A stretch of DNA of 42,000 nt, from contig NW_027590818.1 in NCBI RefSeq assembly GCF_964213995.1, forward strand, positions 124,001 to 166,000, read 5' to 3'. This document shows positions 1-42,000 of this stretch, in pieces. The position numbers were made by a program, and so were the translations under genes. Origin of the DNA: Mustelus asterias (Eukaryota). The notes beneath the pieces were generated by a model. That model had not been told where the DNA came from, made no database searches, and was given only the letters and a program-made list of their open reading frames with translations. Numbering within the stretch: position 1 is the stretch's first letter; the number at the start of each line of letters is the position of its first letter.

Positions 1-126
1 GAATTATAACTGATAGGTGGAAATTACAATGAAATTAAACTAGATTGAACTGGGAATAACATCAACCCGACAAGTCAAGTTACCGAACATGGGAATTGCT
101 GGGAATTACTGTTTTGATTGTCCTGA

Positions 127-164
127 GGTTTTTGTCGATCGCTCTCCCAGTGCGGTGTCCTGTG
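127..164 (-). promoter_or_regulatory. Recombination signal sequence (22/23-type) 3' of the V segment
   Basis: Minus strand: heptamer CACAGGA (164-158), 22-bp spacer, perfect nonamer ACAAAAACC (135-127). An alternative heptamer CACACAG would give a 24-bp spacer. Confidence 0.8.
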
Positions 165-627
165 TGAGTAGTACCAGTGCTGAACGTTACAGTAATAGGT
201 GGCACTGTCTTCAACTCTCACATCCCGAATTTCCAGTGAAAATGTCTTTTCTGCTTTATTCACCAACACAATAAATCTCCCCCCGCTGGAGACCCGCTCC
301 CGCTCTGTCGGGGGCTGGGTTTTTCTGAAAACAATTACCATTTTCTAAATCATAAACTCATAGAAAACACAGGTGATGGTAAGAGACTGATACTCCTTCC
401 TGGTCAACGCTGCCAGGCTCTGTGTCACTGACTGATTGAAAGATCCTGGAAATTAAACACAGAGTTTAATGGACCATCAGAGCCGAACCAAACAAAGGGG
501 CTAAAATCCTAGACAGTGTCTGTAATTTAGATGGACTGGGGCATCTTTATATTCAATCCACGTAATGTGGGTGAGTTTGATCGGTACTCATCAGGGTAAA
601 CAGGGTGAAAACAAGAAGGATTCCCAT
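165..627 (-). pseudogene. NAR-type antigen receptor V gene segment (best fit NAR-TCR V; IgNAR V alternative), pseudogene
   Basis: Leader exon 627-588 (MGILLVFTLFTLM, weak donor GTACCG), 142-bp intron ending TTTCCAG, V exon 445-165: SFNQSVTQSLAALTRKEYQSLTITCVFYEFMI*KMVIVFRKTQPPTERERVSSGGRFIVLVNKAEKTFSLEIRDVRVEDSATYYCNVQHWYYS. The canonical Cys residues are only 60 aa apart (no CDR2), and SSGGRF...KTFSLEIRD resembles VNAR SKGGRY...KSFSLRIND. In-frame TAG at 345-347. Confidence 0.85.
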
Positions 628-629
628 CG

Positions 630-860
630 TTCTGCTGACGGTTTATATGCCAGGGAGCTGAGACTACAGAGCTGGAGTGCTCTGGGACACTGGATCTCAG
701 AGCTGCACTGAAATACTTCAGACCCGATCAATGGTAAATTAGGCCACGCCCACAGTTTAAAACGAAACTCAAGTATTTAAATGGGGAACTGAGCTGTGAA
801 TTTTCCGTCGGAACTCCCGGCAGCGAGAATCCAGAATTTCAGCAGGTGACCGACAGTTGT
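630..860 (-). promoter_or_regulatory. Probable V-segment promoter region
   Basis: TATAAA and a CGTCA half-CRE just upstream of the leader ATG; CACGCCC, AAACGAAACT (IRF-like), GGGGAACT (Ets-like) and a CAGGTG E-box further upstream. Short motifs only. Confidence 0.3.
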
Positions 861-904
861 GGGTGGCATGCTCTACTTGGTCTCGAATAGATTATTTATT
901 GTTA

Positions 905-2640
905 TTGACTCAGGGGATGTGGGCTTCGCTGGCGATGGCAGTAGAGTCATAGAGTCATAGAAGTTTACAGCATGGAAACAGGCCCTTCGGCCCAACTTGT
1001 CCATGCCGCCCTTTTTTTTAAACCCCTAAGATAATCCCAATTGCCCGCATTTGGCCCATATCCCTCCATAGCCTTCGCATCCATGTAGCTATCTAAAAGT
1101 TTTTTAAAAGACAAAATTATACCCGCCTCACTACTACCTCTGGCTGCTTGTTCCAGACGCTCACCGCCCTCTGTGTAAACAAAATGCCCCTCTGGACAGT
1201 TTTGTATCTCTCCCCTCTCACCTTAAACCTATGCTCTCTAGTTTTAGACTCTGCAACTCTGGGAATGAATATTGACTATCCAGCTGATCGATGTGCCTCA
1301 TTATTTTAAAGACCTCCATAAGGTCATCCCTCAGCCTCCTACGCTCCAGAGAAAAATGTACCAGTCTATCCAGCCTCTCCTTATAACTCAATCCATCAAG
1401 TCCCGGTAGCATCCTAGTAAATCTTTTCTGCACTCTTTCTAGTTTAATAATATCCTTTCTATAATAGGGTGACCAGAATTGCACACAGTATTCCAAGTGT
1501 GGCCTTCCCAATGTCCTGTACAACTTCAACAAGATGTCCCAACTCCTGTATTCAATGTTCTGACCGATGAAACCAAGCATGCCGAATGCCTTCTTCACCA
1601 CTCTGCCCACCTGTGACTCCACTTTGAACATGTACCCCGAGATCTCTTAGTTCTGTAACGCTTCCCAACGCCCTACCATTAACTGAGTAAGTTCTGCCTT
1701 GGTTCAATCTACCAAAACGCATCACTTCGCATTTGTCTAAGTTAGACTCCATCTGCCATTCGTCAGCCCACTGGCCCAATCAATATCCCGTTGCAATTGG
1801 AGATAACTTTCTTCACTGTCCACTATGCCACCAATCTTGGTGTCATCTGCAAACTTACTAACCATGCCTCCTATATCCTCATCCAAATCATTAATATAAA
1901 TGACAAATAACAGTGGACCCAGCAATGATCCCCGAGGCACACTGCTGGTCACAGGCATCCAGTTTGAAAAAACAGTCCTCTACAACCATCCTCTGGCTTG
2001 CGTCAAGAAGCCAATTTTGTATCCATTTAGATACCTCAGCCTGGTCCAGTGAAATTTAACCTTATGCAACAACCTACCATGCAGTACCTTGTTATTAAGG
2101 CCTTGCTGAAGTCCATGTAGACAACATCAACTGCACTTCCCTCATCTACCTTCTTGGTTACCCTTTCAAAATACTCAATCAAATTTGTGAGACATGATTT
2201 TCCACTCACAAAGCCATGCTGCCTGTCCCTAATCAGTCCTTGCGTCCCTAAATTCCTGTAGGTCCTGTCTCTCAAAATACCTTCCGACAATTTACCCACT
2301 ACAATGTGAGGCTCACGGGTCTATTCCAGTAGACATTACCAATCTCTATTTGCCCTTGATAACGCGGTGGTGAACCGCCTTCTTGAAAGGTTGCAGTCGC
2401 TGCGGTGTATGTAAACACACAGCGCTGCTAGGGAGGGAATTCCAGCATACTTTCCAAGGGACAGTGAAGGAATCGAGTACATTTCCAAGTCTGGAAATTG
2501 ATAGTGTTCCGATGTGTCCTTCTAGGTTTTAGCTGTTGTGTGCTTGAAATGTACCGCTTAACGAGGCTTGGTGAGTTCCTGCAGTGCATCGTGTATGTAA
2601 TGCAGACGGCTGCATTGGTGGTGGAGGGAATGAATGTTTG
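905..2640 (-). mobile_element. Old LINE 3' fragment (CR1/L2-type) split by a younger CR1: pieces 905-945 and 2327-2640
   Basis: GGATGTGGGCTTCGCTGGC continues as ...TTGCCCTTGA...GAACCGCCTTCTTGAA...AGGGAGGGAATTCCAG; related tails recur near 17620, 26790, 32480 and 34290. Confidence 0.55.
946..2326 (-). mobile_element. CR1 LINE, 5'-truncated, frameshifted RT and 3' UTR
   Basis: ORFs with QHGFVSGKSCLTNL, YMDFSKA, FADDTK, RPHLEYCVQFWSP; (CTATGACT)n tail at 946-960; target-site duplication (TSD) CAGTAGA at 939-945 and 2327-2333. Confidence 0.95.
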
Positions 2641-3156
2641 GGTCCATTAAAACTGATTTCAAACAATCGACATGCAAAGCAAAATGAATGCTTTCTGAGG
2701 GGTGCATGCCATTATGTAACGTAATACCGCGACGGAAGAGACGATCTCGATTTTGTTCATCCCTGTATCCTAATCAAACAGGGGACCATGATGAAGCAAT
2801 ATTATAGAGAGAGCCTAGTGAATTCATGAATGACACAACGACTACGAAATAAGTAACCAGAGCTTTAAAACCACCAAAAAACAAGGAGAATCTAGCCAGC
2901 ACAATAGAAATGGGGTCCAGAGAAGAATAAACATGGAAAGAAACGACTGGAATAGTCAAGAGGGCTGGGATTGTTATCAACATATCTATTAATTTCCATA
3001 TGTTCTTCTGTCGGATTTTTTGACAGCTCCCACGTGGTGCGCATTGGGCAGTTTCATGATGTTTCCGGTGCTGTGTGAATGTGTTTGTGAGAATGCATGC
3101 TATTGTGACGTGATTGTCGGTGGAGTCTGTCGGCATCATTTGTACTGTCTGGGAAT

Positions 3157-3509
3157 GACTTACATTTTATGAGGAACTTATATGTTGCATGGGACTCCTA
3201 CTTCTGTTTTATGAGGCCATTCGATAACATGTGACTGTCATTGTCAATTCGATACAAAAACAGAAAATGCTGGAAAATCTCAGCAGGTCTGACAGCATCT
3301 GCAGAGAGAAAATAGAGCCAACGTTTCGAGTCTGAATGACCCTTTGTCAGACCGCTTCGCTCCACAGATGCTGTCAGACCTGCTGGGATTTTCCAGCATT
3401 TTCTGTTTTTGTATCGAATTGACAGTGACAGTCACATGTTATCGAATGGCCTCATAAAACAGAAGTAGGAGTCCCATGCAACATATAAGTTCCTCATAAA
3501 ATGTAAGTC
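3157..3509. mobile_element. Penelope-like fold-back element (family A) within a 145-bp-arm inverted repeat
   Basis: Arms 3157-3301 and 3365-3509 with 2 mismatches; core AATGCTGGAAAATCTCAGCAGGTCTG shared with copies at 25273 and 32170; spacer has a degenerate hammerhead on the minus strand (CTGACAA-A-GGGTC-ATTCA-GACTC-GAAACGTT). Confidence 0.75.
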
Positions 3510-3540
3510 CCCTTCTCATGGACAGCCGCTGACGCAATGT

Positions 3541-3612
3541 GCTTAGTGAGCTCAGTCGGTAAAGCAGAAACTCTTAATGTTAAGGTCGTGGGTTTGAGGC
3601 CCACTTTGGGCG
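3541..3612 (+). pseudogene. tRNA-Lys(CTT) pseudogene
   Basis: 72 nt colinear with vertebrate tRNA-Lys-CTT (AGCTCAGTCGGTA...ACTCTTAAT...GGTCGTGGGTTtGAG.CCCAC.TTGGGCG); stems and B box mutated; T-run downstream, no CCA. Confidence 0.85.
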
Positions 3613-4065
3613 TCAGTGTTTTTAAACTTTTCTGCTTTCCTGTGTGAATTCCAGCTCTCCATTCCTCCGGCAGTGTCACCACTCAAACTGGGTATTTCCC
3701 CGTGCTGCTTTGTGAAACCCTCAGTTACTGGTTTCTGAATGAAAACTGCCTGTCCTCCATTGGAAGCCGAAAAGTTTGGTGCTTAATTCAGCTAGAGGTT
3801 TGTTTTTAAATCATTTAGCATCATATTTGGACCGAGATCTGTGATATATTTCTGTCAGTGGAAAAAATAAAATCTACGCATTATTGGCCAGATTTTACCT
3901 TGTATTGCCATCTCTATCGTCAGCGCTTTGCAGCCGATCACTGTCCTTTTCCTGTTCTTGATCTTCTGAACATGACATTTCCAACTCAAGCACAAAGTCG
4001 TGCATCTCCCTTACTGGTACTGACCACAAAATCAATAATGGTTGATGCACAATAATAAAATTGCT

Positions 4066-4137
4066 TGCCCTGACAAGAAATCGAACCCAAGCAGTAACGG
4101 TGCAAGCGCTGCATCCTAACCACGAGACCACGAGGTA
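4066..4137 (-). pseudogene. tRNA-Glu-derived pseudogene (anticodon mutated to TGC)
   Basis: Reverse complement TACCTCGTGGTCTCGTGGTTAGGATGCAGCGCTTGCACCGTTACTGCTTGGGTTCGATTTCTTGTCAGGGCA is colinear with tRNA-Glu (TCCCTGGTGGTCTAGTGGTTAGGATTCGGCGCT...); multiple stem mismatches; TTTT downstream. Confidence 0.8.
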
Positions 4138-4789
4138 AAATACGAGGTGCTGATTTTTTCGAATATCTAATTGATAATTGAAACCTTTGACTTTCATTTT
4201 CTTTTCAGACTTTTGTTCCCCAGAAACAAGTTTGTCCTTGAAATTGTCAAGTTTAAGCTGAGCAAAATTGACTTCTTAGCCAGTGGAAACACGAATGCTG
4301 TTAACTGGAACATGAAATTAGCAGTGCGATGAAATAGTCCCATAAGCTGCTGATATGTAACTTTCAATTTCCAAGTCTCACCAACCTCATCATTGCAGCT
4401 CATGTGATACGTATGAGGCAACACAAGGCAGACATCGGTCACTGAAAGCAATTGACGCAGATCATATGTTAAACATTTTAATGTCGCATCTCTTTATGTT
4501 TCTGTTGCTGCCTCTCCTCCTGCTCCCTCTGACCGTCCAGCTCCTCGGATCAATTAGCTTCTTGTGGCAGACCCAGATAGTTGGAGGGAGGATCGGGGAT
4601 TATAGGACACAACGTTGTGTGAAGAGAGGGAGTTCACAGATGACAGGGGATAGAGACACCAGGATCTTATCTTCCTAATTCTCCAAGATGCAGATTACAG
4701 GAAGTTGCACAGTGCCAATTATTCGCAGTCACGCTCTCCTTTCAGTCTTTTGTACGGAGTCAAGTTTCGTAACCTTTGAAGCCTTGCTG

Positions 4790-5640
4790 CATTTGCTCCG
4801 GGTATTGCCAATACTTCATTTGGAATATTGTGTGCATTTTTGGTGTTTTACATTTAAGACAGGATGTGCATCTAATGGAGACGGTACAACAAAACTTCAC
4901 TGGGCTATTCTCTGAGATGAAGGGGTTGTCCTATCATGAGAGATCGGGTAAATTGGGCTCAAATTCTCTGGAGTTCAGCAAAATGATATACTATCTCATT
5001 GAAACATACACAAGAATGAATGGAATAAATCGGATGCATTCTGAGATGTCATTCGCATTCTCAAATGATTTAAAATATGGGACACAGTCTCAGGATAAGG
5101 GACAAAGACTTTAGGACATTTAGGACTGAGATGAGGAGAATAGTTTTGTTGGTTATATATCCAATTCAATCCAATCAAAGTCCAATTCAGTGTCGCAGCA
5201 AGTGATACATACCCGATCCAAGCTGACAAGACAGGGATCTCACCTCCTATCTTGGACTTGATCTATAGGATCCAAGCTGATTCGAGTAGGCATTGCACCT
5301 GCTCCAAGGCTTGATCTCATTTGCATCTCAGCCAAAAGGCCGAGATGCTGCTTTTAAAAAATGCTTCAAATGAAGCTACAATGTAACCTTGTGGCTTCAA
5401 CCAAGTACAGCATGTCGATGCTGCACTTGATCTTAGCCAAAAGGCTGAGAAGCGATGACGAGAAATTACTCCACTCAAAATGTTGCGAATCGTTGGCATT
5501 TTCTCTTCCAGAAGGTTCGGTATGCTCCATCATTGAACACATTTCATTGTGCGACAGACAGATTTCTTCTGTCCAGCAACGAAGGGAAGCAGGCGGGAAT
5601 ATCGAACTTAAACAAATGCTCAGCCACGAATTAATGTTTC
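4790..5640 (+). mobile_element. Decayed CR1 3' end, interrupted at 5141-5456
   Basis: HLEYCVHFW and MKGLSYHER...LG remnants; GATGAGGAGAA resumes as GATGACGAGAAATTACT after the insert. Confidence 0.8.
5141..5456 (-). ncRNA. Retroposed U2 snRNA-derived structured element (candidate U2-type SINE or variant-U2 retrocopy)
   Basis: Starts exactly at U2 nt 1 (5456-5417 = U2 nt 1-40, 3 substitutions); second stem-I copy at 5348-5325; two AGATCAAG...TCAGCTTGGATC units; flanked by GA(G/C)GAGAA direct repeats inside a CR1. Confidence 0.75.
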
Positions 5641-6162
5641 AACACTGAATCTTACGTTTAATAGCATAATCGAAATATATATATATACTTCACTTAACAT
5701 GTATACAATGAACATTTATGAATTAAATAACGTTGGTAACGCTGGGAGACATTTTTAAGGGCGGCCACGGACCCATTACCAACCCGCAAATGTTTGCGTA
5801 TGAATGCTGCTGGGGAGAAAACAGTAGAATTTCCGTCCCTGGATTATTTCGAACTACCAATCGTTCTTTCAATAGCCGAGCTGCAACAGGTATCTTAAAT
5901 TAGGGCGTTAATCATTTCTCTACAGATTCGAGCAAATTCTATTGCTGCAAAAGCTGATCCAGAACTAGAGCATGACCACATCGTTTACAATTCCATACAA
6001 GGGCCTTCCGTTATTTTGTTTCCACATGGTTGCTGTGTGTGGGGGATATTCCCTTTCTCCTACGAAAAAGTAAAATGAATCCATGCCTCTTACGGCAGGG
6101 AGAAATTAAACGGTAGAGAATAGAATTGACCACCAGAAGCCCAAGGCTACAGGACCTTCAAG

Positions 6163-6372
6163 TCATGATGTGGAGTTGCCAGCGTTGGACTGGGGTAGGT
6201 ACAGTAAGAATTCTCGCAACACCAGGTTAAATTCCAACAGGTTCATTTGGCAGCAAGAGCTTTCGGAGCGCAACTCTTTCACCTGATGTAGGAGCAGAGC
6301 TCCGAAAGCTCGTGCCACCAAATAAACCTGTTGAACTTTAACGTGGTGTTGTGAGACTACTTACTGTACTTC
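6163..6372. mobile_element. Penelope-like fold-back element (family B), older copy
   Basis: TCATGATGTGGAG...ACAGTAAG...CACCAGGTTAA head and inverted arm as at 15414; hammerhead motif at 6280-6314 with core mutated to CTGATGT. Confidence 0.75.
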
Positions 6373-6839
6373 CAACTCAATCATCAATAACATCATTCAC
6401 AGCTGCACCTTGTTCCAAGCATTGTGAACCATTTTACTCAGGAGTTATTCCTGGATTCATATTTTCCTCCTTTGTGTTCTCATTTTGAAATGAGATTCAC
6501 TTCAATCTCCAACAAAAATCGAATTGCAAACCAGGCGGAAAACCAATGGGAAACAAATCACTGGGTAAGACAGATTCAATGGCGCTCATTGCAGATTCAC
6601 AACACTCAGCTTTTAAATCAAATTAAGGAATTTTACACCGAAAATTTTAAGAAAGTTGTTGTGGCTTTTTTTTGTGACTGACACACTCCGGTATTGTGTA
6701 AATGCAGCTCGGACGTTCAGTGAGCCGTTTTATCATCTACCTGTGTTTTCCTGAGCCTGTGCTCGGTGTATTGAGAGGATTGTCCTGGGTTGCTGTTGTC
6801 GCAGGGATGGGGAGCCACCCGCTGATTGAAGCTGCAGTC

Positions 6840-6856
6840 GCCGCTATCTGGTGGCA
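6840..6856 (-). promoter_or_regulatory. Possible CTCF site
   Basis: Reverse complement TGCCACCAGATAGCGGC resembles the CTCF core; motif match only. Confidence 0.3.
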
Positions 6857-7109
6857 GTGGGTGATTGGAGATTGCGGGGTAACATTCTGATGCTTGTCTC
6901 TGTCTCACTCACCGTAGAGCTGATTCAGGAATGTGATTATATTTATGATTAGTGTTGCTTAACCCCCTTTGAATTTAAAATCACGCATGTTAATTTGTTA
7001 ACCCACTTTTGAACGAGCATCCTTTGCATGCTAAGTAAATGCAACAACGACGACACTTCAGTAACGATGCCATAGTTGGTATATCTAATTCCTTCCTGCA
7101 AACATATAA

Positions 7110-7690
7110 TGTCATCACCTCCACCACGAAATCCGCAGGCTTACCACTCTCTGCGTGAAAAGATTTCTCCTTATCTCAGGACTAAAATGTTTACCCCGTA
7201 TCCTTAGAGGATGACACGTGGATCCGGGCTCCCCCACATGTCCCACGAGTGGATAAAAAAATCGGTCAGGATTACATTCATGGGAGTTTAGAAGAATGTA
7301 GACTGGGAGAGGAGAATGCCGTATAAATCTGTAAATTTCTAACAGGGCTGGACATGGTACAGGCTGGAAGGATGCTCCCATGGCAAGGTCATCCTGAACC
7401 ACGGATCAATGTTGAAGGATGCCAGATAAAAACATTTTGGACTGAGACGAGCAAATACTCCTTCACCAATAGATTGGTGAGCCTATGCAATTCACGACGA
7501 CAGTAATCCGTCGAGGCTAAAGCCTTTCTTGTCATCAAGAAGGAGTTGTATACAACCTTGGAATCAAAGGGTAAATGGTGGTAGGGGAGGGGGGGGGGCG
7601 TTTGGGGAGTAGGTTTTACTTAGTTTGATGCAGGCGGAGCAGGATCACAGGGCCGAATAGACTTCTTCTGTTCCTATTTTCTACTTTTTT
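7110..7690. mobile_element. Two decayed CR1 3' fragments (minus 7110-7215, plus 7265-7690)
   Basis: RRNLFTQRVV remnant on the minus strand; GGAGTTTAGAAGAATG...GGGCCGAATAGACTTCTTCTGTTCCT CR1 3' end on the plus strand. Confidence 0.7.
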
Positions 7691-9093
7691 ATCTGCATGT
7701 CTCTCTGTATTTCCGTTTGTATCTCTTTCGCTGTATACCTCTTCGTTTATGAGAGTTGTTGTGTGCCAGTGTGCCTCTCTCTATATGTCGTTCTGTGTAT
7801 GAGCCATTGTATTATCTTTGTCTGCAATGGGAAACTTCCGTTTGGGGTTACGATTGAAAAACGGTGAAAGCCTCTCTCCCTGAACTGTGTTTCTCTCTCA
7901 TGCAGTGACAGGAACCTGCAAAGAATTTAATAAGAGAGTTAAACAAAAACTCTTGGGAATGTTTGTAACAGTTTGGTCTGTGGAAAATGTGTTGTTCATA
8001 AGACGTTGGGGGAAGATGTTTCTATCTGATAAATGACTCTGGAAACCTGAGTAAGCTTTGCAAGCATATGTGAGGGAGAGGTTTGAATGGACATTCAGGT
8101 TTTTGGCTGATTGTAGTGTCAATTTGTTTACAGATGCTATTTATAGTGAAGGGCCCGAGACAATGAATTGCCTCCAATATTTCAGGAACGTGAAAGAAGC
8201 AATTCGTAAAGTGAGAAATACTGGAGAATCACTAACTTGAAGTTGCGAGGCCTGATCACTTCTACCTGCTGCTGTTTATATTTTTTTACATTTTTAAGAA
8301 CTATCACATCTTGCCCTTGTTACTCTTGTTGGAAATCTCACTGTTGTTTTAGAAAAGATAAACACCGATCCCACACTAAATACCATTCAACTCCAACCCC
8401 CTGTCCCCGCCCTCCCCCCAAACATAGGACTGAGCAGAGATTGTGAGCTGTAACTGGTGGCAATGAGAACTATGTTTTAAATGTGGATAAGGAACACATC
8501 TCCATTTACAGATCTCTGCCCTGTTTATAAAGTGACGAGGACTCTCCCGGCACTCACTATCTATCCTGAATTGGTCGCTGTTCCTCACTGTCTCACTGTT
8601 ACTCTCTGCATTAATTTTACTCTCTCCTTCGTCATCATAGTTCATCGCGCTCTTTCCAAGAGAAAATCTGCCGGGGGCAGCAAAGCAGGAAAAGGGCAGC
8701 CTGCAGTTTGTAAACCTCACTGAGCCTTGAAGAATGATGGGATTAAAGACGAGTGAGTTTGTGGCATTTGACATTGGTGAGATTCAGATAGATTGCCGTA
8801 AGTTAGAATTTTAGGCACCTCCCCAAATTCCAGGTCGTGCGAATTAATGCATGTGGCATGATGTGCTAGTTTCAGATGGTGAGAGCATAGCCCCCATGTT
8901 TCCCAACACATTTCCCTTCTTTAATGAGTACTTGCCTTTCTGATGTCTTGCCTTCATGGACATCATGAACTGCCGCCAATTCAGGCACCTTGGACCACAG
9001 AGGAAAGAAAAAGCGAGAGAGAGCAAGAACACAGCCCATTGTAGAGGTCACGTGTAAAATGAACAGCAAAAGCAATGAATGTCACATGATGTT

Positions 9094-9410
9094 GGGCAGC
9101 ACGGTGACACAGAAGTTAGCAGTGCTGACTCACAGGAACAGGGGCCTGGGTTCGAATCCCGGCTTGGGTCACTGATTGCGTGGAGTTTACAAATTCTCCT
9201 CGTGTCTGCGTGGTTTGCCTCCGGGTGCGCAGGTTTCCTCCCCCAGTCCAAAAATGTGCGGGTTAGGCAAATTGGCCATGCTAAATTGCCTCTTCGTGTC
9301 AGGAGGGCTAACTAGGGTAAATGCATAGAGTTATGGGGATAGGGCCTGGGTGGAATTGTGTTCCTGCAGACTCGATGGGCCGAATGGCTTCCTTCTGCAC
9401 TGTATGATTC
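9094..9410 (+). mobile_element. HE1-type V-SINE (tRNA-derived)
   Basis: GGGCAGCACGGTG head with A/B boxes, V-domain core, CR1-type tail; TSD ATGTT. Lies 35 bp beyond the stop codon of GPCR gene 1, antisense to it. Confidence 0.9.
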
Positions 9411-9445
9411 ATGTTTTATTCGCATTATTTCTATGTCTATTAGGA

Positions 9446-10353
9446 TTATTTCAATCGTTTAAATATCAGACAGAATGGGTATGTCAGCCAAATCTTTAAC
9501 TCCTCCCTTACTTTACTCTGGGTGCCTGCGTAAATGAATGGGTTAATGCAGGAACTCAACAGCTGAAGCATATACCCACCTTCGTCCAGAATAAAATTCG
9601 ATTGATTGTAATTGGTGCCCGAGAAATAGCTAACGTTCGCAATTTGGACACAGAGAAAAGTTGTAATTACTAACGAATATAACAAGATGAAACTTCCAGA
9701 GACACAGAAGAGTAAAACAATCGACTTTCGCCTCTTCTCCACTTCAGGGTCTCTCTGATTCTCTGCATTGCTTTGATCCAAGAGTCTGCTCCGGGCTCTG
9801 TTGGCTATAACGATGTGCCTTACGGTCAGTGCATTAAACAGTAAAATCAAAATGAATGGAAGACAAGGATTTAAGATGACGAAAATCCAGTCAAATGAGA
9901 CCCAAGCAGCTGTTGTGTAATATGTTGTTTTTAAGTTGCAGTACCATGGTGTCTCATCGATGAAAAATGCAGGCTCATAGATAAAGTACAGCGGGATATT
10001 TCTTACACTGTTCAGAGCGCAGGCAGTTCCAATAACCACAGCTGCTGTTTTTTCTGTGCAAAATTTGGTTTTCAGTTTCTGACAACAAATCGCAACAAAT
10101 CGATCAAAGGTGAACGCGACGGTGACCCAGACAGATGAATCCCTGACCCCATAAATCAGCATAAGACTAACACGACAGACCGGAGTGATGGACAGGAAAC
10201 TGAATTGGAAATAAATACCTATAATCCGGTTAACTATTACAGCAGTGATGATTACGAGGAGATCCGTTACAGCCATGAATACCAGGTAATAAGTGATACA
10301 TTTGGAAAGGCCACATCTTCCTCGAGGTAGGATCACAATCACTGCCAAATTAG
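9446..10353 (-). CDS. GPR139/GPR142-like class A GPCR, gene 1, exon 2 (spliced protein 325 aa)
   Basis: Acceptor TTTTTCCTGTCACAG then phase-1 (A)NLAVIVIL; open through TM7 with MAVTDLL, TPVC, FTFDRFVAIC, WYC, SSCINPFIY. Confidence 0.92.
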
Positions 10354-10929
10354 CTGTGACAGGAAAAACAGCATGTGAATAATGCTAGAAAATAAGGACA
10401 GAACATAAAATATTGCAATGACTCAGAAGTCGGGAAATCATTGCAGAGAGAGCAGTTTTAGCATATCAGGTGGATTACCTGCCTCGTAACTGGAGGAAAT
10501 AAAACCACTCAATGCACACAGCTGCTGGCATGTTGCTGCAATATTAGGAAGATTTTTGTTTCTCTCATATGGCGGACACTGAACTTGGTACTTTGCAGAT
10601 CATTGGCAGGAAATACAATTAATTATCATCTGTCTCAAATTGTAGAGAAGAACAAAGATAAGAAGAGTCATTGCGAATCATTGCGAATTCGAATGGGCTC
10701 TAATACTATATTGACCAAGGAATTGGGCAGAAAGACAATATATGACATTGAGTGTTAAAGAAGGGAAATGTTTCACACAAAATAAAAACAGAAAGAAACG
10801 ATGACTGAAATATAAACGACCCATTTGCTTGGGAAGAGCTCGACTCCTGATTGATAATGATCACAAACTAATATATCAATAATTTGCATAAACCAATAAA
10901 GAAACTCAACATGTAAATATCTCATTGCA

Positions 10930-11062
10930 GGTCAGTCAGCAGTACCCTCGCTTCAGACCTGGAAGGTTCTAGTTTCATGTGCTCTTCCAGGGCTCGAGCA
11001 ATATAAGATTGTTGCACTTCCAAGGCTGCCATATTTGAGCCATGATAATTAAGCCAGAAGCC
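10930..11062 (+). mobile_element. Decayed tRNA-derived SINE (SacSINE1/DeuSINE-like)
   Basis: Degenerate head GTACCCTCGCTTCAGA...GAAGGTT...TCCAGGGCTCGAGCA; recognised from recall of the family. Confidence 0.4.
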
Positions 11063-11724
11063 AATGAATAAAATAGTCATGGACAATTTCAGCTATTTGG
11101 CAGAAAGCTTCCACATTCAAGCGCTGGGACCAAGGTGCGCGATGGTAACATTGAGCAGCTGTGTCAATAACAGAATGGTGCTAAACCAGGTGCAACAACG
11201 CCCACATAGCAACAATGACAAGTATGCAATTGAAACTCAATTAAACTTCAATGACAACCAATAGTTCACCGAGAGAAATTCTGTCGCCAGTATAAAAGAA
11301 TTATCTTTATACCTTGAGCTGGAAGTAATAAATAGAAGAAATACACAATTGCAAGGATACAATGATACTCATCATGGGACGATAGTATAACAGCACGTTA
11401 AGCAACCTTTGTGGTTCAGTGAAGAAATTACACCATAAAAGTGGAGAAAAGTCACTAATAATGTAGTGTAATTGTGTCAATAAAAGGGATAAGTTATGTT
11501 GTTGTTCAGAGCGTGAAAACGATTGAAGTGGGAAAATGATACTATCTCAGCTGCATTGAGTGTCCCATTAAAAGCCAAATATTGCCCGATTAATGAGGGA
11601 AAAGAATATACCTGCTGTCTAGAAGCAGTTCTTATATATGACAGAAGTGATAGAGTAACGTCAGATATGAGAGAAAATATTAGACAATTATATTCACAAT
11701 GAATAAGTAGTAAAATTACTGTAC

Positions 11725-11794
11725 CTGGAAACCCAACAGCTGCAAGGATAGGATAGTAAATTGCAAACAGCAGACCTTTTGGTATTCCATGCAT
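11725..11794 (-). CDS. GPR139/GPR142-like GPCR gene 1, exon 1
   Basis: 70 nt, MHGIPKGLLFAIYYPILAAVGFP + G, donor GTACAG; same length and phase as exon 1 of gene 2. Confidence 0.9.
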
Positions 11795-11844
11795 TTCAAG
11801 CACAAACTGAGAATTTGTTTTGCACAACCCCGAAAGATTGTCAC

Positions 11845-11906
11845 ATTTATACCAGATCTCAGTCTCAGCGGACATAATTACATGGTTTGATGTTGCACAT
11901 TAATTG
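11845..11906 (-). promoter_or_regulatory. Proximal promoter of GPCR gene 1
   Basis: CAATTAA...TAATTA-TG-TCCGCTGAGA...TATAAAT 57 nt before the ATG; aligns with 29380-29440. Confidence 0.6.
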
Positions 11907-12358
11907 CACATGTTCGTTTAATATCCAACATCACCCTATGATGCTGCCGAAATTGCTGGTGTTTTCCTTTTAATTTAATAGACATTTTATTGAAAAGTTC
12001 ATCCAGCAGTTGCCAGGTAGAGTAAACAACTAGATAAAACTCCACTTCAAAAATAAAGTTATACGAGCAATGTGGAACGTTTTTTGTCGAAACAACTCTG
12101 ATGTGGAACCAACATATTGTACTGTATGATTGCTAGGTGATAACGTATAGCCCAACAGGCCGTTGCAAAAGTGAAATAGAGAGTTATGCATAAGGAGTCC
12201 ATCAAGGGTAACTCAAACCAATTCAGCTGAAGGTATAACTGACCAGAAGTCCGAAAGGCAGATGTAACCAAGTTCGAGATCCCGATCATTATTGACAGAG
12301 CGTAATCACCGATCAAACTGCAATGTGGGCCCAGATCTATCTGAAACCTCGACCCGGA

Positions 12359-14120
12359 ATCACAGAACAACAGAATAATACAGTGCAGAAAAGACCCTTC
12401 CGCCCATCGAGTGTGTACAGACGCATGAAAGGCCCTGACCTGCCCATCTAATTCCAATTGCAAGCACTTAGCACATAGCCTTGTATGCTATGGAGTGCCA
12501 TGTCCACATGCAAATATTTTGTTTTGAAGGATGTGAGGCTTCCAGCCTCTACCAACCTCCCAGGCCGTGCATTCCAGACCGTCATCACGCCCTGGGTAAA
12601 AATAAATGGTCCTCAAATTCCCCCTTCACCTCCCACCTCACTTTTAATTTGCGTCCTCTCGTAACTAACCCTTCAACAAAGGGGGACAGCAGCCTTCTAT
12701 CCACCTCGTCCATGTCCCTCATAATTATGAACAACTCAATCAGGTCGCCCTTCAGTCTTCTCTGCTGCAGAGAGAAAAACTCAAAGCCTGTCCAACTTCT
12801 CTTTATAACTTAAATGCTCCATCACAGGCAACATCCTCGTGAATCTCCTCTGCACCCTTTCCATTGCGATCACATCCGTCCTATAAGGTGGCGACCAGAA
12901 CTGCACAAAGTACTCCAGCTGCGGTCTCCCCAAAGTTCTATACAACTCCATCATGACCTCTCCACTTTTGTAATTTATACCGCGATTGATCAAGGCGAGG
13001 GTGCCACATGCCTTTTTCATCACCCTATGAACCTGCCTTTCCGCCATCAGAAATCTACGGAAAAATACGCAAGGCCGCTTTCTCTTCGGAACTTCCCAGT
13101 GTCAGATCTTTCATAGGACACTTCCCTGTCAAATTACTCCTTCCGAAGTGTATCACCTCACACCTTTCAGGGTTAAATTCCAACTGCCACTAATCAGCGC
13201 ATTTGGCCATCTCGTCTATATCTTACTGTCCCCCAGACACTCAACCTCACTGCTAACCACCCGGCCAATCATTGTGTCATCAGCAAACTTACTGATTTTA
13301 TCCCCCATATATCAATCTATGTCATTTATATCAATGACGAACGATTGGGGGGCCAACACGGACCCCTGTGGTACGTCACTGTTCACTGGCCTCCCCACAC
13401 TAAAGCAGTCGTCTGTCATCACCCTCTGTCTCCTATCGCTAACCCATTATGAATCCACCTTATCAGATCACTGTGTATCCCGTGTGCACTCTTAATAAGT
13501 TACCTATGTCGGAGTTTGGCAAAGGCTTTGCTGAAATGCATGTAAGCTACATCAACGACGCTATCCTTAACACTTGTTTACATGCTCAAACAATTCAATC
13601 ACATTTGTTAGGCATGACCTCGCTCTGACAAAACCATGCTGACTATCTCTAATCGTACGTTACCTCTACAAATGGAGATGGATGATCTCGTTCAAAATCT
13701 TTTCCAGCAGTTTCCGAACCACAGACGTAAGATTCATTGGTCTGTCGTTCCCCCATGCTCGCCTTTCTTTTTAAATAGTGGGACCACATTAGCTCTTCTC
13801 CAGTCCACTGAGACCTCTCCGGTGGCCAGCGGGCAATTTCCTGCGTCGCCTCCCACAACAGCATGGGTCACAATTCATATGGACCTGTTGACTTGTCCAC
13901 TTTTAGCCCGCCAATTCCTTCCATACCTTGTCACTCCATATGATAATTTGCTCCAGAACCTCACAGTCTCTCTCCCCGAGTTTCATAACTACCTCTTCAT
14001 TCTCGTGGGTGAAGACCGATGTGAAATATTCGTTTAACATCCAACAACTGGCCTCTGCCTCCACCAACGGATTTTCCCATTTATCCTTAACAGGCCGTAT
14101 TCTTTGCCTGGGTACCCTGA
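12359..14120 (-). mobile_element. CR1 LINE, older and frameshifted
   Basis: RPQLEYFVQFWSP and LNEYFTSVFT remnants; 3' UTR at the left end. Confidence 0.9.
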
Positions 14121-15413
14121 GCAATTCTGCCCCTTTAAAATTCTGCGATAAAATTTCACTTAGAAATTTTAGAGAATGGAAACTTTGTTATGTTCCTGTC
14201 TCACTTTGTATATTCCAAACTCATATGTTGCAAAGCAGAGAAATGCATCTTGCTATTCATTCAGTGCTTCTGATTTTGAAAATATTCTGGACAATACAGC
14301 GATTCACAGGATATATAATGATCCACACACACTCCAAATGAACTTATTATAAGAAGCACAGAGAAAGCCGGACCTGAAAGTGCAGGAGAAATTGTTCACT
14401 TCATATCTTAATTAGCTGAATTTAGGAATTCAAACCCTGATTTGCATCCCACCTTTAATATAATGTTCACGTTCAATTGCAGTTTAGACATAGAAACATA
14501 GAAAAACTACAGCACAAATAGGCCCTTCGGCCTCACAAGTTGTGCCGAACATATCCCTACCTTCTCGGCCTACCTATAACCCTCCATCCTATTAAGTCCC
14601 ATGTAATCATCCAGGAGTGTCTTAAAAGTCCCTATTGAGTTTGCCACCACCACCACTGATGGCAGCCGATTCCACTCGCCCACCACCCTCTGTGTGAAAA
14701 ACGTCCCCCTAATATTTCCCCTGTACCTACCCCCCAGCACCTTAAACCTATGTCGTCTCGTAGCAGCCATTTCCACCCTTGGGAAAAAGCCTCTGAGAGT
14801 CCACCCGATCTATGCCTCTCAACATCTTATATACCTCTATTCGGTCTCCTCTCATCCTACGTCTCTCAAAGGAGAAAAGAAGGAGCTCCCTCAGCCTATC
14901 CTCATAAGGCATGCCACTCAATCAAGGCAACATCCTTGTAAATCTCCTCTCCACCCTTTCAATCATTTCCACATCCTTCCTGTAATGAGGCGACCAGAAC
15001 TGAGCACAGTACTCTAAGTGGGGTCTGACGAGGGTCTTATATAGCTGCATTATTATCCCCGGACTCGTAAACTCAATCCCTCGATTGATAAAGGCCAGCA
15101 CACCATACGCCTTCTTAACCACCTCCTCCACCTGCGGGGCCGATTTTAGAGTCCTATGGACCCGGACCCCAAGTCCTTCTGATCCTCTACAGACCACAAC
15201 GCATTGATCTGGGTTGAAGTCCATCTGCCACTTCTCCGCCCAGTCTTGCATCCTTTCTATGTCCCTCTGTAACTTCCCTCATCTCCCTCATCCAAGTCAT
15301 TTATGAAAATGACAAACAGCAACGGCCCCAGAACAGATCCCTGGGGCACACCATTGGTGACCGACCTCCATTTAGAAAAAGACCCATACACACTCTCTGG
15401 CTCCTTTGGGCAG

Positions 15414-15782
15414 TCATGATGTGGAGATGCCGGCGTTGGACTGGGGTAAGCACAGTAAGAAGTTTCACAACACCAGGTTAAAGTCCAACAGGTTTATTTG
15501 GTAGCAAATACCAAAAGCTTTCGGAGCAGAGCTCCTTCGTCAGATGGAGTGGTTATCTGTTCTCAAACAGTACACAGACACAGAAATCAAATTACAGAAT
15601 ACTGATTAGAATTACTGATTGCATTCTAATCAGTATTCTGTAATTTGATTTCTGTGTCTGTGTACTGTTTGAGAACAGATATCCACTCCATCTGACGAAG
15701 GAGCTCTGCTCCGAAAGCTTATGGTATTTGCTACCAAATAAACCTGTTGGACGTTAACCTGGTGTTGTGAGACTTCTTACTG
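15414..15782. mobile_element. Penelope-like fold-back element (family B), young copy
   Basis: ~161-bp inverted arms (15452-15612 / 15623-15783, about 4 mismatches, 10-nt loop); 12-bp TSD TCCTTTGGGCAG at 15402-15413 and 15783-15794; AATAAA in each arm. Confidence 0.85.
15688..15724 (+). ncRNA. Minimal type I hammerhead ribozyme motif
   Basis: CCAT-CTGACGA-A-GGAGC-TCT-GCTCC-GAAA-GC-TT-ATGG: stem I CCAU/AUGG, intact core, 5-bp stem II, palindromic AGCU in place of stem III. Confidence 0.75.
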
Positions 15783-17619
15783 TCCTTTGGGCAGGCCAGT
15801 TCTGGCTCCACAGGGCAGCAGCACCTTGGATTCCATGCCCTCTCACTTTTGCTAGAAGCCTTGCATGGGGGACCTTATCGAACGCCTTGCTAAAATCCAT
15901 ATAAACCACATCTACCGCTTTCCCTTCGTTAATGTGTTTAGTCACGTTTTTGAAGAACTCCACCAGGCTCGTAAGGCAAGATCTGCCTTTGACAAAGCCG
16001 TGCTGAGTATTCTTGAGCATACTAAACCTCTCTAAATGCTCATAAATCCCGTCCCTCAGCATCTTCTCCATCAGCTTACCAGCCACTGAGGTTAGACTCA
16101 CCGGTCGGTAATTTCCTGGGCTATCCCTATTCCCCTTCTTGAAAATAGGAACCACATCCGCAATCCTCCAGTCCTCCGGCACCTCTCCCATCTCCATTGA
16201 TGACGCAAAGATCATCGCCTGAGGCTCTGCGATCTCTTCCCTCGCCTCCCACAGTAACCTGGGGTACATCCCATCCAGACCCGGCGACTTATCTATCTTG
16301 ATGCCATTCAAAGATTCCAGCACAACCTCTTTCTTAAAGTCCACATACTCAATCTTTTCAGTCCACCGCAAGACCACAGTACATCCACCCAGGTCCTTTT
16401 TCTCTGTGAAAACCGAGGCAAAATACTCATTAAGCACCTCTGCCATTTCTACTGGTTCTGTACAGACTTTCCAACCTTCAACGTTTATCGGCCCTATTCC
16501 TTCACGTCTCATCCTTTTTCCTTTCACATATTTATAGAACGCCTTAGGGTTCTCCTTAATCCTACCTGCCAAGGCATTCTCGTGATCCCTTCTGGCTCTC
16601 CTAATTTCCTTCTTTAGTCCCTTCCTACAAGCCGTATACTCATCTAGATCCCTATCTTCGCCAAGCTCTCTGAACCTTTTGTACGCTTTCCTTTTCTTTG
16701 CGACTAGGTCCCGCACAGCTTTCGTGCAACACGGTTCCTTTAACCTACCAACACCTCCCTGTCTGCTCGGAACATTGTCCTGTAGAACTCGAGACGGACA
16801 TTCCTTGAAAAACTGCCACCTCTCTTCACTACATTCCCCGGGAATACCTCCTTCCAATTTACTCCTCTAATTTGCGGCCTTATGTCTTCATATTTCCCCT
16901 TACACCATATAAACGCTTTCTGAGCTAGCCTGATCCTCTCTTTTTCCAATGCAAGCACAAAGGTGATAGAGTTATGATCGCTATCCCCAAGATACTCTCC
17001 CACTGAGAGATTTGACACCTGTCCAGGTTCATTGGTCAGTATCAGATCAAGTACAGCCTCTCCTCTTGTAGGCTTCTCCACATGCTGTGTTAGGAAACCC
17101 TCCTGAACACACCTAACGTACTCCTCCCCATCCAATCCCCTTGCCCTAGGGATATTCCAATCTATGTTTGGGAAATCAAAGTCTCCCATCACAACAACTC
17201 TGCTATTACTGCATCTCTCCACGAGCTGTTTCCCGATCTGCTCCTCCACCTCCCTGTTACTATTGGGCGGCCTGTAGAAAACTCCCAGCAAAGTGATCGA
17301 CCCCTTCCCATTCCGAACTTCCACCCACAGAGACTCTGTAGACAATCTCTCCACAGCATACACCTTCTCTACAGCTGTGATTCCCGCCTTAGTCAATGCG
17401 CAACCGTTATCCTACCAGTGGCTGCTGCAAAGTAACTTCGTCAGGTGGTTACTTCGAATTGCTTTCTTCCTCAGAAGCGACTGTCCGAGCTCTTTAGAAC
17501 AATGTTGGTCTAAATAAAGGGTGATTATACTGTTGCAAAAAATGTATGAAGCGTCAACTTCGCTGCAAAAGAATGTTGTAATTCGAGAAGTTCCGTTTCC
17601 ATTCGTTCATACAATGTGA

Positions 17620-17842
17620 AAATCGCTGGCAAGGCCAGAATTTGCTGCCCATCCCTAATTACGCTTGTCAGAAAGTAACAACCCAGCACATTGTGATGGC
17701 TCAGGAGTCACTGGCGAACAGATTATTGCGGATGGCAGATTTCCTTCGCTAAGTGAGATTAGTGAGACTCGTGCGTTTTTATAACAACGAATGATAATTT
17801 CATAATTACCATCCCTGCGACCAACTTTCAATTCCAGATTTT
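17620..17842 (-). mobile_element. Decayed SINE sharing its tail with the old LINE family at 905/2327
   Basis: TCGCTGGCAAGGCCAG...GCCCATCCCTAATT...GGATGGCAGATTTCCTTC...TTTCAATTCCAGATTT. Confidence 0.5.
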
Positions 17843-17899
17843 AGTACCATGTGTCGATAAATGAGAAAACTGTGTAATAAACTTGGAATGTTTAACATT

Positions 17900-18720
17900 G
17901 GAAATTTGGACAGAGGAGGCAGCTAAAGTGGGAAAGGGATTCAGTTCTCACAATGTGTGCAGGATAACGTTCTAACTCACTTAAAAATGACATCCCAGGA
18001 AGTGAAAATCAACTATTGGATGTTATGATGGAGAATTAACCCGTGTGAATAAATGAGTAAGAGTAGGAGGGAAATAAGAAGACAATACTCACCATAAAAT
18101 ATTAAACTTAAACTTCCAGGGAGCTACATTCAGGGACAGATTGCAGCTCGGGACGGGAGACTGGAATGGCGGCGATTACATTAAATAAAATCCTGCGCCA
18201 GCATTCGACAATGCAATCGGTTAAATTTGCTCATAACTAAAAAGAAACTTGCACAATAAAATGACCCATCGAAAATGCAGAATGTGCTATAGGTATGAGC
18301 GAGATGGGACACCAAATGTACTGGGGTGGAAACTTCAAATAAGTAAGCGTACTTTAAGCATATCCGGAACAGTTGATAAGCAGTATTGGGCTGTATTTGT
18401 GAAGGAAAAGTGAACAACAAATGAAAAAAAATCAGAGAAAAATAAATTGGTGTCGATGATAATGAAATAATATTTAACAAAGTGTACGTGAAAATAGATA
18501 ACTCTTTAAAGCAATGAATGACAATGTAATGCAGCAATGAGCGGGAAACAAGCACATTTATTAGCAGGAAGATGAATATCAATGCAAGTAGTAAATTCAC
18601 ATTCGTCGGGCCAGATATTCCTGTCAGTACGACTGGCAGATTTATTAATGACACTGTTTTTCTCACTCTTTCCTGTCTGACGAAGAACTGAATTAAATTT
18701 GCGCGAAAAACTCCTCAAAT
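17900..18720 (+). mobile_element. Heavily decayed CR1 ORF2 fragment (endonuclease region)
   Basis: Remnants resembling CVQDNFL, LDLV and DH motifs in purine-rich sequence. Confidence 0.5.
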
Positions 18721-18754
18721 CTGTTCCCCAGGTTTGTGGTTGAAGTGAGAGAAT

Positions 18755-18771
18755 GCTACCACCTGCTGGCG
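18755..18771 (-). promoter_or_regulatory. Possible CTCF site
   Basis: Reverse complement CGCCAGCAGGTGGTAGC; motif match only. Confidence 0.35.
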
Positions 18772-19609
18772 GCTCACAGATATTGCAGGATCGAGCCTTT
18801 TTGAGTTTCAGAGAAGTTCAGTGACTCCATGGTTGCTTCTGCGAAGCGGTTCCTGAAATTTGAATACTGAAATGCATCGTTAGGGATGGATGTTTTCAGC
18901 AGGAGCTCGTCTGCTGCGTTCCAGTGTTTTGTCGCAGTCCATTGTGACGTGAATAATTTCAGGAGGATGTCCCGAATATACTCCCCTAATCTCAATAAAT
19001 TGACCACCAGGAGCCCCTGGCTCCAATGCTTTCCAGTGAATCATCAAAACCAACATTCGCAACTTCCACTTCTTAGCTGTAACCCTTCCCAAACATTTTG
19101 ATCTATTTTACTCAGAGTTTGTTCTTGCATTTAATATTTTCTTGCATTGTGACCTCATTTTCAAATCAGATCCACTTCAACATCCAACACATCGACTTCC
19201 TTCTTTTGAGAAAATGAGAAATTCGCGAGAAATCAGTCAATGTCCAAGGGGGTGTCTCCATACTGCGCAGCTTGCTGATGGCTGAGGAGGCTAATCCTCG
19301 GATGCCGATTCTGACACAAGTGCTGGAATGAAGCTGCCTGGTGTGTTTGTGGGTTAATGCTTTTTCCTTGGCATCTCTTTGCAAACCGCTATAACCACTG
19401 CCAATCTTGGTGATGCACTGCACCCAAATGGAAGTGTCGCCATTCTGTCTGGGGTCAGTAAGTGTAATTCCGGTACGAAAATCGATACCGTGGATATCTG
19501 TATCACACTTACAGGCATGAAAAAGCAAGAACTATGAGCTGTTATGTCTGATCTTATCTCGGCATAAACAACATTTTCCGACGCGCTCAATCTCGTCATT
19601 TCAACCCTT

Positions 19610-20020
19610 GCTAATTAAAAATCTCTCTATCATCTCTCATCATCTCTGTTTTAAATCGCCAACTCCTTATTCTGAAGCTATGACCTTTCGTTCTACATTG
19701 TCCGACAAGATGAAACATCCTCTCTAAATCTATTTTGTCAATCCCCATTTTCACCTCGTAGACCCTAGTTAGATCTCCTTGCATTCTCTTAAATTCCAAG
19801 GACTACAGGCTTAAACTTACAAATCAGCCTTCAGGAGACAATGCGCTCAACTGTGGAATCAATCTGGCAAACCAGCTCTGAATGACCTCAATTTAACTAC
19901 ATCCCTCTTCAATTGAGGGGATTAATACTGTACGCTATATTCTAACTGTGGTCTCACTAATGCTTTGTCCAATATCAGCAATCCTTCATAACTTTTATAT
20001 TCTATTTCGATAGCAATGAA
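19610..20020 (-). mobile_element. Decayed CR1 3' ORF2 fragment
   Basis: EFKRMQGDL...TKGHSFRIR; RPQLEY remnant. Confidence 0.8.
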
Positions 20021-20438
20021 TCTCACAACTGCTTGAAATTAAGGCCTGAAAATCTTGCCGACGAAATATTAGAATACTTTTCAAATGATGCACGGTAGGC
20101 CGAAGGGGCAGTAATTTGGAGAACAGGATTTGTCTTTTTTTTCTCGTGGACAGGACATACTTGGAATATTTTCCACATTTTCTTTTGTGTCAGGAATGGA
20201 ATTGCTGGTACATTTGTATGGCTACTTGGAGACAACGGTCTGCATTATCGCTGCCCAGATGCAGCCACGTCCCATAGTCGCTTCTGTACACAGAGCCATC
20301 AACCGTTTGTTGATAGCACGTGGACCAAATAATATTCGCAGAAGTTTGAAACTAATGATGCTGCAATCCGCGGGAGTCGGAACAGAGAAAATCTCGAGTA
20401 TCCAATGCAGTATAAAACAGTGAGAAATTGCAAATTGC

Positions 20439-23400
20439 AAAGAACTCAAACGAGGAATTAGAAGGGCAAAAAGGGGTCACGAAATGTCCTTGGCAGACAG
20501 GATTAAGGAGAATCCCAAGGCATTTTATTCATACGTTAGGAACAAAAGTGTTGTCAGGGTAAAAATCGGACCTCTCAGGGACAAAAGTGGGGAATTATGC
20601 TTGGAGCCCAAAGAAATAGGGGAGATCCTAAATGAATACTTTGCCTCGGTATTCACAAAGGAGAGGGATGTGTTGACTGGGAGTGTCTCGGAGGGGAGTG
20701 TTGAACCGTTGGAGAGAATCTCCATTACAAGGGAGGAAGGGTTAGGTTTGTTAGACAATATAAAGACTGACAAATCCCCAGGGCCTAATGGAATCTATCC
20801 AAGGCTGCTCAGGGAGACGAGAGATGAAATCGCTGGGCCTCTGACGCAAACCTTCGTCTCGTCACTGGATGCAGGTGAGGTCCCAGAGGATTGGAGGATA
20901 GCTAATGTGGTCCCGTTATTTAAGAAGGGTAGGAAGGATAACCCGAGTAATTATAGGCCGGTGAGATTGACGTCCGTGGTGGGGAAGTTGTTGGAGAAGA
21001 TTCTTAGAGATAGGATGTATGCGCATTTAGAAAGGAATAAACTAATTAACGATAGTCAGCATGGTTTTGTGAGAGGGAGGTCATGCCTCACTAACCTGGT
21101 GGAGTTTTTTGAAGAAGTGACCAGAATGGTTGACGAGGGAAGGGCCGTGGATGTCGTCTATATGGACTTTAGTCAAGCGTTTGACAAAGTCCCTCATGGT
21201 AGGCTGGTGCAAAAGGTTGGATCTCATGGGATAAAGGGGGAGGTGGCTAGATGGGGGGAGAACTGGCATGGTCACAGAAGACAGAGGGTGGTAGTGGAAG
21301 GGTCTTTTTCCAGCTGGAGGCCTGTGACTAGTCGTGTTCCGCAGGGCTCTGTATTGGGACCTCAGCTGTTTGTGATTTATATAAACGATCTGGAAGAAGG
21401 TGTAACTGGGGTGATCAGTAAGTTTGCGGACGACACAAAATTGGCAGGACTTGCAGATAATGAGGAGCATTGTTGGTTAAAAAGAAAAAGGAGGCTTATG
21501 TTCGGATGAGACGTGAGCACTCGGGTAGTGCACTAGAAAGCTTTAGATTGGCTAAGAGGGAGTTGAAGAGCGAGCTTAGAAGGGCTAAAAGGGGACATGA
21601 GAAGACTTTGGCGGATAGGGTTAAAGAGAATCCTAAGGCGTTCTATAGGTATGTCAAGAACAGAAGGTTGGTTAGGGCAAGTTTAGGGCCAGTTATAGAT
21701 GGCAGAGGGAAGTTATGTGTGGAACCGGAGGAGATTGGTGAAGCATTGAACCAATATTTCTCTTCGGTGTTCACGCAAGGGGACATGAATATAGCTGAGG
21801 AGGACACTGGGTTGCAAGGGAGTAGAATAGACAGTATTACAGTTGATAAGGAGGATGTGCAGGATATTCTGGAGGGTCTGAAAATAGATAAATCCCCTGG
21901 TCCGGATGGGATTTATCCAAGGATTCTCTGGGAGGCAAGAGAAGTGATTGCAGAGCCTCTGGCTCTGATCTTCAGGTCGTCGTTGGCCTCTGGTATAGTA
22001 CCAGAAGATTGGAGGTTAGCGAATGTTGTCCCATTGTTTAAGAAGGGGAACAGAGACTTCCCCGGGAATTATAGACCGGTGAGTCTCACTTCTGTTGTCG
22101 GCAAGATGTTGGAAAAAATTATAAGGGATAGGATTTATAGTTATTTGGAGAGTAATGAATTGATAGGTGATAGTCAGCATGGTTTTGTGGCAGGTAGGTC
22201 GTGCCTTACTAACCTTATTGAGTTTTTTGAGAAAGTGACCAAGGAGGTGGATGGGGGCAAGGCAGTGGACGTGGTATATATGGATTTTAGTAAGGCGTTT
22301 GATAAGGTTCACCATGGTAGGCTTCTGCAGAAAATGCAGATGTATGGGATTGGGGGTGATCTAGGAAATTGGATCAGGAATTGGCTAGCGGATAGGAAAC
22401 AGAGGGTGGTGGTTGATAGTAAATATTCATCATGGAGTGCGGTTACAAGTGGTGTACCTCAGGGATCTGTTTTGGGGCCACTGCTGTTTGTAATATTTAT
22501 TAATGATCTGGATGAGGGTATAGTTGGGTGGATTAGCAAATTTGCTGATGACACCAAAGTCGGTGGTGTGGTAGACAGTGAGGAAGGGTGTCGTAGTTTG
22601 CAGGAAGACTTAGACAGGTTGCAAAGTTGGGCCGAGAGGTGGCGGATGGAGTTTAATGCGGAGAAGTGTGAGGTAATTCACTTTGGTAGGAATAACAGTT
22701 GTGTTGAGTATAGGGCTAACGGGAGGACTTTGAATAGTGTGGAGGAGCAGAGGGATCTAGGTGTATGTGTGCATAGATCCCTGAAAGTTGGGAATCAAGT
22801 AGATAAGGTTGTTAAGAAGGCATATGGTGTCTTGGCGTTTATTGGTAGGGGGATTGAATTTAGGAGTCGTAGCGTTATGTTGCAACTGTACACAACTCTG
22901 GTGCGGCCGCACTTGGAGTACTGTGTGCAGTTCTGGTCCCCACATTACAGGAAGGATGTGGAGGCTTTGGAGAGGGTGCAGAGGAGGTTTACCAGGATGT
23001 TGCCTGGTATGGAGGGGAGATCCTATGAGGAGAGGCTGAGGGATTTGGGATTGTTTTCGCTGGAAAGGCGGCGGCTAAGAGGGGATCTTATTGAAACATA
23101 TAAGATGATTAGAGGTTTAGATAGGGTGGATAGTGATAGCCTTTTTCCTCTGATGGAGAAATCCAGCACGAGGGGGCATGGCTTTAAATTGAGGGGGGGT
23201 AGTTATAGAACCGATGTCAGGGGTAGGTTCTTTACCCAGAGGGTGGTGAGGGATTGGAATGCCCTGCCAGCATCAGTAGTAAATGCGCCTAGTTTGGGGG
23301 CGTTTAAGAGATCCGTAGATAGGTTCATGGACGAAAAGAAATTGGTTTAGGTTGGAGGGTCACAGTTTTCTTTTTAACTGGTCGGTGCAACATCGTGGGC

Positions 23401-24312
23401 CGAAGGGCCTGTTCTGCGCTGTAATGTTCTATGTTCTATGTTCTATGTTCTATTGTCAGAAGCTACAGAAGGATATAGATAGGCTGGAAATTTGGGCAAA
23501 GAAATGGCAGATGGCGTTCAATCCTGATGAATGCGAAGTGATGCATTTTGTTAGAAATAATGTAGGGAGGAGCTATACGATAAGTGGCAGAACCATAAAG
23601 GGTGTAGATACGCATAGGGACCTGGGTGTGGAAGTCCACAGATCCTTGAAGGTGACGTCACAGGTGGAGAAGGTGGTGAAGAAGGCATATGGCATGCTTG
23701 CCTTTATAGGACGGGGCATAGACTATAAAAGTTGGGGTCTGATGTTGCAGATGTATAGAACGTTGGTTCGGCCGCATTTGGAATACTGCGTCCAGTTCTG
23801 GTCTCCACACTACTAGAAGGACGTGGAGGCTTTGGAGAGAGTACAGAGGAGGTTTACCAGGATGTTGCCTGGTATGGAGGGGCTTAGTTATGAGGAGAGA
23901 TTGGGTAAACTGGGGTTGTTCTCCCTGGAAAGACGGAGGATGAGGGGAGACTTAATAGAGGTGTATAAAATTATGAAAGGCATAGATAGGGTGAACGGTG
24001 GGAAGCTTTTCCCCAGGTCGGTGGTGACGTTCACGAGGGGTCATAGGTTCAAGGTGAAGGGGGGGAGGTTTAACACAGATATCAGAAGGACATATTTTAC
24101 ACAGAGGGTGGTGGGGGCCTGGAATGCGCTGCCAGGCAAGGTGGTGGAGGCGGACACATTGGGAACGTTTAAGACTTATCTGGATCGCCATATGAACGGA
24201 GTGGGAATGGATGGATACAAAATAATGGTCTCGTTTAGACCAGGGAGCGGCACGGGCTTGGAGGGCCGAAGGGCCTGTTCCTGTGCTGTATTGTTCTTTG
24301 TTCTTTGTTCTT
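20439..24312 (+). mobile_element. CR1 LINE (outer copy), split at 21473/23452
   Basis: ORF2 rejoins as ...DNEEHC|QKLQKDIDRL...; one internal stop (TAG near 23814); (TTGTTCT)n tail. Confidence 0.95.
21474..23451 (+). mobile_element. CR1 LINE (inner, young copy) with an uninterrupted ~625-aa RT-containing frame
   Basis: All RT motifs intact ([16 protein letters not shown]); (ATGTTCT)n tail; TSD ATTGT at 21469-21473 and 23452-23456; 5'-truncated, no endonuclease. Confidence 0.97.
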
Positions 24313-25272
24313 AAATCACTGTTCCGCCTCAATTTACATTTAAAAGTTAAAATGTAATTGGTAAATTGGCTATAATTATATTTCCTCCACTTTCATGGGA
24401 ATGCATCTTCCGAAAAGTAATTTATCACGTTATCTCAATTGAAAAGGAGACCAAAAGTGTTAGGTAAACTATTGCTTCTCAATTTTGAAAAGGAAGTTGG
24501 ACAAATGGTTTCATTGGAAGCGCGTTGGTTGTCGTGTCAATTACACTGAATGAGCCATTGTTTGTGGAAGATAGTGGGGTGCTTCCCAGGACAAGTCAAA
24601 AGTTCCTGTCCTTGTAAGAGGAAGAAAAACTGAGAATATTAATATGCGAAGTAGGGTGGGGATTCCACAGCTCTGGTGTCCATCAACCAGGGTAGGATGA
24701 ACACTCGTGGCTTAGATAAATATTGAACTGTTGGAAATGGTAACACGGCTGTATAATCGGCCCAATAACTATCTAAATGAAGGAAATGCGAGCAGAGAAC
24801 ATAAAATGCGAGAGGGAAAAGAATGGGAGAAAGTGCAGCTAAGGAAGCAGTCGGATTTACAGGGCGATTTAGTGGATAATAATTACCAACTTCTAGCAAG
24901 AAATATACAAGGCAAAATCAATCGAAAGTGCGGAAAATTTAGAGATCAACATTGGGAAGGATTGGAAAGGGAATATTTTGGATGCAATTGAGCAATATTT
25001 CAGTATTGTTTGTAAGAGTGGGAAACAACACTGAGTTAAGGACATTTTAAACACAGCGTGAAGGAAATGTTGAGCAGGGCTAGAACAGGAATGAAATAAA
25101 ACAGATATAGCGCAGATATAGCTATGTCCTTACACATAGCAATGCCTATTTATTCAATCAATTGATTGTTTTTTTTTAAAGGGTAAAATCTTCAATGTGA
25201 CATTTTCTTCCAATACTCCTGGGTCTGGTCATCAGCAGAGTCACGATTAAACTGAGAAATTAATAGGTAGAG

Positions 25273-25452
25273 GAGAATACGCTGGAAAATCTCAGCAGGT
25301 CTGGCAGCATCTGTAATGTTTTGACACAGTGTCAGCTGGACTCGAAACGTCAGCCCTTGTCTCTCCTTACAGATGCTGCCAGACCTGCTGAGATTTTCCA
25401 ACGTTTTCTCTTTTGGTTTCAGATTCTAGCGTCCGCAGTAATTTGCTTTTAT
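25273..25452. mobile_element. Penelope-like fold-back element (family A)
   Basis: GCTGGAAAATCTCAGCAGGTCTGGCAGCATCTGTAA and its inverse; spacer GACTCGAAACGTCAGC (degenerate hammerhead). Confidence 0.7.
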
Positions 25453-26214
25453 AAATTAATAATTGGACTTGTTTCAACCGACATGTAACCACTCTGAACA
25501 AGACGCACCTTCACTGAATACAGCAATACAGAACAATCGCTGTTCAAATGCAATATATTTGAGCTCATAAAGCTGATTTGCACAATCATTGGAAACTTGT
25601 CCTAACGGTCCCGTGAGTACTGAATGCAACAGGAGGCTTTAGGAGATTCCATAAACTGAATTTCAAAGACAAAATGCCGGAACCACTCAGCAGGATTGAT
25701 AATAACTGTGGCAAAATATTTCGTGCTCGTTTGATTGAGAATCCCAGCAGTTTTGTCTTTAATTTCAGAAGATATGTATAATCTCAGTGACATGAACCAA
25801 ACCATTCAGTCAATGATGGCGTTCTGCACCACTGGCCACTTTGGAAAAAACAAACTCATCAAACCATAGTAATGAATTTTGTAATCGGGCCAATGTACTG
25901 TGGGTGTAAACAATGTCTGATGTGTTGGTCTACATTTAATGTCACCATGTTGAACTGAATCAATTCATACAGAATCTAACTCCTTTAAACTGAACAGCGC
26001 TTTGCAAAAATCAATGAAATGTACTGAACCGACAGTGTTAGCCAGAGAAAAACGGTGGCCTAAAGAGCAGATCAGAGATGAGAAAACGTCCGGGCCAGTA
26101 ACTCAACTCTTGCTTCCACAATTAAAGTCCACAATCTATAAGGCACAAGGGTTGTGATGCAGTGCGCATGTCTGACGCATGCAGCTCCAACCAAGCTCAT
26201 AAATGTCAACACCA

Positions 26215-26460
26215 TCGACTCCCAGCTTGGGTCGCTGTCTGTGCGGAGTCTGCACGTTCTCCTTGTCTGCGTCAGTTTCCTCTGGGTGCTCCGGAGTCCT
26301 CCCACATTCCTAAAGACGTGCTGATAAGGTACATTGACCGTGCTAAATTTTGCCTCAGTGAATCCAAACAGGCACCGCGGTGTGGCGACTCGGACATTTT
26401 CACAGTAACTTCATTGTAGTGTTAATGTAAGCCTACTTGGGACAATAATAAATAAACTTA
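26215..26460 (+). mobile_element. 5'-truncated V-SINE with MER6-like tail
   Basis: V-domain core as in HE1, but tail GTGGCGACT...TTTTCACAGTAACTTCATTG.AGTGTTAATGTAAGCCTACTTG...AATAAATAAAC. Confidence 0.65.
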
Positions 26461-26559
26461 AAATAAGTTGTTGGACAAAACTCTCTATCCAACATCTTAT
26501 GACCCATATCCTTCACAAGTGTCGCACACGAGAACACTGTGTGTTCGCTCCCACATGCA

Positions 26560-26900
26560 CTGCATTCATTCGCCAAGCTTCCTTCGACAACACAATGTAA
26601 ACCAGCGATCGCTAGCACTAAGAAGGACATGGGTTGTGGACAAATGAAAACAGCACCACCAGCAGAATTGGACATGAACCAGAAATGATCCTGACTTGGA
26701 AATCTGTCGTTCTCCATGGCTGTTGAATCAAAATCCCACAACGCCCTTAAAACAGTGATGCTTGTTTCATTTCTTTCAGGACCTCGGTGTCGATGTCCAG
26801 GCCTGGAGTTTTGTCACCCGCACCTGATTGTTCTTGGGAAGGGGGCAATGAGCCACTTTCTCGAAAAGCTGGAGCCCATAGACACACAGGCCTTTGAGGG
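26560..26900. mobile_element. Decayed fragments of the old LINE family (plus 26560-26750, minus 26790-26900)
   Basis: TCCTGACTTGGAAAT...TCAAAATCC corresponds to the reverse complement of 2440-2500. Confidence 0.5.
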
Positions 26901-28178
26901 ACGGATTGCTCTTTCTGCATTGCGCGTGTAGTTAGACCACGTCGACAGCAACAGTTTAAGAAGAAAACAAACCACCAACTTCTGTAAGGCAATTCTAAAT
27001 GGTCAATAAAACTGATGACTTACGCAGCGATAACCACAATTAGTGGAAGAGTTCTCAAAAGCCTGTGACCACGCTGACCACTCTGAAGCGCACTTTAAAA
27101 TTGATGAATCTTAACTGCCTGCATGTAAATTAATTGTTACAATCCGGATCTCCGTACACAGAACAGAAAATGACGCAACTCATGTTGCATCTAGCTGCAC
27201 TGAGAGTTGCTGTAATAATCTGCAAGTGACCGAACTGGAATTAATCATAATTAATAGCAACCTGCTATTAATGCCACTCTATGCCACTATCCTTGAATGT
27301 ATTTGATCCAGAATGAATTGGCCAAAATTGCGAAATATCATTATGCTGAAGAAGATAAGTATACATGGAATTTACAGGCATTGAGGAGAAGTCGGCACCC
27401 AAAATAACGGTGCTGAAATGGGCATTAGTAGAATGAACCCAGCTGTGTTTTGTTGGAGCTGCTCATTGTAAATTGGTGTTGTTTGTATTGAATATAACAG
27501 CACGCTCCAGGTCTTTGGAAACATGGCGACAGGAGTAGATCATTTGATCCTGTCCAGCTTGCTACGCCACTCAATTAGTTAATGGATAATAATCTACCCC
27601 AATTACCATTGGCGAATGGATACCAACGTATCCTATAACCGTGCTGACCTGTTCAGTCCACATAGACTTTAAGATGTTGAACCTCATCTGTCCACATTTC
27701 AATGAAACGTGACAACCGAGACCTCACAACAAGAAACACAGGTGCCAAAAACGGACACTGAGTCTGTTGTACTCGATGTAATTGCATTGAAACACACCTG
27801 ACCACATTACGTTAGCATAGCAGAAAGTGCCCTGCCCATATTCGATGCGGTCTTGCCTGGTATGATTTTGCCAACATTGAATAGAAAAATACGAGCCTGA
27901 AATTGTGTACATCGAATTTCACCAACTTAAATTAGAAGATTGAACTGACAGATAGTGAATAGTACATGTCAGCAACAAAAATATAAGTACCAGCTGGACA
28001 TGTTTGCACTGAATTCAACTGTGCTGTCATCGAGCTGGTCACTATGAATTGCACTGGTATATGTCCAATATGATGGCACCCTCCAGGGCAATATCAACAT
28101 ACGGACAGGAGTAGGTCATTCGGCTCGTTATCCTGCTCCGCCATTCAATTAGATCATGGGCAATTATTTACATCAACA

Positions 28179-28685
28179 TCACCTTCCTGGCAGGGGTGAA
28201 ACCATGATCATGCAGGTGGTTCGCCCAGGACGAGGCTAGCCCGTTTCAATTAAGGTGTGCTGACACCTACGATGCCCCCAGATGCGGTATACTCGACTGA
28301 AACATTTGTAGTACTCATAGAATCATAGAATCATAGAAACCCTACAGTGCAGAAGGAGGCCATTCGGCCCATCGAGTCTGCACCGACCTCAATCCCACCC
28401 AGGCTCTACCCCCACATATTTTACCCACTAATCCCTCTAACCTACGCATCCCAGGACTCTAAGGGGCAATCTTTTTTTTTAACCTGGCCAATCAACCTAA
28501 CCCGCACATCTTTGGACTGTGGGAGGAAACCGGAGCACCCGGAGGAAACCCACGCAGACACGAGGAGAATGTGCAAACTCCACACAGACAGTGACCCGAG
28601 CCGGGAATCGAACCCAGGACCCTGGAGCTGTGAAGCAGCAGTGCTAACCACTGTGCTACTCGTTGCTGCGCTTGCGCTAAAAAAA
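28179..28685 (+). pseudogene. U1 snRNA pseudogene (probable retrocopy), split by an HE1 SINE
   Basis: 28179-28313 colinear with U1 (CCTGGCAGGGG...ACCATGATCA...AGGTGGTT..CCCAGG.CGAGGCT...TGTGCTGAC...ACTCGACTG...ATTTGT); after the SINE, CTGCGCTTGCGCT followed by A7; embedded in a decayed CR1 3' UTR. Confidence 0.85.
28317..28656 (-). mobile_element. HE1-type V-SINE, young copy
   Basis: Well-preserved head and core, (CTATGATT)n tail, TSD TACTC. Confidence 0.92.
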
Positions 28686-29379
28686 CACAGCCCTACGCCA
28701 TTTCCATATTAGTTGATGTCATCAACTCCCAGAAATCAACCGATTTATCTGCCCAACTGTTAAGTTTCCACAACTCTGTAGTGGAGAAATCTAGAATAGT
28801 GGAGTATATACCGCGAAAGGCTCTGGGTGTAATCGTTGTTGGTGGAGATTGATGGGCGGAATGGCCTCCTTCTGCATTGTACGGATTCTATGAAATATAT
28901 TCTATGATCCACTCTCTGAGTGAAGAAACGTCCCATAATCTCAGTGTCAAATTATTTACCCCGTTATCCTGAGATTAAGTCCCCCGGTTTTAGATTGTAA
29001 GTCTGCATCGCATTAATTGTTGAATAAGTCACTATACCTCGAGTGTAACATTACTTAACTGTACCTGACCACAGTGAATACAAAGGGTGCAAATTCTTGG
29101 GGAGATTCACAACGTGCGTACATGTGATCAGTGATCGCAGGGACATGATAATTAACAAAGCATGAATTTGGCATCATTTTGCTAAGAACATTTCCAGTTC
29201 TGTTGGCCTGACCCCAATATTAAGATGCTAATGGTTAGCTAATGGAAACAAGTATAACTGAGATCCTTCTTACTTTCTTGACAATTCGCATTAGAGCTCT
29301 GTTAAGTCTCAATTCAACCCCATAAAACAAAAACACCAAATAAACAGGAGCTGGACTCATCTGATTGTTACAATAACTT

Positions 29380-29440
29380 CAATTAAGACAAAAGTTAAGA
29401 CGACTAATTAAATCTCTAGAGCCTGTTATGGAGTATAATT
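29380..29440 (+). promoter_or_regulatory. Proximal promoter of GPCR gene 2
   Basis: CAATTAA...TAATTA-AA-TCTCTAGAGC...TATAATT 55 nt before the ATG; aligns with the gene 1 promoter. Confidence 0.6.
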
Positions 29441-29488
29441 GCGACTATTTTCAGGGAATTGCAGAAAACGCTCAGAGTTTTGACAGAA

Positions 29489-29558
29489 ATGCACGCAATA
29501 CCGAAAGGTCTGGTGTTTGCCATTTACTATCCTGTCCTTGGGGCTATAGGGGTTCCAG
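29489..29558 (+). CDS. GPR139/GPR142-like GPCR gene 2, exon 1 (not in the ORF track)
   Basis: 70 nt, MHAIPKGLVFAIYYPVLGAIGVP + G, donor GTATGA. Confidence 0.9.
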
Positions 29559-31092
29559 GTATGATATTGTAATTTTGCAGTTAGTTAATAGCTAATTATC
29601 GTTCAGCTCCATCAATGCTGTCTTTGTATTCACATCACTTCTTCAAGTTACATACGTATTTGCTTGTGTTTAATCCCTCCAGCGATATAAATTGTTTTAT
29701 TTGAAGGATATACATTATTTTTTTAAGTACAATTCTTTATATGTAACTGCATTAACTCGTCTTTTTAAAAGTACATTATCGGGCGTTTGTGAATATAGTT
29801 TAGCGTAATTAACGTTAAAGTTTCAAACCTTGAATGTTTTCATTGGACCTATTTCCCCACATAGTTTCTTCACTTGAATGCACTTTTCACTGACACCATC
29901 TTCCTCCGATAGTTATTATTTAATCGCGGCACTTATAGAATTTCACCAATTTACTTCTCAGATCTCAGTGTGTATCTTCAATTTTATTGTTTAATAGAAC
30001 CGCTAGAATGGATTAATTAGCTTACTATTAACACCGTATAAATGCAATTCATTTTTTTTATTTTCAGAACTGTAGACGTTATTATGGTTTTATTTAGATC
30101 CCTTGTGATTGTCCCAAATAGTCAATTCTGACATGGCTATCACAGAGTCAATGGACTGGCATTGTATTCTCGGTGCGGTTCCTTGCAGTGACTTTTAAAC
30201 TTTCGTATCACGTTGTTTTTGTAGATTTATTGTTGACACGTGTAGTGAAGCAATAATTCCCTCAAATAATTCAACAATTGAGAAGATTGAACCACTGAAT
30301 AATCCCAAATTGAATTGTATCAAATCGTTTATTTAAGGAACGTTAGGAGGCATGGCGGTTGACAGACATGTAAGCAATATAATTGTTGCCCTCTAATGGA
30401 TGACTGATATTACCCTTCACTCACCGAACTCAGTGCTCGTATTCTCAGCCGCTAACGCTTATAGACACTGGATTTCTCATGAAGAGAGCTCCAGTTTGCC
30501 CCTGCATAGCACATAAAATGTCCCCGGCAATTTCACAGAAATTTTCATTGTTCATTCTCTTCCCTGGGATGGTATTTTTGTGCAAGTTTATTCCCAACCT
30601 TTCGAAAACAAGTGAATGATTTTACATTACTTAATTGATAGGACCTGTTTTACATCGACTGTGAGATATAATCCGTGACATTGTTACTTTCCAATCTCAT
30701 TTTTGGCTGGTTTGCTGTTTATCTACTGTAATTTTTTTTCTTCTTTTATTTGTTGTGGATATTTTGGTACACCTCCCTTTTTATTCTTTGCATTCTGTCG
30801 GCCGCGTTCAATCCTGCTCTGTCAGTAGTGATATAAATTTGATTTCTTCTAATCGTTTATTTGGGCATCATGGAGAATTTTGCATGATTATTCTATTGCC
30901 CTATCTAATTATCTAATAAAGATGACTTTTTCAAAACAAGTAAGGAATTGTCCAGAGCGGAATGACTCACATCCAACCTAATATCAAATCATAATGCTTT
31001 ACATTTCACACACAATACTAAAACACTGTTGATTTTATTGCCATTCGAAAAACTAACTCTCTCTGTTTTTTTTCTCTCTCCCTTTCTTACAG

Positions 31093-32003
31093 CCAACTTG
31101 GCAGTGATTGTGATCCTGTCTCGAAGAAGATGCGGTCTCTCTGGATGTGTCACTTATTACCTGGTTTCCATGGCGGTAACGGATCTCCTGGTGATGCTCA
31201 CGGCTGTAATATTAAACCGAATTGCTGGCATCTATTTCCCCTCTAGTTTCCTGTCTATCACACCAGTTTGCGGTATTCGTGCTGTCCTGAATATCACAGC
31301 AATGGACAGTTCTGCCTGGTTAACGGTCGCTTTCACCTTTGATCGATTTGTGTCCATTTCCTGTCAGAAGCTGAAATTAAAATATTGCACAGAAAAGAGA
31401 GCGATGCGTGTAATAGGAATCGTGTCCATTCTGGCCTGTGTAAAAAATATCTTCCTATATTTACAATTTGAACCTCGGTATATCATTAATAACGTACCCT
31501 GGTTCTGCATGATAAGAGGAATAATTTATACATCACCAGCTTGGGCAGCGTATGACTGGATCCGTTCCACTTTAACCCCTTTTCTTCCTTTCATTCTGAT
31601 TGCATTGCTCAATGCTCTGACTGTCAAACACATTCTAGCGGCTAATAGAGCCCGCAGGAGACTCCGGACCCAGAGCAATGGAGAGAATCAGAGTGACCCA
31701 GAGGTGGAGAAGAGGAGAAAGTCCATTGTTTTACTCTTCGCCATCTCGGGCAGTTTCATCCTATCTTATTTGTTATTTTTTATAAACATCCTCTTTGTGC
31801 GAATTGCTAAAGTTACTTATTTCTCGGGTTCGAATTTCAGTAATTCCACGTTCATTCTCTCTGAGACTGGATATATGCTCCAGCTCTTGAGTTCTTGTAT
31901 CAACCCCTTTATTTATGCTGTGACCCAGAATAAAATCAGAGATGAGTTAAAGAATGGGATGAAATATCCACTGAACGTTTTTGTAAAAATATTTATGTCT
32001 TGA
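31093..32003 (+). CDS. GPR139/GPR142-like class A GPCR, gene 2, exon 2 (spliced protein 326 aa)
   Basis: Long polypyrimidine tract + CTTACAG, phase 1; (A)NLAVIVIL, MAVTDLL, TPVC, FTFDRF, WFC, SSCINPFIY; no disruption. Confidence 0.93.
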
Positions 32004-32169
32004 AATAGTGCAATTCAACGTTAGCTGAATTGCATATGGCAGAATGACCTAATTCGTCCATGCCACTCACAAAATCGCTTCCAAAGTGCATTTTCTTTTA
32101 AATTCTGTTCCAATGTCTGAATTGAAGATCATATAACGAAATCTAAATCAACACAGCATCAAGTGCAGT

Positions 32170-32272
32170 AAGAAAACCAGTAAATGCTGTAAAATCTCAG
32201 CAGGTCTCAGAGCAGCTGTGGGGAGAGAATAGAGCCAAAGGTACGAGTCTAGATGACCATTCATCAGAGCTG
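32170..32272 (-). mobile_element. Single arm of Penelope-like family A
   Basis: AAATGCTGTAAAATCTCAGCAGGTCT; reverse complement has AGCT-CTGATGA-A-TGGTC-ATCTA-GACTC with GAAA mutated. Confidence 0.6.
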
Positions 32273-32403
32273 ACTGTCCAGTTCAATAATTTGATCTGTT
32301 AATATCCAGCTCCCTTACCAGTGCTGATTTGATATTTGTGCATTCCCATCTGCCTCGAGGGCGCTGGAGGACAAAAGCCCGAGGAAGCAAAGTGTAGGCA
32401 ATA

Positions 32404-32454
32404 TTCTTCTTCTCCTCCTCCCCTTTCTTCTTCTTCTTCTTGTTCTTCTTCTTC
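32404..32454. repeat. (TTC)n/(CTC)n microsatellite
   Basis: Directly visible. Confidence 0.9.
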
Positions 32455-35089
32455 AATGTTTTTTTCGTTTCTAAGCTATGTTTCATGGGCTGTGACCATC
32501 GCTGACAAAGACTGCATTCGTTGTGCATCACTACTTCCCGTTCTCGAGTCAGAGTCCTGGCTTTGTTCATAAACTGCATGGACTCAACAATCTCTGAATG
32601 TTGTGGCAGACGTTCACGCACCTCATTCCACAAAAGCTTGAGAGATTGACATTCTTAATGTGAAGAGTCCACCAAAAAACGATGGTTTCCCCAAATTTCA
32701 CTGAGAAATAATATAAAATAGCATTTGCAGTTTTATCTGGATTCAGATTGACACGTTATGGAACTTACCCGAAATAGACACGTTGGAATTTACAACTATT
32801 TATGTGATGCTAATTAAATGTTTTCTGAATTATTTTGACCTGACCACCTGCTAAATGCGTTTTTCTATGTCAATTGCCTGATTACTGAAAATAACATAAT
32901 TGATTTTGAAATTAACTGTCATTGACATAAAGTTAGCGACCACAAAAATAAGCCAGTGCCAGGAAGAAGCGATTGTCTGTGTAACGTTGAAATTATGCTG
33001 GCAAAGCTAGACTGGACACAATTCAGTAAATTATTCGTGTGCCTCGACTGGAAAGGTACTGAAAAGTTCTGCTCTGTATTTAGACTCTTGTGTATTATAT
33101 TTCATAGAATATCTAAATTGATAATTGCACTCGCCATTTATTGTTGAACGTTAATGCTTCTCTCTAGATACCGTCCTTTTGACTAAGTTAGCCTGCCAGG
33201 AAACGCTACTATTTATGAAGGATTATTTTGTCTGGAAAATTTGATTAGTTAAATGAGCAAAGAATAATGGATGTTCGTTTTGATCATAGTCTTGATACTC
33301 ACAGCGACATATTTGTATGAGCAATTTAACAATTTTGTGGGCTTTATTTGTGAAAGGTTAGGCAGTAGTTCAGGTGGTCTTTGGATCATGGTGGCCTTGC
33401 GAAGTGATTGGCGCCTAAATGGTTGTGGAGTTAATCTGAAACTGAGCTGGTCGAGGAGCAGCTGCTATGCCAGCACTGGTGTTCGTGATGCCGTCATGAA
33501 TGTTGTCCGTTCTGCCCAATTCCCTCCTCTTCAAATCCTGACAATTGTGTCTTGTTGCCAACTTTGGTAGCCATGCGTTATTTAAATCAGCAACTTACAT
33601 TTGGCATATTGTACGTCACGTTTTGTGTTTTAATCTAGGTATATAAAATATAAAAACTTTGTGTATTTACGTAGTTATATATCGTTGTCTATGTCTTTAT
33701 ATGGTTTGGCTCTATGTACATATTGTTGCCAGCCAGTTAAGGACGAGTAATGTTTTCTCTGAATTGGGCAAAGTTTGAAACCTCAGTTCTCACTGGAATG
33801 ATGTCAGAGCAGCGCAAACGTAAAGCCAAGAGTGTTATTTACAAAGTGTGAAAACGTAAAACAAGTTATAAAATCTTATATGTATTCCGAGAATCAGAAT
33901 TTTCATGATGTGAATTAAGGACCAGTGTCTTTTCCGAAAACACTTCACTATCTAGTGAATGGCAAATAACACAGGCAACTGTGAGGTTTTGTCAGCAACT
34001 CACCCAGATGTCAGTGAATACGTGGTGTCCAAAGATCTCGTGAAAACTGCGTCTCCGCTGTGAGCAACTTCAGATTTTCATTATTTAAGATCTAACCTCT
34101 GATTTCCTTGAAAAGTATTCCGACTGGGACTACCTCAATGTCTGCTCACTTCCGATGGTTTAATCTCCTCTCCAGGATCTCTGTTCCAAGGCTTTCCGAA
34201 GATTGATCTCCTTCCTTTTGATGTCGGCAGCATTACAATTTTCGAAAGACTTTAATTCATTCAGTTGACATGTTGCCTTGTTTTTATTCATATGTGGTTT
34301 ATGGGTGTCGCTGGACAGAACATCATTTATTGTCTATTTCGAGCTGCCCTTGAGAAGATGCTGCTGACATTCCTTCTTGAACCGCTGGCGTCTCTGCGAC
34401 ATGCAGTCCATCGCCTGTGTCGGATTATAACTGTCTGCCACCTCTTCTCGGAGTTGTACCTTTCTTCATAGCCAAACAGGGCATCCAGGACTTCCCTTGA
34501 GCTCAATTGCCATTAACTGTTGCCAAGGCATCTACACAAGCAGAAAAGCACACAAATTGTTAATGACAACTGTAGCAATTGGTACCTCTGCTTCTTTGAG
34601 GTCGAGGTTCCTGGAGCCACCTAACAGCTGCATCATTTATGTATAATGCCTTTGCCTCTTTCAGAACACCACTTCGCCTAGCTAACACACGAATAAGTTG
34701 CATGTGAGTGAATTTTCTAAAATCCCATCCTTCTCCATGATATGTAATCTTTTAGGGTTCATTGAAAGCTTTTAAATTAATATGGTCCCTTCTCCCAAAA
34801 ATGAACCATCTCATTGCACTGCAGCTCTTTTCAAACAGTGTAACAACAGATCTGTAGTTGTGCTTTTAAGTGCATCTACTTGTTTCATGTCTCCGTGTAA
34901 CCTACCTCAGTCTATTAAACAAGGAGTGGTAACCTTCTAAACTGCTGTTCCTGGAGAGGCATTGGTAAATTCTAAAGATTAGCCTTTCTGTTTCCTCACT
35001 CTTTGCAACTTTAGACTTCCATGAACCCGCAGAGTGTCTCTGCCCCTTCAAAATTAATTCATGTCAGTGAAGAGAAAGATAATAAAAAA

Positions 35090-36240
35090 ATTGGAGCACA
35101 TGGAGGTCATGCTGCACATTGAGTCTGCTTTTCATTTGGTTAGATCATTAATGATCTAACTATGGCCTCTCCCTTCTGGTTTACTGCTTCAAATCTCTTG
35201 TCAGTCAAGAATCTATCCAATTCAGCCGTAAAATATCCCAACCTTTCCTTCCTCCACTGCTCTCTTGGAAAGGGAATTTCACAGACAAATGACAAGTGAC
35301 AGATACTTGTAGGCACATCTCTGTAGTCCTTCGATACCACTGTATATTTTGGACACAGGTACCAAAACTGAATGTGAGCGAATTGAAGAGAGTGCAGAAG
35401 AGGGATGAGAAACGTCAGTTATGACGATCGATTGGAGTGTTTTCGAATTTTCCTTCTGGGGAAGATGGCTTAGATGGCATTTGATAGAGATGTTCAAAAC
35501 CATGAGGGGAATGGGCAGGTCACATAGGAAGCAGGAATATGTTCAAGCTCATCACAGAAGCAAGAACAAAGGGGCACAGATATAAAGAGATTTGCAACAG
35601 AAGCAAATGCGATGTGAAGAAAAAACACACGCTGTAGAATGCATTGCATCATACTGTGGAAGTGTGATGGAGGCATTTTTAATCGAGGCATTCGATGATT
35701 ATTTGAATAGAAACACTGGGCTGGACTACGGGGAAAAGGCAGGGTAAACCATCTTGCTCGATTGGGGAGCCAGTACAGTAATACCAACACAAATTTATTC
35801 CATCTGCATCGAGAGGATTATTTGAATCTGTGACTTGCAATCACGCGCGCAAAGAGAAACAGCATCAACCTATCTAGCCCCTCGTGATCATATATTTTTA
35901 ATAGGATCATCACCCATTCTTCCAAATTCAAATGAATGCATGTCAAACTTTCCAAACTTTCACGATAAGATAAGTGTTTAATCGAGTGAATCTGTTGATT
36001 ATCCTTCCCTGAACATCTTCTGTTACATTTATCAAATTGCTTTGAGCAGCATGACAAGTATGTTCAAAATTCCACATGCATTCTCATAAAAATATATGAT
36101 ACTCTCGCAAAACATCCCTAGCTCAGAATTGAATTCCTCTTCAATTGAGCGACAGCGACCCCTTTGCTTTTCTCGTCGCTATCCATCACTACATCTGCAA
36201 TGTTTTTATCTGAGAACATTAGTTTCTATTGCCCATTTCA
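35090..36240. mobile_element. Cluster of decayed CR1 3' fragments in both orientations
   Basis: FTAELDRFL (minus); GATAGAGATGTTCAAAACCATG...GGGGCACAGATATAA (plus); LEEWVMILLKIY remnant (minus). Confidence 0.65.
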
Positions 36241-37699
36241 AGAACAACTTAATCATTTCCTGTACCCTTCACAAAGTCCAGTTAATAATAAGTTTTAAGG
36301 AACATAATGAAATGCAAGGCGGTGAAATGCAGCTAAATGATCAGTGCTACATTTCTGTTCGCAAGCAGTTTCTAGGTTAGAGTAGGTTCACTTTGTCCTG
36401 GAGACTTTACTTTTCAAATGAATATTCGAACCAAGAGAAAATCTCAACATTTCAGGCTCCGGATTTTATATTGGTAACGTTTACAGTTTTACCATAAATA
36501 TATTTGCAAGAAAGTGTGATCTGTTTTGTACAATGTCTCGTCCTTTAGCTATGGGCAGTGGTTTGAATAATTCACACAAATTTAATTCAATATAAAACTA
36601 TAGCGACAGATTTACATTTAAAAGCTTAATGTGTCAATGACATGTTCACAAATCTTTTTAACGGGTTTTCCACAATATCAGGCATTCGGTTGTTGCAAAG
36701 GTCAAAGGCAAATATTCCCATGTAGTTTTCTGTCGCTTCGTAACTGAGATATAAGTTGGGAGGCACATGCGACCATAGTATTATCGCCCATGAGATTCCC
36801 GTGTTCAATGGCAACACAACGGATTTTCTTGCACTGAATCGAATCACACCTGACCCTGCAATCATCCGCTTTGTTCACGTTCACATACTGAGCCAAGAAA
36901 TCCACAACAGCCAACACCCAAAATGATATCACAATCTATGCCCTATTGTTCATTAATGGGAAACCCTCTGTCACCTAGATCCTTTTCGCAACCTATCTGC
37001 AAAATAGAGAGGGGGAATGACTGGCAAAACTCTATGTGGGCAACATGCCCATCCGACCACTCTCATTTGACATCTCGACCTGAGCAGTGGTGCACACATG
37101 AACAGTATCAATCATCTTTCACATTGTGAATCTGTTCCAGTCCGTTGAGTCATTACACTCTCAGATATTCACAACCATATGAGCAGGGAGGTTATGATGG
37201 AGCTGTGTGTAACATTCGTTAGCCCAGAGATAGAGTGTCGTGTCCAATTTCGATTGTCACACGATAGGAAATAAATGCTTGCATTAGGAAGGGTGCCCAG
37301 GAGATTGACCAGGATGTTGCCTGGGTTGGAACGTTTCTGTCCTTCCTTGCTTCTATGTATTTGATAAGAACCGCTTGGGAGACTGATCAAGGAGGTTGAA
37401 GCAGGTGGGACCCAGGGCAATTGGGAAAAATTAGATAAAAAATTGCCTTATCTCTGGAGGCAGAGTTTGATGGCCCAATGTTTTACTGTGACTGGAAGAC
37501 TGCGTCCATTGATATACTGGAGGGATTGGTGCTGGGACTCTGGCTGTTTCTGGTGTAAATCAATGTACTTCAGGTGCGCATGTGAGGCATTAGCAGGAAG
37601 TTTGCAGATGACAAGAAAATTATTGGTTTGTTACAGAGCAAGGTGGACAATTTAGGATACTGCAGCACAATATAGAAGGGCTAAATAGATGGGCAGAAG

Positions 37700-38028
37700 G
37701 GACGGCACGGTGGCACAGTGGTTAGCACTGCTGCCTTGCAGCGCCAGGGACCCATGTTAAATTCCGGCCTTGGGTCACTGTCTGTGTGGAGTTTGCACGT
37801 TCTCCCCGTGTCTGCGTGGGTTTCCTCCGGCTGCTCCGGTTTCCTCCCACAGTCTGAAGATGAGCAGGTTAGGTTGATTGGCCATGCTAAATTGACTCTA
37901 GTTTCAGGAGGATTAGCAGTGTAAATATATGGGGTTACATGAATAGATCTTGGGTGGAATTGTGGTTGGTGCCGACTCGATGGGCCAAATGGCCTCCTTC
38001 TGCACTGTAGGGATTCTAGGATTCTAGG
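37700..38028 (+). mobile_element. HE1-type V-SINE
   Basis: GGCACGGTGGCACAGTGGTTAGCACTGCTGCC head, V core, (GGATTCTA)n tail. Confidence 0.92.
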
Positions 38029-38096
38029 AAGTGTGGAAAATTGAATTTTACCTTGAAAAGTGTAAGGTGATGCATTTTGAGAAGGATTAACAACGC

Positions 38097-38585
38097 AATG
38101 GTAGGACACCAGGCAGTCCAGGAAAGCTGGGATACATTGGGGTTCATGTCCAGAGAGCGCCAAAAAATATGGTAGCTCGGGAGGCTCATGAGATACATTC
38201 ATTTGATAGCCGAGTCACAGCAGAGAAGTTCTGATCAAAAGCGCATTCTGTCGGTTCTGTATCAAACGCGCATTCTGCCGCAGGGCGAGTATCGTGTGCA
38301 TTTCTGATCGCCACACTATAGGATGGACGTGATTGCACGAATGGTAGGACACCAGGCAGTCCAGAAAAGCTGCGATACATTGGGTTCCATGTCCAGAGAG
38401 TTTCCCCAAAAAATATGCTAGCTCGGAAGGCTCATGAGATACATTCATTTCATAGCCGAGGCATAGCAGAGAAGTTCTGATCAAACGCACATTTTGCCGG
38501 TTCTGTATCAAACGCACAGTCAGCCCCGGGCCGAGTATCGTGTGCATTTCTCATCGCTACATGATAGGATGCACGTGATTGCACA
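38097..38585 (+). repeat. Tandem duplication with 243-bp period within a CR1 remnant
   Basis: AATGGTAGGACACCAGGCAGTCCAG at 38097 and 38340; each unit contains an internal ~26-bp duplication. Confidence 0.9.
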
Positions 38586-38785
38586 AAAAAGTGTGCAGAG
38601 GAGATTCACCAGGATGTTGCCTGTGGGTTTCAGCTATGAAGGGAGGCTGGTTAGTCTTGGATTGTTTTCCTTAGAGCAGCAAAAGCTGAGTGGAGATCTA
38701 ACTGATGTGTGCAAAACGCCAAGGGAACTAGTGAGAGTTGGTAGAAAAAAATGTTTTCCCTCAACAGAGGGGTCAATAACTGTGG

Positions 38786-38786
<1 letters not shown>

Positions 38787-38822
<36 letters not shown>

Positions 38823-38846
38823 TGTGTGTGTGTCGGGGGGGGGGGG
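38787..38846. repeat. (TG)n microsatellite plus G run
   Basis: Directly visible. Confidence 0.95.
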
Positions 38847-40139
38847 CGGCGGAGTTGTCTGGGTGGACTGGGGGAGACATAGATTTAACATAAGATGCAA
38901 AACATTTAGAGGGGATCTGAGGAAAGAAATGTTTCTCCTATGGAGTGGTGGGAAATGTACATGAAACTGTCTCCATATTTAAGAAGCACTCAGATGAAAA
39001 CTTGAAACGACATCAGAACTAAGGCGACGGGCTCAGTGCTGGGAAATTGGATTAGAATAGAGTATCTTAATGGACGGTGCTGAAACCACGGCCGAATTGC
39101 ATCTTTCTGTCCTTGAAATCTCTGACTCTTCCAGTTTTATTCCAGCATTGGTGGATGTCTGCGTTTCCACTCCGCTCCAAGTCTCTGCCTTTAAGCTTGT
39201 ACTTGTAAAATAAATTATATTTTGAACGTATATAACTTCTCTGAGGATCATAAAATACCTCCTGAAGTGTGTTTTTCGCTGTCAGGCCTTTCAACATGTT
39301 ATATTATGTATGTGCTGCCACTCAAAAATTCATTTCACACAACACAATATATAGGCCTGTCCTGCCAGTAAAATAATCCTCTTTGCACTCTTGCCAACAG
39401 ACAAAGATTAATTGATCAGAACGCTGATGATATAACCAACAGTTCGAAGCCGCAGATATGACATATAAATTCACCTTAAATAATTAACATCCTTATTGTA
39501 TAGCACCTGTACAATTATATTTGCAACTGCAGTACTGAACCCATACCATATGAGATAATTTCTCAGTACGGACGCTCCATCAGCCAAATCCAGAACAGAT
39601 TTCATTAGATCCTTAATACTTTACCACCAGCAGCTTAATCTTGTACAATCAAAATACCATCCATTATCTCAAATGTACAAACTCACCTGAATAATACTAA
39701 TTCAATACCACACAGGAAAGTTTTGACAACTGCACATACTAATCTCAGGCAAATAGGGTTTTGAGCAAAAATATTAATAATCTGATACAACCCATGCCAT
39801 TATCTTATATAGATGCCCATGAAATCTAGCCCATTCGTAGAAAGTGTGCCATTACAAACTGGATCCTCTCTCACCAATTTCATTTTTATATCAAGTAATA
39901 CCAAGTAATCATGGTAATTACGGGATACTATCACTGAGGCCTGTTAAAGGGCAAATTTGGATCTTGTTTTATTTGGTTCGTTCACCCCGTCACTCCCAGG
40001 AATGCACATATTGTCTCCTGGAACCTGGAAAATAAATAAATTGGCAACTGCAATTTGCATGTTGCCTGTAGGTCTCCGTTAAAATTTCACGTGAAGCATA
40101 TATAAATATATACTTTCCTTCAAGAATTTTCTCCCATCA

Positions 40140-42000
40140 TTCCCCTAACACTGACGTGTGACTACCGGTCGGTAATTTCCTGGTTCAAGTCTACTACCCT
40201 GTTAAATAATGGAACCCCAAGAGCCGTCCGCAAGTCCTTTGGCACCTCCCACTATCGACAGAGAGGAATAAAAAAAGAAATGTCTCAGCACTCCTGCAAT
40301 TTCCTGCCCCCCCCCCCCCCCCACTGCAGCCTTTTGTGAAATTTATCCAGACGAGGGGGTCTGTTAACGTTCAACCCCGTCAGCTTCTCCAATACCTATG
40401 TCGAATTGTGTAAGTTCCTCATAATCCATTTTCTTGAACTCCATACCTCCGTTCTCCTTTTCCAGAGCGAAGACCAAATAGAAGTATTCATTTAACCGCC
40501 AGTCAATGTGCAGTGGCTTCACACAGAGATTGCTCTCTTGGTGTCTAATGGGCCCCACTCTTTCCTTGGTTAACAGCTTCCCTTTAATGTATTGATAATG
40601 TATTGAAAATAAATTCTCCCTAATCGTAATAACAAATCCATTTTCATGTGCCCTTTCTCCTCTTCTAATTATTTACTTAAGTTTCCTCTTGCACTTTGTA
40701 TTTTCCTCCAGAAAAATGTTGCTCCCTCTGAAATTGCTAAAATCAATTCGCTTCTTCCTCCTTCAGTCCTGAATTTTCGGAGGCATTCAGGGTTCCCTGA
40801 AGGTATTGCTTCTGTATTTACCCGTAAAAATGTTCGTTCTTTACTTTACAAGGCTCACTTTTGAATGTCCCCAATGCTCTGCCGTTGACCTATCCTCAAT
40901 TAGATCTTCCCAGTCAAACCTGGTCAGACCCTGCCTTATTTTAATAAGATCTGTCTTCCCCTCATCCAAAGGCGCCTTTGGCAGGCCATCTTCTTCCTTG
41001 TATAGAACAAACCTGAACCGTACACTTTTGTGGTCGCTATCAATTAAGTGCTCCCCAATGCAACATCGAACACGTGTCCCGGTTCTTTCCCAAGAACCAG
41101 ATCCAGCATTGTGCCATCCCTTGGTAGGGCTTGTACATCCTGATCCAAGAGGCTCCCCGGATACATTTCAATAAATCTGTCAATTCCAAACACTTAATAC
41201 TATGACTATCCCAATTTATGTTGGGAAATTTGAAATCCTATCGTATAGTTACCCGATTATTACTCTTACACACCTCTGTGAACTGTCGACATCTTTGCTC
41301 CTCGTTCTCCCGCTGACACTTTGGGAGCCTATAATACACGTCCAGTGATATAACACCCGCATTAGCATTCCAAATTTCCACCCAGAAAGGTTTGTTTGAA
41401 GAGCCTTCCAATCCAACATCTGTCATTATTGCAGTAATTGACTTTATAATTAAATGTGTCATACCGTCTCCTCTTTTGCACCCTCCTCTGACCCGCCAAA
41501 AGATCCTAGAATGTTGAGTTCCCTCTTCTGTCATTCCCTCAACCATGGCTGGTGAGATGACAACAATATCACACTTCCCTGTATCAGTCCACGCATTAAA
41601 GTTATCTGTCTTACTGATCACAATCCTTTCATTATAGTCAAGACCACCCCGTCTTGCCTTAGCCTTTGACATAAATCATAGGTGAAGTCACTCTGATTTG
41701 CACCCTGTACTACCCCTTAGTGATGGGTCGCTATGTCAACAATGTTCCTTGTCTTCTCCCATGCCAGTTCAGCGTAAAATCCTTCAAACATTATTAACAA
41801 AATTATTGACAAGCATTTTAACCCCAGTATGACTCAAGTGCATAAAATCTCGTTTGTTCGTGACCCACCTTCTCCTGAAATAGTCCCAGTTATCCAAGAA
41901 TTTAAAACCCTCCCTCTTGCACCAACTGTTGAACCATACATTCATCTGTTCTATTTTACTATTTCATTACTAACGATCACGTCATACCGGGAGTAATCCA
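40140..42000 (-). mobile_element. Decayed CR1 5'/central portion (ORF1 end, endonuclease, start of RT)
   Basis: WVEI...VYYRLP, LNEYFYLVF and GNYRPV remnants; runs off the window. Confidence 0.85.

Follow-up and report, generated by a model that had tools for sequence, protein, structure and literature searches.

The window analysed here is a stretch of 42,000 nt from the genome of Mustelus asterias (contig NW_027590818.1, positions 124,001 to 166,000 of the forward strand). It contains a short element that begins with U2 snRNA sequence and that interrupts a decayed CR1-type fragment, at the coordinates and on the strand proposed by a first-pass annotation made from the sequence alone. Elsewhere in the window, two GPR139-like receptor ORFs of a shark-expanded family were found at 9446-10384 (minus strand) and 30966-32003 (plus strand); the latter has 1,162 relatives at E ≤ 1e-30, and the best 120 listed are all from sharks. 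Palindromic MITE-like repeats, which are common in other loci, occupy 3157-3509, 6199-6369 and 15448-15787, and a weak mir-216 match inside the first of these likely reflects only its symmetry. A tRNA-like sequence at 3541-3612 (plus strand; 27.5 bits, below the Rfam cutoff) is a pseudogene or a SINE head. The head of the U2 element gives the only Rfam match at gathering level in the window (U2, 47.6 bits, E 1.7e-7, threshold 46), and the element matches no other Rfam family. The features of the locus are as follows.

4718-5568, plus strand: decayed 3′ fragment of a CR1-type ORF2, cut in antisense by the element (tblastn with the CR1 ORF of the window).
5133-5140, plus strand: target-site duplication, left copy, single at the unoccupied site of the related locus L196.
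5141-5456, minus strand: the complete element of 316 nt, a dispersed copy of subfamily 1 (of six) without a promoter (family alignment).
5417-5456, minus strand: head, corresponding to U2 snRNA nt 1-40 (37/40 identical to the genome's own U2 gene; Rfam RF00004).
5385-5416, minus strand: anti-head arm, an imperfect inverted copy for which pairing with U2 nt 11 to 36-39 is predicted (hairpin H1).
5351-5376, minus strand: hairpin H2, followed by a U-tract that resembles an Sm site but has no closing G (sequence and folds).
5323-5348, minus strand: second U2 module (nt 4-27), with the module itself at 5325-5348, extended into hairpin H3 (alignment and folds).
5319-5326, minus strand: perfect octamer, the same 8-mer as that at −196 in one of the shark's own U1 genes, found in each of the six consensuses.
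5269-5320, minus strand: hairpin H4, the first unit of about 54 nt (alignment and folds).
5215-5264, minus strand: hairpin H5, the second unit (in the consensuses, 33 to 37 of 52 to 56 aligned positions agree with H4).
5141-5214, minus strand: small hairpin H6, short tail repeats and an A-rich tail (sequence and folds).
5457-5464, plus strand: target-site duplication, right copy, with one mismatch (sequence and comparison with L196).

The start exactly at U2 nt 1, the match to nt 1-40 and the second copy of nt 4-27 had all been pointed out previously and were recovered here, the internal module being 88% identical to the head. The U-tract beside H2 was judged against the Sm consensus. Two units of about 50 nt and the terminal repeats, also described in the first-pass annotation, are present as well, each unit measuring about 54 nt, but the U2 origin suggested for the units did not hold. 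Their match to U2 nt 41-191 does not rise above that of shuffled sequences (126 to 163 of 200 shuffles reached an equal score), and both are instead predicted hairpins. The two units are therefore not established as U2 modules, and this origin was rejected. U2 accounts for only the head (nt 1-40) and a single internal module (nt 4-27), and H5 is likely an old duplicate of H4.

The location within a CR1 was borne out by tblastn, which matches a CR1-type ORF2 fragment on the plus strand in both flanks (E 5e-15 on the left and 2e-4 on the right). The direct repeat around the element is a true 8-bp target-site duplication: the empty site at L196 carries a single copy, and the matches of the two flanks to this locus overlap by the 8 nt of the duplication. 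A larger segment of the window (3641-6963), element included, is found in five more copies (L002 to L006, located on C71 twice and on C90, C108 and C138) that have 97.7 to 98.6% identity and flanks in common. This segment is a recent segmental duplication.

The element is not single-copy. A 16-nt motif from its tail has 5,492 exact matches in the genome, against one for a control motif, and 51 of 66 copies picked without this motif carry it exactly, which points to roughly 7,000 copies, an estimate based on a set that leans to well-kept copies. A DNA search returned 3,010 candidates, and the 40 that were scored gave 41 matches; five of these, 98 to 99% identical, share their flanks with the window copy, and the remainder are about 90% identical and have unrelated flanks. 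For a position-ordered sample, the first 90 of 100 listed matches on C1 were taken, minus five overlapping loci. This yielded 107 matches, 105 of them at least 45 nt long and 102 with the 3′ end. Among the latter, 77 start within the first 20 nt of the element and 45 have a target-site duplication of 9 to 26 nt detected by automatic search, and the flanks of the sampled copies are unrelated to one another.

The comparison of 123 near-full copies revealed six subfamilies, at a cut set by the analyst's choice, with a mean identity of 95.5 to 97.2% to their own consensus; the consensuses are 83 to 95% alike. The window copy is identical to the consensus of subfamily 1 at 277 of 298 nt, and to the other five consensuses at 84 to 87%. 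All near-full copies have one non-U2 body of 270 nt in common, which rules out a U2 processed pseudogene (U2 alone plus a tail), in agreement with the earlier view that this is not an ordinary U2 pseudogene. Copies that run on into U2 stem-loops III and IV, which had been envisaged, were found only where the copy sits inside a U2 gene. The element is one copy of a young, non-coding, U2-headed, SINE-like retroposon family. The tRNA, 7SL or 5S head and the internal promoter of classical Pol III SINEs are not found in it, and its internal T-runs argue against Pol III transcription. At one locus (L012, 1202-2143), two copies have entered the tail of another in reverse orientation, and the target duplicated there is tail sequence.

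The U2 genes on C24 are organized in two tandem units, of 1.8 kb and 8 kb. The 8-kb unit holds a LINE (L051) with a zinc-knuckle ORF1, an APE endonuclease and a reverse transcriptase, inserted 37 nt into U2 so that its A-tail joins U2 nt 38. These are the features of Keno, and the U2 flank of the LINE is the flank printed for Keno (PMC6136364). At 44.81 to 44.94 Mb of C24 (L051 to L054, L058), this unit of 8,035 bp, with an intact U2 gene and a broken Keno, is repeated in at least 15 tandem copies, and an intact Keno-type ORF2 of 1,144 codons lies on C21. A third U2 cluster on C24 contains a separate, internally deleted Keno derivative (L254, 1082-1520; L055; L256), in which about 130 nt of the 5′ end are joined to the 3′ end, at about 80% identity to the Keno of L051. 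Next to this derivative lie diverged Keno ends, behind which U2 resumes at nt 40.

Nine copies of the element are joined to U2 nt 38 in the same manner as the LINE, against none in the control, and three of the nine are of the type of the window copy; this exact junction is found in only these 9 of more than 5,000 copies. The tail of the Keno-type LINE has 707 exact matches, of which 23 are joined to U2, and 15 of these 23 lie in the amplified 8-kb unit, so that the local LINE is mostly dispersed too. Of 30 loci with a Keno tail, 25 show a Keno match of 145 nt or more, and four of the 30 have the head of the element directly behind, where about 1 in 10,000 per locus would be expected by chance, as estimated from copy density. 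The shared junction at nt 37/38 and the elements directly behind Keno tails substantiate the link to Keno that the first-pass annotation had suspected. As for the possibility that the element is a UTR of such a LINE, neither the 3′ nor the 5′ UTR of the local Keno-type LINE matches it: body and tail gave no alignment to the Keno UTRs above shuffled sequences (55 to 180 of 300 shuffles were equal), and an origin of either from these UTRs was rejected for the sampled Keno family. No U2-like consensus was observed at 17 dispersed insertion sites. Keno is very likely the mobilising partner; this we infer from the shared insertion sites, there being no tail common to element and LINE.

Candidate source copies were found in the U2 arrays. 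Five copies lie at the U2 start, preceded by 235 bp or more of U2 upstream DNA (on C24, C21, C14, C1 and C8), and intact U2 genes of the respective arrays have this same DNA upstream. The copy on C24 is of type 1 and internally deleted, and those on C21, C14, C1 and C8 are of type 2 (four of eight matches). Keno copies in U2 arrays display the same layout behind U2 upstream DNA. The second type of U2 gene has its own 262-bp spacer and forms compact arrays (L069 and L226 to L230 on C21, and on C14, C1, C8 and C7) that are heavily invaded by Keno and by the element. For subfamily 1, to which the window copy belongs, no promoter-backed copy was found in three pattern searches or among the five; a match on C11 was rejected as a source, being a dispersed copy with its own duplication.

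Traces of U2 genes were also observed at dispersed copies. L072 has 35 nt of U2 upstream spacer inside its target-site duplication, the duplicated locus L077/L078 has about 13 nt, and in L064 U2 nt 33-53 before the element and nt 38-58 after it lie inside the duplication. These three insertions derive from copies embedded in U2 genes. Upstream spacer and a downstream U2 piece within the duplications exclude mature U2 snRNA as the origin. An extra U2 piece in front of the head was found in 15 of 26 matches, compared with 10 in the control. The 14 dispersed pieces end at nt 48-57 and half of them start at nt 1-2, a pattern expected as much from template switching to U2 snRNA as from array sources.

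The upstream octamer, which is present in the U1 and U4 genes, is absent from both types of U2 gene, within 500 bp of the type-1 gene and in the 262-bp spacer of type 2. Leave-one-out scores for a proximal sequence element (PSE) in the U2 upstream regions, obtained with a small matrix, were −7.4 and −10.3. A matrix trained on U1 and U4 placed the best site of type 2 at −62 and found none near −60 for type 1. An earlier motif test (0/200 shuffles) was discarded, having been inflated by two related U1 genes.

Head-to-tail tandems around a repeated target-site duplication account for 25 of the 105 sampled copies. The members of 9 out of 14 adjacent pairs belong to different subfamilies (two of these pairs involve a short fragment), which indicates that insertion sites are reused. 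In L091, L095 and L158 the duplication runs into the downstream head, which suggests homology-aided joining of the 5′ end. In 11 of the 14 pairs the internal octamer was located, 165 to 205 nt ahead of the following head; the corresponding distance in the shark's own U1 and U4 genes is 196 to 227 nt. No significant PSE-like site was detected within the element (13 to 126 of 200 shuffles score as well).

The RNA of the element is predicted to fold into a chain of hairpins, with z-scores of the body between −2.7 and −8.2 (60 shuffles per consensus) and of −3.7 for the window copy. In hairpin H1, 22 to 25 pairs, 7 to 9 of them G-U, are formed in all six consensuses, and the duplex is stronger than in 500 of 500 shuffles in each subfamily. 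This fold-back is predicted to cover most or all of the branch-point-binding stretch of U2 (nt 33-38). Subfamily differences affect 40 of 120 unpaired columns versus 23 of 194 paired ones (p = 9e-6). Pair retention, tested strictly, gave a negative result (33 retained and 42 not; control, 350 versus 329; p = 0.22). Given a positive column bias and a negative retention test, the structure stands as a prediction with mixed comparative support.

The window holds a dispersed copy of a U2-headed family, and these observations make it probable that the family is copied by the enzymes of Keno from the RNA of invaded U2 genes. Since some copies lie inside U2 genes at the Keno site, borrowing of both the U2 promoter and the Keno enzymes is likely. 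In the proposed cycle, an element would insert into a U2 gene, where its 5′ end would be joined through homology between head and target. This join would bring the element to lie precisely at +1 of the U2 promoter and so make it a source gene. The RNA would fold and hide its head, including most of the branch-point-binding stretch, and the A-tail would serve the ORF2 protein of Keno for priming, in most cases at A/T-rich sites without specificity, leaving dead copies such as that of the window. Occasional Keno-primed return into U2 genes would provide new source copies. More tentatively, at somewhat under an even chance, the family could be a promoter-less SINE that renews its sources by homing, with a head that steers the 5′ join to +1 of an snRNA-type Pol II promoter and is afterwards folded away from splicing, and with an octamer that boosts the next gene of the array. 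If true, this would constitute a self-regenerating promoter-capture cycle and would explain in general terms the transcription of snRNA-headed SINEs.

Promoter capture is dispensed with if the family follows Kojima's SINEU model, in which Tx1/Keno would mobilise read-through RNA from assorted flanking promoters, template switching to U2 snRNA would supply fresh heads, and insertions into U2 genes would mostly be dead ends. The 14 copies with an extra U2 piece ending at nt 48-57, 7 of them from nt 1-2, would be accounted for, comparable pieces being described for SINEU-2 (PMC4494074); likewise, promoter motifs are weak and an array source for subfamily 1 was not found. We nevertheless regard it as unlikely, given the spacer DNA or downstream U2 piece within the duplications of L072, L077 and L064, and the start of most copies near U2 +1 among unrelated flanks. 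Head-to-tail pairs could also be sources in themselves, the octamer of the upstream copy providing a distal element to whichever copy or U2 gene follows. The occurrence of the octamer in all six consensuses, the 25 of 105 sampled copies in tandem and the spacing of 165 to 205 nt, set beside 196 to 227 nt in the U1 and U4 genes, agree with such an arrangement; the element, however, has no significant PSE-like site, and the octamer lies in a structurally invariant region and was noticed post hoc, which leaves the idea improbable.

The ordered hairpins, the Sm-like U-tract and the variable loops on invariant stems would be expected of a U2-variant small RNA useful to the host, whose gene sheds many processed pseudogenes. 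Such a role is hard to reconcile with six concurrent subfamilies that are 83 to 95% alike, with insertions that break U2 genes and with an Sm-like tract without its G, and no dedicated gene array was seen in the five U2 regions mapped; we hold it to be very improbable. The same grade is given to an internally deleted, SIDE-like Keno made of the 5′ and 3′ UTRs of the LINE. Local Keno copies do start with a U2 piece, and the A-rich tails of LINE and element end at one junction, but the body and tail do not align to the Keno UTRs above shuffles, and a true deletion derivative exists apart and is recognisable as such (L254). This origin is largely refuted for the sampled Keno family, though not for an unsampled, diverged Tx1 donor.

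Known systems offer several points of comparison. SINEU-1, -2 and -3 and Tx1-Mar are crocodilian, and none was found outside crocodilians according to Kojima 2015 (PMC4494074), which leaves open how SINEU is transcribed without an internal promoter. The features of the SINEU class were found in the shark family (a U2 head, a short, non-coding, multi-copy family, an A-tail with duplications and a target shared with a Tx1 LINE). As far as SINEU is described in that text, it shares with the shark element a length below 500 nt, a U2-derived 5′ head, repeated U2 modules, an A-tail, an internal oligo-T and tandem copies around the duplication, together with the lack of a tail shared with the partner LINE and a partner in the Keno-related Tx1 group. 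The shark element targets the U2 gene itself, whereas the target of SINEU is Mariner-N4; copies of the former lie behind U2 upstream DNA, whereas the transcription of the latter was left open (PMC4494074). The main text of that paper does not mention for SINEU a fold-back over the head such as that predicted here.

Keno, a U2-targeting Tx1 LINE, has the same 3′ junction at nt 37/38, a U2 piece at its 5′ end and a duplication that spans U2 from nt 38 to roughly 53-58, as does the element (PMC4494074, PMC4640811 and PMC6136364). In contrast with Keno, the element is non-coding, and it lacks detectable UTR sequence of this LINE. The R2 SIDEs of Drosophila are likewise short, non-autonomous, located in the array of the target gene and dependent on its co-transcript, as is proposed for the element, but they are deletion derivatives of the LINE with a ribozyme and the LINE 3′ UTR (PMC3414825); the element has neither of these detectable and has spread genome-wide. 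SacSINE1 and the CmiSINEs are, like it, high-copy short retroposons of cartilaginous fishes, and unlike it have tRNA heads and L2 tails (PMC5499810); the word “snRNA” occurs 0 times in that paper. An snRNA-headed SINE in sharks was not found in the open-access literature searched. The family would extend the class of snRNA-headed SINEs from crocodilians to sharks. Here, one genome contains candidate sources, transduced copies and a partner LINE whose ORF2 is full-length, which makes the transcription of such SINEs directly testable. Thousands of copies of the element pass or approach the Rfam threshold for U2, and counts of U2 genes in sharks may therefore be inflated.

What the first reader, a model, noticed from the sequence alone, without database searches (positions are those of the whole stretch)
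5215..5429. The U2-derived element is a chain of hairpins that buries the branch-point recognition region
Seen on the minus strand: CAAGTGCAGCAT-CGAC-ATGCTGTACTTG forms a 12-bp stem (5429-5402), and the two T-to-C differences from U2 GUGUAGUA both pair with G in it. The second stem-I copy is perfected to 11 bp (GCATCTCGGCC-TTTT-GGCTGAGATGC). The two repeat units hold different inner stems (GAGCAGG/CCTACTC; CAAGATAGG/CCTGTCTTG), each closable by GATCAAG/CTTGGATC. Inference: structure kept despite sequence change suggests selection on the source RNA, for example to avoid interfering with splicing while using U2 promoter/processing machinery, or a new RNP function.
Basis: partly seen in the sequence, partly recalled or inferred. 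Interest (0 to 1): 0.75.

Follow-up and report, generated by a model that had tools for sequence, protein, structure and literature searches.

The report
U2-headed retroposon with a self-locked head
This is one old inserted copy of a jumping element with over 5,000 copies that starts with the front end of the U2 splicing RNA and is predicted to fold that piece away; the pairing has been kept across the family's successive versions, and the element likely borrows the promoter of U2 genes and the enzymes of a U2-targeting retrotransposon.

Summary
The hairpins are real (z -6.4). The element runs 5456-5143 (minus strand) and is one copy of a dispersed retroposon: at least 5,350 copies, target-site duplications, A-rich tail, empty paralogous sites. 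An antisense arm is predicted to pair with U2 nt 11-39, burying the branch-site sequence in all 12 subfamily majorities. Family data still support selection on structure: shared changes avoid stems (26 of 111, neutral share 55%) and keep pairing (18 of 25, against 77 of 203 private changes). Copies end at the Keno site of U2 genes, one lies behind an intact U2 upstream region, and dispersed copies carry U2-array spacer inside duplications. Sources therefore likely sit in U2 arrays and use Keno (Tx1) enzymes. It works like crocodilian SINEU, whose transcription is unexplained in print. Expression is untested. This scan reported the family earlier on other DNA of this genome.

The parts
5143..5456 (-). 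Whole retroposon copy (old A-type subfamily), about 314 nt with tail
   Evidence: Alignment with dispersed copies; about 7% from the nearest of 190 sampled copies
5454..5464 (-). 5' copy of the target-site duplication (one mismatch; last 3 nt coincide with the element's first 3 nt)
   Evidence: Matches 5130-5140; empty sites L141 and L142 hold one copy
5417..5456 (-). U2 snRNA head, nt 1-40, with three private transitions (nt 11, 34, 37)
   Evidence: Rfam U2; comparison with U2 genes of this genome
5419..5424 (-). U2 nt 33-38, the branch-site-pairing sequence (numbering recalled); altered in this copy, intact in the family majority
5385..5413 (-). Antisense arm predicted to pair with U2 nt 11-39 (long hairpin with two small internal loops)
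   Evidence: Folds; helix 1 is 97.6% paired over 29 copies
5363..5376 (-). Short hairpin, lengthened to 10 bp in younger subfamilies
5352..5362 (-). Unpaired A-U5-6-A tract between hairpins; Sm-site-like but without the G after the U run; first A lost in this copy
   Evidence: No shared change in this tract; Sm consensus recalled
5323..5348 (-). Second U2 stem-I copy, extended hairpin
5269..5316 (-). Repeat unit 1, compound hairpin with a subfamily-variable loop
5215..5263 (-). Repeat unit 2, compound hairpin; holds the one widely shared two-sided change (A-U to G-C)
   Evidence: columns 231/276
5192..5208 (-). Last hairpin of the family, broken by two private changes in this copy
5160..5189 (-). 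3' terminal repeat region common to the family
   Evidence: An 18-mer overlapping its start has 5,259 exact copies, control 0
5143..5159 (-). Decayed A-rich tail
5130..5140 (-). 3' copy of the target-site duplication
4688..5568 (+). Decayed 3' end of a LINE ORF2 (CR1-like, name recalled) into which the element inserted; it is the upstream flank, not an snRNA promoter
   Evidence: tblastn E 4e-15 and 2e-4 on either side; continuous in empty paralogues

Best explanation
The window holds one old, likely inactive insertion of an abundant non-autonomous retroposon whose RNA starts with U2 nt 1-40 and is predicted to fold that head into a long hairpin with its own antisense arm. Shown: copy number, duplications, A-tails, 5' truncation, an empty site, many successive subfamilies, and copies joined to U2 genes exactly at the Keno site. 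Inferred mechanism: the Keno (Tx1-clade) LINE's enzymes copy the RNA into DNA, mostly at scattered A-rich sites, where the copy has no promoter and decays neutrally. Occasionally a copy lands in a U2 gene at nt 38/39, where the shared head joins it seamlessly to the U2 upstream region; such copies become Pol II-transcribed sources and found new subfamilies. Source lineages are under selection to keep the stems while loops drift. The most likely benefit of the head hairpin is to keep the U6-pairing and branch-site-pairing parts of U2 from drawing the RNA into U2 snRNP assembly and splicing; this last step is untested.
For: Retroposon: 2,283 + 3,067 exact 21-mer matches, controls 0; duplications of 9 nt or more in 86 of 207 copies against a control mean of 3.5; empty paralogues; 3 of 190 copies with 14-23 A-to-G and 1 T-to-C change, as from an edited RNA. 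Keno link: the LINE in the U2 array has APE, RT and zinc-knuckle domains and is followed by U2 nt 39 onward; 10 element-type tails join that same U2 position, control 0, 8 of the 10 with the element body confirmed; a Keno-type tail lies just upstream of 6 of 214 copies against 1 of 1,943 control windows. Sources in U2 arrays: L307 lies behind a U2 upstream region 98.8% identical over 645 nt to intact units; L299 lies in a second, 448-bp U2 array; 6 of 7 dispersed hits to that array's spacer run into the element, and L289, L290, L292 and L295 are bounded by duplications. Structure selection: private changes hit stems and loops alike (1.9% and 2.3%), shared changes avoid stems (26 of 111, p 2e-11) and keep pairing (18 of 25 against 77 of 203, p 0.002); this holds without the U2 head and junction loop (22 of 87; 15 of 21).
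Against: No transcript was tested. The promoter is assigned by position only, and no octamer was found in 330 nt upstream of any U2 type. L307 itself has a rearranged body (80% to the reference). Only 53 of 207 copies start at U2 +1, which template switching onto U2 snRNA could also give. Body and tail show no significant similarity to Keno (36 to 240 of 500 shuffles score as high). True two-sided covariation is thin: 4 of 63 pairs, one shared by several subfamilies. Subfamilies are mosaic, so tree-based counts are approximate, and loop alignment is uncertain. Of 30 Keno tails, 4 are followed directly by the element and none by a U2 gene, so Keno's targeting is loose here.
Confidence: 0.7

Rival explanations
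1. Same retroposon, but the hairpins are kept for transposition itself (RNA stability, export, recognition by Keno proteins, or shielding from dsRNA sensors), not to avoid splicing interference.
For: All helices are conserved, including those unrelated to the branch site. One Keno type folds its own U2 head into a similar hairpin (-21.6 kcal/mol, z -3.5) although it carries only part of the branch-site sequence.
Against: The arm covers exactly the functional U2 5' region, and 4 to 6 of the 6 branch-site bases are paired in 140 of 143 copies. Another Keno type (L301) lacks the arm.
Confidence: 0.35
2. Sources are transcribed by read-through from host genes or Keno, and the U2 head is re-added by template switching onto U2 snRNA, as Kojima proposed for SINEU; copies in U2 genes are bystanders.
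For: Extra U2 5' fragments precede some copies (L290, L292, L304, L305). The array-derived transductions start upstream of the fused head, so they show read-through rather than initiation at that head.
Against: The transduced sequence is U2-array spacer inside duplications, which places transcribed copies in U2 arrays. Subfamily variation starts at nt 38, the Keno site.
Confidence: 0.2
3. The family derives from a functional, host-selected new snRNA-like RNP, and the dispersed copies are its pseudogenes.
Against: Many short-lived subfamilies with rewritten loops; no tandem gene array among the 40 best hits; tails and duplications on the copies; the tract lacks the consensus G.
Confidence: 0.06
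4. This particular copy was co-opted, and its head hairpin was strengthened by selection after insertion.
For: Its head hairpin is the most stable of 143 copies (-37.6 against a median of -28.1 kcal/mol), reached by 1 of 1,500 neutral simulations.
Against: It was picked from thousands because it looks perfect; 3 of its 9 changes in paired positions break pairs; paralogues L135 and L136 lost the 3' end; the two T-to-C changes make 6 nt an exact mirror of the facing strand and may be one template-switch event (inference); its upstream flank is a dead LINE.
Confidence: 0.05

Closest known systems
SINEU-1/-2/-3 of crocodilians (Kojima 2015, PMC4494074; parts 1-4 of 5 read, figures and supplements not seen)
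   Same: Short non-coding retroposon with a U2-derived head and a further internal U2 piece, A-rich tail, duplications, tandem insertion around one duplication, oligo-T that argues against Pol III, and a Tx1-clade partner inferred from shared targets.
   Different: The paper found SINEU only in crocodilians, targeting Mariner-N4 through Tx1-Mar, and left transcription open. Here the partner is Keno itself, copies lie in U2 genes and carry U2-array spacer, and an antisense arm is predicted to lock the head. Sequence homology to SINEU was not tested.
Keno, U2-targeting Tx1 LINE (described in PMC4494074 and PMC4640811; passages read in the latter)
   Same: Same U2 insertion point, U2-derived 5' end, similar A/T-rich tail, interleaved tandem insertions.
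   Different: No coding capacity, and no significant body or tail similarity to Keno.
Utopia, U2-targeting LINE with a restriction-like endonuclease (PMC4640811, passages read)
   Same: Same 3' flanking U2 sequence as Keno, according to the paper.
   Different: The LINE found in the U2 array has an APE domain; Utopia was not searched for in this genome.
U2 snRNA retropseudogenes and U2-LINE chimeras (as summarised in PMC4494074)
   Same: U2 5' end, tail and duplications.
   Different: A fixed composite structure shared by thousands of copies with its own subfamilies, not independent chimeras.

Membership tests
SINEU | Head derived from U1 or U2 snRNA | tested here: met
   U2 nt 1-40
SINEU | Short, non-coding, high-copy unit with a shared composite structure | tested here: met
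   About 300-330 nt, at least 5,350 copies
SINEU | A-rich tail, target-site duplications, 5' truncation | tested here: met
   86 of 207 copies with duplications; 154 of 207 truncated
SINEU | Mobilised by a Tx1-clade LINE | tested here: inconclusive
   Shared target site and tandem insertions with Keno; no significant tail homology; no assay
SINEU | [quoted passage not shown] | tested here: not met
   Flanks are unrelated sequences, U2 genes or other copies; the genome is shark-like by its repeats (recalled, no call names it)
SINEU | Descent from crocodilian SINEU-1/-2/-3 (sequence homology beyond U2) | not testable with these tools
   No repeat library or other animal genome is held
Functional U2 snRNA gene | Full length, with stems II-IV and a free branch-site sequence | tested here: not met
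   47.6 bits against about 190 for true genes; only the 5' 40 nt match; branch site paired
Functional U2 snRNA gene | snRNA promoter upstream of this copy | tested here: not met
   The upstream flank is a decayed LINE ORF2, continuous in empty paralogues
Internally deleted Keno (bipartite LINE derivative) | 5' UTR and 3' UTR homologous to the LINE | tested here: not met
   Alignment scores within shuffle range against the one Keno type compared
Sm-class snRNP RNA | TMG cap, Sm ring, discrete transcript | not testable with these tools
   Needs RNA experiments; the U tract is conserved but non-consensus

The most novel reading that the evidence does not exclude
A self-silenced U2 mimic: a retroposon that lives by landing in U2 genes, is transcribed from their Pol II promoter, enters snRNP biogenesis through its conserved Sm-like tract to gain a cap, stability and cytoplasmic passage where Keno proteins capture it, and has evolved an antisense lock that keeps its U2 head out of the spliceosome.
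Probability: 0.25. Interest if true: 0.8.

Novelty: new variant of a known kind. Interest (0 to 1): 0.55.

Why it matters
How snRNA-headed retroposons are transcribed without an internal promoter is stated as an open question in the SINEU paper (PMC4494074). This family offers a testable answer: named loci fused to U2 upstream regions and transductions that trace back to U2 arrays. It also shows measurable selection on RNA structure in a mobile element's source lineages, and suggests how a parasite can carry the catalytic 5' end of U2 without disturbing splicing. My literature searches found no report of such an element outside crocodilians, but repeat databases and subscription journals were not searchable. 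The window copy itself is likely an ordinary dead insertion.

Tried and rejected
(1) An snRNA promoter upstream of the window copy: rejected; the flank is a decayed LINE that is continuous in empty paralogues. (2) The window lineage as a master gene: rejected; no dispersed copy among the 40 best hits shares its changes. (3) General DNA-level perfecting of hairpins: no excess of G.U-to-Watson-Crick changes in 75 copies (T: 5 of 548 against 37 of 4,896; G: 6 of 433 against 55 of 4,112). (4) Descent of the body or tail from the Keno UTRs: looked likely by eye, not significant. (5) A separate abundant LINE sharing the 3' end: the tail count (5,259) does not exceed the body count (5,350). (6) Expression: no RNA holder listed; no reads were laid, so expression stays open. 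(7) First tree count included root-adjacent events caused by a divergent outgroup; 56 of 167 shared events were dropped (38/129 became 26/85) with the same result. (8) Octamer search upstream of U2 genes: none found. Rows left out: segmental-duplication paralogues of the window copy (one kept) and copies under 240 nt (190 of 221 unique hits aligned); 64 of 190 copies fell outside clusters of three or more.

Full report
Observation. The region 5215-5429 folds at -85.8 kcal/mol against a shuffle mean of -59.3 (z -6.4, 0 of 200). Alone, the 12-bp and 11-bp stems score z -5.0 and -7.5, and the two repeat units z -1.8 and -2.6. The element starts at 5456 with U2 +1 (Rfam U2, 47.6 bits). With the head included, the first stem is the tip of a longer interrupted hairpin in which 5413-5385 pairs with U2 nt 11-39 and replaces U2 stem I (-37.6 kcal/mol, z -8.2). 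The same 75 nt of a true U2 gene fold at -15.7 with the branch-site sequence unpaired. By recalled U2 numbering, the lock covers the U6-pairing region as well as the branch-site sequence.

What it is. The window is G000:C786 of a 3.68-Gb genome; its repeats look shark-like to me (recalled; no call names the species). Two alternative 21-mers of the element have 2,283 and 3,067 exact matches and a tail 18-mer has 5,259, all controls 0. Copies have unrelated flanks, A-rich tails and 5' truncations. Of 207 copies, 86 have an exact duplication of 9 nt or more (mismatched-pair control mean 3.5) and 53 start at U2 +1. The youngest subfamily has 40 of 40 scored hits at 99-100% identity, so the family was active recently. 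Three of 190 copies carry 14-23 A-to-G changes and one T-to-C each, and private A-to-G exceeds T-to-C (1.27% against 0.77%, p 0.012), as expected from edited RNA templates (inference).

The window copy. It lies in a segmental duplication present at 8 places. It inserted into a decayed LINE ORF2 on the opposite strand, and older paralogues L141 and L142 show the empty site. Four further paralogues (L137-L140) hold three copies at the same site; in L137 and L140, read in full, the 3'-most is the same insertion and two more were added upstream, each behind the same duplication. That orthologous copy lacks the two T-to-C changes and the stem-I change, so these arose after insertion. In 190 aligned copies nt 34 is C in 3, nt 37 is C in 7, and the stem-I position is G in 6. 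Of 20 differences from its closest relatives, 6 keep a pair, 3 break one and 11 are outside my pair list. Its head hairpin is nonetheless the most stable of 143 copies, and only 1 of 1,500 neutral simulations reaches it. I cannot fully explain this. Selection of a striking copy from thousands and a single template switch at the hairpin tip are the likely causes (inference), since the family shows no general perfecting bias.

Selection on structure in source lineages. The family has many subfamilies whose differences cluster in three loops and form mosaics. All 12 clusters of three or more copies fold strongly (z -3.9 to -10.5, 25 shuffles each) and bury the branch-site region; 4 to 6 of its 6 bases are paired in 140 of 143 copies. 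In the largest cluster (75 copies) private non-CpG changes hit stems at 1.9% and unpaired sites at 2.3% (p 0.07), and 77 of 203 keep pairing. Distinct changes shared by 3-149 copies fall in stems in 26 of 111 cases against an expected share of 55% (p 2e-11), and 18 of 25 keep pairing (p 0.002). Leaving out the U2 head, which may be refreshed from U2 genes, and the junction loop gives 22 of 87 (p 6e-8) and 15 of 21 (p 0.004). On 29 hand-picked representatives, 98.1% of cells are paired over 63 pairs; 4 pairs change on both sides (1 of 500 shuffles), and only one such change is widespread. The signal is thus mostly conservation and wobble exchange, not classical covariation, and related sequences inflate these shuffle tests.

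Partner LINE. One U2 array on C24 has an 8,035-bp unit containing a LINE with ZCCHC3-type RNA-binding, zinc-knuckle, APE and RT domains, whose tail is followed by U2 from nt 39. This fits Keno as described in PMC4494074 and PMC4640811. Ten element-type tails join U2 at that same position (control 0); the body was confirmed in 8 of 10, one of them inside the C24 array. A Keno-type tail lies within 70 nt upstream of 6 of 214 copies (control 1 of 1,943) and another element's tail of 30 of 214. Conversely 4 of 30 Keno tails are followed directly by the element, two of them loci already in my sample. Sequence similarity of body or tail to Keno is not significant. One Keno type folds its own U2 head with an antisense arm (z -3.5) and another does not.

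Source copies. L307 places an element, with a rearranged body, directly behind a U2 upstream region 98.8% identical to intact units over 645 nt. A second U2 array on C21 (448-bp unit, variant U2) holds a fused copy (L299). Of 15 hits to that array's spacer, 8 are in the array and 7 dispersed; 6 of the 7 run into the element and one into Keno. L289, L290, L292 and L295 are bounded by duplications of 10-18 nt and include 36 to several hundred nt of array sequence; L293 shows none. Three more dispersed copies carry 5-7 nt of the main U2 upstream sequence, one with a duplication. So RNA from elements in U2 arrays has been retrotransposed. Whether it initiates at the fused head or further upstream is not shown, the promoter is assigned by position, and the variant array's activity is unknown.

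Mechanism. Shown: a retroposon, its shared target with Keno, its presence behind U2 upstream sequence, and constraint on stems. Inferred: Keno proteins mobilise it; insertions in U2 genes supply the promoter; T runs in the head rule out Pol III, as argued for SINEU; and the lock keeps the U2 head from acting in splicing. The last step competes with a plain transposition or stability role.

Comparison and novelty. It works like crocodilian SINEU and meets its structural definition, but not its target or range, and descent was not testable. Eight literature searches found no report in cartilaginous fish. I read parts 1-4 of 5 of PMC4494074 and passages of PMC4640811 and PMC5786205; other papers were seen only as listings, and no supplements were opened. 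Earlier notes of this scan describe the same family, the Keno link, the locked head and edited copies on other DNA of this genome. My reading was stated before that look-up, and the notes are not independent support.

Verdict. Observation partly confirmed, interpretation partly supported. New variant of a known kind; interest 0.55.

Noticed in passing
window 28179-28316 (+): U1 snRNA-like copy (65.4 bits, below the 69.5 cut-off), cut after the Sm site by another short repeat on the opposite strand.
   Followed up: no
window 9446-10384 (-) and 30966-32003 (+): Two related rhodopsin-family 7TM receptor reading frames; the element lies about 4 kb downstream of the first, on the same strand.
   Followed up: partly
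window 15437-15798, 3157-3509, 6199-6369: Long near-perfect inverted repeats (176, 154 and 83-nt arms) made of common dispersed repeats; their Rfam microRNA hits are below cut-off.
   Followed up: no
window 20424-24314 (+): Nested LINE ORF2 fragments, one with a 628-aa open RT frame.
   Followed up: partly
L300 (G000:C21, about 28.05-28.08 Mb): A second U2 array with a 448-bp unit and a variant U2 (90% to the main gene), heavily invaded by Keno.
   Followed up: partly
L061:1111-1175: Keno's own 5' end starts with U2 sequence and folds it with an antisense arm; the L301 type has a different junction and no arm.
   Followed up: partly
L076, L108, L161: Copies with 23, 14 and 16 A-to-G changes, likely retrotransposed edited RNA.
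   Followed up: partly
L137-L140, L239, L172, L021: Repeated head-to-tail insertion of different subfamilies at one site with the same duplication; 30 of 214 copies have another copy's tail just upstream.
   Followed up: partly
L061:3712-4836: The Keno copy in the amplified U2 array unit appears interrupted in ORF2 by a short repeat.
   Followed up: no

Follow-up and report, generated by a model that had tools for sequence, protein, structure and literature searches.

A head-to-head receptor pair within a duplicated block

The window (the whole 42,000-nucleotide stretch of Mustelus asterias DNA analysed here) encodes two intact class A G protein-coupled receptors (GPCRs) arranged head to head, gene 1 (325 amino acids) and gene 2 (326 amino acids), with the following features:

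4660..36527, no strand: segmentally duplicated block with both genes, recurring at 96-99% identity
10353-9446, minus: gene 1 exon 2, from N1.50 to the stop codon (TM1-TM7, helix 8; 7tm_1 69 bits)
10354..11724, minus: gene 1 intron, 1,371 nt, GT..AG
11794-11725, minus: gene 1 exon 1, 70 nt, from the ATG start codon to a phase-1 GT donor (encodes the short N-terminus and TM1's first half)
11846..11880, minus: putative gene 1 promoter block (homeodomain-type, degenerate EBF-like, TATA box 57 nt before the ATG)
15754..23350, between the genes: LINE reverse-transcriptase frames (15754-16866 minus; 20424-21509 and 21464-23350 plus)
29405..29439, plus: putative gene 2 promoter block (homeodomain-type, EBF-like, TATA-like box 55 nt before the ATG)
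29489-29558, plus: gene 2 exon 1, 70 nt, same structure as gene 1 exon 1
29559..31092, plus: gene 2 intron, 1,534 nt, GT..AG
31093-32003, plus: gene 2 exon 2, from N1.50 to the stop codon (7tm_1 84 bits)

The first-pass annotation of this DNA had described two intact paralogs with an identical two-exon layout, and this description holds: both genes have open frames and a 70-nt first exon followed by a phase-1 GT..AG intron, which splits the Ala codon of the GxPAN motif (GxP before the break, AN after it). The proteins are identical at 209 of 326 aligned columns (64%), contain DPEVEKRRKSIVLLF unchanged and carry the class A landmarks N1.50, D2.50, C3.25, D/E-R3.50, P5.50 and NPxxY, with P6.50 missing. 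Both exceed the curated Pfam cut-off for 7tm_1 (30.5 bits), and no other Pfam profile matches either gene at E<=0.01. A structure predicted for gene 2 (pLDDT 61, pTM 0.52) retrieved only class A folds, with GPR139 ranked 27th, and includes a peptide-receptor-like ECL2 hairpin (mean pLDDT 61); in a PDB sequence search, human GPR139 likewise fell close to the bottom of 27 matches (E=7e-4).

The transposon remains reported around the genes are also present, as the LINE frames listed above, and large parts of this LINE region are missing from other copies of the duplicated block, which lie at two places on contig C71 and on C108 and C138 (C90 also has the gene pair, by protein match). One copy of gene 1 has acquired a premature stop. 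The preceding 50 kb of contig C786 holds no further family gene, and the window ends where the contig ends; family clusters elsewhere sit on chromosome-scale scaffolds. A bidirectional promoter serving both genes was considered and rejected because 17.7 kb of repeat-rich DNA separates the start codons, their TATA elements are separate and the spacing varies among the duplicate blocks.

A lineage distinct from GPR139 and GPR142

GPR139 and GPR142 are class A orphan receptors activated by L-Trp and L-Phe (PDB 7VUG, 9M42; PMC5430874), and the window receptors share with them a wider clade, the phase-1 intron site, N5.58, a short N-terminus and the 7tm_1 domain. Automatic database names imply that the genes are duplicated GPR139/GPR142 orthologs sensing Trp and Phe, a reading with which N5.58 and the phase-1 intron before N1.50 agree; however, the same genome has other loci for the true GPR139, which matches the human structure at E=1.8e-159, and for a GPR142 candidate, and AU tests reject grouping the family with GPR139 (p=5e-33) or with GPR139 and GPR142 together (p=0.004; trees were built on 66 and 30 rows). 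Identity to GPR139/GPR142 is only 19-23%, and none of the four GPR139 agonist residues described in PMC5430874 (F3.33, H5.43, W6.48 and N7.38) is kept in either gene (Y, F, Y and Y in gene 1; I, R, Y and Y in gene 2), so that we consider orthology scarcely credible, and the earlier view that the pair is separate from a GPR139 ortholog is upheld by the tree, the separate loci and the AU tests. P6.50 and NFxxY are absent from the window receptors as well, which in turn possess a C3.25-ECL2 cysteine pair absent from shark GPR139, and thousands of copies here compare with one each of GPR139 and GPR142. The annotation's link to the aromatic amino-acid response of GPR139 is weak, since identity to that receptor is 22-23% and the key residues are lost. 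The intron position is shared: in shark GPR139, in the GPR142 candidate and in both single-copy relatives, the acceptor AG falls two bases ahead of the N1.50 codon.

In the tree, the family nests among low-copy orphan receptors of fish, coelacanth and amphibians. Three low-copy lineages flank it, two with a single-looking ortholog in M. asterias, a pattern reminiscent of GPR210A, GPR210B and a third unnamed subtype, orphans of coelacanth, gar and fishes that were placed next to GPR139/142 and have no human ortholog (Rinne et al. 2019, PMC6504862), although the GPR210 Ensembl ids were unmatched to our tree sequences. The available text of that paper contains 0 occurrences of sharks and reports no expansion (PMC6504862). 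The direct sister of the family is an amphibian gene, present in Xenopus tropicalis, that is 66-74% conserved across amphibians and forms one cluster per species among those listed; a sturgeon relative (46% identity) was left out of the tree. The nearest relatives overall are GPR139-type and FMRFamide-like receptors, and Atlas neighbours are labelled FMRFamide-like and Srw, the latter a nematode family that represents another expansion from FMRFamide-receptor-like GPCRs.

This ancestry bears on the possibility that the genes serve reproductive or internal peptide signalling, for example in germ cells or as neuropeptide receptors derived from an FMRFamide/MIP-type ancestor. GPR139 has been described as a relative of the receptors for FMRFamide, MIP and proctolin (PMC12208981), an FMRFamide-receptor-like expansion in the snail Lymnaea, from the same ancestral peptide-receptor group, has been tied to reproduction (PMC11589774), and the single-copy relatives are conserved as expected of receptors for internal ligands; nonetheless, internal signalling hardly explains more than 1,000 intact, pocket-diverse paralogs or the breakage of a quarter of the copies, and we regard it as rather improbable. 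Compared with the invertebrate FMRFamide-like expansions, the shark expansion is independent, vertebrate and much larger.

Copy number, constraint and variation around the ligand pocket

That the pair belongs to an expanded family had been proposed from the two genes, and counting places the family in the thousands rather than the few. Exact matches to two family motifs number 1,874 and 1,492 genome-wide (0 for reversed controls), and every retrieved match proved to be a family member (60/60 and 20/20). The M. asterias assembly contains some 1,900 copies or more, a count that takes in assembly duplicates (92 of 153 subfamily matches lie on contigs C87 and higher); because the two motif lists overlap so little, sharing only 33 matches out of 73 and 100 in their common range, their union extrapolates to about 2,900. 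Exon 2 is intact in 42/60 and 16/20 of the retrieved matches (58/80 overall), roughly a quarter of sampled copies being broken.

Tyr6.48 without Pro6.50, recorded at first pass, is true of both genes but proves to be a subfamily trait: the corresponding motif has 153 genome matches, and near loci of the window subfamily carry Tyr6.48 in 56/57 and NPxxY in 57/57 cases, whereas the wider family has Trp6.48 (41/42) and NTxxY (39/42). Tyr6.48 was hence rejected as a hallmark of the whole family, in which the C3.25-ECL2 cysteine pair is kept among the sampled genes. Beyond this genome, sequence databases hold 1,716 clusters of relatives at 90% identity (E<=1e-3), and among the 120 listed, the 119 that are named are all sharks; a separate search named rays as carriers, with many relatives in sharks and rays. 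A literature search with coverage outside subscription journals found no paper describing the expansion, which appears to have been overlooked in the literature searched, masked by the database label 'probable GPR139'.

The annotation also described conserved intracellular segments beside more divergent TM3, ECL2, TM5 and TM6, and we find that differing positions between genes 1 and 2 rise from the inner half (15/81 transmembrane positions) through other outer-half positions (17/43) to those facing the pocket (16/29). Its further claim, that variation centres on the pocket, stands for the family but not for the subfamily: across a wide family sample, pocket entropy exceeds that of other outer positions (p=0.02 for residues and 0.005 for chemical classes), whereas within the window subfamily the pocket does not vary more than the rest of the outer positions (p=0.42 and 0.08). 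Site-wise dN/dS divides in the same way. In the wide sample, M8 is favored over M8a (p=1e-4), with ~2% of sites at omega ~1.9 and the top ones in ECL2/ECL3; in the window subfamily, ECL2 sites 128 and 142 likewise rank top and M8 is favored over M7 (p=4e-5), but positive selection is not firmly detected (M2a versus M1a p=0.88; M8 versus M8a p=0.10). Overall omega values of 0.26 and 0.35 indicate purifying selection, and the family is therefore constrained as protein, with a conserved G-protein-facing half and a variable ligand-facing half.

These values also weigh on the proposal that family size is mostly incidental, a by-product of segmental duplication driven by transposons and of redundancy in the assembly, with a modest functional core and the rest dosage or drift. 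The near-identical recurrence of the window block, the gene 1 copy with a premature stop and the reduction of the 57 near loci to 30 at 98% identity and to 22 at 90% are what such a process would leave behind. Against it, the 42 intact genes sampled on C3, C4, C5 and C8 fall into 38 clusters at 90% identity (median pairwise identity 47%), 29/31 sub-pattern matches lie on C5-C77, 130 clusters at 50% identity reach E<=1e-30 and omega is low, making the by-product account improbable. Cartilaginous fishes have been said to possess a relative paucity of GPCRs (PMC8455134), a view that thousands of constrained, pocket-diverse GPCR genes contradict, whatever their function.

Putative promoter blocks and candidate functions

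In 14 aligned subfamily promoters, a homeodomain and EBF-like block of fixed spacing lies 11-29 nt before the TATA box. A genome search with a promoter pattern gave 39 matches versus 4 for the control, and 29 of 30 retrieved matches precede a family exon 1; the relaxed patterns were set after inspection of the data, and the gene 1 and gene 2 promoters themselves fail the relaxed genome-search pattern. The strict EBF pattern is satisfied by only 2/17 promoters, and the best EBF register has a 2-nt spacer here, whereas the single mouse composite examined has one of 1 nt. Unlike the block, the window introns had no blastn match to 20 compared stretches. The promoter block is inherited by descent. 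B cells and a range of other neurons also use EBF and homeodomain factors. Mouse olfactory receptor (OR) promoters are enriched in O/E, homeodomain and TATA sites (PMC3247239), and a composite of adjacent Lhx2 and Ebf sites drives OR enhancers (PMC5608512), control elements that the subfamily block resembles, if imperfectly.

Judging from sequence, we consider it somewhat probable that the family, expanded in sharks and rays, works as an extensive set of sensors that detect external chemicals. The genes, each carrying a conserved TATA-proximal block of its own, have multiplied through tandem as well as segmental duplication, and a homeodomain and EBF-type factor pair likely turns each gene on in sensory neurons, probably sparsely. 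The predicted ligands of the subfamily pocket, which is lined by acidic D3.37, D5.39 and E7.36, are cationic small molecules, amino acids or short peptides; the bound receptor would engage a G protein via an intact DRF, N5.58, the basic start of TM6 and Y7.53, and in the shark nose signalling would use the Go/TRPC2 microvillous pathway. Counting against this reading, catshark olfactory neurons, reportedly microvillous in nearly every case, express V2Rs robustly (PMC10116579).

A receptor repertoire on leukocytes or on skin and gut epithelia, directed at microbial or damage-derived peptides or metabolites in the manner of expanded FPR- or MRGPR-type families, would show the same birth-and-death turnover, clustering and selected extracellular-loop sites. 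EBF1 is a B-cell factor, and the retained C3.25-ECL2 cysteine pair and the hairpin of the low-confidence gene 2 model suit peptide ligands of this kind. To our knowledge, however, all immune GPCR expansions are smaller than thousands of copies, the relatives lie among GPR139/FMRFamide-type rather than chemoattractant receptors, and the homeodomain, EBF-like and TATA layout recalls olfactory control, and we judge an immune or barrier role unlikely.

More tentatively, and with somewhat less than even likelihood, the chemosensory repertoire may constitute a fifth vertebrate olfactory receptor family, arisen independently in sharks and rays from a GPR139/GPR210-type peptide receptor and numbering one to several thousand genes with an Lhx2/EBF-type promoter. 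In genomic behaviour it resembles the OR, TAAR, V1R/ORA and V2R families, with big clusters, numerous pseudogenes, compact genes, a variable outer half and a homeodomain, EBF-like and TATA block, yet the window genes fall outside all four by sequence (only 7tm_1; a clade of their own in a tree from which those families are absent). Such a family would exceed most mammalian OR repertoires in size and upset the idea that sharks rely on only a few dozen receptors for smell; the published total of catshark chemosensory genes is 65 (PMC6368271), and the low receptor number of sharks has been explained as discrimination traded for sensitivity (PMC10116579).

The published top-50 list for catshark brain and olfactory epithelium contains no GPCR, which counts against a chemosensory function, although V2Rs are missing from it too (PMC11979771). 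The supplements of PMC13188829 and PMC12318234 have no 'receptor 139' rows. Among the sequencing runs listed for gene 2 none came from RNA, and the four listed look like DNA because they cover the intron and contain no splice joint. With the family in view, catshark tissue RNA that already exists can put the question of how sharks smell to a direct test.

The conservation of the amphibian sister gene and its single listed cluster per species fit an internal ligand and count against a chemosensory function. The same gene, in X. tropicalis, gives a workable way of finding the ancestral ligand and tissue.

A divergent receptor pair and its multiplication

Exon and intron mapping confirms that the window holds two intact paralogs with a 70-nt first exon and a phase-1 intron, as the first-pass annotation had proposed.

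Gene 1 exon 1: 11794-11725, minus strand, 70 nt
Gene 1 exon 2: 10353-9446, minus strand; gene 1 product 325 aa
Gene 2 exon 1: 29489-29558, plus strand, 70 nt
Gene 2 exon 2: 31093-32003, plus strand; gene 2 product 326 aa

Both introns are GT..AG and lie directly 5' of N1.50, the two products are identical at 209 of 326 columns, and both pass Pfam 7tm_1, the only profile recovered in either at E<=0.01. The start codons are 17.7 kb apart and point away from each other, LINE reverse-transcriptase frames occupy the stretch between the genes, and local tblastn found no third family copy in the window. A 628-codon open LINE reverse-transcriptase frame (21464-23350, plus strand; RVT_1, E=2e-36) is likely a recent insertion, since it is missing from four compared duplicate copies of the block; at 38097-38584, a 246-bp unit stands in two tandem copies (88% identity).

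The proposal of an expanded, clustered family is borne out by motif searches of the M. asterias assembly, in which a degenerate TM3 pattern, matched exactly, occurs 1,874 times and a TM7 pattern 1,492 times (reversed controls: 0 for each). All 60 TM3 matches retrieved from the first 100 listed (contigs C3, C4, C5, and C8) are family genes, with exon 2 intact in 42 and the remaining 18 assigned via tblastn and scored not intact; all 20 sampled TM7-only matches are also members (16 intact), both samples being drawn solely from first-listed scaffolds. Protein searches, behind which stand ~5,800 unvalidated first-look candidates, returned family matches for 130/130 and 131/131 scored candidates (lower bounds). 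Over their common range the TM3 and TM7 lists share 33 matches, out of 73 and 100; their union extrapolates to ~2,900 and capture–recapture gives 3,300-5,700, values that are rough because the motifs track subfamilies.

Redundancy weighs on the window's subfamily and less on the family overall: 92 of 153 subfamily motif matches fall on contigs C87 and higher, and 57 near subfamily loci (60 retrieved, of which three were removed because of stops or a frame error; at least one locus was retrieved twice) reduce to 30 when clustered at 98% identity; 29 of 31 sub-pattern matches lie on C5-C77, and clustering the 42 sampled intact genes at 90% leaves 38 groups (median identity 47%). The window's entire two-gene block is repeated at 96-99% identity on C71 (two places), C108, and C138, in duplicates that differ from the window in repeat insertions, and the gene pair is also present on C90; if the assembly represents one diploid animal, these six block versions would correspond to three or more real loci. 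A premature stop interrupts one copy of gene 1. On C8 (28.58-29.43 Mb), motif matches return at intervals of ~90-100 kb, a spacing that points to a large duplicated unit, carrying two family genes, in tandem array.

Beyond this species, the protein collection holds 1,716 clusters at E<=1e-3. Shark proteins account for every named entry (119) among the 120 listed, and most of these are labelled "probable GPR139". A profile search with a cut-off of E<=1e-30 gave 130 clusters (50% identity), and looked-up members include stingray and skates. In a whale shark RefSeq model (P0065), C2H2 zinc fingers and a family receptor form one protein; neighbouring genes were probably fused during modelling. The gene models are already in RefSeq under automatic names; searches of the open literature, and term look-ups in passages of the shark genome and chemoreceptor papers PMC11979771, PMC10620051, PMC8455134, PMC6368271, and PMC10116579, turned up no description of the expansion, which could still appear in supplements or subscription journals.

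Relationship to GPR139, GPR142, and GPR210

The family is not GPR139. A TM7 motif found two loci in the assembly and proves nothing by itself because its control gave three matches; one locus encodes true GPR139 (human structure, E=1.8e-159), the other a GPR142 candidate, so named from its tree position. Both have the intron position common to the family, yet their identity to the window genes is just 19-23%. A tree of 66 rows (rooted on three unnamed, presumably invertebrate proteins; lamprey, hagfish, and two partial proteins omitted) unites all 49 shark and ray rows in a single clade (97/97) with a salamander gene as sister (100/99); next outward are two low-copy lineages, each with a shark ortholog, then amphioxus, and GPR139 and GPR142 fall outside this whole group. 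A 30-row tree recovers the family (86/92) and the family plus salamander (100/99), and on it the AU test rejects grouping the family with GPR139 and GPR142 (p=0.004) or with GPR139 (p=5e-33). The earlier view that these genes are no single-copy GPR139 ortholog is supported by the separate GPR139 locus and these rejections. Neither gene 1 nor gene 2 retains any of the four residues required for GPR139 activation according to PMC5430874 (0/4 each). That the genes are true GPR139, as their database label has it, is scarcely credible.

A search of the sister lineage gave 22 matches, none from an amniote: 20 amphibian clusters (66-74% to the query, each named from a different species), one sturgeon (46%), and one shark. 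In the tree, the sister of the shark expansion comprises salamander members of this amphibian gene (P0219, P0296-P0315), which is conserved over frogs, salamanders, and one caecilian. In PMC6504862, Rinne et al. report three receptor subtypes next to GPR139/142 in coelacanth, gar, and fishes, two of them called GPR210A and GPR210B; these are probably the closest named relatives. Shark orthologs of the low-copy orphans lie at C25:56717627-56718637 (L123) and C5:28699655-28700542 (L124). Both look single, have fish, coelacanth, and amphibian orphans (GPR210-type) as relatives, and contain the phase-1 intron of the family; those relatives also bear the label "probable GPR139".

Constraint and variation around the pocket

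Near-invariant residues of the family are R3.50, P5.50, N5.58, a basic TM6 start, and Y7.53. The Tyr noted in place of the TM6 Trp holds for the window's subfamily, which is marked by Tyr6.48 and NPxxY, and fails for the wider sample (Trp6.48 in 41/42, NTxxY in 39/42). P6.50 is retained in just 7/42 of that sample. Codon models (in-house code, fixed trees, F3x4, naive empirical Bayes) gave omega 0.255 for 30 subfamily sequences, where M2a was not preferred to M1a (p=0.88) and M8 improved on M7 (p=4e-5) but not on M8a (p=0.10). For a wide sample of 41 sequences, omega was 0.35 and both tests were significant (M2a vs M1a, p=3e-5; M8 vs M8a, p=1e-4), with ~2% of sites at omega near 1.9 in ECL2 and ECL3, a signal that alignment gaps could inflate. 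The reading of family size as a by-product of duplication appears very improbable.

In both sets, omega of the outer halves of TM3, TM6, and TM7 is 2-4x that of the inner halves, with a small difference in TM5. The diversification proposed for the ligand pocket is seen in the wide sample, where pocket positions exceed other outer positions in variability (p=0.02 and 0.005), and not in the window's subfamily (p=0.42 and 0.08). Subfamily pockets keep D3.37 (29/29), D5.39 (27/29), and E or Q at 7.36, residues that suggest cationic ligands. Position numbers come from the alignment, and those in TM5 could be off by one. A low-confidence predicted model shows an ECL2 hairpin. Reproductive or internal peptide signalling as the family's role we regard as distinctly unlikely. 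In a recently multiplied subfamily branch (L162, L163, L165, L171, L173, L175-L178, L182-L184), exon 1 ends with Ser in place of the conserved Pro of TM1.

The proximal promoter and a possible sensory role

Of 18 genes, 13 have TATAAA 30-130 nt 5' of the start codon (intron windows, 4%). In the 60 nt upstream of TATA, and with introns as background, a homeodomain-type site occurs in 10/17 promoters (introns 12%), a strict EBF-like site in 2/17 (1%), and a relaxed EBF-like site, its pattern set after the data had been viewed, in 9/17 (7%). Across 14 subfamily promoters, the homeodomain and EBF-like sites adjoin at a constant distance to TATA; blastn of the window's introns against the 20 stretches compared found no match. 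The block pattern has 39 genomic matches vs 4 for the control, and a script placed 27 of 30 retrieved upstream of exon 1 of a family gene, GT donor included, the others being a previously found family gene, its twin, and one unrelated match. The window's own two promoters carry degenerate versions that do not match the pattern.

O/E, homeodomain, and TATA sites are enriched in mouse OR promoters (PMC3247239), and mouse OR enhancers use an adjacent, spacing-sensitive Lhx2/Ebf composite (PMC5608512). Compared with one such mouse composite sequence, the spacer in the shark block has one extra base when the best EBF register is taken and matches in length under a pyrimidine/purine reading. This likeness to olfactory control is a hint rather than proof, and the block is inherited.

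What is established is that intact, constrained GPCR genes belong to a huge clustered family with turnover, a conserved inner and variable outer half, and a conserved proximal promoter block. We lean slightly towards the family being sensors of external chemicals, which would be expressed in sensory neurons, bind cationic or peptide-like ligands, and signal through G proteins. Immune or barrier sensing, of which the first-pass annotation raised the immune part for a clustered repertoire of this kind, we consider unlikely. The best EBF-like promoter match belongs to the subfamily branch with Ser for the TM1 Pro.

Follow-up and report, generated by a model that had tools for sequence, protein, structure and literature searches.

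The first exons of two receptor genes in the window (the whole 42,000-nt stretch of Mustelus asterias DNA analysed here) are preceded by a position-fixed core-promoter module under selection, in which an O/E (EBF)-like site stands 11 nt before a TATA box. The module is real and functional-looking, and EBF is quite probably the protein that binds its conserved site. The best reading, held at somewhat less than even confidence, is that of a core promoter driven by EBF in chemosensory neurons, which would probably be olfactory.

Genes 1 and 2 are intact two-exon rhodopsin-class receptors. Gene 1, on the reverse strand, has a first coding exon of 70 nt (11725..11794; 23 codons plus one nucleotide, followed by a GT donor), which starts with the ATG at 11794 and fits the N-termini of database models. 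With the second coding exon (9446..10354) it gives a spliced model of 325 aa, a class A GPCR (7tm_1, E 2.6e-19). Gene 2, on the forward strand, likewise combines a 70-nt exon with a GT donor (29489..29558, ATG at 29489) and a second exon (31093..32003) into a class A GPCR of 326 aa (7tm_1, E 2e-23). The two genes are oriented head to head with about 17.7 kb between them, their second exons are 64% identical, and a Pfam search with both proteins at E <= 0.01 returned nothing beyond 7tm_1. The DNA between them (12000-24400) contains reverse-transcriptase-like frames on both strands, the longest of 628 aa at 21464-23350, which we take to be CR1-type LINEs; an inverted repeat with arms of about 170 nt (about 15440-15790) is, by eye, apparently inserted in a LINE fragment. 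The head-to-head pair (window 9446-32003) recurs at five other places in the genome assembly (G000; C71:14.11-14.13 Mb, C71:7.64-7.66 Mb, C90:170-190 kb, C108:9-28 kb and C138:712-733 kb) with a protein identity of 99-100%, one of the recurring copies of gene 1 containing a stop. These five extra copies can be read as recent segmental duplication or as uncollapsed haplotypes.

The family to which the receptors belong is expanded in elasmobranchs, very large and little studied, and carries the automatic name 'probable GPR139'. A homologue search gave 1716 matches; among the 120 listed, 119 were shark proteins that carry a name, in most cases 'probable G-protein coupled receptor 139'. Ten of 150 divergent family representatives were looked up, and these included skate and stingray proteins as well as salamander, coelacanth and teleost homologues at 28-34% identity. 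Single queries against the species' own genome retrieved at least 130, at least 130 and at least 124 full-length matches on many contigs, with near-identical copies counted among them. Large and clustered across many contigs, the family varies most on its ligand-facing side (mean entropy 1.96 vs 0.86 bits, from 72 sequences of this one family with segments drawn by eye). Class A GPCR alignments commonly vary more on the outer side. Compared with solved structures, the family profile matches human GPR139 best (E 9.5e-26), and a PDB search with a single sequence gave weak matches only. Membership in the OR, TAAR, V1R/ORA or V2R families was rejected on the basis of this best solved relative and of the Pfam result.

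In a quick version of the family tree (64 rows, canonical GPR139 not among them), one clade consists of shark and ray sequences together with two long-branched salamander rows, and two single-copy sequences fall outside it, L201, which groups with coelacanth and teleost rows, and L202. The salamander proteins, P0224 and P0277, nest inside the shark-expansion clade; L201 and L202 are shark single-copy relatives in common with bony fishes. Fish and coelacanth relatives of GPR139/142 have been described as GPR210A/B (PMC6504862). The shark and ray family resembles GPR139/GPR142 and GPR210A/B in its best structure match and in the name that databases apply to it. However, the match is distant, and the relatives are single-copy whereas the shark and ray family is multi-copy. 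The coelacanth and teleost rows of the tree may be GPR210.

In gene 1, the module lies on the reverse strand and begins with an upstream homeodomain-like CAATTAA (11900..11906), which is moderately conserved and variably spaced across the family. The homeodomain core TAATTA (11875..11880) follows after 19 nt and is separated by 2 nt (TG) from the O/E (EBF)-like site TCCGCTGAGA, TCCG-CT-GAGA (11863..11872), which matches TCCCNNGRGA at 7/8 bases and is followed, 11 nt later, by the TATA box TATAAAT (11845..11851). In gene 2, on the forward strand, CAATTAA (29380..29386) is followed after 18 nt by TAATTA (29405..29410), after another 2 nt (AA) by the O/E (EBF)-like site TCTCTAGAGC, TCTC-TA-GAGC (29413..29422; 6/8 matches), and after 11 nt by the TATA-like box TATAATT (29434..29440). 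The sequence-only reading had placed one module in both genes, and it is present in both, but the first spacer of gene 1 measures 19 nt and not 20 as claimed. Its other observations agree with ours: the distance from TAATTA to TATA is 29 nt in both genes as read from the sequence, their 5' regions can be aligned, their first introns (1370 and 1534 nt) are dissimilar (best local match between them only E = 0.074), and both O/E matches are imperfect. The TCCG variant of gene 1 is also found in the paralogue L082, and the most frequent form in the family is TCCCTGGAG. The O/E-like sites of the window genes are weak, degenerate examples of the family site.

The module was followed through paralogues picked by exon-2 position alone. 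From 60 such stretches and the window genes, 55 of 62 had the first exon within reach, and collapse at 88% exon-2 DNA identity left 34 non-redundant close paralogues. Their consensus is TAATTA-2 nt-TCYC-NN-GAG-11 nt-TATA, and their alignment reads TAATTA-TC-TCCC-TG-GAGC-CTGACATC...TATAAAT. Among the 25 of the 34 that could be parsed, 17 have an AT-rich upstream homeodomain-like site (background 4.7%) and 21 keep the 29-nt spacing between TAATTA and TATA. Parsimony changes, counted on the exon-2 gene tree of all 34, leave a base-specific footprint. The first half-site (T, C, C/T, C) has 2/1/4/2 changes and the second (G, A, G) 3/3/2, while the central NN pair has 12 and 10 and the base after the second half-site 10; the columns of the TAAT core have 7/5/3/1 and those of the TATA box 2/1/2/0. 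Four-fold sites average 9.6 changes, with only one of 64 at three or fewer. The O/E-like bases, the TAAT core and the TATA box therefore change far less than four-fold sites, which upholds the expectation of conservation above the neutral rate. Because the spacing is kept and changes fall below those of four-fold sites, the module goes beyond chance and shared ancestry. An EBF dimer on TCCC-NN-GGGA would be expected to leave just such a footprint, with two constrained halves and 2 nt between them free to change. In the close clade the palindrome ends in C and not A, and this final base drifts neutrally. All these promoters come from one ancestor, and the data are therefore evidence of selection, not of independent gains. 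Genome-wide, the exact 17-nt pattern has 35 matches vs 20 for a reversed control, which is weak alone; of 30 matches fetched, 26 are located 85-86 nt ahead of the ATG of a family member, often in copies that are nearly identical, and four lie elsewhere.

More divergent members of the family were sampled from 60 further stretches, 43 of which had a first exon located by coding features only; with L201 set aside, 38 non-redundant genes remain, at 43-55% protein identity to gene 2. The region -140..-50 relative to the ATG was scanned on both strands for matches to TCCCNNGRGA. Scores of at least 7/8 occur in 25/34 promoters of the close set and 16/38 of the divergent set, against backgrounds of 4.5% (778 windows) and 6.3% and shuffle maxima of 5 (close, 100 shuffles) and 7 (divergent); the enrichment extends across the family. 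Perfect sites are present in 7 of the 38 divergent promoters vs 1 of 882 background windows. When a strict TATA box was located first, 23 of 34 close and 22 of 38 divergent promoters qualified, and an O/E site of at least 6/8 stands 8-15 nt before TATA in 22/23 and 15/22 of them, respectively (background 5-7%). Pooling the divergent sites gives TCYC-NN-GRGA, the full symmetric form, with the terminal A in 16/22; since the best offset in this pooling is chosen by score, which favours the pattern, a background control was run. The pooled form fits both the published O/E consensus, TCCCyngrgar (PMC3247239), and the OMP probe, which contains TCCC-TG-GGGA (PMC5608512). Several divergent genes on C8 and C72 are without a clear TATA box or site, the TATA-O/E module was not seen by eye in 450 nt of the L201 promoter (where a 5' UTR intron is possible), and the search for a first exon of L202 gave none. 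As the O/E-TATA pair is kept in divergent clades at 43-55% protein identity, it is an old element common to the family.

The homeodomain neighbour has a narrower distribution. The sequence-only reading had set the O/E site beside a homeodomain site; the O/E site is indeed found family-wide with TATA, but its homeodomain neighbour is limited to certain clades, the adjacent hexamer being present in 17/23 close and 4/22 divergent promoters (background 0.8%). The spacer between the two is 2 nt in 15 cases and 0 nt in six, and 1 nt in none of the 45 anchored promoters; the substitution footprint puts it at 2 nt. Lhx2, named as the homeodomain factor, cannot be singled out, as TAATTA does not discriminate it from other homeodomain factors. 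Close promoters also contain CAGCTG (11/23; background 3%) and TGTTTRYT (7/23; background 2%), presumably an E-box and a Fox-like word, together with TGACRTC words; the first two would be equally at home in a neuronal and in a B-cell promoter grammar. In the divergent clades (L161-L220), the O/E-TATA core is accompanied upstream by GTAACTAAT-type words in 5/22, by TTGCAA-type words, which we take to be C/EBP-ATF-like, in 9/22 and by Fox-like words in 7/22. Such clade-specific words may mark different cell subtypes.

Two promoter sets from the same genome serve for comparison. Crystallin promoters (20 fetched and 15 parsed, one of them probably spurious, not collapsed) show an O/E score of 7/8 in 0/15 and a site at a gap of 8-15 nt in 0/15. 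Their cluster (L251-L270, contig C14) comprises some fifty tandem genes, and the promoters have TGCTGA and AATAACAA in common, presumably lens Maf and Sox sites. V2R promoters were taken from contig C3, where 40 stretches yielded 26 with a first exon and 16 non-redundant genes. Sites of at least 7/8 are enriched here as well (7/16 vs 7.7%, p 0.0003, with the search window chosen after viewing), and 11/16 promoters have a TATA box. The shark V2R/OlfC promoters thus resemble those of the receptor family in having TATA boxes and O/E-like sites upstream of the ATG. In contrast to the fixed TATA gap of the receptor family, however, the V2R sites are unanchored, scattered 46-144 nt before TATA with only 1/11 at a gap of 8-15 nt. 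Many V2R promoters (L121-L159) have the O/E variant TCYTYN-GGGR with a run of T behind it, well ahead of TATA. V2Rs are expressed in catshark olfactory neurons (PMC10116579), and O/E-like sites have been described in all 39 mouse V1R promoters examined (PMC3247230).

Among known systems, the module invites comparison with the Greek Island composite of mouse OR enhancers and the J element, in which Lhx2 and Ebf sites lie 1 bp apart; it is over-represented in enhancers and depleted from the promoters of ORs (PMC5608512, PMC11643329, PMC7804114). Like the composite, most close-clade promoters have a homeodomain hexamer directly ahead of a pyrimidine/purine block of EBF type. If one mismatch is allowed, the loose published composite pattern is found in 20/23 close promoters (background 38%) and 8/22 divergent ones, but it is too permissive to establish membership, as 36-45% of background windows match it at that level. 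The two differ in the spacer (2 or 0 nt in the shark family, 1 in the mouse composite), in location (the promoter of each shark gene, as opposed to OR enhancers) and in the homeodomain adjacency, which is absent from most divergent shark clades. Membership in the strict Greek Island composite was rejected because of the spacer and the promoter location. A closer likeness is to mammalian OR promoters (PMC3247239; TATA in a subset) and V1R promoters (PMC3247230), which similarly have an O/E site near the start, a homeodomain site nearby and a TATA box, and serve large clustered families of class A GPCRs. Here the differences are that the shark O/E site is locked 8-15 nt before TATA in most anchored promoters, that the shark ATG is in the first exon, 50-110 nt later, and that the shark receptors are neither ORs nor V1Rs. 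By analogy, the module would work like an OR or V1R promoter and is not a member of the composite class.

In the mechanism that best accommodates these data, an EBF (O/E) dimer would bind TCYC-NN-GRGA about one helical turn before TATA, assisted in the close clade by a homeodomain factor. The receptors would thereby be expressed as a varied repertoire of sensors in chemosensory neurons, most probably those of the nose, and a compact promoter of its own may let each duplicate stay expressed wherever it lands. It is extremely improbable that the conserved bases are instead functionless leftovers of duplication or chance TAATTA matches. The promoters are paralogous and the exact pattern has 35 matches against 20 for its control, but the footprint lies far below the neutral rate, the introns of the window genes no longer align and the site is retained in remote paralogues. 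Chance or neutral inheritance was rejected on the footprint, and is also contradicted by the O/E enrichment and the TATA-anchored counts. Binding by a factor other than EBF, such as a zinc-finger or GATA protein, with the O/E likeness incidental, is improbable. While the missing terminal A in the close clade and the TTATC-type GATA words in 9/23 close promoters (vs 16%, p 0.01) would suit such a factor, the divergent sites have two-fold symmetric TCYC/GRGA halves around a free 2-nt centre, seven of them perfect. GATA as the main reading was rejected because the bases that complete the GATA word drift neutrally on the tree (11-12 changes).

If EBF is the binding protein, the cell type is a separate matter, since EBF functions in B cells and adipocytes as well as in many neurons (PMC3113313) and its site therefore does not specify the nose. 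A neuronal or sensory site of action is likely. Chemosensory neurons, the nose first, are the predicted place of expression, with a probability a little under one half; family size, clustering and outer-side entropy, as well as O/E-like sites in shark V2R promoters, argue for the nose. Counted against it is that catshark olfactory neurons are apparently nearly all microvillous (PMC10116579), while it is from OR enhancers of the mouse that the Lhx2/Ebf composite is known. Rather unlikely, though by no means negligible, is a true EBF site that acts outside the olfactory neurons, in neurons of the brain or ganglia or in sensory cells such as those of taste, solitary chemosensory cells, the lateral line or ampullary organs. 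GPR139, the nearest solved relative, is a brain receptor. The homeodomain adjacency is clade-limited, the remaining upstream motifs vary by clade, and expression of ebf2 and ebf3 extends over the brain, the spinal cord and the placodes (PMC3113313), all of which would suit such cells. However, a large, clustered and pocket-variable family fits a one-receptor-per-cell repertoire better than a brain peptide receptor, and O/E-like sites are found in V2R promoters too. An EBF module of B lymphocytes or other non-neuronal cells (EBF1 with E2A and Foxo1), the receptors then serving immune or endocrine chemosensing, is distinctly improbable. In B cells, E2A and Foxo1 are partners of EBF1 (PMC3113313), and the E-box and Fox-like words of the close promoters would suit such a module; against this, octamer-like sites are not enriched (1/23 close promoters), the E-box is not enriched in the divergent clades (3/22, p 0.2) and conservation of the TAAT core speaks for a partner of the homeodomain class. 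As for direct records of expression, a search of sequencing runs with exon 2 of gene 2 listed four matches, no RNA among them. The excerpts of the catshark atlas main text make no mention of GPR139, and the top-50 olfactory list, as excerpted, includes no GPCR of any kind, and hence is uninformative on the family.

The promoter grammar itself is known. Its TATA-locked use by a GPR139-related lineage was not found in family-directed searches of open-access papers, nor was any description of the family or its promoters. Published surveys credit sharks with about 34 V2Rs and with few genes of the OR, TAAR and ORA families, and the shark nose has been called a 'de facto vomeronasal organ' (PMC10116579). 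These genomes also contain, behind an automatic name that misleads, a much larger family of GPCRs whose promoters are of chemoreceptor type. It is conceivable, with the balance tilting somewhat towards doubt, that sharks and rays have an unrecognised olfactory receptor family: hundreds of GPR139-related class A GPCRs with O/E-TATA promoters of their own, outnumbering the V2Rs several-fold. If so, the mismatch between large shark noses and a reportedly tiny receptor repertoire would be resolved, and EBF-based receptor promoters would have been recruited independently to a new GPCR lineage. If the genes are expressed elsewhere, the module would still point to EBF-positive cells; if they are expressed in the olfactory rosette, the list of vertebrate chemoreceptors would gain a family, and shark olfaction would need re-description.
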